Source: Mobula hypostoma
Taxonomy: Eukaryota
Assembly (NCBI RefSeq): GCF_963921235.1
Contig: NC_086097.1
Location: 18,664,001-18,728,000, forward strand
Length of the DNA stretch: 64,000 nucleotides
Reading direction: 5' to 3'
Under the pieces are notes generated by a model. It did no database searches. It saw only the letters and a list, made by a program, of their open reading frames with translations, and was not told the DNA's origin. Positions 1-64,000 of the stretch are shown in pieces. Positions within the stretch are counted from its first letter, which is position 1, and the number at the start of each line of letters is the position of its first letter. A program made the translations under genes and the position numbers.

Positions 1-43
1 AGTGTATTTAATTTGAGATGAATTGCCTGTGGCTTTAGTGTTA

Positions 44-280
44 AGACCATAAGACATAGGAGTAGAATTAGACCATTCATCCCATCGAGCATGCTCTGCC
101 ATTCCACTACAGTGATCTATTGTCCTTCTTAACCTCATCCACCCTCCTTTTCCCTGTGATGCCCTGACTAATCTACAACCGATCAATCTCTGCTCCAAGT
201 ATACCCAGTGACTTGACATGCACGTTTGTCTGAGGCAACAGGTTCACCGTGCTTTGGCTTACCTCCGTTCTAAAGGGTTG
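44..280 (-). mobile_element. CR1/HER1-type LINE 3' end fragment
   Basis: Begins with the reverse-complemented CR1 tail (aagaccataagacatagg...) that also starts the longer CR1 copies at 3704 and 48848. Confidence 0.7.
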
Positions 281-1016
281 TCATAGTGTTGTTCCGAATC
301 AAGCTGTATATTTCAGGATCAACTTTATTCATCATATACATTTACATGTATTAGGAATTTGCTGTGGTGTGGAAGCTACATGCAACAAAAATCAACAACA
401 TTCAACAATGAAAAAGAATAAAGAATTATATAAAGTAATGTTTCAGGTTAAAGTACGGATGTGGAATAAAATGTGCATAAATACTAGCATGTATTTACAA
501 TGTAAGCAGCATTATAAATACATGCTGGCATTTATATAATTATGCACATTGGAAGATCTATGTTGAGGTGTTCAGGACATTCAAAATGAATGTCACACAA
601 ATGCAGCAGATTTTGAAGTTATCTATTGTATTGACACAGACCTTAAAAGTGTTTTGGTGGAGTGTCATTGATTAAGGCACCGTCAGAGTTGATAAGTTGA
701 GGAACATGTTGATACAGTCTCAAAGTAAAAACTGGTATTTCAGGAGAAGCTACCAGCAGAGGCACACCGCCATGTTTGGGTGGAAACAGGTGAAGAGAGC
801 CATGTGTCCTCAACTTGGATATCACGAGGAGGACAAAATGGGGAGCACCAGAGTGATGGAAGGCTCAGGTGAGAATGTGAATAGTATTGTTCAGTTAAAA
901 AGAGGCCGATGCTTATTGTCTTTTTTACAATGCTGCATCAGATCCTGAGTAACAATAATTTTCCTCTCCTTTACACTTGTGCACTGAAGAATGGCAATAC
1001 ACAATCTTGAACCTTA

Positions 1017-1118
1017 AAGCAACACACATAAATTTCTGGAGGAGCTCTGCAGCTTAGGCAGCATCTATGGAAATGAGTAAACGGCTGACGCTTTGGGTGG
1101 AGACTCTTCTTTGGACCT
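1017..1118 (-). mobile_element. Degenerate short Penelope-derived terminal unit
   Basis: Similar to 19700-19795 (ggcagcatctatgga...gacgcttt...gagactctt); ends at the eroded hammerhead motif. Confidence 0.55.
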
Positions 1119-1639
1119 TGAATCTTAAATCTTGAATGCTGAGAGTGAAATTCCAAGAGCGGTAGCCGTGCTGGAAACAGTATTGTGACTCAGGCAAAAA
1201 GAAAAATATGATTTGAAAGCAGTTGATGATTACTTGTGCAAAGAAGAGACAGACAATGAGAAAAAAAATGAGAAAATTTAAAGAGAACATGGACTGTGAT
1301 TTCTGTCGTTTAGTTACCTGCATCTTCTCAAACACACAATCTACTGTTAAAACAGGAAAGAGGGTAGGAACACCACCTTCTTCTCAAGAGCATTTGGGGT
1401 CATGCCATAAATTCTGGTCTTACCTAGTCTTAACTGTCATGGTCACATCTCTAAAACCTAATTTAAAAGCGAAGTCTGATCGGTGATGCTCAGGGAACTT
1501 CCAACTGAGAAGGATTAGTCAATAAATGAAGTGGCAACTGAAATTAAGATGTGGTTTCTTTATTTATATTCTGGACATTGGAAAATCAAACTCTAGGAAA
1601 TAAAGTGAAACTAGGATTGCTCAGGTGACCCCAATGTTT

Positions 1640-2342
1640 ATTTTATTTACTCGGAGATAGAGCGGGTAATAGGTCCTTCTAGTCCAACGAACTACACCGC
1701 CCAGCAACCCACCTATTTAATACTAGCCTAATCACAGGGCAATCTACATGGCCTCCTAACCTACCAACCATCTTTAGCCCAGGCAACCTGTTCATATTCT
1801 ATACCTTCACAGTATGGTCCAGGTCAATTTTGACCCGGCCCAAGAATCCACTCATAACAAGTGTCTGTACCAAATTTTAAACCACAGATCTATTTAGAAT
1901 GTATAAATAACCTATCTGACATTAATAAATGGGTGATTAATCCTTAATTAATGTTTCAGTGATCTAAAATCCATTTCAATAGATAAGGGTCAAATTTGAC
2001 CCAGAACAGCCTCAATGTACGAAACTTTGTAGCATCTGTACAAACGTATAAAATTTTTAAATATTTTCATTTTTGCGCATTTTGGGTCACTTTAGGAAAA
2101 GTCATCAAATTTTGGCTAAAAAAATGCATTTAGGGTGTTTTTACTGCTGTCAAATGTCAAAACGGGTCAAATTTGACCCAGACAGTATGTATAGCTTAAA
2201 CTGTGGGAGGAAACCAGAGTACCAGGCGTAAAGACACATGGTTCAGAGGGAGAAACTCCTGATAGACAGCACTGGATTTGAACTTCAAACTCTGGAATGA
2301 CCCAAGCTGGAGTAGCATTGTGCTATATGCTACAATACCATG
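1640..2342 (-). mobile_element. V-domain (HE1-like) SINE split by a MITE
   Basis: Reverse complement of the V-domain (ctgtgggaggaaaccagagtacc) at ~2201; 3' part at 1640-1773; homologous to the intact copy at 2504. Confidence 0.7.
1774..2199. mobile_element. piggyBac-like non-autonomous element (MITE)
   Basis: Bounded by TTAG and TTAA; three copies of palindrome GG(G)TCAA(A/T)TTTGACC(C) at ~1822, 1987 and 2164; non-coding; interrupts a SINE. Confidence 0.6.
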
Positions 2343-2503
2343 GGAGTAGCTTCACCAGCAGTTCTGAAAGTGCATTAGCACCATCTTCTCAGGAGCAGTC
2401 AGGGACTTGCCACAAATTCAAGACTTACTTGTGATGCTGGCATCTCAAAAAATTAATTTTAAGAAAAAGTCTGACTGGCTATGCTCAGGGAACTTCCAGC
2501 TGA

Positions 2504-2781
2504 GGTACCACAGTAGTGTAACCTTTAGCAAGAGGCTATTACAGTTCAGGCATCAGAGTTTGGAGTTCAATTATGACGTCCTCTGTAAAAAAAAAAGTTT
2601 GTACATTCTTCCCGTGTGCACATGGGTTTCCTCCAGTGCTCCCGTTTCCTCCCACAGTCCAAAGGTGTACTGGTCACTGCAAATTGTCCTGTGAGTAGGC
2701 TAGGGTTAAATTAGTGGGTTGCTGGGCGACGTGACTTGGTAAGCCAGAAATGCCTCCCCTGCACTGCATCTTTAAATAAAT
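2504..2781 (+). mobile_element. V-domain (HE1-like) SINE
   Basis: tRNA-like head with B-box-like gagttcaatt, V-domain gggtttcctccagtgctcccgtttcctcccacagtccaaag, and taaa tail. Confidence 0.8.
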
Positions 2782-3703
2782 ATAGTGAATGAAAGAAGTG
2801 AAAACTGAAATTAAGAGCTAGTATCTTTACTTGTATTTTGGACAAGGGAAAATCAAGCCCTAGGTAGCCAATGGGCAATGAATATCTTCGATATGGTGAG
2901 ACTGGGATCTCTCAGGTGACCCCCAGTCTTCATGGAGCTCCCTGGTTAAGAGATTAAACGAGGAATGTTAAAGAGAGTGGGGAGCAAAGGCTGTAGGTGA
3001 AGCATTCAGGTAGGGCAGAGGTCAAGATGCTTTCTTTAAAAAACAAAGCAGTGTGGATGGATCTGGGTTCTAAACAATGGCTGAAAAAGGAATGAAGAAA
3101 GAAGGTGAAGGGATTAGAATCTGGAAGAAAAAGTGAGTAAAGAATGAATGCACGACACAATGAGAACAGAAACAGTGTTAAATGGTAATCTGAGCAGAGG
3201 CTGTTTTCAATGAGTTCATAATATTGAATACTACAGCAAGTACACTGTATAATTGTCATTGTTGCCATTATTAACCAGATTTATTGGACACTTGTAATAC
3301 AGTTTCTTTAAATTGTGTTTTATATACAGGGGACATAAGGAGATGACTGATCCATGGTTTGTAATATTGTCTGTTTGAAGTCGTTGTGGTAATTATGTTA
3401 ATAATATCATAATGGAGAAAAATGCCAGAGAAAATGTGTACAAGATCTACATGAAGATGTGATTTATTGGAATCACTGGTGCATGAAGTAGATATTCAGA
3501 ATGTTCAGTGCACCTTTCACTGAAGGGTTTTTGTAGATGAGGAAATGAAAAAGAGGCCAGCACAATTTCACAGCTAGTAAAGTCACTTCGTCACAATGCC
3601 AGAGACCCCAGTCCTGACCTCTGATTCTGCTTGCATAAATCCTCCCTGTGATCACGTAGATTCCCACTAGGTGCTCCGATTTCCTCACACCATTAGACCA
3701 AAA

Positions 3704-4225
3704 TACCATAAGACATAGGATCAGAATTAGGCCATTCAGGCCATCGAGTCTGTTCCACCATTCAATCGTGACTGATTTATTTTCCCTCTCTACCCTATTC
3801 TCTCCTTCTCCACCTACTCCTTGATGCTCCTATTAATCAAGAGCACATCAACCTACACTTTAAATATATACAATGACTTGGTCATCACCGCAGTTTGTGG
3901 CAATGAATTTCACAGATTCACCACCCTCTGGCTAAAGAAATTCCACCTCATTTCTTTTCTAAATGGACATCCTCGTATTCTGAGGCTAAGTCCTCTGGTC
4001 CTAAACTGCTGGAAACATCCTCTCCATGTCCACTCTATTTAGGTCTTTCAATAGGTGATAGGTTTCAATGTGACTCCCCTCACTCTTCTAAACTCCAGTG
4101 AGTAAAGGCCCAGAACCACCAAATGCTCCTTCTATTTCCAAGATTATCCTCGTGAACCTCCTCTGGACCCTCTTTAATGTCAGCACATCCTTGCTTAGAT
4201 AAGGGGCCCAAAACTGCTCACAGTA
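3704..4225 (-). mobile_element. CR1 LINE 3' fragment
   Basis: Collinear with 31674-32230 (3' UTR plus end of ORF2). Confidence 0.85.
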
Positions 4226-4321
4226 TTCACAGTACTCAGAATACAGAGTACTGTGAGTCAATATCAAAGCCTTATAAAGACTCAGGATGTATTTGGTCCA
4301 TTAATTGGCTATTCTACATTG

Positions 4322-4545
4322 CCCAAAAAGCAAAGTGCTGGAGGAACTGTTCAGTGAGTTAGCCAACATCTGTGGAGGCAAAGAGATGGTTAGCACTTCA
4401 AGATGAGACCTGGCACCAGGTCCTAATGAAAAATCTCAACCCAAAACATCAAGCATCCTTCTACCTCCACAGAAGATGCCTGACCTGTTGAGATCCTCCA
4501 ACGTTTTGTTCTTTGCTCCAGATTACAGCATCAGCAGAGTCTTGT
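4322..4545. mobile_element. Old palindromic Penelope-derived unit
   Basis: Diverged inverted arms (gctggaggaac...catctgtggagg / cctccacagaagatgcc...cctccaac) with the junction at an eroded hammerhead motif. Confidence 0.6.
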
Positions 4546-4996
4546 GTCATCATTGCAAACTGGCCCCAGTGCAGGGGTTCCCAACCTTTTGTAAGCCAAG
4601 GACCAATACCATTGAGCAAGGGGTCCGTGGACCCCAGCTTGGGAACTCTGCCCTGGTGTGAAAGCGTGTGGAACAAGCTGAGGGAATTGACGAGAATTTA
4701 GGAAGAACAAAAATAAACAAGATTAATGTTATATGACTGCAAATGGGTGATGATGGTCAGTGAGGAGTCAATGGGCTTAGCGGCCTGTTCCCATGCATTA
4801 TCTCTCTATGACGCTAAGAATCTGAGTGAATTTATGTCTGTGTACATTCAGAACTGTGGATATACTGTATGACATTGAAAATAATTAAATTATTGTAGGT
4901 AAACAGTAATTTGATGTTTTAATTTACTGTTTATATTTCTTGGTAAGGATATGTTGAAAGGCAGACAGCGGAACATTTACTGTGTGCATATTTTTG

Positions 4997-5240
4997 GGTG
5001 CCACAGTCGTTGTAACGGAAAGCACAACACTATTATAGCACAAGACATTCTGGAGTTCAAAGTTCAATTTCAGTGCTGTCTGTAAGCCGCAGGTATGCTC
5101 TCCCTGTGTGTGCTTCGGTTTCCTCTGGGGGCATGCATTTCCTCCCGTAGTCCAAACAGTGAGTAGGTTAATTATGTAAATTCTGCTGTGATTAGGCAGT
5201 GTTGATTAGGTGGGTATTGGGCGCCACTGGGCAAAGAAGC
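4997..5240 (+). mobile_element. V-domain SINE, 3' truncated against the Gypsy element
   Basis: Homologous to 2504-2781; V-domain ggtttcctctgggggcatgcatttcctcccgtagtccaaa. Confidence 0.75.
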
Positions 5241-8094
5241 ACTCACCTGTGTATACAAAGGTCAAAAACACAAGATAGAGTTTGAAATAGTACAGCAACA
5301 TGTTCCAGCAATACTGGGCAAAGCAACGTGCACAAAGCTAGGCCTGGTGAAGCGAATATATGGTGTTGAAAAAGAAAATGACATTCTCGAAGACTTCGAT
5401 GACTTGTTTTCTGGATTAGGATGTTTACCCGGGAAACACCATATCCAGATTGATCCAACTATTGCACCAGTCATGCATGCCCCGAGAAAGATTCCAGTAG
5501 CTCTCAGGGATCAAGTAGTGGAGGAGCTACACAGAATGGAACAGATGGGAGTCATAACAAGACAAATAGAACCGACTGACTGGGTGAATAGTATGGTGAC
5601 AGTGGTCACAGAAAAAAAGACGAGGATTTGCATGGATCCACAAGATCTCAACCAAGCCATCAAAAGAGAGCACTATCCACTGCTCACGGTTGAAGGGGTT
5701 GTCTCCCGCATGCCTAATGCGAAATACTTTTCAGTATTAGACGCAAATCAAGGCTTCTGGCAGATCAAGCTGGATGAAGAAAGTTCCAAATTATGCACTT
5801 TCAACACGCCCATAGGGAGATATCGTTTCCTGCGTCTACCCTTTGGGATTTCTTCTGCATCAGAGGTATTCCAGAGATCCGTGGCACAAATGATTGAAGG
5901 CCTGGATGGGGTGGCCAACAACATTGATGATTTGCTGATATGGGCTGACACAATTGAGGAACATGATCAGAGACTGAGGAAGCTCCTGGAGAGAGCACGT
6001 GAGTACAACCTAAAACTGAACAAAAGTAAATGTAAGATCAGAACTACAGAGATCAAATACATAGGTCATGTACTCAGTGCTGATGGGCCAAAACCAGATG
6101 ATGAAAAGGTCAGAGCTGTGGTACAGCTACCACCACCCAAAGACAAGCAAGAACTATTGAGGCTCATGGGCATGATACAGTATCTTGCCAAATTCATTCC
6201 CAACTTATCAGAGGTCAGCGCTCCACTCCGAAAGCTACTAGAGAGCAACGCTGAATGGCATTGGGAAGACGAACAAAAGAAAAGTTTTGACACATTGAAG
6301 CAGTTGGTTACCAATGCACCAGCACTCAAGTTCTATTTGTCAATAAACCGGTGATGATGTCTGTGGATGCCAGTTCGGAGGGAATGGGAGCTGTTATACT
6401 GCGGGATGGGAGGCCTGTGGCGTATGGATCACAAGCACTTACGGACTGTCAACGCTGATATGCTCAAATCTAGAAGGAATTACTCCCCATAGTTTATGGG
6501 TTTGAGAAGTTCCACCAATATGTATATGGCAAAGAAATCCAGGTTGAGAGTGATCACAAACCACTAGAGAGCATCTTCAAAAAGCCACTCCACCAAGCTC
6601 CCATGAGGCTGCAAAAGATACTTCTCAGGCTCCAGAGGTACACTCTCACAGTCACCTATAAGCCAGGAAAAGAACTGCACATCGCTGATGCTTTGAGCCG
6701 TGCTTACCTCAAAGAGCAATAGGAAGAGTTGCTAGGAAGAGAGCTGGAGGTGAACTGGGTTACACCTCAGCTACCCATCTCTGAGGAGAAGTTGAACATG
6801 TTCAGGAAAGTGACTGCAGGTGATCCTGAAATGCAAATGCTAAGAGACATTACAATGAATGGATGGCCAACAGAAGGAAAAGATGTTCCAAAGGAAATGC
6901 AGAAATACTGGACATTTAAAGAGGAAATCAGCTATGCATCAGGACTAATGTTCAAAACGGCAAAACTCATCGTTCCAAACCAAATGAGACAGGAGATGCT
7001 CAACAGAATTCATGAGTCACACCTGGGGATAGTGAAATGTAAAGAAAGAGCGAGGGACATTCTCTATTGGCCAGGCATGTCAACTCAGATAGAGGACATT
7101 GTGTCTCAGTGTGCTGTCTGTAATGAAAACAAAAACAGCAATCCAAGAGAGCCTCTGCTTCCCCACCCACTACCAGGAAGGCCATGGGAGAAGATTGGCA
7201 CAGATCTCTTTCACTACAATGGTACAGAATATCTGCTTTGTGTGGACTACTATTCAAAATATCCGGAGATCACCAAGTGACGCGTCCAGTCGAGGTGTCA
7301 TTACCGCAATGAAGTCGACATTCACAAGACATGATATTCCAGATATTGTCGTTAGTGACGATGGTCCACAATATGCCAGTGGTGAGTTCAGAGGGTTCTC
7401 AGAAAGCTGGGAATTTCAACATGTTACTTCCAGTCCAGGGCACGCTCAGTCTAATGGACAAGCAGAGAGAACTGTACAAACTGACAAGAACATGCTCAAG
7501 AAGGCACAAAGCAGCAACGGTGACCCTCACATTGCTCTGCTTGAATACCGCAACATACCGATTGAGGGTGTGGGGTTCTCTCCTGCGCAGCTGCTGATGG
7601 GATGTCGTCTGAAGTCCAAACTGCCAACATCCACAACTCTACTGACTCCTGAAGGTAACGCTCAAGTACATGACAAGCAAAAGTACAAGCAAATAAAGCA
7701 AAAGAGCTACTCTGACAGACATACAATACAGTTGCCAGATCTGCATACAGGTGAAAATGTCAGAATACGGAGAGGAGACACTTGGCAACCAGCTGTGGTT
7801 GTGAACAGACATCAGCAACCAAGATCCTTCATAGTTCGCACGCCGGATGGAAGAGTCTACAGGAGGAACAGGAAGCATCTGCTGAAGACAGGCGAGAGGG
7901 AGTTTCCACGTACAGATGCACAGGACATTTCCACATGTACAGACATGGAAACAAACGACACCAAGAGTGATGTAGACCACAGAGACAGAGAGGGCACTCG
8001 AGAGACTGACACGGATGAAGGACAAGCACAGTCACAGTTGTATCACACACGGTCTGGGAGACAAGGCAAGCTTCCAGCTCGATACAGAGACTAG
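5241..8094 (+). pseudogene. pol: Gypsy pol pseudogene (RT, RNase H, integrase)
   Basis: LDANQGFWQI, RLPFG and NIDD RT motifs; DAS...YAQI RNase H; HESHLG...CAVC zinc finger, DLF, SDDGPQY and SNGQAER integrase motifs; frameshifts near 6335 and 7277; stops near 6457, 6471 and 6720. Confidence 0.92.
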
Positions 8095-8349
8095 ACATAC
8101 ATACAGTCTCACACAGTTTGAGGCAAAGTCACACATGTCATAAGTTCCGAGGTGTGAAATAAAAGGTTTATTAATCGATGTTAGTAAAACAAAATACACT
8201 GCTGTTAGTATTGTAAGATACAATGCAGAATACAGTACAAGAAGGTAAGATTTTTTTTAGCTTATGTCATGGTTGTTGCACTATAAGAAGGCATAGAGGC
8301 ATTGTTTTGGTAATTCACAGTGTTGTAAAGAAAATCTTGAGAAGGGGGA

Positions 8350-8476
8350 TGTAATGTATTGTGTAGCGTCAGAGTGCGTATGACATCAGGACGTGGAAAA
8401 GGTTTAAAAATGGAAGTCTGATGAATAAACGAGTTTGTTCAATCTACAGTGGTGTCTGAGTCACATCAATATTATA
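8350..8476 (+). repeat. 3' LTR (~127 bp)
   Basis: Follows the PPT; termini TGTAAT...ATTATA (near-inverted, CA to TA decay); internal AATAAA. Confidence 0.8.
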
Positions 8477-8885
8477 GAAACGAGAGCGACGCACTAAGTG
8501 TTCGCAGGAGAAGAGGTATTGACACACTCAGTACCTCTATGAGGAGAGAGAGTGATACACTGTGTGCTTGCACAAGGAGAGAGAACTGTTTACACTCTGT
8601 ATTGCACGATGAGGGAGAGTGACACAATGTGCCTGTCGGAACTGGGAATATGACACAATGTGCTTGCATGTGGAGAGAGAACTGTACACTACATGCTTGC
8701 ACAAGGAGAGCGAATGACCCACTGTGGGCATGCAGGAAGAGTCCGGACAACAGACTCTGTGCAGGAGGGAGAACTGTAGACTCTGTGCCTGCACGAGAAA
8801 GGGGGATGACGCACCATGTGGCTGCCCTAGGAAAGAGTAACACACACTCTGAGCCTGCAAAAAGAAAGAGAAATATCCACACTGT

Positions 8886-9052
8886 AAACGCAAAATAATC
8901 TGCAGATGCTGGGGTCAAAGCAACACTCACCACACGCTGGAGGAACTCAGCAGGTTGGGCAGCATCCATGGAAAAGATTGGTCGACGTTTCAGGCCGGAA
9001 CCGTGACGAAGGGTTCCGGCCCGAAACGTCGACCGATCTTTTCCACGGATGT
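8886..9052. mobile_element. Palindromic Penelope-derived unit with 12-bp TSD
   Basis: TSD tatccacactgt at 8874-8885 and 9053-9064; inverted arms meet inside the hammerhead motif. Confidence 0.85.
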
Positions 9053-10536
9053 TATCCACACTGTGTCTGCAAGATGAGAAGGAATGACACACACTGTGCT
9101 TGCAGGAGGAGAGATAACTCTACACTCTACGTCTACATGAGGAGGGATAAAGACACACTTTGTGCCTGCACGAGGAGAATGACTGTGCTTGAAAGAGGAG
9201 AGAGAACTGTATGTTCTGTGTCTGCACCAGGAGGGAGAAATGTAGACTCTGAGAATTACACATACTGTGCCTGAACAAGGAGAGATAATGACAGACTGGC
9301 CTAGCATGAGGAGGGACAAACACATACACTGATCCTGCAGGAAGAGGCAGAATGGCACGCTGTGTCTGCATGGGGAGAGCTTACTGTACACTCTGTGTCA
9401 GCACGAATAGAGATAAGGAAACTACGTCTGCATAACCACAGAGAATGATGCAGCCAGTGCCTGCCTGAGGGGGAAAATGATTCTGAGAGCCCGCACAAGG
9501 GGAGAGAATCACACAATCTACGCCTGCATGAGCAGACCCAACAACAGAGTCTGAGTACACCAGAAAAGGGAACGACAACACCTTGTGCATACACAAGGAG
9601 CGAGAAAACACACATTGTGCTTGCTCATCGAGGGAGAACGGTACACTCAGAGAGAAGTGGACACAGTGCCCAGCACGAGGACAGTGAATGATGCTCCCTG
9701 TCCTTGTCGATACGGGAGAACAGCAGACACCGAGCCTGCATGAGGAGGGAGGACGGCACACTCAGTTGCCAACACCACGGAGCACAGTGGCACAACAATG
9801 CGGGCACGAGGTGGAAGAATGAGGGACTCTGTGCTTGCTCAGGGAAAGAGAAGGACACGTCTGCACGAGGGGACAGGTTACTTCGTGCTTGCCAGTGGAG
9901 AGAGAATTGGACAATCTGTCCCTGCACGAGGAGGGAGAACTGTAGACCTTGTCCCTGCACGAGCAGGGAGAGCAAAACACTCGATCTCTGCAGGAGGAGG
10001 GAAAATAACACACTCTGTTCCTCCATCAGGAGGGAGAATAACACACTCTGTCCTTGCACAAGGAGGGAGGATAACACAATTTATCCCTTCAAGAGGAGGG
10101 AAAATAACACACTTCGTCCCTGCATAAAGAGGTAGAAAAACACTCTCTGTCCCTGCACAAGAAGGGAGAATAAAACACCATCTGTGCCCCTAGAAGAGAA
10201 AATGACACGCTCCTTGCTTGGACAAGCAGTAAGAACTGTACGGTACATACCTGCAGGAGCAGAGAGAAATACGCACCCTGTGCTTGCGTGAGGAGGGAGT
10301 GCAATGCACGCTGAGCTTCCACCAGTAAAGAGAACGACTTACTCTGTCCTTGCACAAGGAGAGTGAATGATACGCTCTCTGCGTGCACCACGAGAGAAAA
10401 CCGTACTCTCTGTGCCTGCACGAGGAAGGGGAATGAATACTCTGTTCCTCCTCAAGGGGAGAGTATGACACATTCTTTGCCTGAACAAGGGCTGAGAACT
10501 GTGCACACTGAGCCTGCACTGCTTTATCTGCCCTGA

Positions 10537-11086
10537 TGCCAGGAGCCGTCTGTAGAGGGGAGGGTACTGACAGTACCTCCAGTTGATCTGTCTTTTTGTG
10601 TGTTTGCCCCGAGCCATCAGTCTGTGGTTTTGCATTGCCACGTGCTCTTATTTGTTTTCATACCCCATGTGATCCTGTCCCCACTCCTGCTCCACTCCGG
10701 CCCCTGTATTACTGAGTACTCCGTCTCTCATCTCTTTCTCATTATTACCTGTTTTGCTGCCACTTCTGTCTCATTGTGCTCCACCTATCATCTGCCTCTC
10801 TGTTTATTGCTCAGTGTATTTTAGTCCTATGTTTTCACCTGTTTGTTGCCAGATTCGCCAGTAAATTATCCTGAGCCTTTCCAGCATTTGTATTTGTACT
10901 CTGTCTGTCTGAATATCGACTCTGCCTGTTTCCCAGTTTTGGTTTTTGGATTTCTCTGGATGTTTTGGTCTCTGCCTGAACTTTGACGCCAACTCTGTTG
11001 CCCCCCCCTGGATTTGCTACTCAGTAAATGTCACAGTGCACACAGTACTCGGTCTGCAATTGGGTCCCTGCTTCAGCGTCCTGACA
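10537..11086 (+). mobile_element. Probable solo LTR
   Basis: Termini tgccagga...tcctgaca (near-inverted, TG...CA); non-coding; interrupts the satellite; no TSD recognised. Confidence 0.6.
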
Positions 11087-11498
11087 GGTACACTCTGTGA
11101 TAGCACAAAGAGAGACACTACGCATTCTGTGCCTGCACGGGAGGAGATTAAGGCACACTGTGCCTCCTCCTGGATATAGAACTTCACCATCTATCCCTGC
11201 ACAATAACACACCGTGCATGCACAAGGAGAGAGATCAACGCACTTGGGAGCTGGAATGGCTCATATTGTGCCTGCAGGAGGAGAGAGAACAATCTACTCT
11301 GTGCTTTCATGAGGAGAGACCTGCATACTCAGTGTCTGTGTGAGGAGGGAGAACGATGAATCTGCTATATATTTGCATGTGAAGTGAGAACTGTGCTCTC
11401 TGTGCCTGTGTATGGAGAGAAACAACATTCTCTGTACATGGTTGCACGTGAATTGAGAAATGCACCCTTTGTGCTTGTACGTGGAGAAGGAACTACAC

Positions 11499-14110
11499 TG
11501 TTATGTTTTGTAACTTGAAAACATAAAAACTAATTAGAAAAAGACAAGGGAGCCTGGAGATAACTCATGTATGTTCACTTTTACTTTAAGCGAGATGCAC
11601 ACATGTAGCACATGGTGCCATAATGATGTATACTATTTACATACTTTTACAGATAACTATATATAACTGTATAACAGTTACAGCAGGGAAACAGGCCATC
11701 TCGGCCCTTCTAGTCCGTGCTGAATGCTTACTCTCACCTAGTCCCATCTACTTGCACTCAGCCCATAACCCTCCATTCCTTTCCTGCCCATATACCTATC
11801 CAATTTTTTTTTTAATGACGAAATCGAACCTGCCTCTACCACTTCTAATGGAAGCTCGTTCCACACAGTTACCACTCTGAGTAAAGAAGTTCCCCCTCGT
11901 GTTACCCCTAAACTTTTGCCCCTTAACTCGCAACTCATGTCCTCTTGTTTGAATCTCCCTTACTCTCAATGGAAAAAGCCTATCCACGTCAACTCTATCT
12001 ATCCCCCTCATAATTTTAAATACCTCTATCAAGTCCCCCCTCAACCTTCTATGTTCCAAAGAATAAAGACCTAACTCGTTCAACCTTTCTCTGTAACTTA
12101 GGAGATCAAACCCAGGTAACATTCTAGTAAATCTCCTCTGTACTCTCTCTATTTTGTTGACATCTTTCCTATAATTTGGTGACCAGAACTGTACACAATA
12201 CTCCAAATTTGGCCTCACCAATGCCTTGTACAATTTTAACATTACATCCCAACTCTTATACTCAATGCTCTGATTTATAAAGGCCAGCATACCAAAAGCT
12301 TTCTTCACCACCCTATCCACATGAGATTCCACCTTCAAGGAACTATGCACCATTATTCCTAGATCACTCTGTTCTACTGCATTCCTCAATGCCCTACCAT
12401 TTACCATGTATGTCCTATTTTGATTAGTCCTACCAAAATGTAGCACCTCACATTTATCAGCATTAAAATCCATCTGCCATCTTTCAGCCCACTCTTCTAA
12501 CTGACCTAAATCTCTCTGCAAGCTTTGAAAACCTACTTCATTATCTACAACATCACCTAGCTTAGTATCATCTGCATACTTACTAATCCAATTTACCACC
12601 CCATCATCCAGATCATTAATGTATAAGACAAACAACATTGAACCCAGTACAGATCCCTGAGGCACACGACTAGTCACCAGCCTCCAACTTGACAAACAGT
12701 TATCCACCACTGCTCTCTGGCATCTCCCATCCAGCCACTGCTGAATCCATTTTACTACTTCCATATTAATACCTAACGACTGAACCTTCTACTACTTCAA
12801 TATTAATACCCAACGATTGAACAATAACCCATAATGTATTATGTATACAACAAAAGCGCATTCAAACAATGTATTTACAATATTACTAAAGTGTACAACA
12901 CTCCTCCCTGCTTAGCTAGAAACTCCAAATCAATATAGAATGCATCTCAATTTATATACTTTTGGGATAACATCTTTCCTGATAAGGGAGGTCACTCTGT
13001 TTGACAGGAGAAACATGTGGCTGTGAAAACAATTTCGGGTTCTAGGTCCTCCTCCATAGTGGTTGTAGGAGTTGACTCTGAGACTGCAGGAAGTGGTTCT
13101 GACAGATCTGGACACTTTTCTTCTCCACTTCTTGGCTTTCCTCTCTGGATGTTGAGTTTGCACTCACGATTAAAAATGCTGCACCTCACACCAGTTTTTC
13201 AGAGTTGGTCTACCACCAATCACTGATCAGAAGTAAGAGAAAAGACCAACCTATACACTTAGGGTCGCACTCAAGGTTAAGAGGGCTACACTTCCCAGCA
13301 GTTTTCCCAGAGTTGAACTGTGACCAATCATTGAGTGGGATTTATTAGAAAGGGTGAATAAAATAAGGCAGGCACACGCTGCATGGTCATTGTTGTGAGT
13401 GGGCCAGTGTTGGAGTAGCTTTGGCTCATCAGGCTTCTGCATTTTCAGGCTCAGACCAGGTATTTGGTAGGTTTCTCTTTTTTTTCTTTATCCTTCATTC
13501 CTGGTGTATTAGGGCTCGGTTGGTGCAGTGAGAATGGCTCCGGGGCAGTGTGGTGTTACAAAATTGGTATTTGTTACTTATTGGCTATTTCAATTGCTTT
13601 AAAAGACTGCTCAGTCTCTCCAGTATACAATATCCAGTTATCTGTTGTGTAATCCAACACATCACTCTTCCTAATGTAGCCAGCCATTTCTGCTCTTTTT
13701 TATGATTATTTCTATTTATGAACCCTGCAAATTTTTCCATTTTCTGTCTTTATTTTAAACTTGAACGTCTTCTCCTCCAAAGAGATATGTTCCACTGCTT
13801 TTTTTTAAACTCGATATCTTGCTGCACTTCATCAGTTAGGTAGTTGTCCAGGTTCATTTTAAAAATACCTCATTACCACTGCTATGTTTTGTAACTCCAA
13901 AACATAAAACCAAATTAAAAGGAAAACAAGGGAGCCAGGAGATAACTCAAGTATGTTCGTCTTTACTTTAAGCAAGGTACATATGTATCACGTAGTGCCT
14001 GATGACGTATGCCATTTATGTACTTTTGCAGATAATCCACAATGCATCATGTAAACAACCAAGAATCCTTACTCAAACCATACATGTACAATATTATTAA
14101 ATAAACAACA
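11499..14110 (-). mobile_element. Internally deleted Gypsy element with two LTRs
   Basis: LTRs at 11499-12900 (split by CR1) and 13881-14110, TG...CA; PPT (rc ctcctccct) at 12901; PBS-like (rc cctcattacca) at ~13869; flanks tacac / tgcac. Confidence 0.85.
11660..12822 (-). mobile_element. 5'-truncated CR1 LINE inserted in an LTR
   Basis: 322-aa ORF 11796-12764 with PQGSVLG, YADD and RPNLEYCVQFWSP; 3' UTR tail; ataac on both sides. Confidence 0.93.
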
Positions 14111-14503
14111 TGCACACCCTGTGTTGGCATGTGGAGAGAGAACTGCACACTCTATACTTGCAAATAGAGGGTGCTGTGGACCCTGTGACCGATCTGATAG
14201 ATGTACTGCACACTGTGCCTGTAAATGGAGGGTGTGAGGCACACACACGCGTAACACACATTCTGTGTGCCAGAACACCAAGGGTGTAGTGCCCTTGTTG
14301 AGCTTGCACATAGTGTGTACAGACCATGGCAGTTACCGTACCTCACATGGCCTGTAACAAACATTTGACATTGCAGCTGAGTAGCTGAAGTGCGGAAGTG
14401 CAATACAGAAAGTCTGGAATTCAGCTGGAGACACAGGCCTTACCTACAGAGGGAAGGCTTGTTGAAGGATGACATAAAGGGGCAGTCGATACCCAAGACA
14501 TTT

Positions 14504-14639
14504 CTAGTCCTGACGAAGGGTCTCGGCCTGAAACGTCGACTGCGCTTCTTCCTATAGATGCTGCCTGGCCTGCTGCGTTCACCAGCAACTTTGATGTATG
14601 TTGCTTGAATTTCCAGCATCTGCAGAATTCCTGTTGTTT
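14504..14639 (+). mobile_element. Short Penelope-derived unit with 6-bp TSD
   Basis: TSD acattt at 14498-14503 and 14640-14645; homologous to the 3' terminus of the Penelope fragment at 19662-20294. Confidence 0.85.
14506..14541 (+). ncRNA. Minimal type I hammerhead ribozyme motif
   Basis: AGUC-CUGACGA-AGGGucucggCCU-GAAA-CG-UC-GACU: both core boxes, stem I AGUC/GACU, short stem II, palindromic ACGU stem III, GUC triplet. Confidence 0.75.
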
Positions 14640-14699
14640 ACATTTTTGGTGTGTTTACCAGTTGATGAAGAGCAGCTCGACATATGCAGTACTGTTGTC

Positions 14700-14960
14700 T
14701 GGATGACTAAGTGGAAAACCACTGGGATAGCATCCATTGCAGATGTGGGATACTGGCTATGCAGTCAAAATACCTGACTGCGTGTTGGTCAGAAGGGTCT
14801 GCTTTCATGCTGGATTTCATCACGGAAAGTGATTTCCAGAAAGGCAGGGAAACTGCTTCAAAGGTTATTCTTGAAACCTCCTTGAAGAATTGTAAAGTCC
14901 TCCTAACCTTTGGAAACCTCTGGCCCATAACCACCCAAAATGGAAAAGGGGTGGCCTGGA
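14700..14960 (+). mobile_element. Highly decayed RTE-clade LINE ORF C-terminal remnant
   Basis: Frameshifted translation resembling GRQ...FK..L.TSLKNC....W.PLAHN.PKW, like RTE C-termini. Confidence 0.45.
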
Positions 14961-15189
14961 GGCCAACATATTTCCTGAAAGTCATTGACCAGATCAAAGT
15001 TACGTGGATAGGGAATTGTTAGAGAGATGTCGGCTAAGCGCAGCCAAATGGGTAAGCATGGACAAGTTGGGCCAAAAATCCAGTTTTCGTGCTGCAAGCT
15101 GTGGAAACAGCAGAACTTCCCAGTTGTTGGCAAAGATGGGTATTGTAAATTTCCCAAAGGACAAACTACTGAAGAATTGCATGGCACAA

Positions 15190-15312
15190 AGTCCTGATGT
15201 AGGGTCTCGACCTCAAACGTCCTTCTGTCTCCACACACGCTGCCTAACCCATCGAGCTCCTCCAGCAGTTCATCTTTTGCCCCAGATTCTAGCATTAGCA
15301 GCTTTCCGTGTC
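15190..15312 (+). mobile_element. Degenerate Penelope-derived unit
   Basis: Starts agtcctgatgtagggtctcgacctcaaacgtc (eroded hammerhead). Confidence 0.65.
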
Positions 15313-15694
15313 CCAAATCATCGTTAATTTCAAAGGCCTGTCAAACAGAGAAATTAATTTTTGTCAAGTCTTAAACACACCAGAAAATTGGGCTAATTCA
15401 GATGCATTACGTTTCCCTTGGTCTGAGACTTGGACTTTAAATAAAGATGGTTTAATTAATTCCCACGGTAATCATAACTGTATTTAATATTCCTTTTAAC
15501 AAAAACAAGCTAATTTCTCCTGGGGGTTCCACGAGCACAGGCATTTCACTCTTATCTGACCATTCTGCTATAATTATGGTGTTTTGTTCCATCCATGTAC
15601 ATTTCTTCTGTAAAGGTTACACACAAAGCAATCATGGACAAATAATGAAACATTGTTATAAAATCATGTTAATTAAACAGAGTGATTACCCATT

Positions 15695-16265
15695 TTCTTC
15701 TAAGGCTCTGTAAAGCGTTGGTCAGACAGCACTTGTAATATTGTGAGCAGTTCAGGGGCCCTTTCTGAGAAAGCACAGGAGAGGATCCAAAGATTTACAA
15801 GAATCATTCAAAGAATGAACAGATTAAAGTATAAGGAGCATTGGATGGCTCTGGGCCTATACTCACAGAACTTCAGAAGAATCAGGGTGGGCCTCATTGA
15901 AACCTATTGAATATTCAAAGCCTAGATAGAGTGGATGTTGTGTGGGTGTTGATAGAGTGTTCCTTGTGTGGAGGAGTCTGGGAGCAAAGGGCACAGCCTC
16001 AGAAAACAAGGATATCCCATTAGAAAAGAGATGAGGAGGAATTTCTTTAGCAAGAGGTTGGTAAATCAGTGGAGCTCATTGCCACAGACAGCTGTGGTGG
16101 ACAGGTCATTGGGTATATTTAAAGCAGAGGTTAATAGGTTTTTGATTAGTCAGAGTGTCAAAAGTAACAGGGAGATGGTGAGAGGGATAATAAATCAACC
16201 ATGATTGAATGGCAGAGCAGACTCGATGGTTCAAATAGCCTAATTCAACTCTTGTTTTATGGTTT
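15695..16265 (+). mobile_element. Decayed CR1 3' fragment
   Basis: Encodes GHSLR...EMRRNFFS.RLVN.W..LP and the CR1 3' UTR. Confidence 0.85.
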
Positions 16266-16599
16266 AAAGTTGCTCTTTAAGTGTCATCATTATTCAGCGA
16301 TGAATTTGGCAAGACAAGGAGGTGACAGTGATGATAAGAGGATGGAGGAGACTGAGTTGCACTCCACCCTTTCAAGAAATGACCTGCTGATGTCGCAGGC
16401 TTAGTCCGTGCATTGGCATTCAAGACTGTCTTTTAAGTACACGTTTAATTGCTTAGGCAGATAGGAACTGTCTGTTTAGTCACACACATTATTCTATCCA
16501 TGCTAAGTCAGAAGTCACAAACCAGACTGATCGCATTTTTGTATGGGTGCGTATATTACTGGTCAGCTGACAGGGCTAGGTGATTTTGAATAGTAGTTA

Positions 16600-17865
16600 T
16601 CTTTAACCGCTTGCTTTGGCAGTCTGAGGTACCCACCTGCTTCAAACAGGCTTCAATTACACCAGTGACTAAAAAGAACATGGTGACCCACCTCAAAGAC
16701 TATCGTCAGGAGCACTTTGGTGAACTGCTTTGAGAGGTTGGTGATGAAACATATCAACTCCTGCCTGAGAAGCAACTTTGAACCTCTCCAATGTGCCTAG
16801 CATCACAACAGGTCCACGGCAGACGACATTTCAGTGGCTCGTCACTCAGCCCTGAAACATCCGGACAGCAAAGGTGCATAGATCAGGATGCTCTTTATGG
16901 ACAGCAGTTAGGCATTCAATACCAACATTCCTTCAAAACTAACCAATAAGCTTCAAGACATCGGCCTTTGTACCTCCTTGTGCAATTGATCCTTGGTTTC
17001 CTCAATTAAAGATGCAATTTTTTTTGGATTGACAAAAACATCTCCTCCACAATCTTTATCAGCACAGGTGCACCACAAGACTATGCACCTAACCCCTGCT
17101 CTACTTGGTTTGTACTTATAACTGTGAGGCTAAGGGCGGCTCCAATGCCATATTTAAGGTTACTGATGTCACCACTTGTAGGTTGAATCAAAGGTGGTGT
17201 TGAGTCAGCAAATGGGTGGGGGGGGGCGGAGATTGAAAATCTGGCTCAGTGGTGCCAGAACAATAACCTTTAAGGGTGGAGAGGATCAGCAACTTTAAAT
17301 TCCGTGGTATTATCATTTCAGAGGACTGTCCAAGGTCCAGCACAGCAGTGCCTCTACTTCCTTAGAAGTTTGTGAAGGTTTGGCATGACATCTAAAACTC
17401 TGACAAACTTCCATAGAAGTGGGGTGGACAGCAGATTGACTGGTTGCATCATGGCCTGGTGTGGAAACACCATTGCCCCACAATTGAGCACATCTACCCA
17501 GAGTGCTGTCACATGAAAGCAGCATCTATCATCAAAGATGCTCACCACACAGCCATGGTCTCTTCTCGCTGCTGCCATCAAGAAGGTGGTACAGGAGCCT
17601 TAGGGTCCCACACACCAGGTTTAGGAACAGTTATTACTCTTTAACCATTAGGCTCTTGAACCAGTGGGGTTAACTTCACTCTATCACTGAACTGTTCCCA
17701 CAATTTATAGACTCACTTTCAAAGACTCCTCAACTCATGTTCTCAAAATTTATTGCTTACTTATTTATTAATAATGTTGTTTTTTCCTCAGGGTTGTATA
17801 TGGCGACATATACAGTATGTACTTTGATGATAAATTTACATTGAACTTTTAAACTTTCAACTTTA
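16600..17865 (+). mobile_element. Decayed Rex1/Babar-type LINE (RT region to tail)
   Basis: Collinear with 19270-21230; gaacttt-type tail. Confidence 0.75.
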
Positions 17866-17869
17866 AAAT

Positions 17870-18735
17870 GTGTAGCTTTAAGGCAAAAGTACAGTGCAAG
17901 ACATAAACATTACTACAAGTTACAATCCTATGTCTTATACTCTAATAAATTAACCAATTTATAATGGAAAAGGGATAGTGAGCTAGTGATGATGAACCCT
18001 TCAGAAACATGATGGCAGAGGATAAGTCACATTATGTAAAACATTGAGCGTGGGTCTTCAGGCTCTTGTACCTCTCCCCTGATGGTAGTAGTGAGAAGAG
18101 GTTTTTTTAGCGTGTCGCACCAGACAGTCAGCCATTCTTGTCTGGCGCGTGGTGTCGGGATTGGTCTCCTTTCGGATTAACCGGGTCACGATATGAACAT
18201 TCCTGACTTGGCCCTTTTTGTTTTACAAGGCCAAGTGCCTAGCTCGACGCTCAACCCGGCACGGATGGAAGGTGTGCCGGGGAGGTGGCCCGACTTGGAT
18301 TCGAACTCGGGAGCCTTCGCTCTGGAGTCCGGCGCTGATGCCATTGCGCCACCAGCCGGCCTATTCCAGGTGGTGAGGGTGCTTTAATGACGGAAGCTGC
18401 CTTCCTGAGGCACCATCTTTTGAGGATGTTGTCAATGGTGTGGAGGGCTGTGCCCATGAATGAACTGGCTGAACCTACAACCCTCTGCAGTCTCTTTCAA
18501 TCCTCTGCATTGGGTCCTCCATAACAGATAATGATGCAACCAGGCAGACTGTTCACCACAGTGCTTCTGTAGTAACTTGCTGGAGTCTTCGGTGACAAAC
18601 AAAATCTCCTCAAATTCCCAAGTATAGGTATTGATGTTCCTTTTTTGTGATTGCATCAATGTGTTAGGTCCAGGATAGATCAGCTGAGATGTTGATGTCC
18701 AGCAACTTAAGGCTGCTTGTTCTTTCCACCCCTCA
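17870..18735 (-). mobile_element. Decayed Rex1/Babar LINE 3' fragment, interrupted by a SINE
   Basis: Encodes CLRKAASVIK; tail-to-tail with the preceding copy. Confidence 0.7.
18101..18360 (-). mobile_element. tRNA-derived SINE
   Basis: A box tggcgcaatgg and B box gttcgaatcc on the minus strand; head shared with the copy at 63358. Confidence 0.8.
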
Positions 18736-19661
18736 ATAAGAATTTGCCTTTCCCTTTGTAACTTCAGTTACCCTTTCTACAAACTCACTTGTCAGTAATG
18801 GTGAGGGACTTCAGTTGTCTGGTAAGGTGAGAAGCTGTGTTGTTCTCTTTGGAACCAAGGGTGTTAGGAAAACACCTGTTGGTGATATTTAAATTCATGG
18901 AGGGTCTGAACTGATTAGATAGAGAGAAACTATTTCCATTAGCAGAGGGGACAAGAAATAGAAGATGTTCTGTAAAAATGGAGTGTGTGCGAAGATGCAA
19001 AAAGAGCATAAGGAATATTTCTAGCCCAAGTGTTTGAGGGTCTGGAATGCAATGCCTGGGAAGAAAGTGGTTCAATCAAAGCAATGAACAGGGAACACAG
19101 TCCCGATGATCCTTTGGTCTCATTACCTGAAGATGACATGAGGGCTGTGTTCATGAGAGTAAATCCAAGGAAAGCATTCGGTCCGGATGGAGTACCTGGC
19201 CGAGTACTGAAGCCCTGGGCTGACCAACTGGCTGGTGTAGTCACAGATATCTTCAACCTCTCTCTCTGGCAGTGTGTGGTACCCACCTGCTTCAAGCAGG
19301 CTTCAATTGTACCAGTGCCTAAGGAAAGTGTGATAACCTGCCTCGATGACTATCGCCCAGTTACATTTACATCCACAGTGATGAAGTGTTTTGAGATGCT
19401 GGTGCTGAAACATATCAGCTCCTGTCTGAATGGTGACTTGGACCCACTCCAATTCACCTACCAAAGCAACAGGTCTACAGCAGATGCTATCTTGTTGGCT
19501 CTTCACACAGCCTTGGAACATCTGGAGAGCAAAGATGCATACATCAGCATGCTCTTTATCAATTACATCTTGGCGTTTAACATCATCACCAATTCAAGTC
19601 AAGTCACTTTTTATTGTCATTTCGACCATAACTGCTGGTACCAGGACACAGTAAAAACAAG

Positions 19662-20294
19662 AACACGAGGAATTCTGCAGATGCTGGAAATTCAAGCAAC
19701 ACACACAAAAAATGCTGGTGAATGCAGCAGGCCAGGCAGAATCTCTAGGAAGAGGTACAGTCGACGTTTCGGGCCGAGACTCTTCGTCAGGACTAACTGA
19801 AAGAAGAGATAGTAAGCGATTTGAAAGTGGGAGGGGGAGGGGAAGATCCGAAATGACAGGAGAAGACCGGGGGGGGAGGGATGGGGCTAAGAGCTGGAAA
19901 GTTGATTGGCAAAAGGGATACGAGGCTGGAGAAGGGAGAGGATCATGGGACGGGAGGCCTAGGGAGAAAGAAAGGGGGAGGGGAGCCCAGAGGATGGGCA
20001 AGGAATTATATTGAGAGGGAGGGAGAAAAAGGAGAGAAGATAGATAGATAGATAAATAAATAAAGGATGGGGTACGAGGGGGAGGTGGGGCATTAACAGA
20101 AGTTAGAGAAGTCAATTTTCATGCCATCAGGTTGGAGGCTACCCAGACGCAATATATGGTGTTGTTCCTCCAGCCTGAGTGTGGCTTCATCTTGACAGTA
20201 GAGGAGGCCGTGGATAGACATATCAGAATGGGGATGGGACATGGAATTAAAATGTGTGGCCACTGGGAGATCCTGCTTTCTCTGGCGGACAGAG
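19662..20294 (-). mobile_element. 5'-truncated Penelope-like element (GIY-YIG C-terminus, 3' UTR, terminal unit with hammerhead at 19759-19794)
   Basis: ORF 20093-20302 PVATHFN...GLLYC...RLEEQ..ILRLGSLQPDGM resembles the C-terminal part of Penelope GIY-YIG endonucleases; pyrimidine-rich UTR. Confidence 0.85.
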
Positions 20295-21329
20295 CAAGAC
20301 AACGTTTTTCAGGACCATGGTGCTACATCACAATCACTCCCTGAAAACTAGTCAGTAATCTGGCCTTCAATACACTTTGTGCGATTGGATCATAGATTTC
20401 ATCATGTAGATCCCGGTCAGTTCAGATTGACAAGTACATCTTCTCCACAATCTCCATCAGCACAGGAGCCCCACAGGGATGTGTGCTTAGTCCGCTGCTC
20501 TTCCTATGTGTGCGAGGCTAATTACAGCTCCAACACCATGTACAAGTTTGCTGATGACACTACTTTTGCGGGCTGTATCTAAAGGGGTGACGAATCAGCG
20601 GACAGGAGGGAGATTGAGAACTTGGCTGAGTAGTGTAATAACAACAGCCTCTTACTCAATGTCAGTAAGACCACAGAACTGATTGTAGACCAGGAGAGGG
20701 AAACCAGGGCTTCACGAGCCAGTACTCATCAGAGGATCAGAGGTGGAGAGGGTCAGTAACTTTAAATTCCTGGGTGTCACTAGCTCAGAGCCCCTGTCCT
20801 GGACCCACCATATAAATATTATTGCACAGAAAGCACGACAATGCCTCTACTTCCTCAGTAGTCTGCGGAGATTCGGCATCTTATCGAAAGCCTTGGCAAA
20901 CTTCAATAGATGTGTGGTGGAAAGGGTGCTGACTGGCTGCATTACGGCCTGGTATGGGAACACCAATACCCTTGAGTGGAAAATTCTACATAAGGTAGTG
21001 GATTTGGCCCAGTACATCATGGGTAGAACTCTTCCAACCATTGAGCACGTCTAGATGAAATGTTGCTGTAGAAAAGCAGGATCCATCATCAAAGACCCTC
21101 TCCACCCAGGCCATACTCTCTTCTTGTTGCTGCCATTGGGTAGAAGATACAGGTGTCTCAGGACTCACACCACCAGGTTCATGGACATTTACTACCCCTC
21201 AACCATCAGGCCCATGAACAAAAGGGGATAGCTACACTCATTTACAGACACATTCAAGAGCTATATTATATTGTTATTTCCTGCTTATTATTTGGTACTA
21301 TTTATAGTGTCTTTAAAAAGTATTCACCC

Positions 21330-21419
21330 GAAGGGTCCCGGCCCGAAACGTTGACTGTACCTCTTCCTATAGATGCTGCCTGGCCTGCTGCCTTCCCCAG
21401 CATTTTTTATGTGTGTTGC
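21330..21419 (+). mobile_element. Short Penelope-derived unit inside the Tc1 TIR
   Basis: Starts within the hammerhead core (gaagggtcccggcccgaaacgttgact); flanked by ttcacc. Confidence 0.75.
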
Positions 21420-22859
21420 TTCACCTGCCCCCCTCCCCCGGAAGTTTTTGTGTCTTATTGTTTTACAACATTGAATCACAGTGGGTGTAGTCTGGCTTTT
21501 TTGACGCTGATCAACAGACAGACTCCTTCGGGTCAAAGTGAAAACAAATTTCTACAAATTGGTCTAAATTTATTACACTTATAAAACACAAAATAATTGA
21601 TTGCATAATTACTCACCCACTTCAAGTCAGTATTTAATAAATGCATCTTTGGCAGCAATTGCAGCCTTGAATCTGTGAGCATAAGTCTCTATCAGCTTTG
21701 CACATCTGGCCACTGCAATTTTCCCCCATTCTTTTTTACTGAACTGCTCAAGCTCTATCAGATTGCATGGGCATTGTGAGTGAACAGCCCTTTTCAAGTC
21801 CAGCCACAAATTCTCAATTGGATTGAGGTCTGAACTCTGACTTACCCACTCCAGGACATTAACTTTGTTGTTTTTAAGCCATTCCTGTGTAGTTTTAGCC
21901 TCTATGCTCGGGATCATTTTCTTGCTGGAAAACAAATCTTCTCCCAAGTTGCAACTTTCCTGCAGACTGCATTAGGTTTTCATCCAGGATTTCCCTGTAT
22001 TTTGCTGCATTCATTTTACCCTCTACTCTCATAGACCTTCCAGGGCCTGCTGCAGTGAAGCATTCCCAAAGCATGATACACCACCATGCTTCATGGTAGG
22101 GATGGTGTATTTTTGATGATGTGCAGTGTTCAACTTACGCCAAACATAGCGTTTAGTCAGGTGGTCAAAAAGCTCAATTTTGGTTTCATCAGACCATGGA
22201 ACCTTCTTCCAGCTGACTTCAGAGTCTCCCAGATGACTTCTGGCAAACTAGTCGAGATTTCATGGGAGATTTTTTCCCAGCAATGGTTTCTCTTTGCCAC
22301 TTTCCCATAAAGCTGTGACTGGTGAAGCACCCGGGCAACAGTTGTATGTGCTGAAGTTTTAACACATCCAGAGTTGTCACAGGTCTCTTGGTGGGCTCCC
22401 TCACTAGTCCCCTTCTTGCAGTCACTCAGTTTTTGAGGACTGGCTGCTCTAGGCAGCTTTACAGCTGTGCCATATTCTTTCCATTTCTTGATGATTGACT
22501 TAACTGTACTCCAAGGGATATTCAGGGACTTGGAAATTATCTTGCATCCATCTCCTGACTTGTGCTTTTCAATAACCTTTCCGTGGAGCTTCTTGGAGTG
22601 ATCCTTTGTCTTCATGGTGTAGTTTTCGCCAGTAAACTGACTCAGCAGCAGTTGGACCTCCTCCTCCTCCGCTTTCTCCTCCTCCTCCTTCTACTTCTTC
22701 TTCTTCTAGTCCAACTTAAAGTTGCATTACCACCGCCAAATGGACTGCAGTGTTAAGTGGAGTGTTGGGAAATAAAACACCTGCTAGTTCTTGATCAAAT
22801 GAAAACTAAATTACCCCAAAAAGCCCTATAGATAGTAAAAAATAAAAGACATCATTGTG

Positions 22860-23640
22860 AATTAAATTAAATTTGAGTTTGAATTAATTTAAATCTTACA
22901 TCCACCCCACAACATGAGGGAGTAAAAATCTTTGTGTTATGACTCCGTCGCAATGTACAGACACATGAATTTATAAGTCTAATGGCTTGTAGAAAGTAGC
23001 TGTCCCATAGCCGGTTGGTCCTGGCTTTAATGCTGCGGTACTGTTTGCCAGACAGAAACAGCTCAAGCAGTTATGGTTGGGGTGACTGGTGTCCCTGATG
23101 ATCTTTCAGGCCTTCTTTACACACCTGCGGCTGTAAGTGTCCTCAATGGAGGAAAAAGTCACATCCACAGATGTGCTGGGCTGTCTGTACCACTCTATGC
23201 AGTGCCCAGTGATCAAGGTTGGTGTAGTTCCCATACCAGACAGTGATACAGCTAGTCAGGAGGCTCTCAATGGCGCCCATGTTTAAGGTCTTAAGGATTT
23301 GCGGGCTCTTGCCGAGTTTCTTCAGTTGCCTGAGATGGAAGAGATGATGTTGTGCTTTTTTTGCCACACAATTAGTGTGTACAATTCAGGTGAGATCTTT
23401 GATGATGTATATACTGAGGAATTTGAAACTATTCACCCTCTCAACTGCAGTCCCATTGATGTTGATTGGGGCAAGTCTGTCTCTGTTACTCCTGTAACCC
23501 ATGATCAGTTGTTTTATTTTTTGGACATTGAGGGAGAAGTTATTATCTTGGGCACCACTGCGTCAGGGTATTAACCTCTCCTGCATAGGCTGTCTCGTCA
23601 CCACTAGAAATCAGGCCGATCAATGTTGTGTCACTTCCAT
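22860..23640 (-). mobile_element. Rex1/Babar LINE 3' fragment nested in Nimb
   Basis: Encodes KKAQHHLFHLRQLKK and AIESLLTSCITVWYGN. Confidence 0.8.
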
Positions 23641-23685
23641 AACTAGGTAAGGTTTTTAAATGAAACCTGACAACCCCCAAAGCCA

Positions 23686-23904
23686 CATACATCAAAGTTG
23701 CTGGTGAACGCAGCAGGCCAAGCAGCATCTATAGGAAGAGGCGCAGTTGACGTTTCAGGCCGAGACCCTTCGTCAGGGTCTCGGCCTGAAACGTCGACTG
23801 CGCCTCTTCCTATAGATGCTGCTTGGCCTGCTGCGTTCACCAGCAACTTTGATGTATGTTGCTTGAATTTCCAGCATCTGCAGAATTCCTGTTGTTTGCG
23901 TTTA
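23686..23904. mobile_element. Young palindromic Penelope-derived unit with 14-bp TSD
   Basis: TSD aacccccaaagcca at 23672-23685 and 23905-23918; ~84-bp near-perfect inverted arms. Confidence 0.9.
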
Positions 23905-24480
23905 AACCCCCAAAGCCAGTAGTGCAGCCTGTTTTTGCTTTCTTTCAAGCTTATATGCTTCACATTGTAAAAGAATTTCAGCTTTCATAATGATGACAAC
24001 ACCTACACACCCCACAGGGATGTTTTCCAACAAGAGACGAGGAATAGTAAAGCATAGGATGCCCAATTTTAAGTTGAGTCAATATAATTCCTTCCCTTCT
24101 TGTCTTACCCCCTTCTCCCATTAATCCAACAGTTATATGTATTTTGTAAAGATGTCTCCCTTATGCCCATAATCCCACAGGTATTGCCATAATCCCCTAA
24201 TTCTTAGCCCCACCAACCCCGTAGCTTCTGATTTGCTAAATGGAAGGTCTATATCCACAGATCAACTTTTAACAGCATTGTCGGTCAAACAATCAACTCA
24301 TTCATTCCCCTCAACACCTCTATGTGCTGGAACCCATATGAAGCAGACATGTAATCCAATACTTTGAATATGAAGTAAAGTTTGAAGAGCTTCCTGCAGT
24401 AAATCTGACCCACTGCTAGAATGACCTGTTTTAAGACTAGTCAAAGCCAAAAAAGAATCTAAACAAATTGTAACTTTACA

Positions 24481-24577
24481 CTAGGAACTCTGCAGATGCT
24501 GGAAGTTCAAGCAACACACGTCAAAGTTGCTGGTGAACGAAGCAGGCCAGGCAGCGCCTCTAGGAAGAGGTACAGTC
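24481..24577 (-). mobile_element. 97-bp Penelope-derived unit starting at the predicted ribozyme cleavage site
   Basis: 5' end GACTGTACC; flanks ttgtaactttaca / ttttaactttgca (11 of 13 match). Confidence 0.8.
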
Positions 24578-24884
24578 TTTTAACTTTGCAAGGTCAAGTT
24601 TCCTCCACCCACTGTAAGCCCAAAATGATGGCAACAATGCTGCTGTATATACTGATAAATGGTTAGTAATACATTTCTTTATTGTTACCTGCAATTCAGG
24701 CACAAAAACAGCCACACCGGAGTCCAGTGGGTGCATTAGCAGAGCTCCAACAACCCACCATGAAACTCTATTAATTAGAGCATATTTATCCCGCCTTGTC
24801 AGGAGACAGCTGTCCCGCGGTTAAAAACTGTTTGTTTTTTTCACTAAAAGTGCTAGTAACAACTTTAAGAGATAATTCTGTACA

Positions 24885-25728
24885 ATGCCGAGACCTAAGA
24901 GCACCACAGTGAGCCACGTGGCTACAAGACAGAGCCCACAATCTGAAGTTCAAGCCACGCTAACGACACAGACGGACCAAGGCTCCAACATGGAGGATCT
25001 ACTGGATGAGGTTAGTCGTATGAGTTCCACTCTACTCGTGGTGGCTGCTGATGTATCTATGATTAAGGAAACGACAACGGAGTTGAAGAACTCTGTCAAT
25101 GCCATTCAAGAGAGGCTGACGGAAGCCGAGGGCCGTCTCTCCAGTGTGGAGGACACCATTGTGCAACTGGTGGGTGCCAGCGAGCAGAATAAGAAACGCT
25201 TGGACCAGCTGTGGAACCGTGTCGAGGAGCTTGAGAACAAGAGCAGACGCAACAAGGTCAGGCTGATCGGTCTAAAGGAGGGTGCGGAAACGGGCGGTCT
25301 GATTAAGTGTGTGCAAAGAATCATGTCTGAAATATTTGGCGTCGAACTGAATGCAAAGTTTGAGATTGAGAGGGTGCACCAGGCCTCGGCTCCCAGGCCG
25401 GGCGAGGATCGCACCCCCCAGGTTGGTCCTAATACAATTCTTGCGCTCTTTGGCTAGAGAGAAAGTGCTGCAAGCAGCCAAAGCAAAGAGAGGAGTTGAG
25501 TGGGAGGGATGCAAAGTTTCCTTCTTTCCAGATATGTCCAGAGAATTGGCTGAAAAATGGAGGGTATTTACTACGGCTCGGAAAATGCTGCAAAAAATCA
25601 ATGTGAGGTACACACTCGCTTATCCAGCAGTTCTACCCTTCACGTGGAAAGGAAAGAACAAGTTCTTTACTACTGCTGCAGAAGCAGAGAAATTCATTCA
25701 GAAACACTGCGGCATTGGCATTGACTGA
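24885..25728 (+). pseudogene. L1 ORF1p (coiled coil, RRM, CTD), one frameshift
   Basis: LENKSRRNKVRLIGLKEG, EIERVH, FFPDMS and YPAVL; frameshift in the C-run at ~25415. Confidence 0.88.
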
Positions 25729-26140
25729 GAGACAGGATTTGATCACAGTAATAAGTGGAGATAACTTTTTAGGTATAACAGGGTGGGTAGGGAGCTGGAT
25801 GAAGCAGACTGATTAGAGTCTTGCTAGCTGGCACGGCATTTTGCAGACCATATCATGTGTCTTTTTCTCTTCTGTTTCTTTGTGGAGCTTATCGTTCCTG
25901 TTTGTTTTTATTTGTTAGTTAATCTGGCAGGAATATATTATTTATATGTTTTTGGGTTATGTTGGTTGTTTACTTGTTGTTTGAAAGCGCAGTATTTCCA
26001 GTGTTTTTTGGTAATAATTGAGCGGGGGATAGAGTACAGCAGGGTTTTTTTTTGGACTATTTTTTCGGAGTTATTGCATTTCAAACTCAGCCATCCGGGA
26101 AAATGTATATTTTTGCACATGTGCGCATGAAGTTTAGGAC

Positions 26141-29100
26141 ATGAAAATGGTTAATTTCATATCATGGAACATTAATGGATGTGGAAACCCAATCAAGAGG
26201 AAAAAGAATTTATCATACCTTAAAGGTAAACAAATTGATGTTGCATTTGTCCAGGAAACACATTTTAAAGATGTTGAAGCACTGAAATTTAGAAGAGATT
26301 GGGTGGGCCAGGTATTCTATTCATCACTTAATAGCAAACAAAATCGGACAATGATTTTAATTAACAGAAAACTTAATTTTGTATTGCTTGGAGAATTTAA
26401 AGACAAGGAAGGCAGGATAATTTGTATAGATGCACTTATTAATGGGGTGAAAGCAGTACTTTGTAACATATATGCACCGAATAAGGAAGACGCATTCTTA
26501 ACAAGGTGAATGAAATTTTAGGCAGCAAGGAAGGAAAAATAATTTTAGCAGGAGACTTTAACCAAGTAATGGACCCTGTTATTGATAAAAGCAAATTTCA
26601 GACATCACCAATACCCAGGGATAGGGCTGCCTTACATCAACTTATTGAGGATATCGGTCTGGTGGATATATGGCGATTGGTGAATCCATCTGGAAAAGAA
26701 TATACATTTTTCTCTCATTGACATAAATCCTACTCTAGAATAGATTTTTTTTCTAATATCCAACTCTATTGTTGAACAGGTGATAGACTGTAAAATTGGC
26801 CCAACAGCATTATCAGACCATGCACCGGTTGAAATTCAAATTGATTTAAATACTGAAAGGGGAAGGAGGGGTAGATGGCGAATGAATACTATGCTTTTAA
26901 AAGATGAGATTTCAGTGATGAGCTGGCGGAGGATCTGACTTTGTTTTTTGAATTAAACGAAGGGACTACAGTAAAGCTGTCCTCGGTGTAGGAGGCATCC
27001 AAGGCGTATATAAGAAGAAAATTAATAGCACAAACATCTAAAAGGAAGGAAGAAAGTATGGAACAAATAAAAAATCTAGAGGCAGAAATAACCACATTGG
27101 AAAAGGTTTTAGCAAGACAATATACCGATGACTTATAAAAGAACTGTGCAATTTGAAATTCTAGCTAAATAACTTATATAACAAAGAAGCAGAATATGCA
27201 TTGTTTAGATTAAAAACAAATTTCTATGAAGTTGGTGACAAAGCTAGTAAGCTGCTGGCACGATATTTAAAGCAGCAGAATACTAATAGTGTTACACCTG
27301 TAATTAAGAAAGGGGATACATTAGTCTAAAGAAATAAACAAAGTCTTTCGACAGTTCTATGAACATATTTAACCATGACCAGGAGGAGCTGAATCAATTT
27401 TTTGCTAACATAAAATTGCCTACATTATCCCCACAACAAGCTGAGTCCTTGGATGCCCCAATTACTGAGGATGAGGTCAGACGGGCTATTGCGACTATGA
27501 AAATGAGGAAATCTCCGGGTATGGATGGCTTCCCAGTTGAATATTATAAGAAATTTCTGGACACATTGGCTCCTATTCTAACAAAAATCTATTCAGAAGC
27601 ACTTAATTTGGAATCTTTACTGAATACATTTAATGAAGCATTAATATAATTGATCCCAAAAAAAGACAAGGAGGCAATAAATCCCTCCAATTATAGGCCT
27701 ATAAGCTTAATTAAGATACTGACTAAAATACTGGCTTTGCAATTACAGAAAGTATTGCCATCTATAATTAATACTGACCAGGTTGGCTTCATTAAAGGCA
27801 GATCCTCAACTGACAATTTAAGGAGATTACTGCACTTAATATGGCTGAACTCCCCAAGTAGTATCCCAGTTACTGCCATCTCCCTGGGTGCCGAAAAGGC
27901 CTTTGACAGGGTTGAGTGGAGATTTCTAACCACAGCCTTGTCATTCCTTGGGTTTGGCTCTATCTTTAAATCATGGATTAGAATTTTGTATAAAAACCCT
28001 AAGGCTGCAGTTATTACAAATGGTATCATATCCCCATTTTTCAACATCTCACGGGGTATACACCAAGGCCGCTCCCTCTCCCCACTGTTATTTACGATTT
28101 TTTTGGAACCGCTGGCAATCATGATGAGAGCAGATCCAAATGTTAGAGGAGTGAAGGGAGACGGAAAGGAGCATAAGCTGATGTTATATGCTGACGATAT
28201 TTTATTACTGATTAGTGACCCTTCTAACTCCTTACCCCCACTAATGAAAACAATTCAATTTTACTCTGAGGTATCTGGTTATAAAATCAACTGCAATAAA
28301 TCTGAGGCTATGCCAATGTCAAAATTGTGTTTTTCAAATTCAGTATCTCAGTTTAATTTCAGATGGGTGCCAGTTGGATGAAGTATCTAGGGGTCAAACT
28401 TAATCAGAATTTGGAGGAAATAATTGCTTTAAATTATGACCCATTATTGAGTAGGAAAAGAAATAATCTGGATAAGTGGGGGGCACTGAGATTGTCACTC
28501 TGGGGTAAAGTCAATGTAGTTAAAATGGTCATAGCACCTCAGTTTAACTATCTTTCTATGATGCTTCCTTTAAATAGATCAGATTTGATCTACAAGCAAT
28601 ACAACAAAATTATCAGGGATTTTCTATGGGATAAGAAGAAGCCCAGAATTAAATTGAGTACAATGTGTATGTCCAGAGACATGGGTGGGCTCAGTCTACC
28701 AAATGTCAAGCCATATAAATAATCCTTTGAAATGGCCAAGTTAGCTAAACATTGGGACAGGGCTGATGTTAATTATAGAACGGAGCCTGGCTGCACCACG
28801 TTCTCCCCTTAACATCCACTCACAACATGTGGAAAACAAGACTAAACTAAATCCTATACTATCTCACTCAAGGAGCGTGTGGAGTACAATTCATAAAGCT
28901 TGTAGAATGTCACATTTAAACCAGTTATGCTCCTCGCTCCGGAATATCCCTGAGATACGCATTGGGAAAAGAATGGTGTACTGGAAAGAATGGAAGATTA
29001 AAGGTGTAGGTACAGTAGGTGATCTCTGTGAGAATGGGATTATTATGTCATATGTGGATTTGCAGAGGAAATATAACTTTGTAGATAAAGGGAATTTTTG

Positions 29101-29831
29101 GAAGTATTTGCAAAAAAGACATTGCGTTAGTAGCATATTCAAGAACGATGACCCACAAAGCAACCCTTTAACTGAATACATTACCACAGGAAGTTCATAA
29201 AGCGTCAGTGTTTTATAAAATGTTCAAGCATTCTGTGGGTGGATCGTGTAACAATCTCAAAGCAGTATGGCAGAAGGATCTTGGAAGCGATATTGAAGAT
29301 AATGAGTGGTCAAATATTTTATCAAATGTGGGTAGACATATTAGGGAAGCGAGAGGGAAATTTATTCAATATAAGATAGTACACAAATATTATTGGACAA
29401 CAACTAGACTCTACAAAATGGGGATTGTTGATAATAATTTATGCTGGAAATGTAAAAATGAGGTGGGCACATATTTTCACATGATCTGGGAGTGTTCCAT
29501 GGTTCATCTATTTTGGTGTAAAGTTCTTGATTTGTTGGGGAGTTGGTCGGGTTCCACAGTGCCCTTGTGCCCATGGCTTTGTCTCCTGGGTGATAGGACA
29601 ATGTTACCTAATGTAAACAATGACAAGTTCACTACTTTGAAGGTGGGTCTCATCATAGCTGAAAGAATTGTATTGCAAAACTGGAAAAAAACCCAGATGT
29701 CCCACTGTGAAGGAATGGACTGAGGAAATGATTAAGATTTCATCACATGAACACATGTTGGGAAGAATTAACAGTGAGGGAAAAGTGCAAGACATGTGGG
29801 ATCAATTTTGGTTGTATGTTAATTTAAACTT
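26141..29831 (+). pseudogene. L1 ORF2p (APE endonuclease, RT, CCHC), several frameshifts and stops
   Basis: SWNING, VQETH, GDFN, SDH, KSPGMDG, YRPISL, QG..LSPLLF, YADD and CWKC...HMIWEC. Confidence 0.92.
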
Positions 29832-30906
29832 AAATTAGAACTTCTTTCTGTTTCTAAGTTTTACTTGTTTTCCTATCATGGGATGGCTGTGTAAATATGC
29901 TGTACTGCATCTACTCTATGATATGCTGTGCTGCTTTGTAAAATAAGAATAAATAATAATAAAAATTTGAATTACAAAAAAAACAGCCACACCAACATCC
30001 CCAGTAAATTATCTCTTGATCCATCAGTAAAAATGGTTAGCATATCACAATAATTTTTCTTAATATATTGATGAACCAACAGACTCTCAGGCATATCAGG
30101 ATCATTGGACTTCATTAAATCATGCAACCTAAAATCAACTAATGACTTTGGAAAGAAACACAGTGGGGTTACTGAAAAATCTACAGTGGAACATATTGCA
30201 TAATCCAGCAAACCCGTATTCCTAGCATGGTAAGATCCCAGCTACCCAAAACTAAAAATCACTCTATTTGTGACGTTCCGAACAGTCTTCCAACAGACTT
30301 TTAATGGGTGATCATTCCTCTACCCCCTCAAATTAATCCAGTACCTTAGCAACAACTTCAGCCTTTGCAACTGTCAAGGGTAATTGTCCCATTTCAAGCA
30401 GTAAAACTGAAACAAGAGACAACCTTACTGCACCACACACAGTCTTAAAATCTGTGCTTGTATCACATCCAAACATCTTGAATTTGGAGATTAAGCAGAT
30501 CCATTAGCCACACAGTCAAAATCAAGTGCAGATCTTAGTAAACAAATAAAAATGTTCAACAGAGATTCTCGTCCAGCACCCCAAGCATACCCACATAGAC
30601 ACCTAAGGATATTTAATGTTCCTTTATATTTATTAGCAAAATAATTGACACGGTACTTCCATGTCAGCTTATTATCCAGCCACATGTCAAGAAATCTTAA
30701 CACTGACACTTCTTCGAGAGTTTGACCATATCATTTCAAATTAATTGCAGGTTTATTTTTCCTCATTGTAAAACACACAACTTGTGTTTTAGCTACTGAA
30801 AGCTTAAAACCCCATCTATTTCCTTCTTTTTGACCTTATTAATCTCTAATTGCCTCCTATATACAGTTAAATTGAAATTTCTATCTCTGATCCATAAAGC
30901 TCTATC

Positions 30907-31479
30907 AAAGCTATATAGGACCCTGGTCAGACCCCACTTGGAGTACTGTGCTCAGTTCTGGTCGCCTCACTACAGGAAGGATGTGGAAACCATAGAAAGG
31001 GTGCAGAGGAGGTTTACAAGGATGTTGCCTGGAATGGGGAGCATGCCTTATGAAAACAGGTTGAGTGAACTCAGCCTTTTCTCCTTGGAGCGACAGAGGA
31101 TGAGGTTGACCTGATAGAAGTGTACAAGATAATGAGAGGCATTGATCGTGTGGATAGTCAGAGGCTTTTCACCAGGACTGAAATGGCTAGCACGGGAGAG
31201 CATAGGTTTAAGGTGCTTGGAAGTATGTACAGAGGAGATGTCAGGGGTAAGTTTTTTTACACAGAGAGTGGTGAGTGCATGGAATGAGCTGGCCGGTGGC
31301 AGTAGTGGAGGTGGAAACGATAGGGTCTTTTAAGAGACTCCTGGATTTGTACGTGGAGCTTAGAAAAATAAAGGGCTATGAGTAAAAGCATAAGTAGTTC
31401 TAAGGTAGGGACATGTTCAGCACAGCTTTGTGGGCCGAAGGGCCTGTATTGTGCTGTATGTTTTCTATGTTTTTATGTT
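30907..31479 (+). mobile_element. CR1 3' fragment inserted at the Nimb RT FAD motif
   Basis: RPHLEYCAQFWSP; tctatc on both sides; (tctatgtt)-type tail. Confidence 0.9.
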
Positions 31480-31765
31480 TCTATCTGCAAAATGTGATTT
31501 ACCCATCCCAGTACCTATCGCAAAGAAAATATCATTAATCATTTTAATCAATAGAAGGCTACAAATACTGTCTTGTGGGGTCCCATTCTCTTTCTCATAG
31601 AAGCCCGAATATTCCTTGCCTATCCTTACCTGCATAGACCATCTAAATAAAAAACTCAGAAAAAAATTATATAAGACAAGACAAAGACAAAGGAGCAGAA
31701 GTAGGCCATTCAGCCCATCGAGTCTGCTCCGCCATTTTATCATGAGCTGATCCATTTTCTCCTAT

Positions 31766-34717
31766 TTAGTCCCACTCCCCTGCCTTCTCACCATAACCTT
31801 TGATGCCCTGGCTACTCAGATACCTATCAATCTCTGCCTTAAATACACCCAATGACTTGGCCTCCACTGCTGCCCATGGCAACAAATTCCATAGATTCAC
31901 CACCCTCTGACTAAAAAAATTTCTTCGCATTTCTGTTCTGAAAGGGCGCCCTTCAATCCTTAAGTCATGCCCTCTCGTACTAGACTCCCCCATCATGGGA
32001 AACAACTTTGCCACATCCACTCTGTCCATGCCTTTTAACATTCGAAATGTTTCTATGAGGTCTCCCCTCATTCTTCTAAACTCCAAGGAATACAGTCCAA
32101 GAGCGGACAAACGTTCCTCATATGTTAACCCTCTCATTCCCGGAATCATTCTAGTGAATCTTCTCTGTACCCTCTCCAAAGTCAGCATATCCTTTCTTAA
32201 ATAAGGAGACCAAAACTGCCCACAGTAGTCCAAGTGACGTCTCACCAGAGCCTTATAGAGCCTCAGCATCACATCCCGCTCCTATACTCTATTCCTCTAG
32301 AAATGAATGCCAACATTGCATTCGCCTTCTTCACTACTGACTCAACCTGGAGGTTAACTTTAAGGGTATCCTGTACGAGGACTCCCAAGTCCCGTTGCAT
32401 CTCAGAACTTTGAATTCTTTCCCCATTTAAATAATAGTCTGCCCGTTTATTTTTTTCTGCCAAAGTGCATAACCATACACTTTCCAACATTGTACTTCAT
32501 TTGCCACTTCTCTGCCCATTCTTCCAATCTATCCAAGTCTCTCTGCAGATTCTCCGTTTCCTCAGCACTACCGGCCTTTCCACCTATCTTTGTATCATCA
32601 GCAAACTTAGTTACAAAGCCATCTATTCCATAATCTAAATCGTTGATGTACAATGTAAAAAGAAGCGGCCCCAACACGGACCCCTGTGGAACACCACTGG
32701 TAACCGGCAGCCAACCAGAATAGGATCCCTTTATTCCCACTCTCTGTTTCCTGCCAATCAGCCAACGCTCTATCCACGTATGTAACTTTCCTGTAATTCT
32801 ATGGGCTCTTATCTTGTTAAGTAGCCTCATGTGTGGCACCTTGTCAAAGGCCTTCTGAAAATCCAAATATACAACATCCACTGCATCTCCCTTGTCTAGC
32901 CTACAGGTAATTTCCTCAAAAAATTGTAATAGGTTTGTCAGGCAGGATTTTCCTTTAAGGAATCCATGCTGAGTTCTGCCTATCTTGTCATATGCCTCCA
33001 GGTACTCTGTAACCTCATCCTTGACAATCGACTCCAACAACTTCCCAACCACGGATGTCAAGCTAACAGGTCTATACTTTCCTTTTTGCTTCCTTGCCCC
33101 CTTCTTAAATAGCGGAGTGACATTTGCAATCTTCCAGTCCTCCAGAACCATGCCAGAATCTATCGACTTTTGAAAGATCATCGCTAATGCCTCCGAAATC
33201 TCCACAGCTACTTCCTTCAGAACACGAGGGTGCATTCCATCTGGTCCAGGAGATTTATCTACCTTTAGACTATTCAGCTTCCTGAGTACTTTCTCTGTCC
33301 TAATTGTGACTGCGCACACTTCTCTTCCCTGCCACCCTTGAGTGTCCGGTATCCTGCTGTCTTCCTCAGTGAAGACTGATGCAAAATACTTGTTCAGTTC
33401 CTCTGCCATCTCCTCATCTCCCATTACAATTTCTCCAGCATCATTTTCTATTGGTCCTATATCTACTCTCACCTGTCTTTTATTCTTTATATACTTGAAA
33501 AAGCTTTTAGTATCCTCTTCGATATTATTTGCTAGCTTCCTTTCATAGTTAATCTTTTCTCTCTTAATGACCTTCTTGGTTTCCTTTTGTAAGGTTTTAA
33601 AAAATTCCCAATCCTCTCTCTTCCCACTAATTCTTGCTCCCTTGTATGCCCTCTCTTTTGCTTTAACTTTGGCTTTGACTTCTCTTGTCAACCACGGTTG
33701 CATCCTTTTTCCACTCGAAAATTTCTTCCTTCTTGGAATATACCTGTCTTGCACATTCCTCATTTCTCGCATTAACTCCAGCCACTGCTGCTCTGTTGTC
33801 TTTCCCGCCAGTGTCTCTTTCCAGTCAACTTTGGCCAGTTCCTCTCTCATGCCACTGTAATTTCCTTTACTCCACTGAAATACCGACACACCAGATTTCG
33901 GCTTCTCTTTTTCTAATTTCACAGTGAACTCAATCATGTTATGATCACTGCCTCCTAAGGGTTCCTTCACCTCAATCTCTCCAATCACCTCCGGTTCATT
34001 ACACAATACCCGATCCAGTACAGCCGATCCCCTAGTGGGCTCAACAACAAGCTGTTCTAAAAAGCCATCTCGCAGACATTCTACAAATTCTCTCTCTTGA
34101 GATCCAGTGCTGACCTGATTTTCCCAATCTACTCGCATGTTAAAATCCCCCACAATTATCATAACACTGCCCTTCTGACAAGCCTTTTCTATTTCCAGTT
34201 GTAATTTGTAGTCCACATCCCTGCAGCTGTTTGGAGGCCTATAAATAACTGCCATCAGGGTCCTTTTACCCCTGCTATTTCTTAGCTCAACCCATAAAGA
34301 TTCTGCACCTTCCGATCCTATATCACCTCTTTCTAATGATTTAATATCATTTCTTACCAATAAAGCCACGCCTCCCCCTCCGCCTACCTTCCTATCCTTC
34401 CGATACACCGTGTATCCTTGGACGTTCAGCTCCCAGAGACATGCATCCTTTAGCCAGGTCTCAGTGATGGCCACAATATCATACTTGCCAATCTGTAGCT
34501 GTACAACAAGATCATCCACCTTATTCCTTATGCTGCGTGCATTTAAGTACAACACCTTAAGACCAGTATTTGATAATTTTTGCTTTGATTTCACTGCAAC
34601 TTTATTGCGCTGCAACTCATCCCAATGGCTAAAAATTTGCCCCATCACCTGCCTGTCTTTCCTGACATCTTTACTGCTCACTATCTTAGATTTATTTCTG
34701 TTTTCCCCTTCCTCCAC
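31766..34717 (-). pseudogene. CR1 ORF2 (APE endonuclease plus RT); 756 aa open, then two frameshifts near 32450 and 32275
   Basis: YLNARS, ITETW, GDFN, GSDH, KSPGPDG, YRPVSL, DFQKAFD, PQGSVLGP and FADD. Confidence 0.95.
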
Positions 34718-34749
34718 TCTATCATTCCGGTTCCCACCCCCCTGCCAAA

Positions 34750-35288
34750 TTAGTTTAAACCCTCCCTAACAGCTCTGTTAAACTTTCCCGCCAGGATATT
34801 GGTCCCCTTCGGGTTCAGGTGTAACCTGTCCTTTTTGAACAGGTCATACTTCCCCCAGAAGAGATCCCAATTATCCAAGAATCTGAAGCCCTGTCCCCTA
34901 CACCAGTCTCTCAGCCACGCATTCATCTGCCTGATCTGACTACTCTTGCCCTCGCTAGCACGTGGCACAGGTAGCAATCCCGAGATTACTACCCTGGAGG
35001 TCCTGCTTCTCAGCTCCCTTCCTAACTCCTGGAAATCTCTCTTCAGGACCTTCTCCTTTGTCCTATCTATGTCATTGGTATCAACATGTACCAAGACAAC
35101 TGGCTGCTCACCCTCCCCCTTTAGAATATTCAGGACCCGATCCGAGCCATCCTGTACCCTGGCACCTGGGAGGCAACACACCATGCGGGTATCTCTGTCA
35201 GGCTCACAGAATCTCCTGTCTGTTCCCCTGACTATGGAATCCCCCACGACTACCGCATTTCTCTTCTCCCTCCTTCTCTCCTGCTTCC
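34750..35288 (-). pseudogene. CR1 ORF1 SGNH/GDSL esterase domain, 5' truncated
   Basis: VVGDS, CLPGA, HVDTND and DRLHLN blocks; the first ~14 residues of the listed ORF come from flanking Nimb. Confidence 0.85.
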
Positions 35289-37865
35289 TATATAGGCTTC
35301 CTATCACTCCTAATTTCTGTAATTTAATCAATTGACCCTTCCTCCATAAAGGATCAGATCATTTTTTAATATCAGAAAATACTGCTGTTACAATTTCTTT
35401 ATTTACCTGTGGTTTCCTAATATCATCTTCGAAACATAAAATTTGAACCCAATGTCATTCTGCAATTCCAAATTCCGCTCTGATAAAACACTACATCACC
35501 TCTCATTTCCCAAATATAATTCAATTGCCGTATTGTTCCATAAGTTTACACAAAAGGGATGTTAGTGATATGGGTCTATAACTGAAAGGATCTTGGGGGG
35601 GGGGCGGGTTCCCAGGTTTTAGAATAGGCACAATTACTGCCATTTTCCATGAGGAGGGAAGATAGCCTAAACTCCAAATATGATTCAAAAATTTTAATAT
35701 TATCTCAAGAGAGTTGTCAGCCATATGTTTAAATGTACAGTAACATATATCATCCTTTCTCTGAAGCAGTTTGACTTGAACTATTAATAGCATTCTTAAA
35801 TTCACACAAAGAAAACTTCTACATCGCTAGTACAGTTACTGCTACAGCTGGCTTCCAACACATCAGGATATTCACTTAGAGCCTAGTCCCTACATTGTTT
35901 AGCCTCTTCACTTCAATTATTTTGATTAGGAATTGCAGCAAATAATCAAACCAATAACTCAACGTTTTCCATTTCAGTAACAATCATATTACCTTCTTTA
36001 ATCAATACTGGAATGTTATTAGCTCTACAAATCATCCCCCGCCCCCGCAATTTTGTTAATCATTCCCCAACCATCTCCAAGTTTAATAATCCTTCCAAAA
36101 CCACCACAATATGACCTCTAGAAAACCTTTTTCGCAACCGTCACTACTTTTCTCGCCATGGCCTGTGCCCTTTTATACTTAATAAGGTCACTCGGAGAGT
36201 GATACCTCTTAACTTTCCTAAACGCCTTATTTCTCTCCCTAATTGCATCTGCACACTCCTCAGTCCACCTTGGTACAATCTTTCTCCTGTTAATGCCCTT
36301 TCTAATAGGAATCACTTCCACCAGTTTGATGAATAATGTGACGTAACCTTTCATTGTTGAAACCCCCATCACCCTCAACATTCAGTTCTGATTGATATTC
36401 ATCACATAAAACCTTAAACTTCTCTGAATTTGCTTTACCAAAATTGCACCTCCTAAAGGTGGCCTCCAGTCTTCTATATAAATCCAAGCTCAAGCTTATG
36501 AATATAGGAAAATAATCACTTCCCAATGTTTTATCTCGTGTGACATCCCACTCACTCACTCCAGCCAGAACATTCGAAACTAAAGTTAAATCTATAGCAG
36601 TTTCTGACCTATTATGAACATTGACTCTTGTACTCCTCCCATCATTAAGAAACACAAGCTGGGAAATATTTAAAAATTCTTCTACAATCAAACCGTTACC
36701 ATCATTCTGCGAACAACCCCACAGTGGACTATGCGCAAAAATCCCCACACCATACAACCCTTAATGAGTTACATGTGTTTTCCTACAAATCAATCGAAAG
36801 CTTTCCATAAGGGTTTTAAAAATTTACCACTTTAATGCCCCTACCTGTTGAATCAAATACTTCTGCTACAAGTGCTTTATGCACTTCATTCACATCCATA
36901 ACCCTATGTCCTATCCCTTTCCTTATAAAACTTGCAACATCATACCTTCTAACAACTAACCTATCTCACTTAATTTCAATATAATCCTGCAAGGAAATAC
37001 TTAGATGTGGTAACAACCAGATTTCCTGAATATATATAATATCAGGAGGATCTGATAAATCAGAAATAAACTTCTTACAGTCTTGACCATTGGAAATCCG
37101 GCTTCTCGCATTCCACTGCAATATTCTTAAACCCATTACGTACCTTCACAAGGAGACTGAAATACAGATACCTCACCCGTTAGAGCTTCATTTACAGCTT
37201 CCCACATCACACCAGTTATACCCAAATATTTTTCAGCAGCCTTCAATATAGCTTTAATTTTCTCAGTGTGACTAGATGCTTGAGTAGTACAATTCACCAC
37301 ATCTGTTATAAATTCATCACAAACTTCATTCTATCAACAAGTAAAGTGTCTTTGGTAAGAAAAGTACAATGCCAACATGTAGCCTCAGACTTCACATTCT
37401 GTTCTCTGACTAATAATACTTTATCAACATTTGGTTTATCTTTTTGCAAGGCCCCTGCATAAGACACTGTACATTAACTGGTTGAACTTCAGCTGCCTTC
37501 TTAAGCACTTCACATCCTCTGTAAGTTGCACTATGTTCCCCTCCGCAATTACAACAATTAAACTTTCCGCCTTCACAATCTTCATACTTATGTCCCCCAC
37601 CACACTTACTACATCTTAGTTTCCCATGACATACTGCTGCAACATGCCCAAACCCCTGACATTTCTAACATCTAAACGGGGGAGGAATATAAGCTCATAC
37701 ATTATAACTAACATACCCCAAACTAACTTTATCAGGGACATTCACCTCATCAAAATATATCTATAGAGATAACTATTCATCCTTTCCCCATTTCTGACTA
37801 CTTGCAATCTCTTTTCCTCCTTAACCTTGCTTCCCAGTAAATGAGATTTAATCTCTTCTTTCAAA

Positions 37866-38228
37866 AGGCCAAGACAAAGTAGATGTGGAAAGAATGTTTC
37901 CCATGGTGTGGGAGTCTAGGACAAGAGGGCACAACCTCAGGGTGGAGGGGCGTCCATTTAAAACAGAGATGCGGAGAAATTTCTATCGCCAGGGGGTGGT
38001 GAATTTGTGGGATTTATTACCACAAGCAGCTGTGGAGGCCGGGTCATTGGGTGTACTTAAGGCAGAGGTTGATAGGTTCTTGATTGGACATGACATCAAA
38101 GGTTACAGGGAGAAGGCCAGGGAGTGGGACTGAGAAGGGGAAGATAAAGGATCAGCCATGAATAAATAGCAGAACAGACTCAATGGGCCAAATTGCTTAA
38201 TTCTACTCCTGTGACTTATGGTCCTATG
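37866..38228 (+). mobile_element. CR1 3' fragment in Nimb ORF1
   Basis: SRTRGHNLRVEGRPFKTEMRRNF plus 3' UTR. Confidence 0.9.
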
Positions 38229-38687
38229 GAAATCTCCACCAGAACACCCGTTATAACACCTCTATTTCCATTGGGCAACATAGATACAATATTTTTGCCA
38301 ATTAAAGCCTTCAAATATAAGGCCTTCTCACGCTGTTTCTTATCGTCTCCTCGTAAAGTACAAGCTCAATGTATATTCCCTATAGCCAATTTTAACTCTG
38401 GGATTGATAGAGGAAGGCTGTTCTGATTCAAATTTAAACAATACCTTGAAGTCTACTTTCCTTTTTTTCAAAATATCCCGCCCTTCTTCTCCACCACTTG
38501 AAATCATTCCAATATTATATTTCTTTTTCCATTTTCCAGATCTAGATTCAACTTCGTTCCAACCTCCTCCCACCAACCCATACTCACCCAAACCCTTCAC
38601 TTGCTGTTCATTTTTCAGAACCGCCCCTGACTTGAAGCTACACTATATCCCGAGAGAGAAGGAAAAGTCTAATTTTAAATCTCCATT

Positions 38688-39003
38688 GCCTCATGGCCAT
38701 ACCCACCCGTGGGAAAGGCTTCGGGAGTAAACCCCAAGGAAGAAATCTGGAGCCCAGGTCCCTAAGGGAGTTTGATGTTGTTTACAACTTCACTCTGGCA
38801 ACTTCTGCGATGACACTAGTGCCAAGCTGTATCGCCGCTTGCCCTTCCCTTGGACTACATCAGTGACGTGGAGAGGGGGAGCCCGCTGCACGGGCAGCAG
38901 CCAGTTCTTTAAACCTTCCCGCCCAGATTTGCATCCTGGAGAGGACAGAGTCCACCAAAGGCACAAACCCATGGTCTCCTGGGATCGATGGCTGCTGCTG
39001 ATG
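38688..39003 (+). mobile_element. Short GC-rich insertion, possibly an RTE-related non-autonomous element
   Basis: Compositionally distinct block inside the Nimb 5' region; gggagtaaacccc...aaatctggag motif and short gct/gat tail. Confidence 0.35.
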
Positions 39004-39192
39004 TTTTCCCAACATCCCCACACTTTACACAGCCAGCAGTACCAACCACCACTCCTCCAAGCTCAGTGAGTCTTCCAACCTCGAGCTGAGCCGCAGAGGC
39101 CAGTTCAGCTCAGTTGGAGCATCTAGATACAGGTGATCATTTAACTAATTATGTGACTTCTAAAACCAATTGGCTGCTCCACTGATGGTTTA

Positions 39193-39420
39193 GTTTGTGG
39201 AATTCTCTGCCACAGGAAACAGTTGAGGTCAGTTCATTGGCTGTGTTTAAGAGGGAGTTAGATATGGCCCTTGTGGCTACGGGGGTCAGGGGGTATGGAG
39301 GGAAGGCTGGGGCGGGGTTCTGAGTTGGATGATCAGCCATGATCATAATAAATGGCGGTGCAGGCTCGAAGGGCCGAATGGCCTACTCCTGCACCTATTT
39401 TCTATGTTTCTATGTTTCTA
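39193..39420 (+). mobile_element. CR1 3' end inside Tc1
   Basis: gggccgaatggcctactcctgc hairpin region and (tttctatg)n tail. Confidence 0.85.
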
Positions 39421-39583
39421 TATATATTAAAAGGGGTGAATATTTAGGCAATCAATTATTTTGTGTTTTATATTTGTAATTAATTTAGATCACTTTGTAG
39501 AGATCTGTTTTCTCTTCGACATGAAAAGTTTTTTTAAGTCCACTGTGATTCAATGTTATAAAACAATCAAACATGGAAACTTC

Positions 39584-40357
39584 TGTAATACCCTGGTTAA
39601 GATTTTTACTGCTATGCTGTAGGTATTTCATTTTAGTAGTTCTGCAAGAGCAGTTTGTTTGGGTGTGAGCTAAGATAAGGGCCTTTGCTGTTCAACTTAA
39701 GAACATCAGGATGGTGGAATTGGGAGAAGGCTCTAGAGAACACTGGGCAGAGAGGTTTTTGTGATGGATACTGGTGCAGATTGAGTTCTTTTTTGAGGCA
39801 GCTGGGAAATGACAGAAGGGAAGATAGCTGAGGATACCATCCCTGTTGCACAAGGTGCTTTATGCAGATGAATGGCTTCAAGGAGGAATGACCCATCCTC
39901 CTGTGGGAAAGCCCATTTGTTTGAGATGGATTTCGAGCAACATTCGAAAGGTGATGCGTGCTTTCATGCAGAGTGAGTGTCCAGCGCACGAGTTAAAGAC
40001 AACTGCATGGTGAGCTCCAACTTAAGTGCACATGTGATCTGGGTTAACTAATGGGCTCTTCTTAATTTTTTTCTTTTCTTTTTCCTACTAACAGTTTGAT
40101 AAAACTGACATTTGTGGATACAGTTTCTTTATAATTGTATGCAGTGTACAAGCTGTTATTTCTTGCCATCGGCTAATTGCATGGGAGCAGTATTTACACA
40201 GCATTCACACAGACCGGAGTTTGGCGGGACCCAAGTCAGATCTGCCCCAGGCATACAGAGGCTGTGAAAGCTGGCTTTCTCACCACTGAGTCCGGTGGCT
40301 GTTTGCGAGGAGCTAACGAACTGTATCTTTAGAGACGCCCGGTAAAAGGGGGTTTCA
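39584..40357. mobile_element. Solo LTR (774 bp) in the Tc1 TIR
   Basis: TG...CA termini; 4-bp TSD cttc; removing it restores the TIR. Confidence 0.85.
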
Positions 40358-41035
40358 CTTCCAAGAGGGTGGGGGTGAATACAGTTTATAGGCACTGTAT
40401 TTATATATGAATTTCCACAGTTTGCTTACAGTTAACAGTTCCTGATGTTTACAGTTTACAGTTACTGTTCTATAGATTTGCTAAGTATGCCCACAGAGAA
40501 AGAATCTCACGTATGTGGTGACATGTATATACTCTGATAATAAATTTGACTTTGAACTTTGAACTTTGAAATAGGAGCACTAGAAGCTATTTGATCCTTC
40601 CCACGTATACTCCTCTATTCAATAAGATTATGTCTGGTCTTCTTCCTCAATGAGACACTCCTGCCCTATCCCAAGATCTACCTGAAAGAAGAGAATGTGC
40701 TGGAGAGAAGGTGGGGAAGAGAGACAGAATGCATTTGAAGGACTGAACGGCCTTTATCTCTCAAATTAAAGCTCAATTGTTATTCAACACATGTATATAA
40801 CTAAACGAAACATTGTTTTTCTGGGGGCAAGGTACAAAAATAGTATACACAGTCACACTCGCACATAGCACATGTAGTTACTACAACACACGCAGCATAG
40901 CTCTAGTGTTCTCTGTTCCAGGATGAAATACACTTGACATTGCCATTGAATGCCTGAAGGGTGATATAAGATGAAGAATGACATAGCTTCAATGGGGTCC
41001 GTACACTACACCAGTAAACCAAAGAACTTACATAC

Positions 41036-42238
41036 AACATAGAAGACATAGAACAGTACAACACATTACAGGCCCTTCGGCCCACAATGTTGTGCCAACC
41101 CTCAAACCCTGCCTCCCATATAACCTCCCACCTTAGATTCCTCCATATACCTGTCTAGTAGTCTCTTAAACTTCACGAGTGTATCTGCCTCCACCACTGA
41201 CTCAGGCAGTGCATTCCACGCTCCAACCACTCTCTGAGTAAAAAACCTTCCTCTAATATCCCCCTTGAACTTCCCACACCTTACCTTAAAGCCACGTCCT
41301 CTTGTATTGAGCAGTGGAGCCCTGGGGAAGAGGTGCTGGCTATCCACTTTATCTATTCCTCTCATTATCTTGTACACCTCTATCATGTCTCCTCTCATCC
41401 TCCTTCTCTCCAAAGAGTAAAGCCCTGCTCCCTTAATCTCTGATCATAATGCATACTTTCTAAACCAGGCAGCATCCTGGTAAATCTCCTCTGTACCCTT
41501 TCCAATGCTTCCACATCCTTCTTATAGTGAGGTGACTAGAACTGGACACAATACTCCAAGTGTGGCCTAACCAGAGTTTTATAGAGCTGCATCATTACAT
41601 CGCGACTCTTAAACTCTATCCCTTGACTTATGAAAGCTAACACCCCATAAGCTTTCTTAACTACCCTATCTACCTGTGAGGCAACTTTCAGGGATCTGTG
41701 GACATGTATCCCCAGATCCTTCTGCTCCTCCACACTACCAAGTATCCTGCCATTTACTTTGTACTCTGCCTTGGAGTTTGTCCTTCCAAAGTGTACCACC
41801 TCACACCTCTCCGGGTTGAACTCCATCTGCCACTTCTCAGCCCACTTATGCATCCTATCAATGTCTCTCTGCAATCTTTGACAATCCTCTACACTATCTA
41901 CAACACCACCAACCTTTGTGTCATCTGCAAACTTGCCAACCCAGCCTTCTACCCACACATCCAGGTCGTTAATAAAAATCACGAAAAGTAGAGGTCCCAG
42001 AACAGATCCTTGTGGGACACCACTAGTCACAATCCTCCAAGATGAATGTACTCCCTCCACCACCACCCTCTGCCTTCTGCAGGCAAGCCAATTCTGAATC
42101 CACCTGGCCAAACTTCCCTGGATCCCATGCCTTCTGACTTTCTGAATAAGCCTACCATGTGGAACCTTGTCAAATGCCTTACTAAAATCCATATAGATCA
42201 CATCCACTGCACTACCCTCATCTATATGCCTGGTCACC
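41036..42238 (-). mobile_element. 5'-truncated CR1 LINE
   Basis: DFSKAFDKVPH, PQGSVLGP, FADD; stop and frameshift near 41536-41420. Confidence 0.93.
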
Positions 42239-42289
42239 TGGGACATACTTAGGGACTAGGATGTAAAAGAATATTACTTCTTCTGTCCT

Positions 42290-42897
42290 CGAAGTACAAA
42301 GTACAAATTAAATTTATTATCAAAGTCCTCGAAGTACAAAGTACAAATTAAATTTATTATCAAAGTACATATATGTCACCATATACAACTCTAAGATTTG
42401 TTTTCTTGCAGGAATACTCAATAAAGCCTTTGAATAATAGCCAAAACAGAATCAATGAAAGACCACACCAACTTGGGCATTCAACCAGCAAAAGACAGCA
42501 AACTGTACAAATAAAAAAGAGAGAAATAACAATAATAAATAGATAAGCAATAAATGTCAAAAACATGAGATGAAGAGTCTTTGAAAGTGGGAAACACTGG
42601 AATGATAGAACTAGTGAAGTTGAGTGAAGTTCTCCCCTTTGGCTCAACAACCTGATGGTTGGGTGGACATAACTGTTCCTGAATCTGGTGGTATAAGTCC
42701 TGAGGCTCCTGTACCTTCTTTCTGATGTAAGCAGTAAGGAGAGAGCACATCCTGGTGGTGGGAATCTTTGATGATGGATGCTGCTTTCCTGCGACAGCGT
42801 TTCGTATAGATGTGCTCAGTGGTGGGGAGGGCTTTACCCATGATAGACTGGATTGTATCCATTACCTTTTGTAGGGTTTTCCATTCAGGGGCATTGG
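42290..42897 (-). mobile_element. Rex1/Babar 3' fragment
   Basis: RCRRKAASIIKD and a 3' UTR like that of the copy at 17540-17865. Confidence 0.8.
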
Positions 42898-43759
42898 TTG
42901 AAGCTGAGGGAGGTCCCATCCTCAGTGTCAATTTCCTGAGGTTGAGGATGGGACCTATTGAACCCATCTTTGTTCTATGTATCCAATGCTTCCACCGCTA
43001 GATATGTGGGAGAAACACAGGTCCATCCCGCTATTCCCAATGTCTGGGCATTCAGTCTAGCACCACCAATCACAGCAGTGATTCCTACTAAGAAGTAGCT
43101 TTCTTGGAGTGCCTGTTATGACGCCCACAAATGGTCCTTGGAAAGGTTTACAGACACTGAGGAGAAAACCTCTGCGGCAATACAAGCAATGTATTAGGAT
43201 TACAGTGTGACTGCTGAGGGAAAAGAATGATTAAGTTACTGGATTAAACAAAGCACTGTGGTATCGATCCACAAGACAGGAGTTCAACTGGTATGTGGGA
43301 ACAATGAATATTATTAATCCAGTCTTGGTAAATGATAACCATTAGCCCAATTGGTTAATAATTCACAATGACCATCAATCACTAATCTATTTTATGCACA
43401 CCACCACCCCCACAGAAGAAATCTCCAGTTTCCAACTTCCTTACATAAATGGGACTTCGGATGCATCAGACTCTCAGGTGTCTCCTCAGGACAATTGCAG
43501 GAATGGACGAGAAATTCATATTCAGATTTATTTACTTAATCGCAGATACATCAAAACATATAGTGAAATACTGTACGTCATTTGTGTTAACAGGTAACAC
43601 ACCCGAAGGTGTGTTGGAGGTAGCCCAGAGGTGTCACCAAAAATGTTGCCTTTGCTAGTAACACCTGCCTCTAGTGAATAAATTACAAAAAAATGTAGGG
43701 TCAGAAATGATGCGGTGTCAGAGAGCTACTTGAGGGCTATGGATTTTAAAGATAAAAAT

Positions 43760-44066
43760 GAACTTTGTCACATATACATCAAAACATTGAAGCATACAGT
43801 GAAATGCATTGTTTGCAACACATCAAATCAGTGAGACAATTGCCTGGCAGCCTGTAAGTGTTGCCATGATTCCAGTGCCAACATAACATGCCCACAATTC
43901 TCCAACCGTAACCTGTATGTTTTTGGAATCTGGAGCACCCAAAGGAAACCCATATGGTCACGGGGAGAATGTACAACTCCTTACAGACAATAGTGGGTAT
44001 CGAATCCTGATTGGTAAACACTGGCACTGTATTAGCATCACTCTACTTGCTACGTGACTGTGCCAC
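43760..44066 (-). mobile_element. V-domain SINE
   Basis: rc V-domain ctggagcacccaaaggaaacccatatggtcacggggagaatgtacaactcc. Confidence 0.7.
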
Positions 44067-44093
44067 ACATAAAAAGAAGCTATAATCCTTAGT

Positions 44094-44192
44094 TACACAC
44101 ACAAAATGCTGGAGAAGCTCAGAAAGTCAGGTAGCATCTATGGAAAGGAGTAAAGAATCAATGTTTTTGGCCAAGATCCTTCATCAGGACTC
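44094..44192 (-). mobile_element. Degenerate Penelope-derived unit
   Basis: Ends ...ccttcatcaggact, at the start of hammerhead stem I on the minus strand. Confidence 0.7.
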
Positions 44193-44838
44193 TACTTTTC
44201 CTTCCACTGTAGCTCCTCTTTCTCTCTGGACCCCAATGCTGGATGATGGAGATCTTGCTCACTGTGATTTACGTGGCAAGAAAAGCTGGGAGGTTGATTT
44301 GTGAGAAATCGCCAGCTTTCCATCACTCTAAACTGTAGCAGATCTGTACAGTATCCAATGCCAAGTAATCCGTGTGCGCTGATGATAACTGACCTGGGCA
44401 GAAGTTCTGGATAATATATATACTTCCTGGCAGCTATAGGAGATGTACTCCGTTTCTAGTGAGATAGAATATTATTCATACAGCTGCAGTACATATCTAA
44501 CATGTTAGGCAAATGCAGCTGCTCCTCCATCATCATGACAGCTTGCCATGCTTTCAAATATTGGCTGCTCTGCTGAGGAGCGGCTCCAGTTTATTCAGTG
44601 CTTCTTACAGAATCTGACACAAGTTACACAACAAGTCAGTGTCGTCTACAGTAAGCTCTTAGTTGCAAAAATATGGAGCGAAATGTAATATAATTGCTGT
44701 AAATTTAAATGTAATGTAAGTAGTGTTATAGATGACAATCCTGAAATAAAGTTAGAATGTGTAAGAAAATTGGTGTCTTAACAGTAGCCCAACAGATGAA
44801 GCTAATGTGTATTACAGAGGGAAATTTGATTCTGAAAT

Positions 44839-47800
44839 TGTTATGTTTTGTAACTCTGAAACATAAAACTAATTGAAAGAAAAACCCGGGTGCTGGGGAT
44901 AACTCGTGGATGTTCTATTTTTATTTTCGTGAGGACCGCACTTATGACGTTGTGACGTAATGGTGTATACCATTCACGTACTTTTACATATAGCCGGTAA
45001 TGAATAATGCAAACAACAAATAATGCTTAATCAAATGATATATTTATAATATTACTCAAATGTTGCTAAAGTATTAAATAGACAACATTCCTCCCTGTTT
45101 AGCTATAAACCAACTTAATATAGAATACATCTCAACTTATATACGTACATAAGTACACATTATATACAACATGGAGTGGAGAGCAAGTTTGAAAATCTGG
45201 CAGGAGGAAAGGATGATGGTAAAGGTAAGGCAAACCCAGCCCTGAGACACCAGGCAAAGTCATTTGATTCCAAATAATTGGTTTATTGATCATTATAGAA
45301 TGTCTCTCTGGTGTTTCCTGCTCTCTCCCCTTTCCCTTCCCCTTTTCCCAACCATGATACCATGATTCCCCTCCCCCTGCGCTTTCCCACTTGCTTATCT
45401 AGGAGTGAAACATCAAATCTTCTTGTCTGAGGAGCCTCAATTTGTCTCAGCTATTTGTCCCGCATACTCCTTTTGGGATTGGGTTTGAGTAGATCCCAGC
45501 ACGAGCATAAGGGACGGCCCAGGAATAACATAGCTAGTGAGTTGCCGGTTGTGGAGTGCGCTGCATTGTGATATTCAGGGAGGAAATTGGCAAGCTTCTG
45601 ATTCAGTGTTAGAGTAATGCGTCCTGCTGACATTGCTTGCAGAATGTTCTTTGGACTATGCACAAATCGTTCCACCAAGCCGTTTGTAGCTGGATGGTAT
45701 GGCACCGATGTAATATGTCTTATTCCATTCATTGTCAGGAATGACTGAAATTGTTCTGCTGCAAACTATGTCCATTGTCACTGACAAAGTGTTCTGGGAC
45801 ACCAGTCCTTGAGAATAGGTTTCTCAAAACATCAACAGTGTGGGAGGCTGTAGCAGAAGCAATCGGGAACACTCCTGGTCACTTTTTAGCTGCATCCACT
45901 ACTACAAGAAATTTTGCCCATGAATGGTCTGCACAATCCACATGAATCCTCTGCCAGGGCAATGCAGGCTATTCCGAGGGATGGAGAGATGGTTCTCCTG
46001 GCATCTTCTGGCCACATTGTCATCTCAAACAGCGCATGGCAAGTTGCTCAATCTGTTGATCTATCCGAAGCTACCAGACAAAGCTTCAAGCCAGCACTTT
46101 TATCTTGACCACACCTAGATGACCGGCATGTAGCTCTTCCTACACTTTAGCTCTCAGCTTGGATAGCACAACAACTCTCAATCCCCACTTAAGGCAACCC
46201 CTGTCAAGGGCAAGTTCATCCTGGCGCTGGTTAAAATGGAGAAATTGAAATTTCTGTTGCATGTTCCAGCAATTTTGGGAGGCCATGTAGACCTGAGACA
46301 GTGTGGAGTCTTTTCTGGTTTCCCTTTGGATCATTTCTGTCGTAATAGGGAGACTTTCAGTTTGTATTAGGGAGAATAGGTCAAGTGGAGTGTCCTCTTT
46401 CCAGGTATTTCCTCTTCCAAGGGTAAGCATAACAATCCATCAACATTTCAATGATTAGCTTTCCTCTTGAATTCGATTTTGTAATTCTGTCCTGCAAGAA
46501 GCAGAGCCCATCTCTGCATTCATACTGCTTCTGTTAGTGGAAGACCCTTCTGTAGATTGAAAATGGACACTAATGATTGATGATCAGTAGTGAGGGTGAA
46601 CTCTCTGCCAGACAATTATTGGTTAAAATGTTTTATAACCAAAACCAGACTCAAGGGATCTCTGTCAATCTGTGTAAGTTTTCTCTGTAGTTGTGAGGGA
46701 ACGTGATGCAAAATCCATGGGGTTGACGGTGAGCTTAAAATCACCACACATCCTTTTTGGCTACTGGGACCAGTGGCATTGCCAATGAGCTCCACTCAAC
46801 ATTGAAATAAATTCTTCCAGCCTCCATGTGATCCTGCTCCCTGACGACTTTATCATTGATGATATAAGGAACCAGGAGAGCTTTGTAAAATTTCGGTGTG
46901 GCATTTTCATTTAACACTATTTTTCCCTTGATATGTTGAGTTTTCCAATGCCATCCTTGAACACAGCTGTGGTATCAACTAGAATCTTTCTTAATTTGCT
47001 TTCAGTTGACTCCATTGCAGTGGATGGGGCATGCGAATAGTGGCTAGATCTCCAATCAAATTAAACCATAGAAACCATAGAAACTACAGCACAGAAACAG
47101 GCCTTTTGGCCCTTCTTGGCTGTGCTGAACCATTTTCTGCCTAGTCCCACTGACCTGCACATGGACCATATCCCTCCATACACCTCCCATCCATGTATCT
47201 GTCCAATTTATTTGTAGTCCAATTAAATTGCAGTTGTCTTAGCCAATCTTGGCCCCACAATGCTAGCGCTCCTGTTTTTACCACGTACAAGCTCAATGTG
47301 GCTGATTGGTTGTTGCATTCCCACAGGAATTATCTTTTCACTAGTCTAAGTTCTTAGTTGGATATCTGCAGGCTTCAGTACAGCATCTTTGAAGTGCCAT
47401 TCAATCTCATTTTGTGTAATGATTGAATAATCGAGCCAGTGTCCAATTCCATTTTAATTAATTTGCCATTTGCATTTGTTGTAAACTGTACTAATTGTCT
47501 CCTGTTAGTAAATCTCAAGGCTACTCTGTCCTTTATCACTCCGATCATTATCAGATTTTTCGACAGTATGCAGATTAGTGCTCTTTTCTATAACTTGATT
47601 TTTTATCTTTTTTTCTGCTCCCTGTGCAGTCCATTTATAGTTGTCTGCCCAACATGTTCTTTGTATGTGTCCTAATTGTTGTATTTTCTGCAAGATTTGC
47701 CTTTAACCCCTGCATTGGTTTGGTGTATGTGAGCCCCTGTCACAACTGTACACAATTTTTAGGTCAGGGAGGTTTCTGTTTAGACATTACAATTCTGTAA

Positions 47801-48773
47801 ATGCTCACTTCCTTTCTGACTGCAAATCAATTGTGTCTCTGGCTGCTGTTTACATTGATACAGTGATTTCAACTGTTCTTTTAAAGGTGAGTTGGGCTTC
47901 AGTTGGAAACTGATTTTGAATGTAAGATTCCACAAACTAAATGATCTCTCAGTGTATCATCAAGCCCACTACTGAACTGACAATGCTCAGACAATTTCTT
48001 CAGTTCAGTCACGTACGCTGAAATGGGCTCCACTTCCTTTTGATCCCAAAGGTTCAAAGGTTCAAATGTTCATTTCATTGTCAAAGTATGCATGTACAAC
48101 ACAACTCTGATATTTGCCTTTTCTGAGTTTAAGAAACATAAGAAATCTGCTTAAGAAACTTAAAGTACTGTACAATCAACAATGGGTTTGGTTCTAAATG
48201 TGCCTGCATTATTTTCACAATATCTGCAAAGTTCATTTCAGTTGGTTTGGTTGGAGCAGTTAAACTTCGAAGGAAACTACATGTTCTTCCACTTATTGCA
48301 CTCAGTAATACTGGCACTGGCTTTTCATTGTCTATTTAATTTGATTCAAAGTACTGCTGAATTCATTCTGTGTACTATGAGTCACTGTTTATGACAATGA
48401 ATTTTTCATGTTTTCTAACTTTCTTTCAACTCGTGTCTTTCTCGTCTTCCAAAAAAAAATGTGCTGCATTTTGACAGGTAAGTAGTCTCGTGTTTGCTTT
48501 AAAGCTTGCTCATCACTGCTGTTATGTTTTGTATCTCCAAAACATAGAACTAATTAAAGAAAAACACTGGAACCAGGGATAACTCATGTACATTCTGGTT
48601 TTGTTTTAGAGAGGGGTGCATTTATGACATGGTGATGTAATGACGTATGCCATTCACACATTCATACTTTTACATAAAATCAGTAATGAATTATGTAAAC
48701 AGCAAAGAATGCTTAATCAAATGATATACTTTTAATATTACAAAAATATTACTGAAATATTAATTATGCAATA
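44839..48773 (-). mobile_element. Decayed Gypsy element with two LTRs, same family as 11499-14110
   Basis: LTRs at 44839-45087 and ~48520-48773; PPT at 45088; integrase PYHPATNGLVERFV; gag remnant LRSLTAPTKP; small CR1 tail insert at ~47065-47210. Confidence 0.88.
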
Positions 48774-48847
48774 GTATTAATATGAAATTGCTGGAAACAC
48801 TCAGAAAGAGGAGCTGTTAAATCTTCTCTTTTCTAATTAATTTGTTT

Positions 48848-51800
48848 TTGACCATAAGATCATAAGACCTAGGAGCAGAATTACGCCATTTAACCTATTG
48901 ATTTGGCTAAACCATTCCATCATGGCTGGTTTATTATCCCTCTCAACTCCATTCTCCTGCCTTCTCCCAATAATCTTTGATACCCTGATTAATCAGAAAC
49001 GTATCAAACTCCACCTTAAATAAACCCAATGACTTGGCCTGCACAGTGTTCTGTGGCAAAGAATTTCACAGGTTCACTAACCTCTGCCTGAAGCAATGTT
49101 TCCTCATCTCTGCTCTTAATGGATGGCCCTCAATTTTGATTCTATTCCCTTTGGTTCTAAATTCCCCCACAAAAGGAAACATTCTCTCCATATCCACTCG
49201 ATCCAGATTTTCAATGCTTGATAGGTTTTAAATGAGATTCCCCCCATCATTCTAAACTCCAGTGAGTACAGACCTCATACTGTATGTTAACCCTTTCATT
49301 CCTAGGATCATTTTTGTGAACCTCCTTTTGGCGTTCTCCAATACCAGCGCATCCTTTCTTAGGTAAGTTGCCCAAAATTGCTCACAATACTGCAAGTGCA
49401 GTCTGAACAATGCCTTATAAAGCCTCAACATTACATCCTTGCTTCTATATTCTAGTCCTCTCAAAATGAATGTTAATGTTGCATTTGCCTTCCTTACCAC
49501 TGACGCAACCTGCAAGTTAACCTTTCGGGAATCCTGCACAAGGACTCCAAGGTCCCTCTGCACCTCTGATTTTTGAATTTTCTCCACATTTTCAAAATAG
49601 TCCACGCCTTTATTCCTTCTGCTTACATTATATTCCAACTGCCACTTCTTTGCCCATTCCTCCAGCTTTTCTAAGTCCTTCTGCAGACAACTTGCTTCCT
49701 CAACACTAACTGCCTTCCAGCAATCTTTGTATCATCCATAAACTTGGCCACAAAACCATCAATTCCATCATCCAAATCATTGACATATAATGTGAAAAAA
49801 TGCAGACTCAACACTGACTCCTGTGGTTCACCATTAGTCACTGGCAGCTAACTACAAAAGGGACCCTGTATTCCCACTCTTTGCCTCCTGACAGTCATCC
49901 AATGCTCTATCCATTCTAGTACATTTCCCATAATACCGTAGGCTCTTATTTTGATAATTAGTCTCATGTGTGGTACCTTCAAAAAGGCCTTCTGAAAATC
50001 CAAGTAAACAATATCCACTGACTCTCCTTTGTCTCTCCTGCCTGTTACCCCCTCAAAGAGTTCCAACAGATTTATCAAGCAAGATTTCCCCTTTCGAAAA
50101 CCATACTGACTTTGGCCTATCTTATCATGTGGCTCCAAATACCCTGTAATCTCATCCTTAGTAATAGGCTCCAACATCTTTCCGATCACTGAACTCAGAC
50201 TAACTGCCCTATAATTTCCATTCTTCTGCCTCCCTCCCTTCTGCAAGAGTGGAATGACATTTGCAATATTCTGGTGTTCAGGAACCATTCCAGAATCTAG
50301 TGATTCTTGAAAGATCAGTACTAATGCCTCCACAATCTCTACAGCCACCTGTATCAGAATTCTGAGGTGCAGTCCACCTGGTCCTGGTGACATCTATCTT
50401 CAGCCTTTTCAGCTTCCCGAGCCCTTCTCCTTAGTAATAGCAACTATACTCACTTCTGCTCCCTGACACTGTTGCATTTCTGGAATTCTGTTACTTTCTT
50501 CCACAGTGAAGACTGAAGCAAAATACATATTAAGTTTGTGTGATGGAGAACAGTTTGTCTGCCATTTCTTTGTTCCTCCATTACTACTCTCCAGTATCAT
50601 TTTCCAGCAGTCTTATATGCACTCTCATCTCCCTCTTACACTTTATATATCCGGGAAAAAAGTCTTGTTGACTCCTCTTTCATATTACCGGTGTGTTATC
50701 TTCATATTTCATATTTTCTCCCTCTATGCCTTTTTTAGTTGCCTTCTGCTGATTTTTAAAATCTTTCCAATCCTCTACCTTCCCGCTAATTTTTGTTATA
50801 TTACATGCCCTCTCTTTTGCTTTGATGCTGTCTTTGACTTCCCTTAGCGGCTGCAGTTGCCTCATCCGGCCTCTAGGTTACTTCTTCATCTTTGGGATGT
50901 ATCTTTCCTGTACTTCTGAATTTCATCCAGAATCTCCAGCCACTGCTGTTTGGCCATCATCCCTGCTTGTGTCCCCTTCCAATTAACTTTGGCCAGGTCC
51001 TCTCTCATGTACATTTACTCTACTGTAATACTGATACATCCAATTTTAACCTCTCCATCTTAAACTGCCTCCTAAGGGTTCCTTTATCTTAAGCTTCCTA
51101 ATCAAATCTGTGTCATTATGTAACAGCCACAAGCTGCTCCAAAAGGTCATTTCATAGGTATTCTACAATTTCCCTCTCGGCATCTGATTTTCCCAATCTA
51201 CCAGCATATCAAAATACCCCATGATTATCGCAACATTGCCCTTTTTACATGCCTTTTCTAAATCTCCTTGTAATTTGCAGCCCAAATCCTAGCTATTATT
51301 CGGAGGTCTGTATAAAATTCCCATCAGGATCTTTTTACCCTTGCAGTTTCTTAACTCTACCCACAAGGATTCTACATCTTCTGATCCTGTGTCACCTCTT
51401 TCCAAGGATTTGATTTCATATTTTACCAGTAGAGGCATTCCACCTCTTCTGCCTACCTGCCTGTCCTTTTGATACAATGTGTATCCCTTGATTGAAGCAC
51501 CCAGCTGTGGCTTCTTTCAACCATGATTCAGAGATGCCCACAGCACCATACCTGCCAATCTCTAACTCCACTTCAAGGTCATGTACCTTATTCTGTATAC
51601 CGTGTGAATTAAAATATAACATCTTCAGTCCTTTTTGATTTTGGCCCCCTGTTACATTTTAACATCAAACTGACTGAAATTTTGCCCTATCATCTGCCTG
51701 TCTTTGCTCACAGTCTCATTACTTTAAGCGTCAACTTGTATATCCTCAGCCCAATCACTCAGGTTCCCATCCCCCTGAGCCAATAGTCATCAAACTACAG

Positions 51801-52050
51801 CTCGATGCTTTTCATACTGATGTAGTTATCAGGGAGACTGAAAGACTCCCAGAGTTCCCACACCTCACAAAAAGAACATGCCACTACCTCTGGACCCACT
51901 CTCAGTGCACTAGCTATATACTAACAGAAAGAAAAAAATACTAAACACTTACTTAGAGCTTCCTCCTGTGCTTGCTCAAGCCTGTTGAGCCAAAGCCAAA
52001 CCACTTTAACAATGTCTACTCACACAATGTCCACTCCTACAATGGTCTCT
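48848..52050 (-). mobile_element. Long, heavily decayed CR1 LINE
   Basis: Collinear with 31674-34750; DFQKAF, NYRAVSL and ESLWVELRN fragments. Confidence 0.9.
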
Positions 52051-52540
52051 TTCCCAATACTAAAATATCTATAACCGGAAAAAAACTGTTTCTCTTTCCA
52101 CATATTCTGCCTGATCTGCCGGGTGTTTCCAGCAGTTTCTGACTTTATTTCAGATTTCCTGCATTTGCAATGTCTTAAAATTTTCATTAAGTGTATTTAT
52201 TTACTTATTTATTTGTTTGTTTGCTTAGAGTTACAGCACAGTGAAGACCCTTCAATTACCATGTGACCAACTAAAGTATAGTCCTGGTTTAACTTACCAA
52301 AATGTGACATTTTGTACGTCTGAGATAAGTTCCATCTGTCATTTCCTTGTCCACTTTCCGAGCTAATCCATATCTTGCTGTAACATTACCACCAATGTTA
52401 GTGTCATTTTTAAACTTATTCATCATGCCCCCTACATATTCCTCCAAAACTTTAATGTACGTGACAAGTAACAGAAAGCTGGTCCAGGTCGCTCCGGTGC
52501 ATTGATGTCACAGTCCTGCAGTCCAACAAGTCAGGGACGT

Positions 52541-53445
52541 GATTAGATTAGATTATGAGGACACGCAGTCCTGTTTTATTGTCATTTAGTAATACATGCA
52601 TTAAGAAATGATACAATTTGTTCTTCCAGAATGATCAGAATCAGAATCAGAATCTTTTATTATCGCCAAGTATGTGGACACAAACAGGGAATTTGATGCC
52701 CGTTTCCTTGAGCTCTCGCTGTACAGAATCAAAAAGCAAACAAAACAATAGTGCAAATAATCGTGAACTATATACAATGAAGTATACCTGTCTATGTACA
52801 GGTGGACTTGGTTTATAATAGACTAAAATTCAAATGTTCATAAGACTGATGGCATATGGAAAGAAACTGTTCTTGTACCTATTTGTCCTGGCATACAGTG
52901 ATCTAAATGATATCACAGAAACACAAGATAAACCAAGACTAAAAAAAAAACTGACAAAAACCACATAATTATAACATATAGTTACAACAGTGCAAAGCAA
53001 TACCGTAATTCGATAGAAGAACAGACCATGGGCACAGTAAAAAAAATCTCGAAGTCTCTGGAAAGTCCCATCACCTCACGCAGATGGTAGAAGGAAGAAA
53101 ACTCTCTTCCTGCCATGAGCTTCCAGTGCCGCAAACTTGCCGATACAGCATCCTGGAAGCACCTAACCACAGCCGACTCTTGAGTCTGTCTGAAAACTTC
53201 GAGCCTCCAACCAGCCCTCCGACACCGAGCACCATCTCTGCCGAGCGCTTCGACCCCAACCTCGGCAACAGGCAATAGGCAAATCTGAGAATTTGGGGCC
53301 TTCCCCTCCGGAGATTCTCGATCGCACTTTAGCAGCAGCAGTGAAGCGGGCATTTCAGAAGTTTCTCCAGATGTTCCTCCGTGCTTCTCACGGCTGTCCC
53401 CATCAAATCAGGATTGTGCACGGCATCCTACTTCACAAATACGAT
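52541..53445 (-). mobile_element. Non-autonomous LINE-tail-type element with a nested Rex1-like 3' end (~52636-52905)
   Basis: (attag)n and (atcaga)n tails followed by tttatt; aatgat on both sides of the inner insert; GC-rich 5' part. Confidence 0.45.
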
Positions 53446-53617
53446 ACCCTTCTGAGGATGCAAAAGGGGTGTGAGGATTAGTTTTGTTAATTGCTGGTGC
53501 CACTGAAAACCTGATTTAAACAAAGCCAGACCTCTTATACCCAGGCGAGGTTTGCCTGAAGTGGTTGCAAACTTGGTCTTACTTCAATAGTGAGGATACA
53601 GATTTATTCCTTCACAA

Positions 53618-53827
53618 TACACACAAAAAATGCTGGTGAACGCAGCAGGCCAGGCAGCATCTATAGTAAGAGGTACAGTCAATGTTTAGGAAAGTCCTGA
53701 TGAAGGGTCTGGGCCCTTAACGTCAACTGTGCCTCTTCCTATAGATGCTGCCTGGCCTGCTGCGTTCACCAGCATTTCTTGTGTGTGTTGCTTGAAATTC
53801 CAGCATCTGCAGATTTCCTCATGTTTG
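53618..53827. mobile_element. Palindromic Penelope-derived unit
   Basis: Inverted arms; agtcctgatgaaggg at the junction; flanks attccttcac / attctttcac. Confidence 0.85.
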
Positions 53828-55518
53828 AGAATTCTTTCACTAAACTCATTTACGGTGATTTTTTAAAGTTACCATCGATTCGTAAACAGTGAAATCAGTC
53901 TGCGTACGACCTACATTTCCAGCCACTACACCAGCATGCCCTGGATAACGTTCCGTGTCAAGTAACATTTACATCATTCAACTGTCAGGCATTAATGATC
54001 TTCAGCAAGCGGGAAGCTACCATTAAAATTCAATGGCATTTCCAGGTATCAACTGTCTATGAGCTGTCATTGACAAGTTAGTCTGGATCAGCCACACATA
54101 ATTACTGTGGCTAAAGACAGCAGGTCAGGGGTGGGAGTAATTAGAGTAGCTGGGGAATTTAAATCCTATTGAATGAATAAATGTAGAAATATGAAACTGG
54201 TGTCAATAACATGACCATGAAACTACGACATTGTTGTTAAAAACCCACCAGCTGCCAACTGCACCAGGTCTGTCATGAATATAGATCATGATGCTTACCT
54301 TCCTCCTCACTTCAGGGATATCCAAGTCCTGTGAAAGAACAAATTCAAATTCAAGATTGTTTACTGTCATTTCCAATACATAGGTGCAAAGAGAACAAAA
54401 TCATTGTTACTCTGGATCCAACGCAGCACCGAGAAAAACACAATAAAATGAAGGACACAATAATAAAAAACACAATAAATATAAATACATAAGATGGCTC
54501 GTATACATAGATTGATTATATGTCCATAAAGTGATACTAGGCACAGGAGTGTCTGTACATAAGGTTACTGACAGGAGATGATAAAGTACTGGTGATTAGG
54601 GGCGTGGAGGGGTTGGATTAGTGGGTGGAGATGTTGATCAGCCTTACTGCTTGAGGAAAGTAAATGTTTTTGAGTCTGGTTGTCCTGGTGTGGATGCTAT
54701 GTAGCCTTCTCCCTAACGGGAATGATCCTTCATGATGTTACTGGCCACTTTGTCAGTAATGTAAAGAATCTAATGAAGAGAGTACAAATTCTGTTGATGT
54801 CTCGCACAGACATTGGTTAACAATGCAGATGCAGGAGAGTGTAGTTACTGGAAAATGGAGCAATTCAGGGGGTTAAGAAGGTATTATTCTGGAGACACTC
54901 TCAGTAGAAGCTCACATACCCAAAGCTATGACATTTTTATATCCTTACGATCAAAGGTAACAGTACAATACAATTTGAAGAGTTACAATGACATTGTTTA
55001 CTTCAATACTTTGGGTTGACTAATGGTTCTTTTGTGATACATAGTGGAAGTACATAAAAGGCCCAAATGTCTTTTGGAGAAACTAATTAACACAAATATT
55101 CTAAACCCTAGATGACAGAGAACCAGACACTCAAAATTAATGTTGCTGGGGTTGCCCTGTGAGTACATAAATATGACAAATACATAAAAATTATTGATTG
55201 GCTGTGCATGTGACCATGTTTGATATGCTAACTGACTACATTTGCCAGGTCTGCCAGTTGCAGTCAAGTCACAATGGTGCCCATGTTGCCTGGTTTGATG
55301 CAAGCCAATTAACACAATCCCATTGTCATAATGTTTGGTTCTTGCATGTGCAATCTCTAGGTCTTTGGAGCGGCCTGTGATTTTAACTTCAATTTACAAA
55401 AAACTGAAGGCTAATTGTAAGTTTCCTGAACGTATTTACATTTAGAATAAGAACTGAAGCCTGGTTCTTGTTTGAATTAATATCTGCTATATTCATATAA
55501 CTCCAGGATATTCCCTAA

Positions 55519-55748
55519 CACAGTAGAGTGCAGATGCTGGAATTTGGAGCAATTCAACACAGGTTATGGGATAATTGACATTTTGGGTCGAGACCCTATA
55601 TCAGCACACGTGGATTAATAAAGCAACATATATCACAGTAGAGTGCAGATGCTGGAATTTGGAGCAATTCAGCACAGGTTATGGGATAATTGACATTTTG
55701 GGTCGAGACCCTATATCAGCACACGTGGATTAATAAAGCAACATATAT
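55519..55748. repeat. Tandem duplication, 2 x 115 bp, one mismatch
   Basis: Direct comparison of 55519-55633 and 55634-55748. Confidence 0.95.
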
Positions 55749-55924
55749 GTACATGCATATTTTCTGACTATTTCATTTCAATGAAATCCAGCAGCTATAC
55801 TCACATCATATGCGGGAAGACAAAAATAAATTTAATCTTGCATTAGCATAAGGAGGTATCTAATGGTCAGCTTGGATTTCTCTATTACTCTATAATGTTT
55901 GGGCTAAAGCACTGAAAGTATACA

Positions 55925-56378
55925 TTCCGTGGCCACTTTACAGGAGGTATGTTTGTGATCTTCTGCTGTTGTAACCCATCCACTTCAAGGTTTGTTGTGT
56001 TGTGCATTCAGAGATGCTTGTCTACATACCACTGTTGTAATGTGTGGGTTTTGAATTACTGTTGCCTTTCTGTCAGCTTGAGCCAGTCTGGCCATTCCCC
56101 GCTGACCTCTCTCATTAACAAGACATTTTTCCTATAGAACCGCCGCGCACTGGATGTTTTGGTTTTTCACATCATTCTCTGTAAACTCTAGAGACTGTTG
56201 TATGTGATAATCGCAGGAGATCAGCAGTTTCTGAGATATTCAAACCACCCAGTCTGGCACCCACAATCATTCCACGGTCAAAATCACTTAATTCACACTT
56301 CTTCCCCATTCTGACATTTTGTCTGAACAAGAACTGAACCTCTTGACCATGTCTGCATGCTTTTTGGAATGAGCTGCT
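55925..56378 (-). mobile_element. Tc1-like remnant of a second family
   Basis: MGKKCELSDFDRGMIVGARLGGLNISETADLL...TVSRVYRE, a Tc1 N-terminal HTH. Confidence 0.8.
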
Positions 56379-56753
56379 GCCAATCAATGCCTCTCATCAT
56401 CTTGTACACCTCTATCAGGTCACCTCTCATCCTCCGTCGCTCCAAGGAGAAGAGGCCACTCAATCTATTCCCGTAAGGCGTGCTCTCCAATCCAAGCAAC
56501 ATCCTTGTAAATCTCCCCTGCACTCATTCTATAGTGTCCACTATAGTATAATATAGTATTATAGCATTAAAAACAATTTTAAAAATAAAAATAATAAATA
56601 AAAAAAGAAACAAAAATAATCCTAGAAATTCACCTCCTTCATAGTTTTGACTACTTTGCACTACAAGGGGCATCAATTTATTTTGTTCTAATTGCGTTCT
56701 CTTTTGAATAATTGTATTTACATTTTTTTGTGAATACTGCGTATCGGATTCAA

Positions 56754-57155
56754 CTGTACTGTACAAAAGTCTTAGGCACCTGTAAAAAATCTGTAAAGCA
56801 AAGATGCCTTCAACAGTAATGAATTGAAAAATTTCTAAATATTTAAAAAACTATAAAGAACAGGAAAAAGTAAAATAAAAGCTAAACAAAATTGATATTT
56901 GATGTGACCACTCTTTACCTTTAAAACTGCATTAATTCTCTTTGGTACACTGCCAAAATTGGCTGCTATGTTTTTCCAAGCATTTTGGAGAACTTACCAC
57001 AGTTCTTCTGCAGATTTTGACTGTCTCATTTGCTTCTGTCTGCCCAGGCAATCCCAGTCAGCTTCGATGATGTTGAGGTCAGGGCTCTGTGGATGCTATA
57101 CTATCTGAAACCATATAAAAAAATCTAGGGTGCCTAAGACTTTTGCACAGTACTG
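56754..57155. mobile_element. Tc1/mariner-type MITE
   Basis: ~27-bp TIRs c(t/a)gtactgt(a/g)caaaagtcttaggcacc; TA at the right end. Confidence 0.85.
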
Positions 57156-57371
57156 TATGTGCCTGTGATTCTGCTGCGAGTCATTGTGTGCTGTACCTGT
57201 GCGTGTGTATACGACAATAGGCTCAAATTTGACTTTGAGGCACAAGAGATTAGATCCACTCAGTGCCTCCAGCAGATTGATTGCCGCTTGATGACTTCTC
57301 ATCTTCTTTTAGCTTCAGTGAACACACACAATTTATTCCTTTTATATTTGTACATTGAAAGAACTTAATGT

Positions 57372-58238
57372 GGATTGTAGTGGACAGTGAGGAAGACAAT
57401 CAATGCTTGCAGCCAGATCTGGACCAGCTGGAAAAATAGACTGAAAAATGGAATATGGCATTTAATGCAGACGAGGGCAAAGTGTTGTACTTGGCTGGGA
57501 CCAACCAGGGTACATTTTACACAAGGAACAAAGGAGTGCGGTAGAGAAAGGGATCTGGGAATACAGGTCCATAATTCATTGTAAGTGGTGTCACAGATAA
57601 ATAGGCTTGCAAAGAAAGCTTTGGTCGTCATGGATCAAATTGTTGAGAGCAGGAGATGGGATGTTAGGTTGAAGTTATATAAGAAATTAGCGAGGCCTAA
57701 TTTGGAGTGTTGTGTGCAGATTTGGTCACCCCACTGCAGGAAAGATGTAAATAAGATCGAAAGAGTACAGAGAGAATTTACAAGGATGCTGCAGGGACTG
57801 GAGGACCTGAGTTTTAAGGAAATATTAAATAAGTTAGAACTTTATTCCCTAGAACGTAGAAGATTGAGGAGAGATTTGATGGAGCTATACAAAATTTTGA
57901 AGGGTATAGACAGGGTAAATACAAGTAGACTTTTTCCACTGAAGTTGGGTGAGAATAAAATTAGAGGTCATAGGTTAAGGATGAAAGGTGAAATGTTTAA
58001 GGAGAACATTAAGGAAACCTCTTCATTCAGAGTGGAATGAGCTGCCAACGCAAATGGTGGGTGGAATTTCTATTTCAATCTTGAAGAGAAATCTAGACAG
58101 GTACATGGATGGGACATGTTTGGAGAGCTATAGTTCCGGTGTAGGTCCATGGGAATAGGCGGTTTAAATAGTTCAGCATGGACTAGATAGGCTGCAAGGC
58201 CTGTTTCAGTGCTGTGGTTTTCTTTGACTCTATGACTC
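57372..58238 (+). mobile_element. Decayed CR1 3' fragment
   Basis: RPNLECCVQIWSP...LYSLERRRLR and (tgactcta) tail. Confidence 0.9.
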
Positions 58239-59052
58239 TAATCTAGGCCTGCTAAATAGACGGTGTAGCTTCCTAAACAGAGATTTTCTATGATTTAGTA
58301 GATATTCATAAAATTTACGTAAGTAGGTACAAATTCATTGATCCATGTCAGAGAAGCAAAAAAAACCCATTAGGCATGCTTTATCACCAGGACTATGAAT
58401 TTTATTGATATTTATAGAGCTGTTAAAAAGATCCATAAAACATTTATAACAGCAGAAAATCCATTGAGAGAAATGGAGAGGAGGTTAGCTTGTCAGATAT
58501 ATCCTGACCTTAAATGAGGTTTAAAATACCACGTCTGGGTTCCAGCTGTCTTGCATTTGACAGTTTGAATACCTTGAATAATCTACACTAATTACTCACT
58601 GGTAGTTATTATTAAAATACAATTTACAAGGACAGTATTGGTAATTGCAATTGTTTTAATTGCTCAGCAATTTTCTCATCCAATTTGTTTCCCTTCATGC
58701 CTTTCCTGAAGGCACTGATTTCTTGCTCCACACTGCATTTCAAGTAAGCAACCCATGAAGCCATAATTGATGTGGGAGCTGTGGAACTGAGAACCAACGG
58801 GTTACATTAAGAGCGTAGGAAGTGGGAGTAGGAGCCACCTCCTCTCCAGCCTCCTGCAGTAAGGTCAAGTCCTACCTAACTTTACTGAAAGTGTCTTATA
58901 TAGGGTTTTAACCCAAAATGTCACCAATTCCTATTCGCCAACAGATATTCAATGGCACAACAGAGTCAAGGGCTTTACATCTTACCCTACATCCATTTCT
59001 TCTGGCCAATCTACATTGAGATGCTTGTGTGATGTGAATCATTTCCTATGTA

Positions 59053-60695
59053 CAGTTCCTATAGAAAGTATTCACACCCCCTCAGAAGTTTTCATACTTT
59101 ATTGTTTTACAGCATTGAATCACAGTGGATTTTATTTGGGTTTTTTGACACTGATCAACAGAAAAGTACTCTTTTGTGTCAAAGTGAAAACAGATCTCTA
59201 CAAAGTGATCTAAATTAATTTCAAATATAAAACACAAAATAATTAATTGCATCAGTATTCACCCCCCACTTTAATATGACACACCAAATCATCACTGGTG
59301 CAACCTGATGGTTTTAGCAGTCACATAATTAGTTAAATGGAGATCTGTTTTTGGAGACCTGCGTGCAGTCAAGGTGTTACAATTGATTGTAGTAAAAATA
59401 CAGCTGTATCTGGAAGGTTCAATTGCTGGTAAATCAGAATCCTGGCAAAAAACTACACTATGAAGACAAAAGAACAATTAAAGCAACTCTGTGAAAATGT
59501 TTTTGAAAAGCACAAGTCAGAGATGGATGCAAGAAAATTTTCAAGTCACTGAGTATCCTTTGGAGTACAGTTAAGTCAATCATCAAGAAATGGAAAGAGT
59601 GTGGCTCTGCTGTAATTCTGCCTAGAGCAGGCTTTCTTCAAAAACTGAGTGACCGTGCTAAAAGAGGACTAGTGAGGGAGGCCACCAAGAGACCTGTGAC
59701 AGCTCCGCGGTAGTTACAAACTTCAGTGGCTGAGGTGTTAGAGACTGCACATACAATAACTGTTCCCCGGGTGCTTCACCAGTCACAGCTTTATGAGAAA
59801 GGGGCAAAGAAAAAACAACTGTTGGGAAAAATCTCACATGAAATCTCAGAGTTTGCTAGGAGGCATGTAGGAGACTCTGAAGTCAGCTGAAAGGTGGTTC
59901 TATGATCTGATGAAACCAAAATTGACCTTTTTGGTCATCAAACTAAATGCTATGTTTGGTATAAACCAAACACTACACATCATCAAAAACACGCCATCTC
60001 TACTGTGAAGCATGGTGGTGGCTGCATCATGCTGTGGGGATGCTTCACTGCAACAGGCCCTGGGAGGCTTGTGAAGGTAGAGGGTAAAATGAATGCAGCA
60101 AAATACAGGGAAATCCTGGAGGGAAACCTGATGCAGTCTGCAAGAGAACTTCAACTTGGGAGAAGATTTGTTTTCCAGCAAGACAATGACCCCCAAGCAT
60201 AAAGACAAAGTTCCACAGGAATGGCTTAAAGACAACAAAGTTAATGTCCTGGAGTGGCCAAGTCAGAGTCCAGACCTCAATCCAATTGAGAATTTGTGGC
60301 TGTCCTTGAAAAAGACTGTTCACTCACGATTGCCATGCAATCTGACAGAGCTTGAGCAGTTTTGTAAAGCAAAATGGGGGAAAATTGCAATGTCCAGATG
60401 TGCAAAGCTGATAGAGACCTATCCACACAGACTCAAAGTTGTAATTGCTGACAAAGGTGCATCTACTGAATACTGACTTGAATGGAGTGAGTAATTATGC
60501 AATCCATTATTTTGTGTTTTATATTTGTAATTGATTTAGATCACTTTATAGAGATCTGCTTTCACTTTGACACTAAAGGCTTTTTCTGTTGATCAGTGTA
60601 AAAAAAACAAATTAAATCCACTGTGATTCAATGTTGTAAAACAATAAAACATGAAATCTTGCAGTGAGGGGGGTGAATACATTTTGTAGGCACTG
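59053..60695 (+). mobile_element. Full-length defective Tc1 transposon (DD34E, IR-DR)
   Basis: TA TSD; ~215-bp TIRs with internal gtattcaccc repeats; transposase 59460-60476 with SDET, VKHGGG, QQDND and SPDLNPIE, broken by stops and frameshifts. Confidence 0.95.
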
Positions 60696-60739
60696 TAAGA
60701 AAGCAGTACCTGATACTGAGCAATGTGGGAAAGCAGTAG

Positions 60740-62460
60740 CCATCAGTGTGTGTTGTCAGAGAGCAGTGCCCATCCTATCAGTGGGTTATGTTTGAGAGCA
60801 CTGCCCATCAGTAAGTGATTTCAGAGGAAAGTAGTCATCAATGGACAGTATCAGAGGACAATGCCATCAGTACGCGCTGTTAGAGGACAGTGCCCATCAC
60901 TGTGTGTAATGTCAGAGGACAGAACCCACTAGTGGACAATGTCAGAGTGCAGAGCTCTTCAGTTGGTGATTTCAGAGGGCAGTGCCTATCAGTGTGTAAT
61001 ATTAGAGGGCAGTGCCCATCAGTGGGTGATATTAGAGGGCAGTGCCCATCAGTGGGTGATATTAGAGGGCAGTGCCCATCAGTGGGTGATATTAGGGGAC
61101 AGTGCCCATCAGTGTGTAATATCAGATGATGGTGCCCATCAGTGTGTGATATCAGAGGACAATGCCCTTCAGATGGTGATGTCAGAGGACAGTGCCCATC
61201 GGTGGGTGATGTCAGAGGACAGTGCCCATCGGTGGGTGATGTCAGAGGACAGTGCCCTTCAAATGGTAATGTCAGAGGACAGTGCCCATCGGTGGGTGAT
61301 GTCAAAGGGCAGTGCCCATCGGTGGATGATGTCAAAGGGCAGTGCCCATCAGTGGATGATGTCTGAGGGCAGTGCCCGTCGGTGGGTGATGTCAGAGGAC
61401 AGTGCCCAGCACTGCGTGTAATGTCAGAGGACAGAACCCATTAGTGGTCAATGTCAGAGTGCAGAGCCTTCAGTTGGTGATTTAAGAGGACAGAGCCCAT
61501 CAGTGTGTAATGTTAGAGGGCTGTGCCCATCAGTGCGTGATGTCAGAGGACAGTGCCCATCGGTGGGTGATGTCAGAGGACAGTGCCCATCCCATCAGTG
61601 GGTGACATCAGAGGACAGTGCCCATCAGTGTGTAATATCAGATGATGGTGCCCATCAGTGTGTGATATCAGAGGACAGTGCCCTTCAGATGGTGATGTCA
61701 GAGGACAGTGCCCATCGGTGGGTGATGTCAGAGGACAGTGCCCATCGGTGGGTGATGTCAGAGGACAGTGCCCATCGGTGGGTGATGTCAGAGGACAGTG
61801 CCCCTCGGTGGGTGATGTCAGAGGACAGTGCCCATCATTGTGTGATATCAGTGCCCTTCAGATGGTGATGTCCGAGGGCAGTGCCCGTTGGTGGGTGATG
61901 TCAGAGGACAGTGCCCATCACTGCGTGTAATGTCAGAGGACAGAACCCATTAGTGGTCAATGTCAGAGTGCAGAGCTCTTCAGTTGGTGATTTCAGAGGG
62001 CAGAGCCCATCAGTGCGTGATGTCAGAGGACAGTGCCCATCCCATCAGTGTGTGATATTAGAGGGCAGTGCCCATCAGTGGGTGATATTTAAGGGCAGAC
62101 CCCATCAGTGTGTGATATTAGAGGGCAGTGCCCATCAGTGGGTGATATTTAAGAGCAGTGCCCATCAGTGGGTGATGTTAGAGGATTGTGCCCATCAGTG
62201 AGTGATATTAGAGGGCAGTGCCCAACAGTGGATGAGATCAGAGAGCAGGGCCTAGCAGCGGGCAACATCAAAATGCAGAGCCCATCAGTGTATGATGTCA
62301 GAGGGCAGAGTACAGCAGTGGGTGATGTCAGAGGACAATGCCAGAGGGCAGACCCATTTGTGTGTGCTGTCAGTGTCAGCAGTGAGTAAGGTCTAAGGGC
62401 AGTTTCCATTCGTGAATGATATCAGAGTGCGTGACCTTTAGTAGGTGATATCAGATGGTA
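60740..62460. repeat. 30-bp minisatellite (cagtgcccatcrgtgggtgatgtcagagga)
   Basis: Roughly 50 units; homogeneous core with decayed edges. Confidence 0.95.
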
Positions 62461-63357
62461 ATGACTTTCACTTTGATAATGTCAGGGACACTGATCTTTA
62501 ACTTTACAGTGAAAGATACTGTAAAGTTGCAGGCGATATCAAGAAACAACGTCTTTCAGCAGGCGCTATCAGAGGACTGTGACTCTGAGTGGGTAACGAC
62601 AGTGCCCACCAGTGGTGTCAAGTTCAGAGTGGTGCTGGGAGAGACATCAGTGGAAGATAATATTCAGTGAATTATTTCAGATGACAGCACTGCTGTGAAT
62701 GAAATAATAGAGCAAAGCCTTTGCTGAATAAGTTCCCCAAACAGTACCCTGTGGTGAGCTGCTGAGCAGAATATCATTCCGTGAACGGTGTAAAAGAATA
62801 GTGATAACCCAGCTTCAAAGGATTGCAGAGGTACAATGGCAGCTAAGATCGTTCCTCTCATGTTTTATTTTGCTCTCTGCCTCATAAATATCAAGGTGGG
62901 TAATTTATCAAGAGCAGCTCCAAATTCAAGCAGGTAGACCAAGGTGAATAGTCCTACTGAAGTCCAACGTGCCGAACGAGAGCAAGAGCCAACATGGGAG
63001 TAAAGTCCATGAATAGCATGGAATAAATGTATACATGCTACTATGTGGTTAGGCCGGAGCAAGTATTAGGGGTGGGGGTCAGAGAGGTTGTTGGTGGTGG
63101 ACTTACATCATTTACCTCCTGTTACACAAAATTACCACCCTTGAAGTTGGACATAATATACATAATCCCACAGAAGGATAAAGATGTTATAATCCATGCA
63201 AATAAAGTGCATAGTGCATTAACTGCTCTTTGCCTTGCCTTGTTGTTGATGAAGCAGCTAAAGATAGTTGGTCTTACCTTGGGAAACCACCAATTAACCT
63301 CCAGCAACTACAACCATTTTCCTTTCTGTGACATATGACTCCATCCAGTAGAGTTCT

Positions 63358-63571
63358 TTGCTGGCTGGTGGCGTAGTGGCATCAGCGCCGGACTTCGGAG
63401 TGTAGGCTCCCGAGTTCGAATCCAGCTGGCTCCCTTGCACGCTTTCCATCTGTGCTGGGTTCAGTGTCAGCAACTCGGCCTTGTAAAAATAAGAAAGCCT
63501 GCTAAAAAAACGCTGTCATGACAGCGTCCTGATGACTCCAGTCAGAGTTATGGGCTTCTTCTTCTTCTTCT
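63358..63571 (+). mobile_element. tRNA-derived SINE with (ctt)n tail and 10-bp TSD
   Basis: A box tggcgtagtgg, B box gttcgaatcc; TSD gtagagttct at 63348-63357 and 63572-63581. Confidence 0.88.
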
Positions 63572-63769
63572 GTAGAGTTCTATACTCTGTTTCTATATTG
63601 ATCACACTTTTTCCAAAGCTCATTGATAGTCCTCAGTGGCTGATATGGTGTCAAGCTCAGAGTGATGCTACAAGACACATCAGTGGAAAATGATCTTCAG
63701 TGAATTATTTCAGATGACACCAATTCTAAATGCTGACTCCAGGAGTAATCACTCTCAGTTCATCTCCAT

Positions 63770-63945
63770 AGGGTGACATGGCAGCGTACTGTAAGTAGGG
63801 TGACACGGTTAGTGTAACACTTTATAGTGCCAGTGATCTGGGTTCAATTCCTGTTGCTGTCTGTAAGGAGTTTGTATGTTCTCCCCATGACCGTATGGGA
63901 TTTCTCTCACAAAGATGTACGGGTTAGGGTTAGTGGGTTGGGTGG
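63770..63945 (+). mobile_element. Internally deleted V-domain SINE
   Basis: gggttcaattcc B box followed by tgtaaggagtttgtatgttctcccc. Confidence 0.65.
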
Positions 63946-64000
63946 CCAGGTGGAGATATGGCTCTGCCAAAGGAGGTGTAAGGCACTCCTTCCCTCCGCT

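Follow-up and report, generated by a model that had tools for sequence, protein, structure and literature searches.

In the window analysed here, 64,000 nt of Mobula hypostoma contig NC_086097.1, the 3' end of a Penelope element has inserted 13 times, giving 17 arms. Positions within the element are counted from the core C3 of the long copy (0 = window position 19790, minus strand), with the stem I 5' strand of its hammerhead at -4 to -1, the predicted cut at +27/+28 and the stem I 3' strand at +28 to +31. The 5' ends were taken from local alignments to this long natural copy together with junction read-outs, and those of the old copies at 4322, 1118, 55530 and 52085 are uncertain by a few bases. 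The features are:

1020..1117, minus strand: the 1118 copy, simple, tail-less, 5' end at -4/-3, directly beside a 13-bp target duplication (12/13; 1006 and 1117)
4322..4547, both strands: the 4322 copy, an old palindrome
8886..9052, both strands: the 8886 copy, a palindrome with a 12-bp duplication at 8874 and 9053
14506..14639, plus strand: the 14504 copy, simple, tail-bearing, intact core, 5' end at -5/-4, with a possible 8-bp duplication (7/8) abutting both ends
15190..15311, plus strand: the 15190 copy, old, simple, tail-bearing, 5' end at -4
19662..20296, minus strand: the long reference copy (19660 copy), comprising ORF end, UTR, ribozyme, downstream part and tail
19759..19794, minus strand: putative minimal hammerhead of the reference copy; stem I begins at 19794 (-4), the breakpoint peak
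21329..21419, plus strand: the 21330 copy, simple, tail-less, starting in the core at +4 to +6, with a possible 8-bp duplication (7/8)
23686..23904, both strands: the 23686 copy, a young palindrome with a perfect 14-bp duplication at 23672 and 23905
24478..24577, minus strand: the 24577 copy, simple, tail-bearing, starting exactly at the predicted cut (+28)
44095..44191, minus strand: the 44192 copy, old, simple, tail-less, 5' end at -4, purine-rich flank
52085..52169, plus strand: the 52085 copy, old, simple, tail-bearing, starting at +29
53616..53830, both strands: the 53618 copy, a palindrome with a 10-bp duplication (9/10)
55520..55722, minus strand: the tail-bearing 55530 copy, a locally duplicated pair, decayed and internally deleted, starting at about -3

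All ten copies named in a preliminary description of this DNA were present and placed as it had described them; the 52085 copy and the pair at 55520-55722 had been overlooked. This pair, the only tandem in the window, has a broken core and was counted once in the arm and insertion tallies.

The element looks, from its sequence, like a Neptune-like, endonuclease-bearing Penelope with a minimal hammerhead. The reference copy retains the last 66 codons of the ORF (20293-20096, minus strand) and a pyrimidine-rich, unstructured UTR of ~300 nt, and its 5' end lies at about -505. It alone reaches coding sequence, as described earlier (tblastn of the window with three homologues), and neither a full element nor other ORF or UTR pieces were found in the window. 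The 66 terminal codons are 76-86% identical to six ray proteins; four of these six match GIY-YIG at E values of 5e-4 to 2e-3, below Pfam's cut-off, and the same four carry the YxDD motif. The 66-codon remnant alone gave no Pfam match, and the combination of reverse transcriptase and C-terminal GIY-YIG endonuclease that marks EN+ Penelope elements is thus found via the homologues. By eye, a Cys-rich linker separates the two domains in homologues P0001-P0003 and P0005-P0006, a feature described for the Neptune clade and also for Nematis (PMC8557442, PMC3846280). Other marks of EN+ Penelope elements are present in the window itself: a hammerhead motif in the terminal repeat, an inverted 5'-truncated arm with a one-sided 30-40-bp tail, and target site duplications, which are clear in 4/13 insertions (1118, 8886, 23686, 53618), possible in 3/13 (14504, 21330, 24577) and not found in 6/13, the 44192 copy among them. 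A search for more distant duplications in the 4 kb upstream of 15190, 44192 and 52085 gave at best 11/14 matches, no better than chance. The family is very abundant, matching 137,154 contigs in one run. Protein-based locus scans yielded one distant relative, L116, and the protein-based scan of viral contigs none; motif matches in prokaryotic, viral and metagenome collections (1, 0 and 114 stretches) showed no alignment beyond the motif and are put down to chance.

The putative hammerhead has the features of the minimal type I class: a CUGANGA plus GAAA core, an extra base, G10.1-C11.1 and a loop-less stem III, with the predicted cut in the reference copy between 19763 and 19762. A strict core scan matched 14510, 23776 and 19790, as well as a fourth, chance site in CR1; the other arms have a mutated core. 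Rfam gave no hammerhead match at E<=10, only hairpin look-alikes. Stem I/II cells are paired in 77.9% of cases vs at most 48.5% when the alignment is slid, and covariation shows no excess over shuffles (208/500), both in an alignment of 10 arms with one row out of register. As a monomer the motif folds weakly (-7.8 and -11.7 kcal/mol; z 0.80 and -0.39), no more strongly than shuffled sequences. The RNA is predicted to be nearly free of structure between -300 and -35 and to become structured from -30 onward.

Alignments and junction read-outs confirm the four palindromes reported earlier, which make up 4/13 insertions. In the 4322 copy, an inverted tail-less arm from ~+9 (4322-4410) faces a direct tail-bearing arm from -4, perhaps -7 (4419-4547). 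The 8886 copy joins a tail-bearing arm from +9 (minus) to a short arm covering +1 to +48 (plus); the 23686 copy joins a tail-less arm from -1 (minus) to a tail-bearing arm from +7 (plus), with a 3-nt inverted microhomology at the turn; and the 53618 copy joins a tail-less arm from +18 (minus), followed by 2 extra bases at the turn, to a tail-bearing arm from -4 (plus). A tail of 35-39 nt is confined to a single arm in 4322, 23686 and 53618, and the second arm of 8886 is shorter. Overall, tail-bearing arms end at +114 to +128 and tail-less arms at +89 to +93 (the plus-strand arm of 8886 at +48); +128 is also a listed loose end in all four contig runs. A candidate decayed inverted arm upstream of 44192 did not reach significance (P=0.15).

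The four palindromes show three different junctions, shared by 8886 and 23686 and distinct in 4322 and 53618, which argues against descent of all from one master. The absence of a deep opposite-strand joint among the 15 listed (228 more exist) is weak evidence in the same direction. The tail-bearing arms of 23686 and 8886 begin further downstream than their tail-less partners, a geometry that one self-priming cDNA could not produce. The best reading of this anatomy is that two cDNAs join head to head by microhomology. In support of part of the earlier interpretation, joining at short inverted matches within the ribozyme fits 8886 and 23686. In L1 twin priming, cDNA is started from each end of the target and microhomology links the two cDNAs, giving two pieces that do not overlap. 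Priming from both ends and microhomology would be alike here, but the arms copy the same sequence and thus, unlike in L1, two RNAs or two terminal repeats are needed.

The short Penelope copies nearly all begin in the hammerhead or at its front edge. Within the 37-nt ribozyme zone (-5 to +31) lie the 5' ends of 16/17 arms, with none in the detectable stretch downstream and one far upstream, as the preliminary description had observed on fewer copies. Random 5' truncation fails to account for this, as it had also argued: under a best-case constant-hazard null and detection limits of 35-60 nt, P is 2e-10 to 4e-8 by arm and 3e-8 to 6e-6 by insertion (12/13 in the zone), values that are optimistic because the zone was picked after viewing the data, which comprise 13 insertions, one window and one long reference copy. 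A profile built from the sequence downstream of the ribozyme only gave 17 significant matches, none from a ribozyme-less copy, and planted 35-nt fragments were recovered in 9/11 and 8/9 cases. The comparison with CR1 suggested earlier covered the CR1 reference and ten further copies, whose 5' ends lie at distances of 206-3061 nt from the 3' end; these too form a small cluster (4/10 within 49 nt).

Within the zone the ends peak at -5 to -3 (7/16 arms, P=1.4e-4, ~0.005 after scanning windows), where stem I begins (-4), on the upstream edge of the ribozyme; nine of the 16 arms are off-peak. The flanks of the simple -4 copies (1118, 14504, 15190, 44192) contain 20-52% pyrimidine vs 80% in the UTR, that of 15190 being purine-rich. 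These non-UTR flanks, together with the target duplications abutting 1118 and 14504, indicate that the -4 ends are true ends. Mean 5' ends are +6.0 for the nine tail-bearing and +3.4 for the seven tail-less arms (no difference, P=0.96), and a 38-nt shift between the two sets is rejected (P=0.0009). Arms copied from 3' ends ~38 nt apart thus stop alike, so the stop is tied to position and not to length.

Genome-wide contigs were in keeping with a boundary at -4. Position 19794 is a listed loose-end site in all four runs (565, 535, 516 and 66 contigs), within a list of 24 of 2873 sites in which -4 cannot be ranked against all others. The cut site is not among these 24 of 2873, which is not evidence, as the known +90 end is missing too. 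The loose part at 19794 has a median of 82-137 nt and an agreement of 0.39-0.43, close to the 0.41 of the true 3' end and below the 0.65-0.69 of continuing element. Its consensus is a coherent, purine-rich string, which indicates that a subfamily with a different UTR contributes to the pile, at a rough estimate 24-41% of it under an assumed definition of agreement. Since that UTR differs, copies of this subfamily cut anywhere upstream also pile up at -4, and the pile is inflated. In run X1, summed contig depth, which is no copy number, at the ORF end is ~0.39 of that at the ribozyme, so many copies genome-wide read past -4. Run X16, which may be an RNA run, gave no information about transcript ends.

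The explanation that we favour, tentatively and at a little under an even chance, is that the insertions are direct products of a Neptune-like Penelope whose usable RNA template ends at stem I and whose cDNAs join. The protein would nick the target DNA and prime reverse transcription inside the RNA at two start sites, ~90 and ~128 nt past the ribozyme core, corresponding to the two 3' ends seen here. The cDNA would usually reach the start of stem I or fall a few bases short of it, presumably because the usable template ends there. This end could be the transcription start; alternatively, 5'-3' trimming of the unstructured, pyrimidine-rich UTR might halt at a folded or protein-bound ribozyme module. 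A single cDNA would give a simple copy, two cDNAs, one per target end, joined via short inverted matches with some nibbling would give a palindrome, and a minor class that starts at +28 may come from RNA cleaved by its own ribozyme. A cap-derived extra G is not consistent, being found at one of six clear -4 ends. An initiator-like match at -4, judged against the initiator consensus, is too short to carry weight. Internal initiation at two sites with extension of both target strands has been described in vitro for a lizard relative (PMC11167929), and transcription is described as starting inside the upstream pLTR (PMC6765202, PMC2377424). That the folded or protein-bound hammerhead itself sets the 5' boundary of the copied RNA without cutting, as a trimming barrier or a transcription-start position, appears rather unlikely; the role of the hammerhead and the formation of head-to-head insertions are both stated as open in accessible text of PMC8557442 and PMC11167929.

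The preliminary description had instead proposed that the ribozyme fold stalls reverse transcription or that cleavage makes the template end. Stalling or cleavage predicts a downstream edge and the peak is at the upstream one, so run-off of the reverse transcriptase at the RNA 5' end is preferred. Cleavage as the main cause is not supported by the frequency of ends at +28/+29 (2/16 arms, P=0.21 within the zone, not above chance). In its favour, the 24577 copy begins precisely at +28, free of microhomology, and the 52085 copy at +29. Fold stalling could draw on the 53618 minus-strand arm, whose start at +18 adjoins the stem II 3' edge, and a protein-assisted or dimeric fold could exceed the computed monomer strength; against this, 13/16 arms read past +19 and through both 3' stem edges, so that at the peak the motif has already been traversed, and the monomer fold is no stronger than shuffles. 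Pairing of the cDNA 3' end is only 0.20 at -4 vs 0.89 at +15 and 0.87 at -18, and a cDNA hairpin at -4 was discarded on that ground. Furthermore, in vitro with one Penelope protein, ribozyme mutants left insertion and insertion size unchanged and RNA reads ending at the cut were absent in the data available from that study (PMC11167929). Both forms of the idea are therefore improbable, and the earlier interpretation as a whole is partly supported.

A block just upstream of the ribozyme would have the right polarity for a stall: the pyrimidine tract, through splicing or hnRNP proteins or as G-rich cDNA, might stop reverse transcription at stem I, or splicing to an acceptor AG at -4/-3 might replace the upstream sequence. 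The reference has such a tract with AG at -8/-7 and -4/-3, and tract plus AG is the splice acceptor consensus. Also, the intron of D. virilis Penelope is described as ending at the 5' end of helix I (PMC4209133). We nevertheless think this unlikely: the -4 copies have no common first exon upstream, duplications abut -4 in 1118 and 14504, older copies carry G at -4, L116 has a pyrimidine-rich UTR with no AG before stem I, and intron ends occur in none of the 15 joints listed (228 more exist). Quite unlikely, too, is survivorship, by which copies starting at stem I are the smallest re-mobilisable unit and many short non-autonomous sources transmit the -4 boundary. Terminal repeats of Penelope-like elements (PLEs) can be mobilised in trans (PMC3846280), retrozymes derive from pLTRs (bioRxiv 10.64898/2026.07.22.740005), 8886 and 23686 share a junction, and the lack of a duplication beside 15190 or 44192 allows a carried-over flank. 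However, the flanks upstream of the -4 copies are mutually unrelated, the boundary recurs in old and young subfamilies, and 8886 and 23686 differ widely (76% vs 97% identity to 14504); moreover, templates shortened to +20 of the ORF remained functional in vitro, where an intact ribozyme was dispensable (PMC11167929). Finally, the cluster might be an artefact of ribozyme-based copy spotting and of the end of inter-subfamily similarity, given that the 19794 loose-end consensus resembles another subfamily's UTR, that a single reference copy was used and that CR1 shows a small cluster. This is very improbable, and for this window already largely refuted, by the ribozyme-free profile search, which gave no extra copies, by flanks that are target duplications, inverted arms or purine-rich DNA instead of UTR, and by the lack of other ORF or UTR pieces.

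The element, its tail and its inverted arms are already published. In EN+ Penelope-like elements (Craig et al. 2021, PMC8557442; Arkhipova et al. 2013, PMC3846280), extensive 5' truncation, head-to-head arms, a one-arm tail (30-40 bp), 8-14 bp duplications, a palindromic junction and solo terminal repeats are likewise described, while the accessible portions do not locate 5' ends with respect to the ribozyme; the latter paper attributes the junction to self-priming on an antisense template, and the layout of the arms here agrees better with two cDNAs primed separately. In PAc, a Poseidon element of Anolis (Frangieh et al. 2024, PMC11167929), the tail arises from two internal start sites and both target strands are extended, as is proposed here, 5'-shortened templates gave shorter products, and ribozyme activity was dispensable; the part available maps starts of reverse transcription, not ends, and PAc is a Poseidon, whereas the element here looks Neptune-like. 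The minimal hammerheads of metazoan PLEs (Cervera and de la Pena 2014, PMC4209133) share the core, the extra base before stem II, the G-C pair at the stem II base, the loop-less stem III and the 4-bp stem I, and are mostly single motifs on truncated copies with some opposite-strand pairs, as here; that paper, as far as accessible, has no breakpoint map, and the motif described here is known from sequence alone. Non-LTR retrozymes (bioRxiv 10.64898/2026.07.22.740005) are likewise described as short units that derive from pLTRs, lack coding sequence and carry a type I hammerhead, but form head-to-tail arrays; the insertions here are dispersed, single or head-to-head, with no head-to-tail array bearing a hammerhead in each unit. 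Searches of the literature, subscription journals, Repbase notes and image-only supplements aside, turned up no account of 5' ends clustering at the Penelope hammerhead.

If the peak were only a transcription start or a subfamily boundary, it would be a modest addition to a known pattern. The 5' ends at the edge of stem I are a testable clue to how Penelope elements move: a stop fixed at the base where stem I begins, whatever the point at which copying started, lends itself to a sharp single-base test, and the abundance of the family gives great power for a genome-wide map. Should the folded or protein-bound hammerhead indeed set this boundary, a very large number of genomic copies would record the footprint of the Penelope RNP, and a weakly active hammerhead would gain a structural job in transposition.

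The repeat copies in the window come from a Penelope-like retroelement and represent its 3' end; the longest copy served as our reference:

19662-20296, minus strand: long copy with the last 66 ORF codons, then a pyrimidine-rich UTR of ~300 nt, the 36-nt minimal hammerhead and a further ~100 nt

Among nine matches from 12 candidates, the 66-codon peptide was 76-86% identical to six ray proteins, uncharacterised or mis-named. Four of the six homologues scanned matched GIY-YIG weakly; these also have an RT motif as well as the kind of Cys-rich linker known from the Neptune and Nematis clades (PMC8557442). Given these protein matches, the host is probably a ray or a close relative. An Rfam search left the hammerhead motif of the window copies undetected. 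Annotated ray host isoforms of DIPK1C, neuromedin-U receptor 1, VKORC1L1 and ABHD14A (proteins P0003, P0007, P0008 and P0009) include the C-terminal ORF piece of the element; two depart from it exactly at the last ORF codon, which suggests a splice donor there, and these pieces may be gene-model artefacts. A minimal hammerhead also follows a pyrimidine-rich UTR of a related Penelope ORF (49% identity) at L116:1240-1275, where AG is absent before stem I; this contig, filed under an Endozoicomonas MAG, is probably host DNA in the bin.

With core C3 numbered 0, stem I comprises -4 to -1 and +28 to +31, and the predicted cut falls at +27/+28. Alignments gave 13 insertions with 17 arms, whose 5' ends lie at -4 (six arms), -3, -1, +1, +5, +7, +9 (two arms), +18, +28, +29 and ~-505. 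Their 3' ends fall into two classes, ~+90 (tail-less) and ~+128 (tail-bearing), the published tail signature (PMC11167929); the exceptions are +114 to +118 in some old copies and +48 in 8886R, the short arm of the 8886 palindrome. Target duplications were clear in four of the 13 insertions and possible in three. Copies 52085 and 55530 end near +116 (window 19674), a second frequent 3' end in contigs from two sequencing runs (411 in X1, 425 in X5) and probably the tail end of another subfamily. The 8886 palindrome is inserted into a degenerate 33-nt minisatellite (8470-11400).

A search profile built solely from element sequence downstream of the ribozyme brought up no copies beyond these arms. 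All 17 matches at E<0.001 lay within known arms, the short 8886R being the one arm unmatched; the next-best match stood at E 0.21, and no hit in ten shuffled windows exceeded 11.9 bits. Planted 35-nt fragments were mostly regained (9/11 and 8/9; for 25 nt merely 3/11 and 1/9), so any tail-less copy with a 5' end between +32 and ~+55, or any tail-bearing one between +32 and +93, ought to have shown up, and this search found none in the window. A constant-stopping null, tuned in its own favour, gave P<=4e-8 when arms are counted and <=6e-6 when insertions are counted, with the zone defined post hoc and arms within an insertion non-independent. The internal comparison of two priming sites is the better control: arms primed 38 nt apart share their stop (mean 5' ends +6.0 and +3.4); a shift set by length was rejected (P=0.0009). 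Random 5' truncation is therefore inadequate, as the preliminary description had held. In the CR1 comparison it had proposed, 5' ends of CR1 copies in the window spread over 206-3061 nt from the 3' end, yet four of ten bunch:

15700, 4233, 30910 and 57651: CR1 copies in which the 5' ends of the alignments fall in one 49-nt stretch of the reference, 3118-3166

Two further CR1 ends lie at reference 3510-3512. The grouping may reflect either a hotspot in CR1 or the edge of similarity, and warns that small clusters arise in other families too. Upstream of the long CR1 ORF, the frame at 34750-35358 has what we take to be an esterase-like (SGNH) look. The window also holds:

5206-8094: decayed pol remnants resembling an LTR retrotransposon, with RT- and integrase-like frames (assigned by eye)
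21497-22554 and 59520-60606: Tc1-like transposon fragment, two inverted copies, 83-89% alike (family name by eye)
24876-29723: broken L1-like element, ORF1- and ORF2-like frames (by eye)
60700-62300: 30-nt tandem array, long open frames on both strands

Folded RNA is expected to stop reverse transcriptase at its 3' edge. Because the enzyme travels from +128 to -4, the hammerhead fold would stop cDNA at +31 or +19, and cut RNA would do so at +28. Instead the peak stands at the upstream edge: -5 to -3 holds the 5' ends of 7/16 arms (P ~0.005 after scanning), 13/16 pass both +31 and +19, two start at the cut site (P=0.21), and the computed monomer fold is weak. The earlier proposal of ribozyme stalling or cleavage thus becomes distinctly improbable as the main cause, and cleavage may still account for the small +28 class. 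Computed pairing gave no cDNA hairpin special to -4; the computed RNA character switches at about -4, from a nearly unstructured pyrimidine tract upstream to a structured module downstream. A block or splice event at that tract seems unlikely, and inheritance from many short source copies rather improbable; an artefact is very improbable. We tentatively favour, at somewhat below an even chance, an RNA template whose usable 5' end would sit at stem I. Passages in the literature report internal initiation of reverse transcription and ribozyme activity dispensable in vitro (PMC11167929), transcription beginning within the upstream terminal repeat (PMC6765202, PMC2377424), and a D. virilis Penelope intron terminating at helix I (PMC4209133).

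Four sequencing runs, which represent at least three organisms, supplied contigs for comparison with the long copy. Position 19794 (-4) recurs in all four runs among the six loose-end sites listed for each, 24 of 2873 in total (565, 535, 516 and 66 contigs), alongside the tail end 19662 (973, 1015, 690 and 141). Loose parts at 19794 are long, and they differ from one another to the same degree as at the true 3' end. They nevertheless yield a coherent, purine-rich consensus, which means that another subfamily, with a different UTR, adds to the pile, by crude estimate roughly a quarter to two fifths of it. The contig data agree with the window peak at -4 but fall short of proof. A single copy in 13 extends into coding sequence in the window, as first described, but this is not to be generalised, because in X1 the ORF end has ~0.39 of the summed depth found over the ribozyme, such depth not being readable as copy number.

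The four palindromes have several junctions and so do not descend from one master with an identical junction. Insertions 23686 and 8886, of different subfamilies, share a turn at a 3-nt inverted match (-1 to +1 with +7 to +9); in 53618 the junction links -4 and +18 across two additional bases, and 4322 has a short hairpin of its own. In 23686 and 8886 the tail-bearing arm begins further downstream than the tail-less arm, which a single self-folding cDNA cannot yield because the sequence to be copied is absent from it. Two cDNAs, one per target end, united at their 3' ends, could give this arm order; extension of both target strands in vitro is described in PMC11167929. Self-priming on an antisense template, proposed in print for a palindromic junction (PMC3846280), is a possible alternative to two joined cDNAs.

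Published work already describes this type of element, its minimal hammerhead, its tail and its inverted arms; a search of open-licence papers and preprints found no map that places Penelope 5' ends relative to the ribozyme. The 5'-end bias, seen in 13 insertions and hinted at genome-wide by confounded data, is real, in a known kind of element.

What the first reader, a model, noticed from the sequence alone, without database searches (positions are those of the whole stretch)
14504..14639. Family of tiny mobile units built around a minimal hammerhead ribozyme
Seen: AGUC CUGACGA AGGG-ucucgg-CCU GAAA CG UC GACU at 14506-14541 has both hammerhead core boxes, a 4-bp stem I, a short stem II, a GUC triplet and a loopless palindromic stem III (ACGU). 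About 12 related copies of ~100-230 bp occur in the window (1017, 4322, 8886, 14504, 15190, 21330, 23686, 24481, 44094, 53618, 55525 twice). Several have their own TSDs. The same unit terminates a GIY-YIG-bearing Penelope fragment at 19662-20294. Established: Penelope-like elements carry minimal type I hammerheads in their terminal repeats, thought to cleave as dimers. Inference: here the ribozyme-bearing terminus forms an abundant non-coding, retrozyme- or SINE-like family of several ages, dependent on Penelope enzymes. I cannot tell whether it has been described in this lineage.
Basis: partly seen in the sequence, partly recalled or inferred. Interest (0 to 1): 0.85.

Follow-up and report, generated by a model that had tools for sequence, protein, structure and literature searches.

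The report
Truncated Penelope element ends with hammerhead
The short repeats are the cut-down tail ends of an abundant, recently active Penelope-like jumping gene that carries a small self-cutting RNA motif, a pattern already described for such elements, so the finding is real but ordinary.

Summary
Window 14506-14541 carries every conserved hammerhead core position, a 4-bp stem I, a short stem II and a loopless ACGU stem III. Related units lie at almost all the listed places, and several have target-site duplications. The exact 37-nt motif occurs 32,520 times in the 3.48-Gb genome.

The unit is the last ~140 nt of the 3' UTR of an autonomous Penelope-like element (PLE) with a YIDD reverse-transcriptase motif and a GIY-YIG domain. 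Young copies show a continuum of 5' truncations: 291 of 697 youngest copies run at least 31 nt further into the PLE UTR. They also show frequent head-to-head inverted pairs and two alternative 3' ends ~35-40 nt apart. All three are published PLE hallmarks.

Head-to-tail arrays are almost absent (4 junctions genome-wide), so the family is not retrozyme-like. There is no SINE head. Copies starting at the ribozyme cleavage site are very rare (3).

One point goes beyond the textbook picture: 5' ends pile up in and just before the hammerhead. No Rfam hammerhead model matches, and no covariation could be obtained.

Verdict: new member of a known kind, low interest.

The parts
14506..14541 (+). Minimal type-I hammerhead motif. 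Stem I 5' strand is 14506-09, the CUGACGA box is 14510-16, stem II is 14517-29 and GAAA is 14530-33. CGUC follows at 14534-37, with predicted cleavage after C14537. Stem I 3' strand is 14538-41.
   Evidence: Read directly. The exact 37-mer occurs 32,520 times in the genome, control 0. No Rfam model matches.
14504..14639 (+). Discrete ~136-nt insertion: the hammerhead plus a ~100-nt tail. It is 99% identical to the 3' end of the young PLE family.
   Evidence: An empty-site contig joins 14497 to 14640 in run X23.
14498..14503 (.). Left copy of the target-site duplication ACATTT. The right copy is at 14640-14645.
   Evidence: the joint shares 4 letters on both sides.
14538..14639 (+). Tail downstream of the cleavage site. 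I infer that this is the module where the PLE reverse transcriptase binds and initiates.
   Evidence: Inference by analogy with the PAc element (PMC11167929, main text read). 3' ends of copies are bimodal at unit positions ~97-105 and ~134-144.
19646..20295 (-). Longer 5'-truncated copy of an older subfamily (84% identity). It holds the end of the GIY-YIG ORF (20099-20293), the 3' UTR, the hammerhead (19760-19795) and the tail.
23680..23905 (.). Head-to-head inverted pair. The minus arm is 23680-23777 and ends at the short 3' form. The plus arm is 23775-23905 and ends at the long 3' form. The junction lies inside the hammerhead. The whole pair is flanked by a 14-nt target-site duplication (23672-85 / 23905-18).
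   Evidence: (I14). The spurious miRNA-like Rfam hits come from this hairpin.
53615..53826 (.). Head-to-head inverted pair: minus arm 53615-53687, plus arm 53693-53826, which carries a full but mutated hammerhead.
8886..9055 (.). Old head-to-head pair: minus arm to 8997, plus arm from 9004. The junction lies inside the hammerhead. Candidate 9-nt target-site duplication at 8877 / 9056.
21329..21421 (+). Copy truncated inside the hammerhead (it starts at the CGAAGGG of the core). It ends at the short 3' form and has the target-site duplication TTCACC.
24483..24577 (-). Copy whose 5' end is exactly the first base after the predicted cleavage site (GACUG...). It is the only such case in the window.
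   Evidence: Genome-wide this class is very rare.
15190..15300 (+). Old copy starting at the 5' edge of the hammerhead, with a degenerate core.
44095..44191 (-). Old copy (74% identity) starting at the 5' edge of the hammerhead.
1006..1116 (-). Very old copy with a degenerate hammerhead.
4306..4545 (.). Very old inverted pair. The plus arm 4420-4545 is clear. The minus arm 4306-4410 is seen only by eye.
55516..55745 (-). Two tandem 115-bp units, 98% alike, of an internally deleted, degenerate derivative. Similarity to the unit is marginal.
   Evidence: (D20).

Best explanation
What it is. The ~140-nt unit is the 3'-terminal non-coding module of an abundant, recently active autonomous Penelope-like element (PLE). 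Its single ORF ends in a reverse-transcriptase region and a GIY-YIG endonuclease domain. About 300 nt of C-rich 3' UTR follow the stop codon. Then comes a minimal type-I hammerhead, and then ~100-140 nt in which, by analogy with the studied Poseidon element of Anolis, the element's protein binds and starts reverse transcription.

How the short copies arise (inferred). They are not a separate family. They are the short end of a continuum produced when target-primed reverse transcription stops early. Most often it stops in or just before the hammerhead, or the new DNA turns back on itself there and gives head-to-head inverted pairs.

The hammerhead itself (inferred from published work on other PLEs). 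It cannot form stem III alone, so it should cut only when two copies pair, probably helped by the element's protein. Cutting is not the step that makes the inserted copies.

Shown here: anatomy, copy numbers, the distribution of 5' ends, the inverted pairs, the two 3' ends, the target-site duplications and the empty site. Inferred: where the enzyme starts, why it stops at the hammerhead, and that the ribozyme cuts.
For: 1. Link to the PLE.
- 23 of the 30 best genomic copies continue at least 53 nt upstream of the hammerhead at 98-100% identity. 5' ends are spread from 1448 down to beyond 1, and 5 copies fill the whole 1.5-kb flank.
- L008 holds an open 402-aa reading frame with a YIDD box and a GIY-YIG domain. 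Pfam gives E 2.7e-4, 21.6 bits against a 22.6 cut-off.
- Nearest Atlas clusters carry HTH_animal, GIY-YIG and RVT_1.

2. Genome-wide exact counts, youngest subfamily.
- 697 copies reach the cleavage site.
- 445 have the whole hammerhead.
- 349 have 11 more nt upstream.
- 291 have 31 more nt upstream.

3. Not retrozyme-like. There are 4 head-to-tail junctions against 32,520 motifs.

4. PLE hallmarks.
- Among the first 100 places there are 12 head-to-head pairs within 5 kb, 1 direct pair and 0 tail-to-tail pairs.
- Among the 65 chromosome-C1 places there are 9 close head-to-head pairs.
- A 14-nt target-site duplication flanks the whole pair at 23680-23905.
- 3' ends are bimodal at ~1597-1605 (12 of 46 hits) and ~1634-1644 (13 of 46). 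This matches the published 30-40-bp 'tail' (PMC8557442 passages; PMC11167929 main text).

5. Cleaved RNA is not the template. Only 3 copies have A or G directly before the first post-cleavage base. This agrees with the in vitro result for PAc (PMC11167929).

6. Recent activity. Copies are 98-100% identical, and an empty-site contig exists.
Against: - 5' ends are not random. 96 of 445 copies end within the 11 nt before the hammerhead (8.7 per nt), against 58 in the next 20 nt (2.9 per nt) and roughly 0.15 per nt further up.
- 8 of 9 insertion events in the window, and about 9 of ~20 in 200 kb of arbitrarily chosen sequence, start inside the hammerhead. A discrete short RNA could also explain this.
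- The 252 copies that reach the cleavage site but lack an exact hammerhead mix true truncations with CpG decay. I could not separate the two.
- The reverse-transcriptase part was recognised only by its motif, not by a Pfam hit.
- No Rfam hammerhead model matches.
- The stems never co-vary. In decayed copies the motif is no better kept than the tail: 88% against 84-88% at non-CpG sites.
- The thermodynamic minimum-energy folds of the monomer and the dimer are not the hammerhead fold.
Confidence: 0.8

Rival explanations
1. The short units come from a discrete sub-genomic RNA of ~140 nt. This RNA would be made from long PLE copies by internal transcription start or by processing at the 5' edge of the hammerhead. 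It would then be preferentially reverse-transcribed because it is the minimal template. The units would behave like a SINE, but their source genes would be the PLE 3' ends.
For: - There is a threefold excess of 5' ends in the 11 nt before the hammerhead over the next 20 nt.
- Young copies L001, L006, L024 and L028 start at 1496-1501.
- The 14505 copy is a clean 136-nt insertion with a target-site duplication and an empty site.
- In PAc the minimal active template runs from about the cleavage site to ~150 nt downstream (PMC11167929, main text read).
Against: - 5' ends are spread over at least 30 nt inside the motif and 30 nt before it, rather than at one base.
- Loop-poor hairpin junctions at 1475-1487 point to reverse-transcriptase turn-back, not to an RNA end.
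- No RNA evidence could be obtained.
Confidence: 0.2
2. An independent, self-propagating non-autonomous family (SINE-like or non-LTR-retrozyme-like). Its master copies would be short hammerhead units that borrow PLE enzymes.
For: - Short units of several ages outnumber long ones in the window, 8 of 9.
- Non-LTR retrozymes derived from PLE pLTRs are reported in vertebrates (bioRxiv 10.64898/2026.07.22.740005; abstract, results and discussion read).
- One tandem dimer of a deleted derivative lies at 55516-55745.
Against: - Only 4 head-to-tail junctions exist in the genome.
- There is no RNA-polymerase-III-type head.
- The youngest short and long copies share the same exact 52- to 84-nt strings.
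- Copy lengths form a continuum.
- Many old 'short' copies are preceded by a C/T-rich stretch that I read by eye as a diverged PLE UTR.
Confidence: 0.07
3. The hammerhead-like string is not a working ribozyme here. It would be kept only as part of the protein-binding or turn-back structure at the element's end.
For: - No Rfam hit and no covariation.
- Predicted folds pair the CUGACGA box with CGUC.
- Insertions do not start at the cleavage site.
- PLE min-HHRs cleave poorly in vitro (PMC4209133 passages).
- Hammerhead mutants do not affect insertion in vitro (PMC11167929).
Against: - All invariant core positions are present. The two variants C and U at position 7, the one free core position, and U and C next to G12 all occur among 41,475 exact motifs.
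- In the 65 locally held copies these two sites mark subfamilies whose tails and UTRs differ.
- The homologous PAc motif cleaves with the expected C3/G8 mutant pattern when the protein is present (PMC11167929).
Confidence: 0.12

Closest known systems
Minimal hammerheads (min-HHR) in the pseudo-LTRs of Penelope-like elements (Cervera & de la Pena 2014, PMC4209133; section 5 and passages read)
   Same: - The core is the same, helix I is short (4-5 bp), and there is an unpaired base at the 5' side of helix II.
- There is no helix III loop, so dimers are needed.
- The motifs occur massively as single copies taken to be truncated PLEs.
- Dual motifs lie 100-700 bp apart on opposite strands.
   Different: - Far more copies here: 41,475 exact motifs, against about 4,000 in coelacanth and 9,000 in Xenopus in that paper.
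- Helix II here is shorter than the 7-8 bp described there for Schistosoma.
- This genome's family is not named there. The word 'shark' does not occur in that text, and I do not know the lineage of this genome.
PAc, a Poseidon-clade PLE of Anolis carolinensis (Frangieh et al. 2024, PMC11167929; main text read)
   Same: - A hammerhead lies ~100 nt upstream of the place where insertions end.
- There are two adjacent end points that define an optional 30-40-bp tail.
- Targets are AT-rich.
- Both DNA strands are used, which fits the head-to-head pairs.
- Uncleaved RNA is the template.
   Different: - In PAc the ORF starts inside the hammerhead. Here the frame through the motif closes after 14 codons and the young core reads CUGACGA, without AUG.
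- Nothing was tested biochemically here.
General PLE insertion architecture (Craig et al. 2021, PMC8557442; passages read)
   Same: - A high degree of 5' truncation.
- An inverted 5'-truncated copy adjacent at the 5' end.
- A 30-40-bp tail present at only one end.
   Different: - The partial-tandem pLTR of full-length copies could not be inspected here. The only hint is one same-strand motif pair 3.5 kb apart.
- That paper's passages, as far as I read them, do not map where the truncations fall relative to the hammerhead.
Non-LTR retrozymes of animals (Cervera & de la Pena 2020, PMC7229834, passages read; Li, Clavereau & Pollet 2026 preprint, abstract, results and discussion read)
   Same: Non-coding, carries a type-I hammerhead, is thought to depend on PLE enzymes, and is related to PLE pLTRs.
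   Different: - Retrozymes are head-to-tail tandem repeats of 170-400 nt that give circular RNAs, and they have canonical hammerheads with loops.
- Here tandem junctions are almost absent (4), the motif is the minimal type, and copies are dispersed monomers or inverted pairs.
5' truncation and 5' inversion of LINE-1 insertions
   Same: Early stop of target-primed reverse transcription gives many short 3' fragments. Use of a second primer gives inverted structures within one target-site duplication.
   Different: Here both arms end in the element's own 3' end. This makes true head-to-head dimers, not an internal inverted segment. The stops also cluster at one structured motif.

Membership tests
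Hammerhead ribozyme, minimal type I of PLEs | Invariant core: C3 U4 G5 A6 N7 G8 A9, G12 A13 A14, the A15.1-U16.1 pair, and a non-G at position 17. | tested here: met
   CUGACGA ... GAAA C G U C is read at 14510-14537. 41,475 exact genomic motifs allow only Y at position 7 and Y next to G12.
Hammerhead ribozyme, minimal type I of PLEs | Helices I and II supported by base pairing and covariation. | tested here: inconclusive
   AGUC/GACU and GGG..CC(U/C) can pair. The stems are invariant between subfamilies, so no compensatory change exists to count.
Hammerhead ribozyme, minimal type I of PLEs | Loopless palindromic helix III (ACGU), so that two motifs must pair. | tested here: met
   Read directly. 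A dimer is favoured by 8.3 kcal/mol in cofolding, but the predicted pairing is not the hammerhead one.
Hammerhead ribozyme (Rfam covariance models) | A match to a curated hammerhead model. | tested here: not met
   No hit at gathering score or at E up to 10, either on the whole window or on 14470-14570. My reading: the Rfam models include a helix III that this minimal motif lacks. The 2014 paper found such motifs with its own descriptor.
Hammerhead ribozyme | Self-cleavage after position 17. | not testable with these tools
   No raw RNA reads were on offer. All runs were contigs of guessed kind.
Penelope-like element (endonuclease-positive) | One ORF with a reverse transcriptase followed by a C-terminal GIY-YIG endonuclease. 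| tested here: inconclusive
   - GIY-YIG scores E 2.7e-4, 1 bit under the Pfam cut-off.
- A YIDD box and a QxxGxAMG motif are seen in the same open 402-aa frame.
- There is no RVT_1 hit, and only the C-terminal half was held.
- Atlas neighbours carry HTH_animal, GIY-YIG and RVT_1.
Penelope-like element (endonuclease-positive) | A hammerhead motif in the terminal repeat or UTR. | tested here: met
   The motif lies ~300 nt after the stop codon and ~100-140 nt before the 3' end.
Penelope-like element (endonuclease-positive) | Frequent 5' truncation and an adjacent inverted 5'-truncated copy. | tested here: met
   25 of 30 loci are truncated within 1.5 kb. There are 12 head-to-head pairs against 0 tail-to-tail pairs among 100 places. 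A 14-nt target-site duplication flanks a whole pair.
Penelope-like element (endonuclease-positive) | An optional 30-40-bp tail, often at one end only. | tested here: met
   3' ends cluster at ~1597-1605 and ~1634-1644. In the pairs 23680-23905, 53615-53826, L002, L020 and L025, one arm has the short end and the other the long end.
Penelope-like element (endonuclease-positive) | Partial-tandem pseudo-LTR upstream of full-length copies. | not tested
One same-strand motif pair 3.5 kb apart on C5 is only a hint.
Non-LTR retrozyme | Head-to-tail tandem repeats, each with a hammerhead. | tested here: not met
   4 junctions of tail end to hammerhead start within 14 nt in the whole genome. The pattern covers only the CCTGTTGTTT / CTGACGA variants.
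Non-LTR retrozyme | Expressed as small circular RNA. | not testable with these tools
   No RNA holder was listed.
SINE | A 5' head derived from tRNA, 7SL or 5S with an internal promoter. | tested here: not met
   No Rfam family reaches its gathering score anywhere in the window. The unit starts directly with the hammerhead.
SINE | A discrete full-length 5' end and its own subfamily lineage. | tested here: not met
   5' ends are spread over the motif and upstream. The youngest short and long copies share identical strings. No proper phylogeny was made.

The most novel reading that the evidence does not exclude
The hammerhead region may act at the DNA or template level as the preferred stop and turn-back point of PLE reverse transcription. 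Its self-complementary stems and the GTCGAC/ACGT/GGCC palindromes would let the new cDNA fold back, or let two cDNAs primed on both target strands pair. The element would then mass-produce ~140-nt dead-on-arrival copies and head-to-head dimers whose junctions sit inside the ribozyme. The motif would thus shape the insertion outcome, not only RNA processing. This would explain why at least 58% of the youngest copies end within ~65 nt around it.
Probability: 0.25. Interest if true: 0.45.

Novelty: new member of a known kind. Interest (0 to 1): 0.2.

Why it matters
The result adds a very large example to the known link between Penelope-like elements and minimal hammerheads: tens of thousands of intact motifs, still polymorphic. 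It also gives genome-wide numbers that agree with the single biochemical study of a PLE. Insertions do not start at the ribozyme cut, both target strands seem to be used, and there are two alternative 3' ends.

The pile-up of 5' ends at the ribozyme is a small, testable addition. It does not open a new kind of element. For annotation, these units should be masked as PLE 3' ends, not as a new SINE, a retrozyme or microRNA-like hairpins.

Tried and rejected
- Rfam. The gathering search and the E<=10 searches gave no hammerhead. The only hits (mir-3926, mir-H2 at 23734-23810) are the hairpin of an inverted pair.
It was not available.
- Unbiased sampling. I used exact pattern counts instead.
- A 65-nt tail query found nothing, because its words are too common in this genome. 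This says nothing about rarity.
CpG-tolerant long patterns were therefore not possible, and CpG decay remains mixed into the 697-to-445 drop.
- L003 and L016 as references first suggested discrete 793-bp and 1,221-bp elements. Both were artefacts of a truncated reference.
- Per-position conservation in 35 decayed copies did not single out the motif.
- Cofolding did not return the hammerhead pairing.
- RNA evidence. No RNA holder was listed. All four runs laid were contigs of guessed kind, and no table of molecule starts was produced.
- PDB sequence search with the ORF gave 0 matches. NCBIfam gave only a weak group-I-intron-endonuclease hit (E 0.02).
- Earlier-findings look-ups by place and by sequence gave nothing for this genome.
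- I did not run the search for homologous proteins or the representative search. The PLE clade (Neptune or Poseidon) is therefore left open.
- No Dfam or Repbase library is on hand, so I cannot say whether this family has a name.

Full report
NUMBERING
I use the coordinates of a natural long genomic copy as a ruler. Ruler 1501 is window 14505. The hammerhead is ruler 1502-1537, which is window 14506-14541. Predicted cleavage follows ruler C1533 (window 14537). The 3' product starts at G1534 (window 14538).

1. THE OBSERVATION
Window 14506-14541 reads AGUC CUGACGA AGGGUCUCGGCCU GAAA CGUC GACU. All invariant hammerhead core positions are there. Stem I is 4 bp, or 5 with a G-U pair. Stem II is short, with an unpaired A at its 5' side. 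Helix III is the loopless palindrome ACGU.

The exact 31-nt core recurs, within 3 mismatches, at 19760-19790(-) and 23746-23776(-); none were expected by chance. The bare pattern CUGANGA..GAAA..UC is not above chance in the window (4 found, 2.4 expected). The case therefore rests on the full motif and its repetition.

The minus arm at 4306-4410 and the two 55516-55745 units are only marginally above shuffles.

Target-site duplications are present at several copies. The copy at 19662-20295(-) does carry the end of a GIY-YIG ORF.

No Rfam hammerhead model matches, either at gathering score or at E up to 10, even on the 101 nt around the motif.

2. WHAT THE UNIT BELONGS TO
The window lies in a 3.48-Gb genome of 200 contigs. 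The 150-nt unit gave 1,491 first-look candidates. The 40 that were scored are almost all 98-100% identical.

In the 30 loci returned, 23 continue at least 53 nt upstream of the hammerhead at 98-100% identity. Two apparent discrete sizes, 793 and 1,221 bp, turned out to be artefacts of truncated references.

With L008 as reference the 5' ends fall as follows:
- beyond the 1.5-kb flank: 5 loci
- 213-224: 3 loci
- 420-476: 4 loci
- 645-851: 6 loci
- one locus each at 985, 1382, 1388, 1441 and 1448
- hairpin junctions at 1475, 1477 and 1487
- 1496, 1499, 1501 and 1501

L008 holds an open 402-aa frame with a QxxGxAMG motif, a YIDD box and a GIY-YIG domain. Pfam scores GIY-YIG at E 2.7e-4, one bit below its cut-off. 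The stop codon lies ~300 nt before the hammerhead, and a C-rich UTR lies between them. Atlas neighbours carry HTH_animal, GIY-YIG and RVT_1.

The unit is therefore the 3' end of an autonomous Penelope-like element.

3. NUMBERS ACROSS THE GENOME
Exact-pattern counts (the backwards-read control was 0 in every case):

| Pattern | Count |
|---|---|
| Hammerhead 37-mer | 32,520 |
| 35-mer allowing C/U at position 7 and U/C next to G12 | 41,475 |
| 39-mer of the tail | 9,460 |

For the youngest variant:

| Copies that reach | Count |
|---|---|
| G1534 | 697 |
| 1502 (whole hammerhead) | 445 |
| 1491 | 349 |
| 1471 | 291 |

So 42% of these copies run on into the PLE UTR. Another 8% end in 1472-1491 (2.9 per nt) and 14% end in 1492-1502 (8.7 per nt). 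The remaining 36% either end inside the motif or carry a mutated motif (at most 7.9 per nt).

Further upstream the density is about 0.15 per nt. This is scaled from 18 of 23 loci ending within 1,470 nt.

In sequence I did not select (window plus 200 kb taken at round coordinates, plus locus flanks), only 2 of 46 hits start downstream of 1535. Very short copies would escape BLAST.

There is thus a real pile-up of 5' ends in and just before the hammerhead, on top of a broad continuum.

Many old copies whose alignment begins at 1502 are preceded by C/T-rich sequence, which I read by eye as a diverged PLE UTR. One (L032) has ORF remnants 255 nt upstream. For those copies, 1502 is a conservation boundary and not an end.

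4. FEATURES THAT IDENTIFY THE MECHANISM
a. Inverted pairs.
- Among the first 100 places of the 115-mer there are 12 minus/plus pairs within 5 kb, one plus/plus pair and no plus/minus pair.
- Among the 65 places on contig C1 of the 52-mer, 9 pairs have only 31-95 nt between the two G1534.
- In the window, the pair 23680-23905 is flanked as a whole by a 14-nt target-site duplication. A pair is therefore one insertion event.
- Junctions lie inside the motif in the window pairs. In the young loci L002, L020 and L025 they are nearly loop-free at 1475-1487. That looks like turn-back of the nascent cDNA.

b. Two 3' ends. Ends cluster at ~1597-1605 (12 of 46 hits) and at ~1634-1644 (13 of 46). In the pairs 23680-23905, 53615-53826, L002, L020 and L025, one arm has the short end and the other the long end.

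c. Hardly any tandems. There are 4 junctions of tail end to motif start within 14 nt.

d. Hardly any copies starting at the cut. Only 3 copies have A or G before G1534. The window copy 24483-24577 is one such case in an older subfamily.

e. Recent activity. A contig of run X23 joins 14497 to 14640, skipping 142 nt with 4 shared letters. This is an empty site for the 14505 copy, which is thus a ~136-nt insertion with the duplication ACAT(TT) in an AT-rich target.

5. COMPARISON WITH PRINT
- Cervera and de la Pena 2014 (PMC4209133; abstract, section 5 and passages read) defined exactly this minimal motif, including the unpaired base before helix II. They placed it in PLE terminal repeats. They reported that most motifs are single and 'probably related to truncated PLEs', and that dual motifs lie 100-700 bp apart on opposite strands. 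They also reported poor cleavage in vitro except as dimers.
- Craig et al. 2021 (PMC8557442; passages read) list high 5' truncation, an adjacent inverted 5'-truncated copy, and a 30-40-bp tail often at one end only as standard PLE features.
- Frangieh et al. 2024 (PMC11167929; main text read) studied a Poseidon element. They showed that reverse transcription starts at two adjacent internal sites ~110 nt past the hammerhead. Both DNA strands are cut and extended. The minimal template begins about at the cut site. The ribozyme needs the protein. Uncut RNA is the substrate.
- Li, Clavereau and Pollet 2026 (preprint; abstract, results and discussion read; supplements closed) derive tandem non-LTR retrozymes from PLE terminal repeats. 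They note that most PLE insertions are 5'-truncated with a single terminal repeat.

Everything seen here fits these descriptions. The retrozyme label fails on the tandem test. The SINE label fails on the head and on the continuum of lengths.

6. RIBOZYME FUNCTION
I could not test cleavage.
- For function: the complete core. The two variable sites, position 7 (the one free core position) and the base next to G12, both occur among 41,475 exact motifs. In the 65 locally held copies they mark subfamilies whose tails and UTRs differ.
- Against, or neutral: no covariation, since the stems never vary. The motif is no better preserved than the tail in decayed copies. Minimum-energy folds are not the hammerhead.
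- In the young subfamily G8 lies in a CpG, so copies lose the core quickly. CTGACAA is seen in L017 and L033.

7. VERDICT
The units are ordinary products of PLE insertion in a genome where the family is unusually abundant and recently active. The concentration of 5' ends and turn-back junctions at the hammerhead is the only point that may go beyond what I found in print. I searched once ('hammerhead' + 'Penelope-like') and read the papers named above. I did not search specifically for that point, so I do not claim it is unpublished. I did not test that case.

Noticed in passing
window 8478-11430 and 14101-14172: A long, degenerate minisatellite with a 33-bp period (about 30 copies at 60-80% identity). 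One isolated unit lies at 14101-14172, close to the finding (families D2-D5).
   Followed up: no
window 60694-62316: A tandem array with a 30-bp period in three blocks (families D1 and D6).
   Followed up: no
window 19012-19800 (+): An open frame of 262 aa with a LINE-type reverse-transcriptase start (Pfam RVT_1, E 6e-6, below cut-off). It abuts and overlaps the 3' end of the PLE fragment on the other strand.
   Followed up: partly
window 21627-22690 (-) and 59520-60606: Remnants of a Tc1/Sleeping-Beauty-like transposase (HTH_SB E 5e-16, DDE_3 E 3.5e-5). A second copy lies in inverted orientation 37 kb away at 83-89% identity.
   Followed up: partly
window 23734-23810: Sub-threshold Rfam hits to the microRNA precursor models mir-3926 and mir-H2. 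They are produced by the near-perfect hairpin of the head-to-head PLE pair. Automatic miRNA prediction would probably be misled by such pairs.
   Followed up: yes
window 11477, 13858, 44817, 48498: Four copies of a ~70-nt repeat with an internal palindrome (TATGTTTTGTAAC ... AAAACATA). It is possibly a small inverted-repeat element (family D16).
   Followed up: no
window 14497/14640, run X23: A public-run contig holds the empty site of the 14505 insertion (it skips 142 nt). The insertion is therefore polymorphic or specific to a lineage.
   Followed up: partly
L017 and L033 (hammerhead core); window 14514-14515: In the young subfamily the essential G8 of the core is the G of a CpG (CUGA-CG-A). 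Copies with CTGACAA occur, so methylation-driven decay should inactivate the ribozyme faster than the rest of the unit.
   Followed up: no
G000:C1:2546805-2546874: Two intact hammerhead motifs abut head to head with no base between them. This is a perfect 70-nt palindrome centred on the motif's 5' edge (listing).
   Followed up: no

What the first reader, a model, noticed from the sequence alone, without database searches (positions are those of the whole stretch)
24468..24590. An insertion whose 5' end is exactly the predicted ribozyme cleavage site
Seen: the minus-strand copy at 24481-24577 begins GACTGTACC, the nucleotide immediately after GAAACGUC in longer copies, and is bounded by a 13-bp duplication with 2 mismatches. 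Inference: it could be a cDNA of the 3' self-cleavage product, which would be fossil evidence that the hammerhead cut in vivo. One copy alone could be chance truncation.
Basis: partly seen in the sequence, partly recalled or inferred. Interest (0 to 1): 0.75.

Follow-up and report, generated by a model that had tools for sequence, protein, structure and literature searches.

The report
Truncated Penelope retrotransposon copy, hammerhead-site start
This is an old, shortened copy of the tail end of a very abundant Penelope-like jumping gene; it does begin exactly at the cut site of the element's small hammerhead ribozyme, but one copy cannot tell coincidence from real ribozyme cutting, and the wider checks I could run showed no sign of a pile-up of copies at that site.

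Summary
Window 24481-24577 (-) starts at the base after GAAACGTC of longer copies. It is flanked by an 11-of-13 direct repeat (empirical P about 0.001).

The repeat is the 3' end of a young, very abundant Penelope-like element (PLE). The element has a 3.5-kb unit, a 1043-aa RT plus GIY-YIG ORF, partial tandems, head-to-head inverted copies and an optional tail of about 35 bp. About 103 nt from its 3' end it carries a minimal, stem-III-less hammerhead of the published PLE type.

The inference that this copy is a cDNA of self-cleaved RNA is not established:
- In 358 kb of local sample, no other copy end lies at the cut site. 16 ends fall between -31 and +72, and only this one is at +1.
- TSD-backed short copies mostly begin 32-41 nt upstream, with the hammerhead intact.
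- One genome-wide pattern search gave 23 apparent starts at +1. All four places I inspected are complex inverted pairs. Nine more belong to recurrent junction or deletion classes.
- Two other junction types each filled all 40 scored places.

A full single-base histogram and RNA-end data could not be obtained. My reading: chance 5' truncation about 0.7, cleaved-RNA template about 0.2.

The parts
24481..24577 (-). The copy in question: a 97-bp 5'-truncated 3' end of a Penelope-like element. It covers positions +1 to about +100 relative to the hammerhead cut and includes the optional tail. It is 88% identical to the young reference copy.
24578..24590 (.). Target-site duplication, the copy next to the element's 5' end (TTTTAACTTTGCA on the plus strand)
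24468..24480 (.). Target-site duplication, the copy next to the element's 3' end (TTGTAACTTTACA on the plus strand). Its last 3 bases may belong to the element.
19662..20295 (-). Longer copy of a related subfamily (-530 to +101). Its hammerhead lies at about 19795-19758 and the cut falls between 19763 and 19762.
14505..14645 (+). Young short copy (99% to reference) that starts 33 nt before the cut with the whole hammerhead (14505-14542). Flanking repeat ACATTT.
21329..21421 (+). Copy starting at -24 inside the hammerhead and ending at the tail-less 3' end (+69)
23680..23897 (.). Head-to-head inverted pair. The arms end at -29 (minus arm, 23680-23777) and -21 (plus arm, 23775-23897). The same junction recurs at 40 of 40 scored genomic places.
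53615..53826 (.). Head-to-head inverted pair. The arms end at -7 (minus arm, 53615-53687) and -32 (plus arm, 53693-53826).
8899..9033 (.). Older head-to-head pair of a diverged subfamily (8899-8997 minus, 9004-9033 plus)
44095..44191 (-). Old decayed copy (73% identity) with a mutated hammerhead core

Best explanation
The 97-bp segment is an ordinary, old, 5'-truncated insertion of the 3' end of a Penelope-like retrotransposon.

Inferred mechanism: the element's reverse transcriptase started at the distal of its two internal start sites, so the tail is present. It copied about 100 nt of RNA and stopped or fell off, and the short cDNA was joined to the target, leaving a 10-13-bp duplication. 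That the stop falls on the first base after the hammerhead's GUC is most likely coincidence.

Shown here: the boundaries, the duplication, the identity of the parent element, and the hammerhead anatomy. Inferred: the cause of the stop.
For: Parent element:
- The last 793 nt of long copies encode a GIY-YIG-like stretch, then about 300 nt of C-rich UTR, then the hammerhead and a further 103 nt or so.
- A full copy (L051) is a partial tandem: 1-1066 equals 3513-4582 at 99.25%, giving a 3516-nt unit. Its 1043-aa ORF runs across the tandem junction.
- Pfam gives RVT_1 at residues 534-696 (E 3.8e-5) followed by GIY-YIG at 946-1020 (E 1.1e-3).
- 963 homologues at E<=1e-10 carry PF00078 and often PF01541.
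- Heavy 5' truncation, inverted 5'-truncated partners and a 30-40-bp tail are the published PLE hallmarks (PMC8557442 and PMC11167929, passages read). All are seen here: two 3' ends at about +67 to +72 and at +103, and many head-to-head pairs.

No pile-up at +1:
- Among 16 copy ends between -31 and +72 in 358 kb, only this copy is at +1.
- The ten TSD-backed simple short copies start at -41, -41, -40, -38, -35, -33, -33, -32, +1 and +44. The usual template therefore kept the hammerhead uncut.
- Genome-wide, a pattern requiring three non-consensus bases before +1 of the young family gave 23 hits. All 4 places fetched are inverted pairs or complex.
- The CAG class (5 hits) is a junction with 4 nt of helix-I microhomology, found at 40 of 40 scored places.
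- The CCT class (4 hits) reads as a deletion variant; its 3 members on contig C18 span inverted pairs.
- The CGT hit fits a 1-nt deletion in a full copy.
- At most 2 to 4 hits could be simple +1 copies.
- Published work on an Anolis PLE found that hammerhead mutants insert normally, and found no RNA-seq reads ending at the cut site (PMC11167929, passage).
Against: - The coincidence is exact, and the duplication makes the boundary precise.
- In the local sample only two TSD-backed simple copies end between -31 and +60 (this one and one at +44). If such ends are uniform, the chance that a given one hits +1 is about 1 in 90.
- Mechanistically, a 3' cleavage product would still hold both internal start sites for reverse transcription, so a copy of exactly this form is what cleavage would predict.
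- Inverted pairs with arms meeting at or near +1 exist: self plus about 8 approximate places among 40 scored.
- I have no counts for neighbouring positions, so a modest excess is not excluded.
Confidence: 0.7

Rival explanations
1. The copy is a cDNA of the 3' product of hammerhead self-cleavage. A transcript reading through the last unit was cut after GUC. The fragment, which still holds the internal start sites for reverse transcription, was copied to its new 5' end and inserted.
For: - The start is exactly at +1, with a significant TSD.
- The motif has all the core features of the published PLE minimal hammerhead.
- It forms a conserved block (about -32 to +6) across diverged subfamilies whose flanks differ.
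- PLE reverse transcription starts internally (PMC11167929), so a cut fragment could serve as template.
- Ends between -31 and +60 are rare in simple copies.
Against: - Only one copy.
- No other +1 end in 358 kb.
- Of the 23 genome-wide hits in the young family, at most 2 to 4 can be simple copies. Short copies that begin at -33 to -38 are far commoner: 3 of 29 top hits, leaving out the query itself.
- The most prolific family has U rather than C at position 11.1.
- The Anolis PLE work found no reads at the cut site and no need for cleavage.
Confidence: 0.2
2. The reverse transcriptase stopped or switched template at +1 because of the folded hammerhead (the base of helix I at the three-way junction), without any RNA cleavage.
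For: Structure-driven junctions are clearly common in this element. The -29/-21 hairpin junction and the helix-I microhomology junction each fill all 40 scored places.
Against: - Those structure-driven products are inverted pairs, whereas this copy is a simple insertion with a TSD.
- A stall caused by helix I would be expected before +5, not after it (inference).
- Most simple copies read through the whole hammerhead.
Confidence: 0.07
3. The copy was once longer and lost its 5' part through a later deletion or rearrangement.
For: The copy is old (about 12% diverged; 2 of 13 TSD positions changed).
Against: The 5' copy of the duplication abuts +1 directly. A later deletion would have removed or displaced it.
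Confidence: 0.03

Closest known systems
Minimal hammerheads (min-HHR) of metazoan Penelope-like elements (Cervera and De la Pena 2014, PMC4209133; parts 1-2 of the text read)
   Same: - CUGANGA and GAAA boxes and a GUC cut triplet.
- No stem III or loop 3, with a palindromic ACGU.
- An extra base between positions 9 and 10.1.
- A 5-bp helix I.
- Lies in the repeated end of a PLE.
- Also occurs as pairs on opposite strands and as many solitary truncated copies.
   Different: - Helix II here is short (3 G-C pairs plus a U-G, with a 4-nt loop), not the 7-8 bp described for Schistosoma.
- The young family has G-U instead of G10.1-C11.1.
- Activity was not tested here.
PAc, the Poseidon PLE of Anolis carolinensis (Mob DNA 2024, PMC11167929; passages read)
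   Same: - The hammerhead lies just before or at the start of the ORF, so the ORF spans the tandem junction.
- Two 3' ends 30-40 bp apart (the 'tail').
- Tandem organisation.
   Different: - That work was done in vitro. It found cleavage only with protein present, found no effect of hammerhead mutants on insertion, and found no RNA-seq reads at the cut site.
- Here only genomic copies could be read. In this element the ATG lies about 68 nt after the cut, not before it.
R2 elements with an HDV-like ribozyme (PMC3774820, abstract seen in the listing; review PMC6765202, passages)
   Same: The idea that a self-cleaving ribozyme sets the 5' end of the RNA template, so that genomic copies begin at the cut site.
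   Different: - A different ribozyme class and a different element class.
- In R2 the cut coincides with the 5' junction of the element as a rule. Here most copies begin elsewhere, and only one simple copy begins at the cut.
Non-LTR retrozymes and Schistosoma SINE-like hammerhead elements (PMC7229834 and bioRxiv 10.64898/2026.07.22.740005, abstracts only)
   Same: Short non-coding repeats with type I hammerheads, related to PLE ends.
   Different: Those are tandem arrays thought to spread through circular RNA. The copies here are dispersed, TSD-flanked 5'-truncated ends or inverted pairs of an autonomous PLE.

Membership tests
Endonuclease-bearing Penelope-like elements | Single ORF with a reverse transcriptase followed by a C-terminal GIY-YIG endonuclease | tested here: met
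   The 1043-aa ORF of L051 has RVT_1 at residues 534-696 (E 3.8e-5, 23.9 bits, below the 29.6 cut-off) and GIY-YIG at 946-1020 (E 1.1e-3, 19.7 bits, below 22.6). The order is right but both scores are below Pfam's cut-offs. Homologues carry PF00078 and, in part, PF01541.
Endonuclease-bearing Penelope-like elements | Partial tandem copies forming pseudo-LTRs | tested here: met
   L051 1-1066 repeats 3513-4582 at 99.25%, giving a 3516-nt unit.
Endonuclease-bearing Penelope-like elements | Frequent 5' truncation, adjacent inverted 5'-truncated copies, and an optional 30-40-bp tail | tested here: met
   5' ends are spread from beyond -1500 to +72. There are many head-to-head pairs. 3' ends lie at about +67 to +72 or at +103.
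Minimal hammerhead of metazoan PLEs | Core boxes CUGANGA and GAAA with cut triplet GUC, position 7 free | tested here: met
   Alignment of 33 distinct local copies. The boxes are conserved. Position 7 varies among C, T and A in otherwise intact cores.
Minimal hammerhead of metazoan PLEs | No stem III or loop 3; positions 15.2-16.2 palindromic; an extra base between 9 and 10.1; helix I of 4-5 bp | tested here: met
   GAAAC is followed directly by GTC, giving the palindrome ACGT. There is an extra A after CTGACGA. GACTG pairs with TAGTC. 89.9% of cells are paired in helices I and II.
Minimal hammerhead of metazoan PLEs | G10.1-C11.1 pair | tested here: inconclusive
   G-C in 14 of 33 copies and G-U in 15 of 33. 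The young, most abundant family has U.
Minimal hammerhead of metazoan PLEs | Helices supported by compensatory changes | tested here: not met
   One pair has a change on both sides, no better than shuffles (419 of 500 shuffles reach it). The support is conservation, not covariation. Thermodynamic folds are not better than shuffles (z -1.05 and +0.67).
Minimal hammerhead of metazoan PLEs | Self-cleavage (as a dimer) | not testable with these tools
   No assay was possible. The RNA runs found are contigs only.
Rfam hammerhead families | Match to a curated hammerhead covariance model | tested here: not met
   No family at gathering score in the window. No hammerhead family at E<=10 in 14400-24700. 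This is expected for a motif without stem III.
Retroelements whose 5' end is set by a ribozyme (R2-like logic) | Copies begin at the cut site as a rule | tested here: not met
   1 of 10 TSD-backed short copies starts at +1; 8 of 10 start at -32 to -41. Long copies extend far upstream.

The most novel reading that the evidence does not exclude
The minimal hammerhead of this vertebrate Penelope-like element does cut in vivo. Occasionally the 3' fragment, which retains the internal start sites for reverse transcription, is copied and inserted. Simple TSD-flanked copies starting at +1, like this one, would then be rare fossils of that event. A genome-wide count of them would give the first in vivo readout of PLE hammerhead activity.
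Probability: 0.2. Interest if true: 0.65.

Novelty: already known. Interest (0 to 1): 0.3.

Why it matters
What the hammerhead does in Penelope-like elements is still unclear. Reviews and primary papers say so (PMC8557442; PMC6765202). The one biochemical study found no need for cleavage and no RNA ends at the site (PMC11167929).

A clear excess of insertions starting at the cut site would be cheap, purely genomic evidence that cleavage happens in the germ line. This genome, with tens of thousands of very young copies, would be a good place to look.

As it stands, the copy is an ordinary truncated repeat. The partial checks point the other way: the templates that were inserted mostly kept an uncut hammerhead.

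Tried and rejected
- **Rfam:** nothing at gathering score in the window. At E<=10 there were only chance-level or hairpin-driven hits. For example, the mir-3926 hit lies on the inverted pair at 23740-23804.
- **Protein libraries:** Pfam on pieces of a truncated, frameshifted copy gave no hit. PDB sequence search and NCBIfam on the full ORF gave no hit.
- **RNA evidence:** no RNA holder is listed. All 24 runs are kept as contigs and labelled only as guessed RNA. Laying four of them gave no places where molecules begin or end, which contigs cannot show anyway. No verdict.
- **Position-by-position pattern counts:** one short pattern ran. Neighbouring positions therefore have no counts.
- **Covariation and folding energy:** neither adds support.
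- **Earlier notes of this scan:** none for this genome. The notes on other genomes only repeat that PLE hammerheads are a known kind.
- **Lunse et al. 2016/2017:** not held. I cite it only as listed in PMC6765202.
- **Hypothesis considered and dropped:** that the short copies form a separate SINE. Most genomic copies extend upstream into the 3' UTR and ORF of the PLE.

Full report
**Observation.**
- On the minus strand the copy runs from 24577 down to 24481 and begins GACTGTACC.
- Longer copies in the window have GAAACGTC (19770-19763, minus) or GAAACGTT (21345-21352, plus) directly before the same GACTGTACC.
- The flanks 24468-24480 and 24578-24590 match at 11 of 13. The same test slid over the whole window reaches that level at a fraction of 0.0011 of positions.
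- The boundary is therefore exact and the segment is a true insertion with a target-site duplication. The 3' repeat copy may share three bases with the element's own end, which would shorten the duplication to 10 bp.

**What the repeat is.**
- BLAST of a long copy against the window finds ten further segments, several of them as head-to-head inverted pairs.
- The window's genome (3.48 Gb, 200 contigs) holds a very young family. A search with the 150-bp copy at 14505-14654 gave 1491 first-look candidates, and the 40 scored were 98-100% identical.
- In most of the 30 loci fetched, the homology runs far upstream.
- The last 793 nt of long copies encode a GIY-YIG-like stretch and a stop. About 300 nt of C-rich sequence follow, then the hammerhead, then about 103 nt.
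- A search with the RT fragment gave 67,318 candidates. At least 13 of the 150 scored places lie in open frames of 1043 aa.
- One such copy (L051) is a partial tandem: 1-1066 equals 3513-4582 at 99.25%, giving a 3516-nt unit. Its 1043-aa frame opens about 59 nt after the hammerhead cut, inside the terminal region of the upstream unit, and runs across the tandem junction.
- Pfam gives RVT_1 and then GIY-YIG in the right order, both below the curated cut-offs.
- 963 homologues at E<=1e-10 carry PF00078 and often PF01541. The best named one is an uncharacterised shark protein at 73% identity.
- The published hallmarks of Penelope-like elements are all present: tandem pseudo-LTRs, heavy 5' truncation, an adjacent inverted truncated copy and an optional 30-40-bp tail (PMC8557442, passages; PMC11167929, passages).
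- Copies end either at about +67 to +72 or at +103. This matches the two internal start sites for reverse transcription described for the Anolis element.

**The hammerhead.** Coordinates are counted from the cut.

| Positions | Feature |
|---|---|
| -33 to -29 and +1 to +5 | helix I (5 bp, including one G-U) |
| -28 to -22 | CTGACGA box |
| -21 | extra A |
| -20 to -9 | helix II (three G-C pairs, a U-G pair and a 4-nt loop) |
| -8 to -5 | GAAA |
| -5 to -2 | the palindrome ACGT, with no stem III loop |
| -1 | C17 |

- These are the features listed for the minimal hammerhead of metazoan PLEs, which is thought to act as a dimer and cleaves poorly in vitro (PMC4209133, parts 1-2 read).
- In 33 distinct local copies the block from about -32 to +6 is conserved across subfamilies whose flanks differ, and position 7 varies freely.
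- 89.9% of cells in the two helices are paired, but there is no covariation beyond shuffles. Folding energies are unremarkable.
- Rfam's hammerhead models do not match.
- The young family has U at 11.1, at a CpG, where older subfamilies have C.

**Where copies start: local sample.**
- I examined 358 kb: the 64-kb window, 16 randomly placed 10-kb regions, and the flanks of loci fetched for other reasons. Duplicates were removed. The primary hits of selected loci are not used as unbiased data.
- BLAST starts at -32 in old, 70-80% identical copies are mostly the edge of the conserved block, not truncations, because their upstream flanks continue as diverged pyrimidine-rich UTR. I dropped four further apparent starts (+12, +17, +18, +34) because the upstream sequence is visibly a diverged or rearranged continuation.
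- That leaves 16 ends between -31 and +72: -29, -26, about -25, -24, -23, -21, -14, -8, -7, -7, -7, +1, +44, +58, +70 and +72. Nine of them are arms of inverted pairs. Only the copy in question is at +1.
- Simple short copies whose ends are backed by a TSD start at -41, -41, -40, -38, -35, -33, -33, -32, +1 and +44. Three of these (-38, -35 and one -33) come from loci selected by a query that itself began at -33.
- So the common template for short copies reached to just upstream of the hammerhead and was uncut.

**Where copies start: genome-wide.**
- One short pattern ran. It required three non-consensus bases followed by the first 28 bases after the cut of the young family. It gave 23 matches (12 forward, 11 reverse) and none for the reversed control.
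- The upstream triplets are AGA x6, CAG x5, CCT x4, AGT x2, ACT x2, and CGT, TAG, CGA and ACA once each. That is too repetitive for independent target sites.
All four are inverted pairs or more complex.
  - L052 has a 14-bp perfect TSD around two arms that meet at +1 with 3 bases between. It can also be read as a hairpin on a deletion variant.
  - L053 has both arms ending at +1 with an 8-base filler.
  - L054 has an inverted arm reaching about -28 to -32 joined to a direct arm at +1 to +5 through 4 shared bases, GACT. That is the helix I complementarity, as expected if a cDNA that ended near -33 folded back on itself.
  - L055 has an inverted arm ending at +7, an 11-base slipped filler, and a direct arm from +1.
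- The L054 junction fills 40 of 40 scored places at 96-100% identity (431 candidates).
- The -29/-21 junction of the window's own pair at 23741-23811 also fills 40 of 40 (1053 candidates).
- A junction with both arms at +1 found only itself plus about 8 approximate places among 40 scored (427 candidates). The same call shows that three CCT hits on contig C18 are inverted pairs. It also shows that the second AGT and ACT hits are single arms.
- The CGT hit fits a one-base deletion in a full copy.
- At most 2 to 4 of the 23 can therefore be simple copies starting at +1.
- For scale, 3 of the 29 top hits (leaving out the query itself) are simple copies starting at -33 to -38.
- A rough scaling from one exact 28-mer in 224 kb suggests on the order of ten thousand such copies, with very wide error. 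Simple +1 copies are thus rare, and roughly what a flat background would give.
- I could not obtain counts at neighbouring positions, so this is not a formal test.

**RNA.** No run on record as RNA holds the element. All listed runs are contigs, which cannot show molecule ends, and laying four of them showed none. This says nothing either way.

**Interpretation.**
- The best-supported reading is an ordinary 5'-truncated PLE end whose stop point coincides with the cut site by chance (about 0.7).
It is mechanistically sound, because reverse transcription in these elements starts internally, so a 3' cleavage fragment would still be a template. Ends between -31 and +60 are also rare among simple copies.
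- A structure-induced stop (0.07) and later deletion (0.03) are less likely.
- The literature I could read contains no report of PLE copies beginning at the hammerhead cut (searches; listings, abstracts and the passages named above). The nearest precedent for the logic is R2 and its HDV-like ribozyme (PMC3774820, abstract in the listing).

**Limits.**
- The supplements of the cited papers were not opened. Fig. S2 of PMC11167929, on genomic and RNA ends, may bear on the question.

Noticed in passing
window 14505 (5' end of the copy at 14505-14645); L006, L016, L024, L028, L030, L031, L049: TSD-backed short copies start in a narrow zone 32-41 nt before the cut, just upstream of helix I of the hammerhead (8 of 10 such copies). 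3 of the 29 top genome hits also start at -33 to -38. This looks like a preferred RNA 5' end, perhaps the transcription start in the pseudo-LTR. That would put the hammerhead at the very 5' end of the transcript.
   Followed up: partly
window 23741-23811: The head-to-head junction of this inverted pair (arms ending at -29 and -21, around the CCT...AGG palindrome of the ribozyme box) recurs with the same length at 40 of 40 scored genomic places at 95-100% identity, with 1053 candidates. It is a structure-templated, recurrent product, probably from fold-back of the cDNA end.
   Followed up: partly
L054 29-99: A second recurrent junction joins an inverted arm that reaches helix I's 3' strand to a direct arm at +1 to +5 through 4 shared bases (GACT). 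It is found at 40 of 40 scored places, with 431 candidates. It mimics a copy 'starting at the cut site' without any RNA cleavage.
   Followed up: partly
L051 1023-4151: The 1043-aa ORF opens inside the last 45 nt or so of the preceding unit (first ATG about 68 nt after the cut). An intact gene therefore exists only across a tandem junction. At least 13 of 150 scored places have a 1043-aa open frame at 98% identity, so the family looks recently or currently active.
   Followed up: partly
alignment A1, column 28 (position 11.1): The youngest and most abundant family has U instead of C at 11.1, the C of a CpG. This turns the conserved G10.1-C11.1 pair into G-U, yet the family has spread the most.
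   Followed up: no
genome places of the CCT class; L052: A variant lacks the ribozyme core between two GAC triplets (about -23 to +3 removed). It occurs in several copies, partly within inverted pairs.
   Followed up: no
window 23740-23804: Rfam's mir-3926 and mir-H2 models score on this stretch on both strands, below their gathering scores (50.3 bits against 82). The cause is the long hairpin made by the inverted retrotransposon pair, not a microRNA gene.
   Followed up: yes
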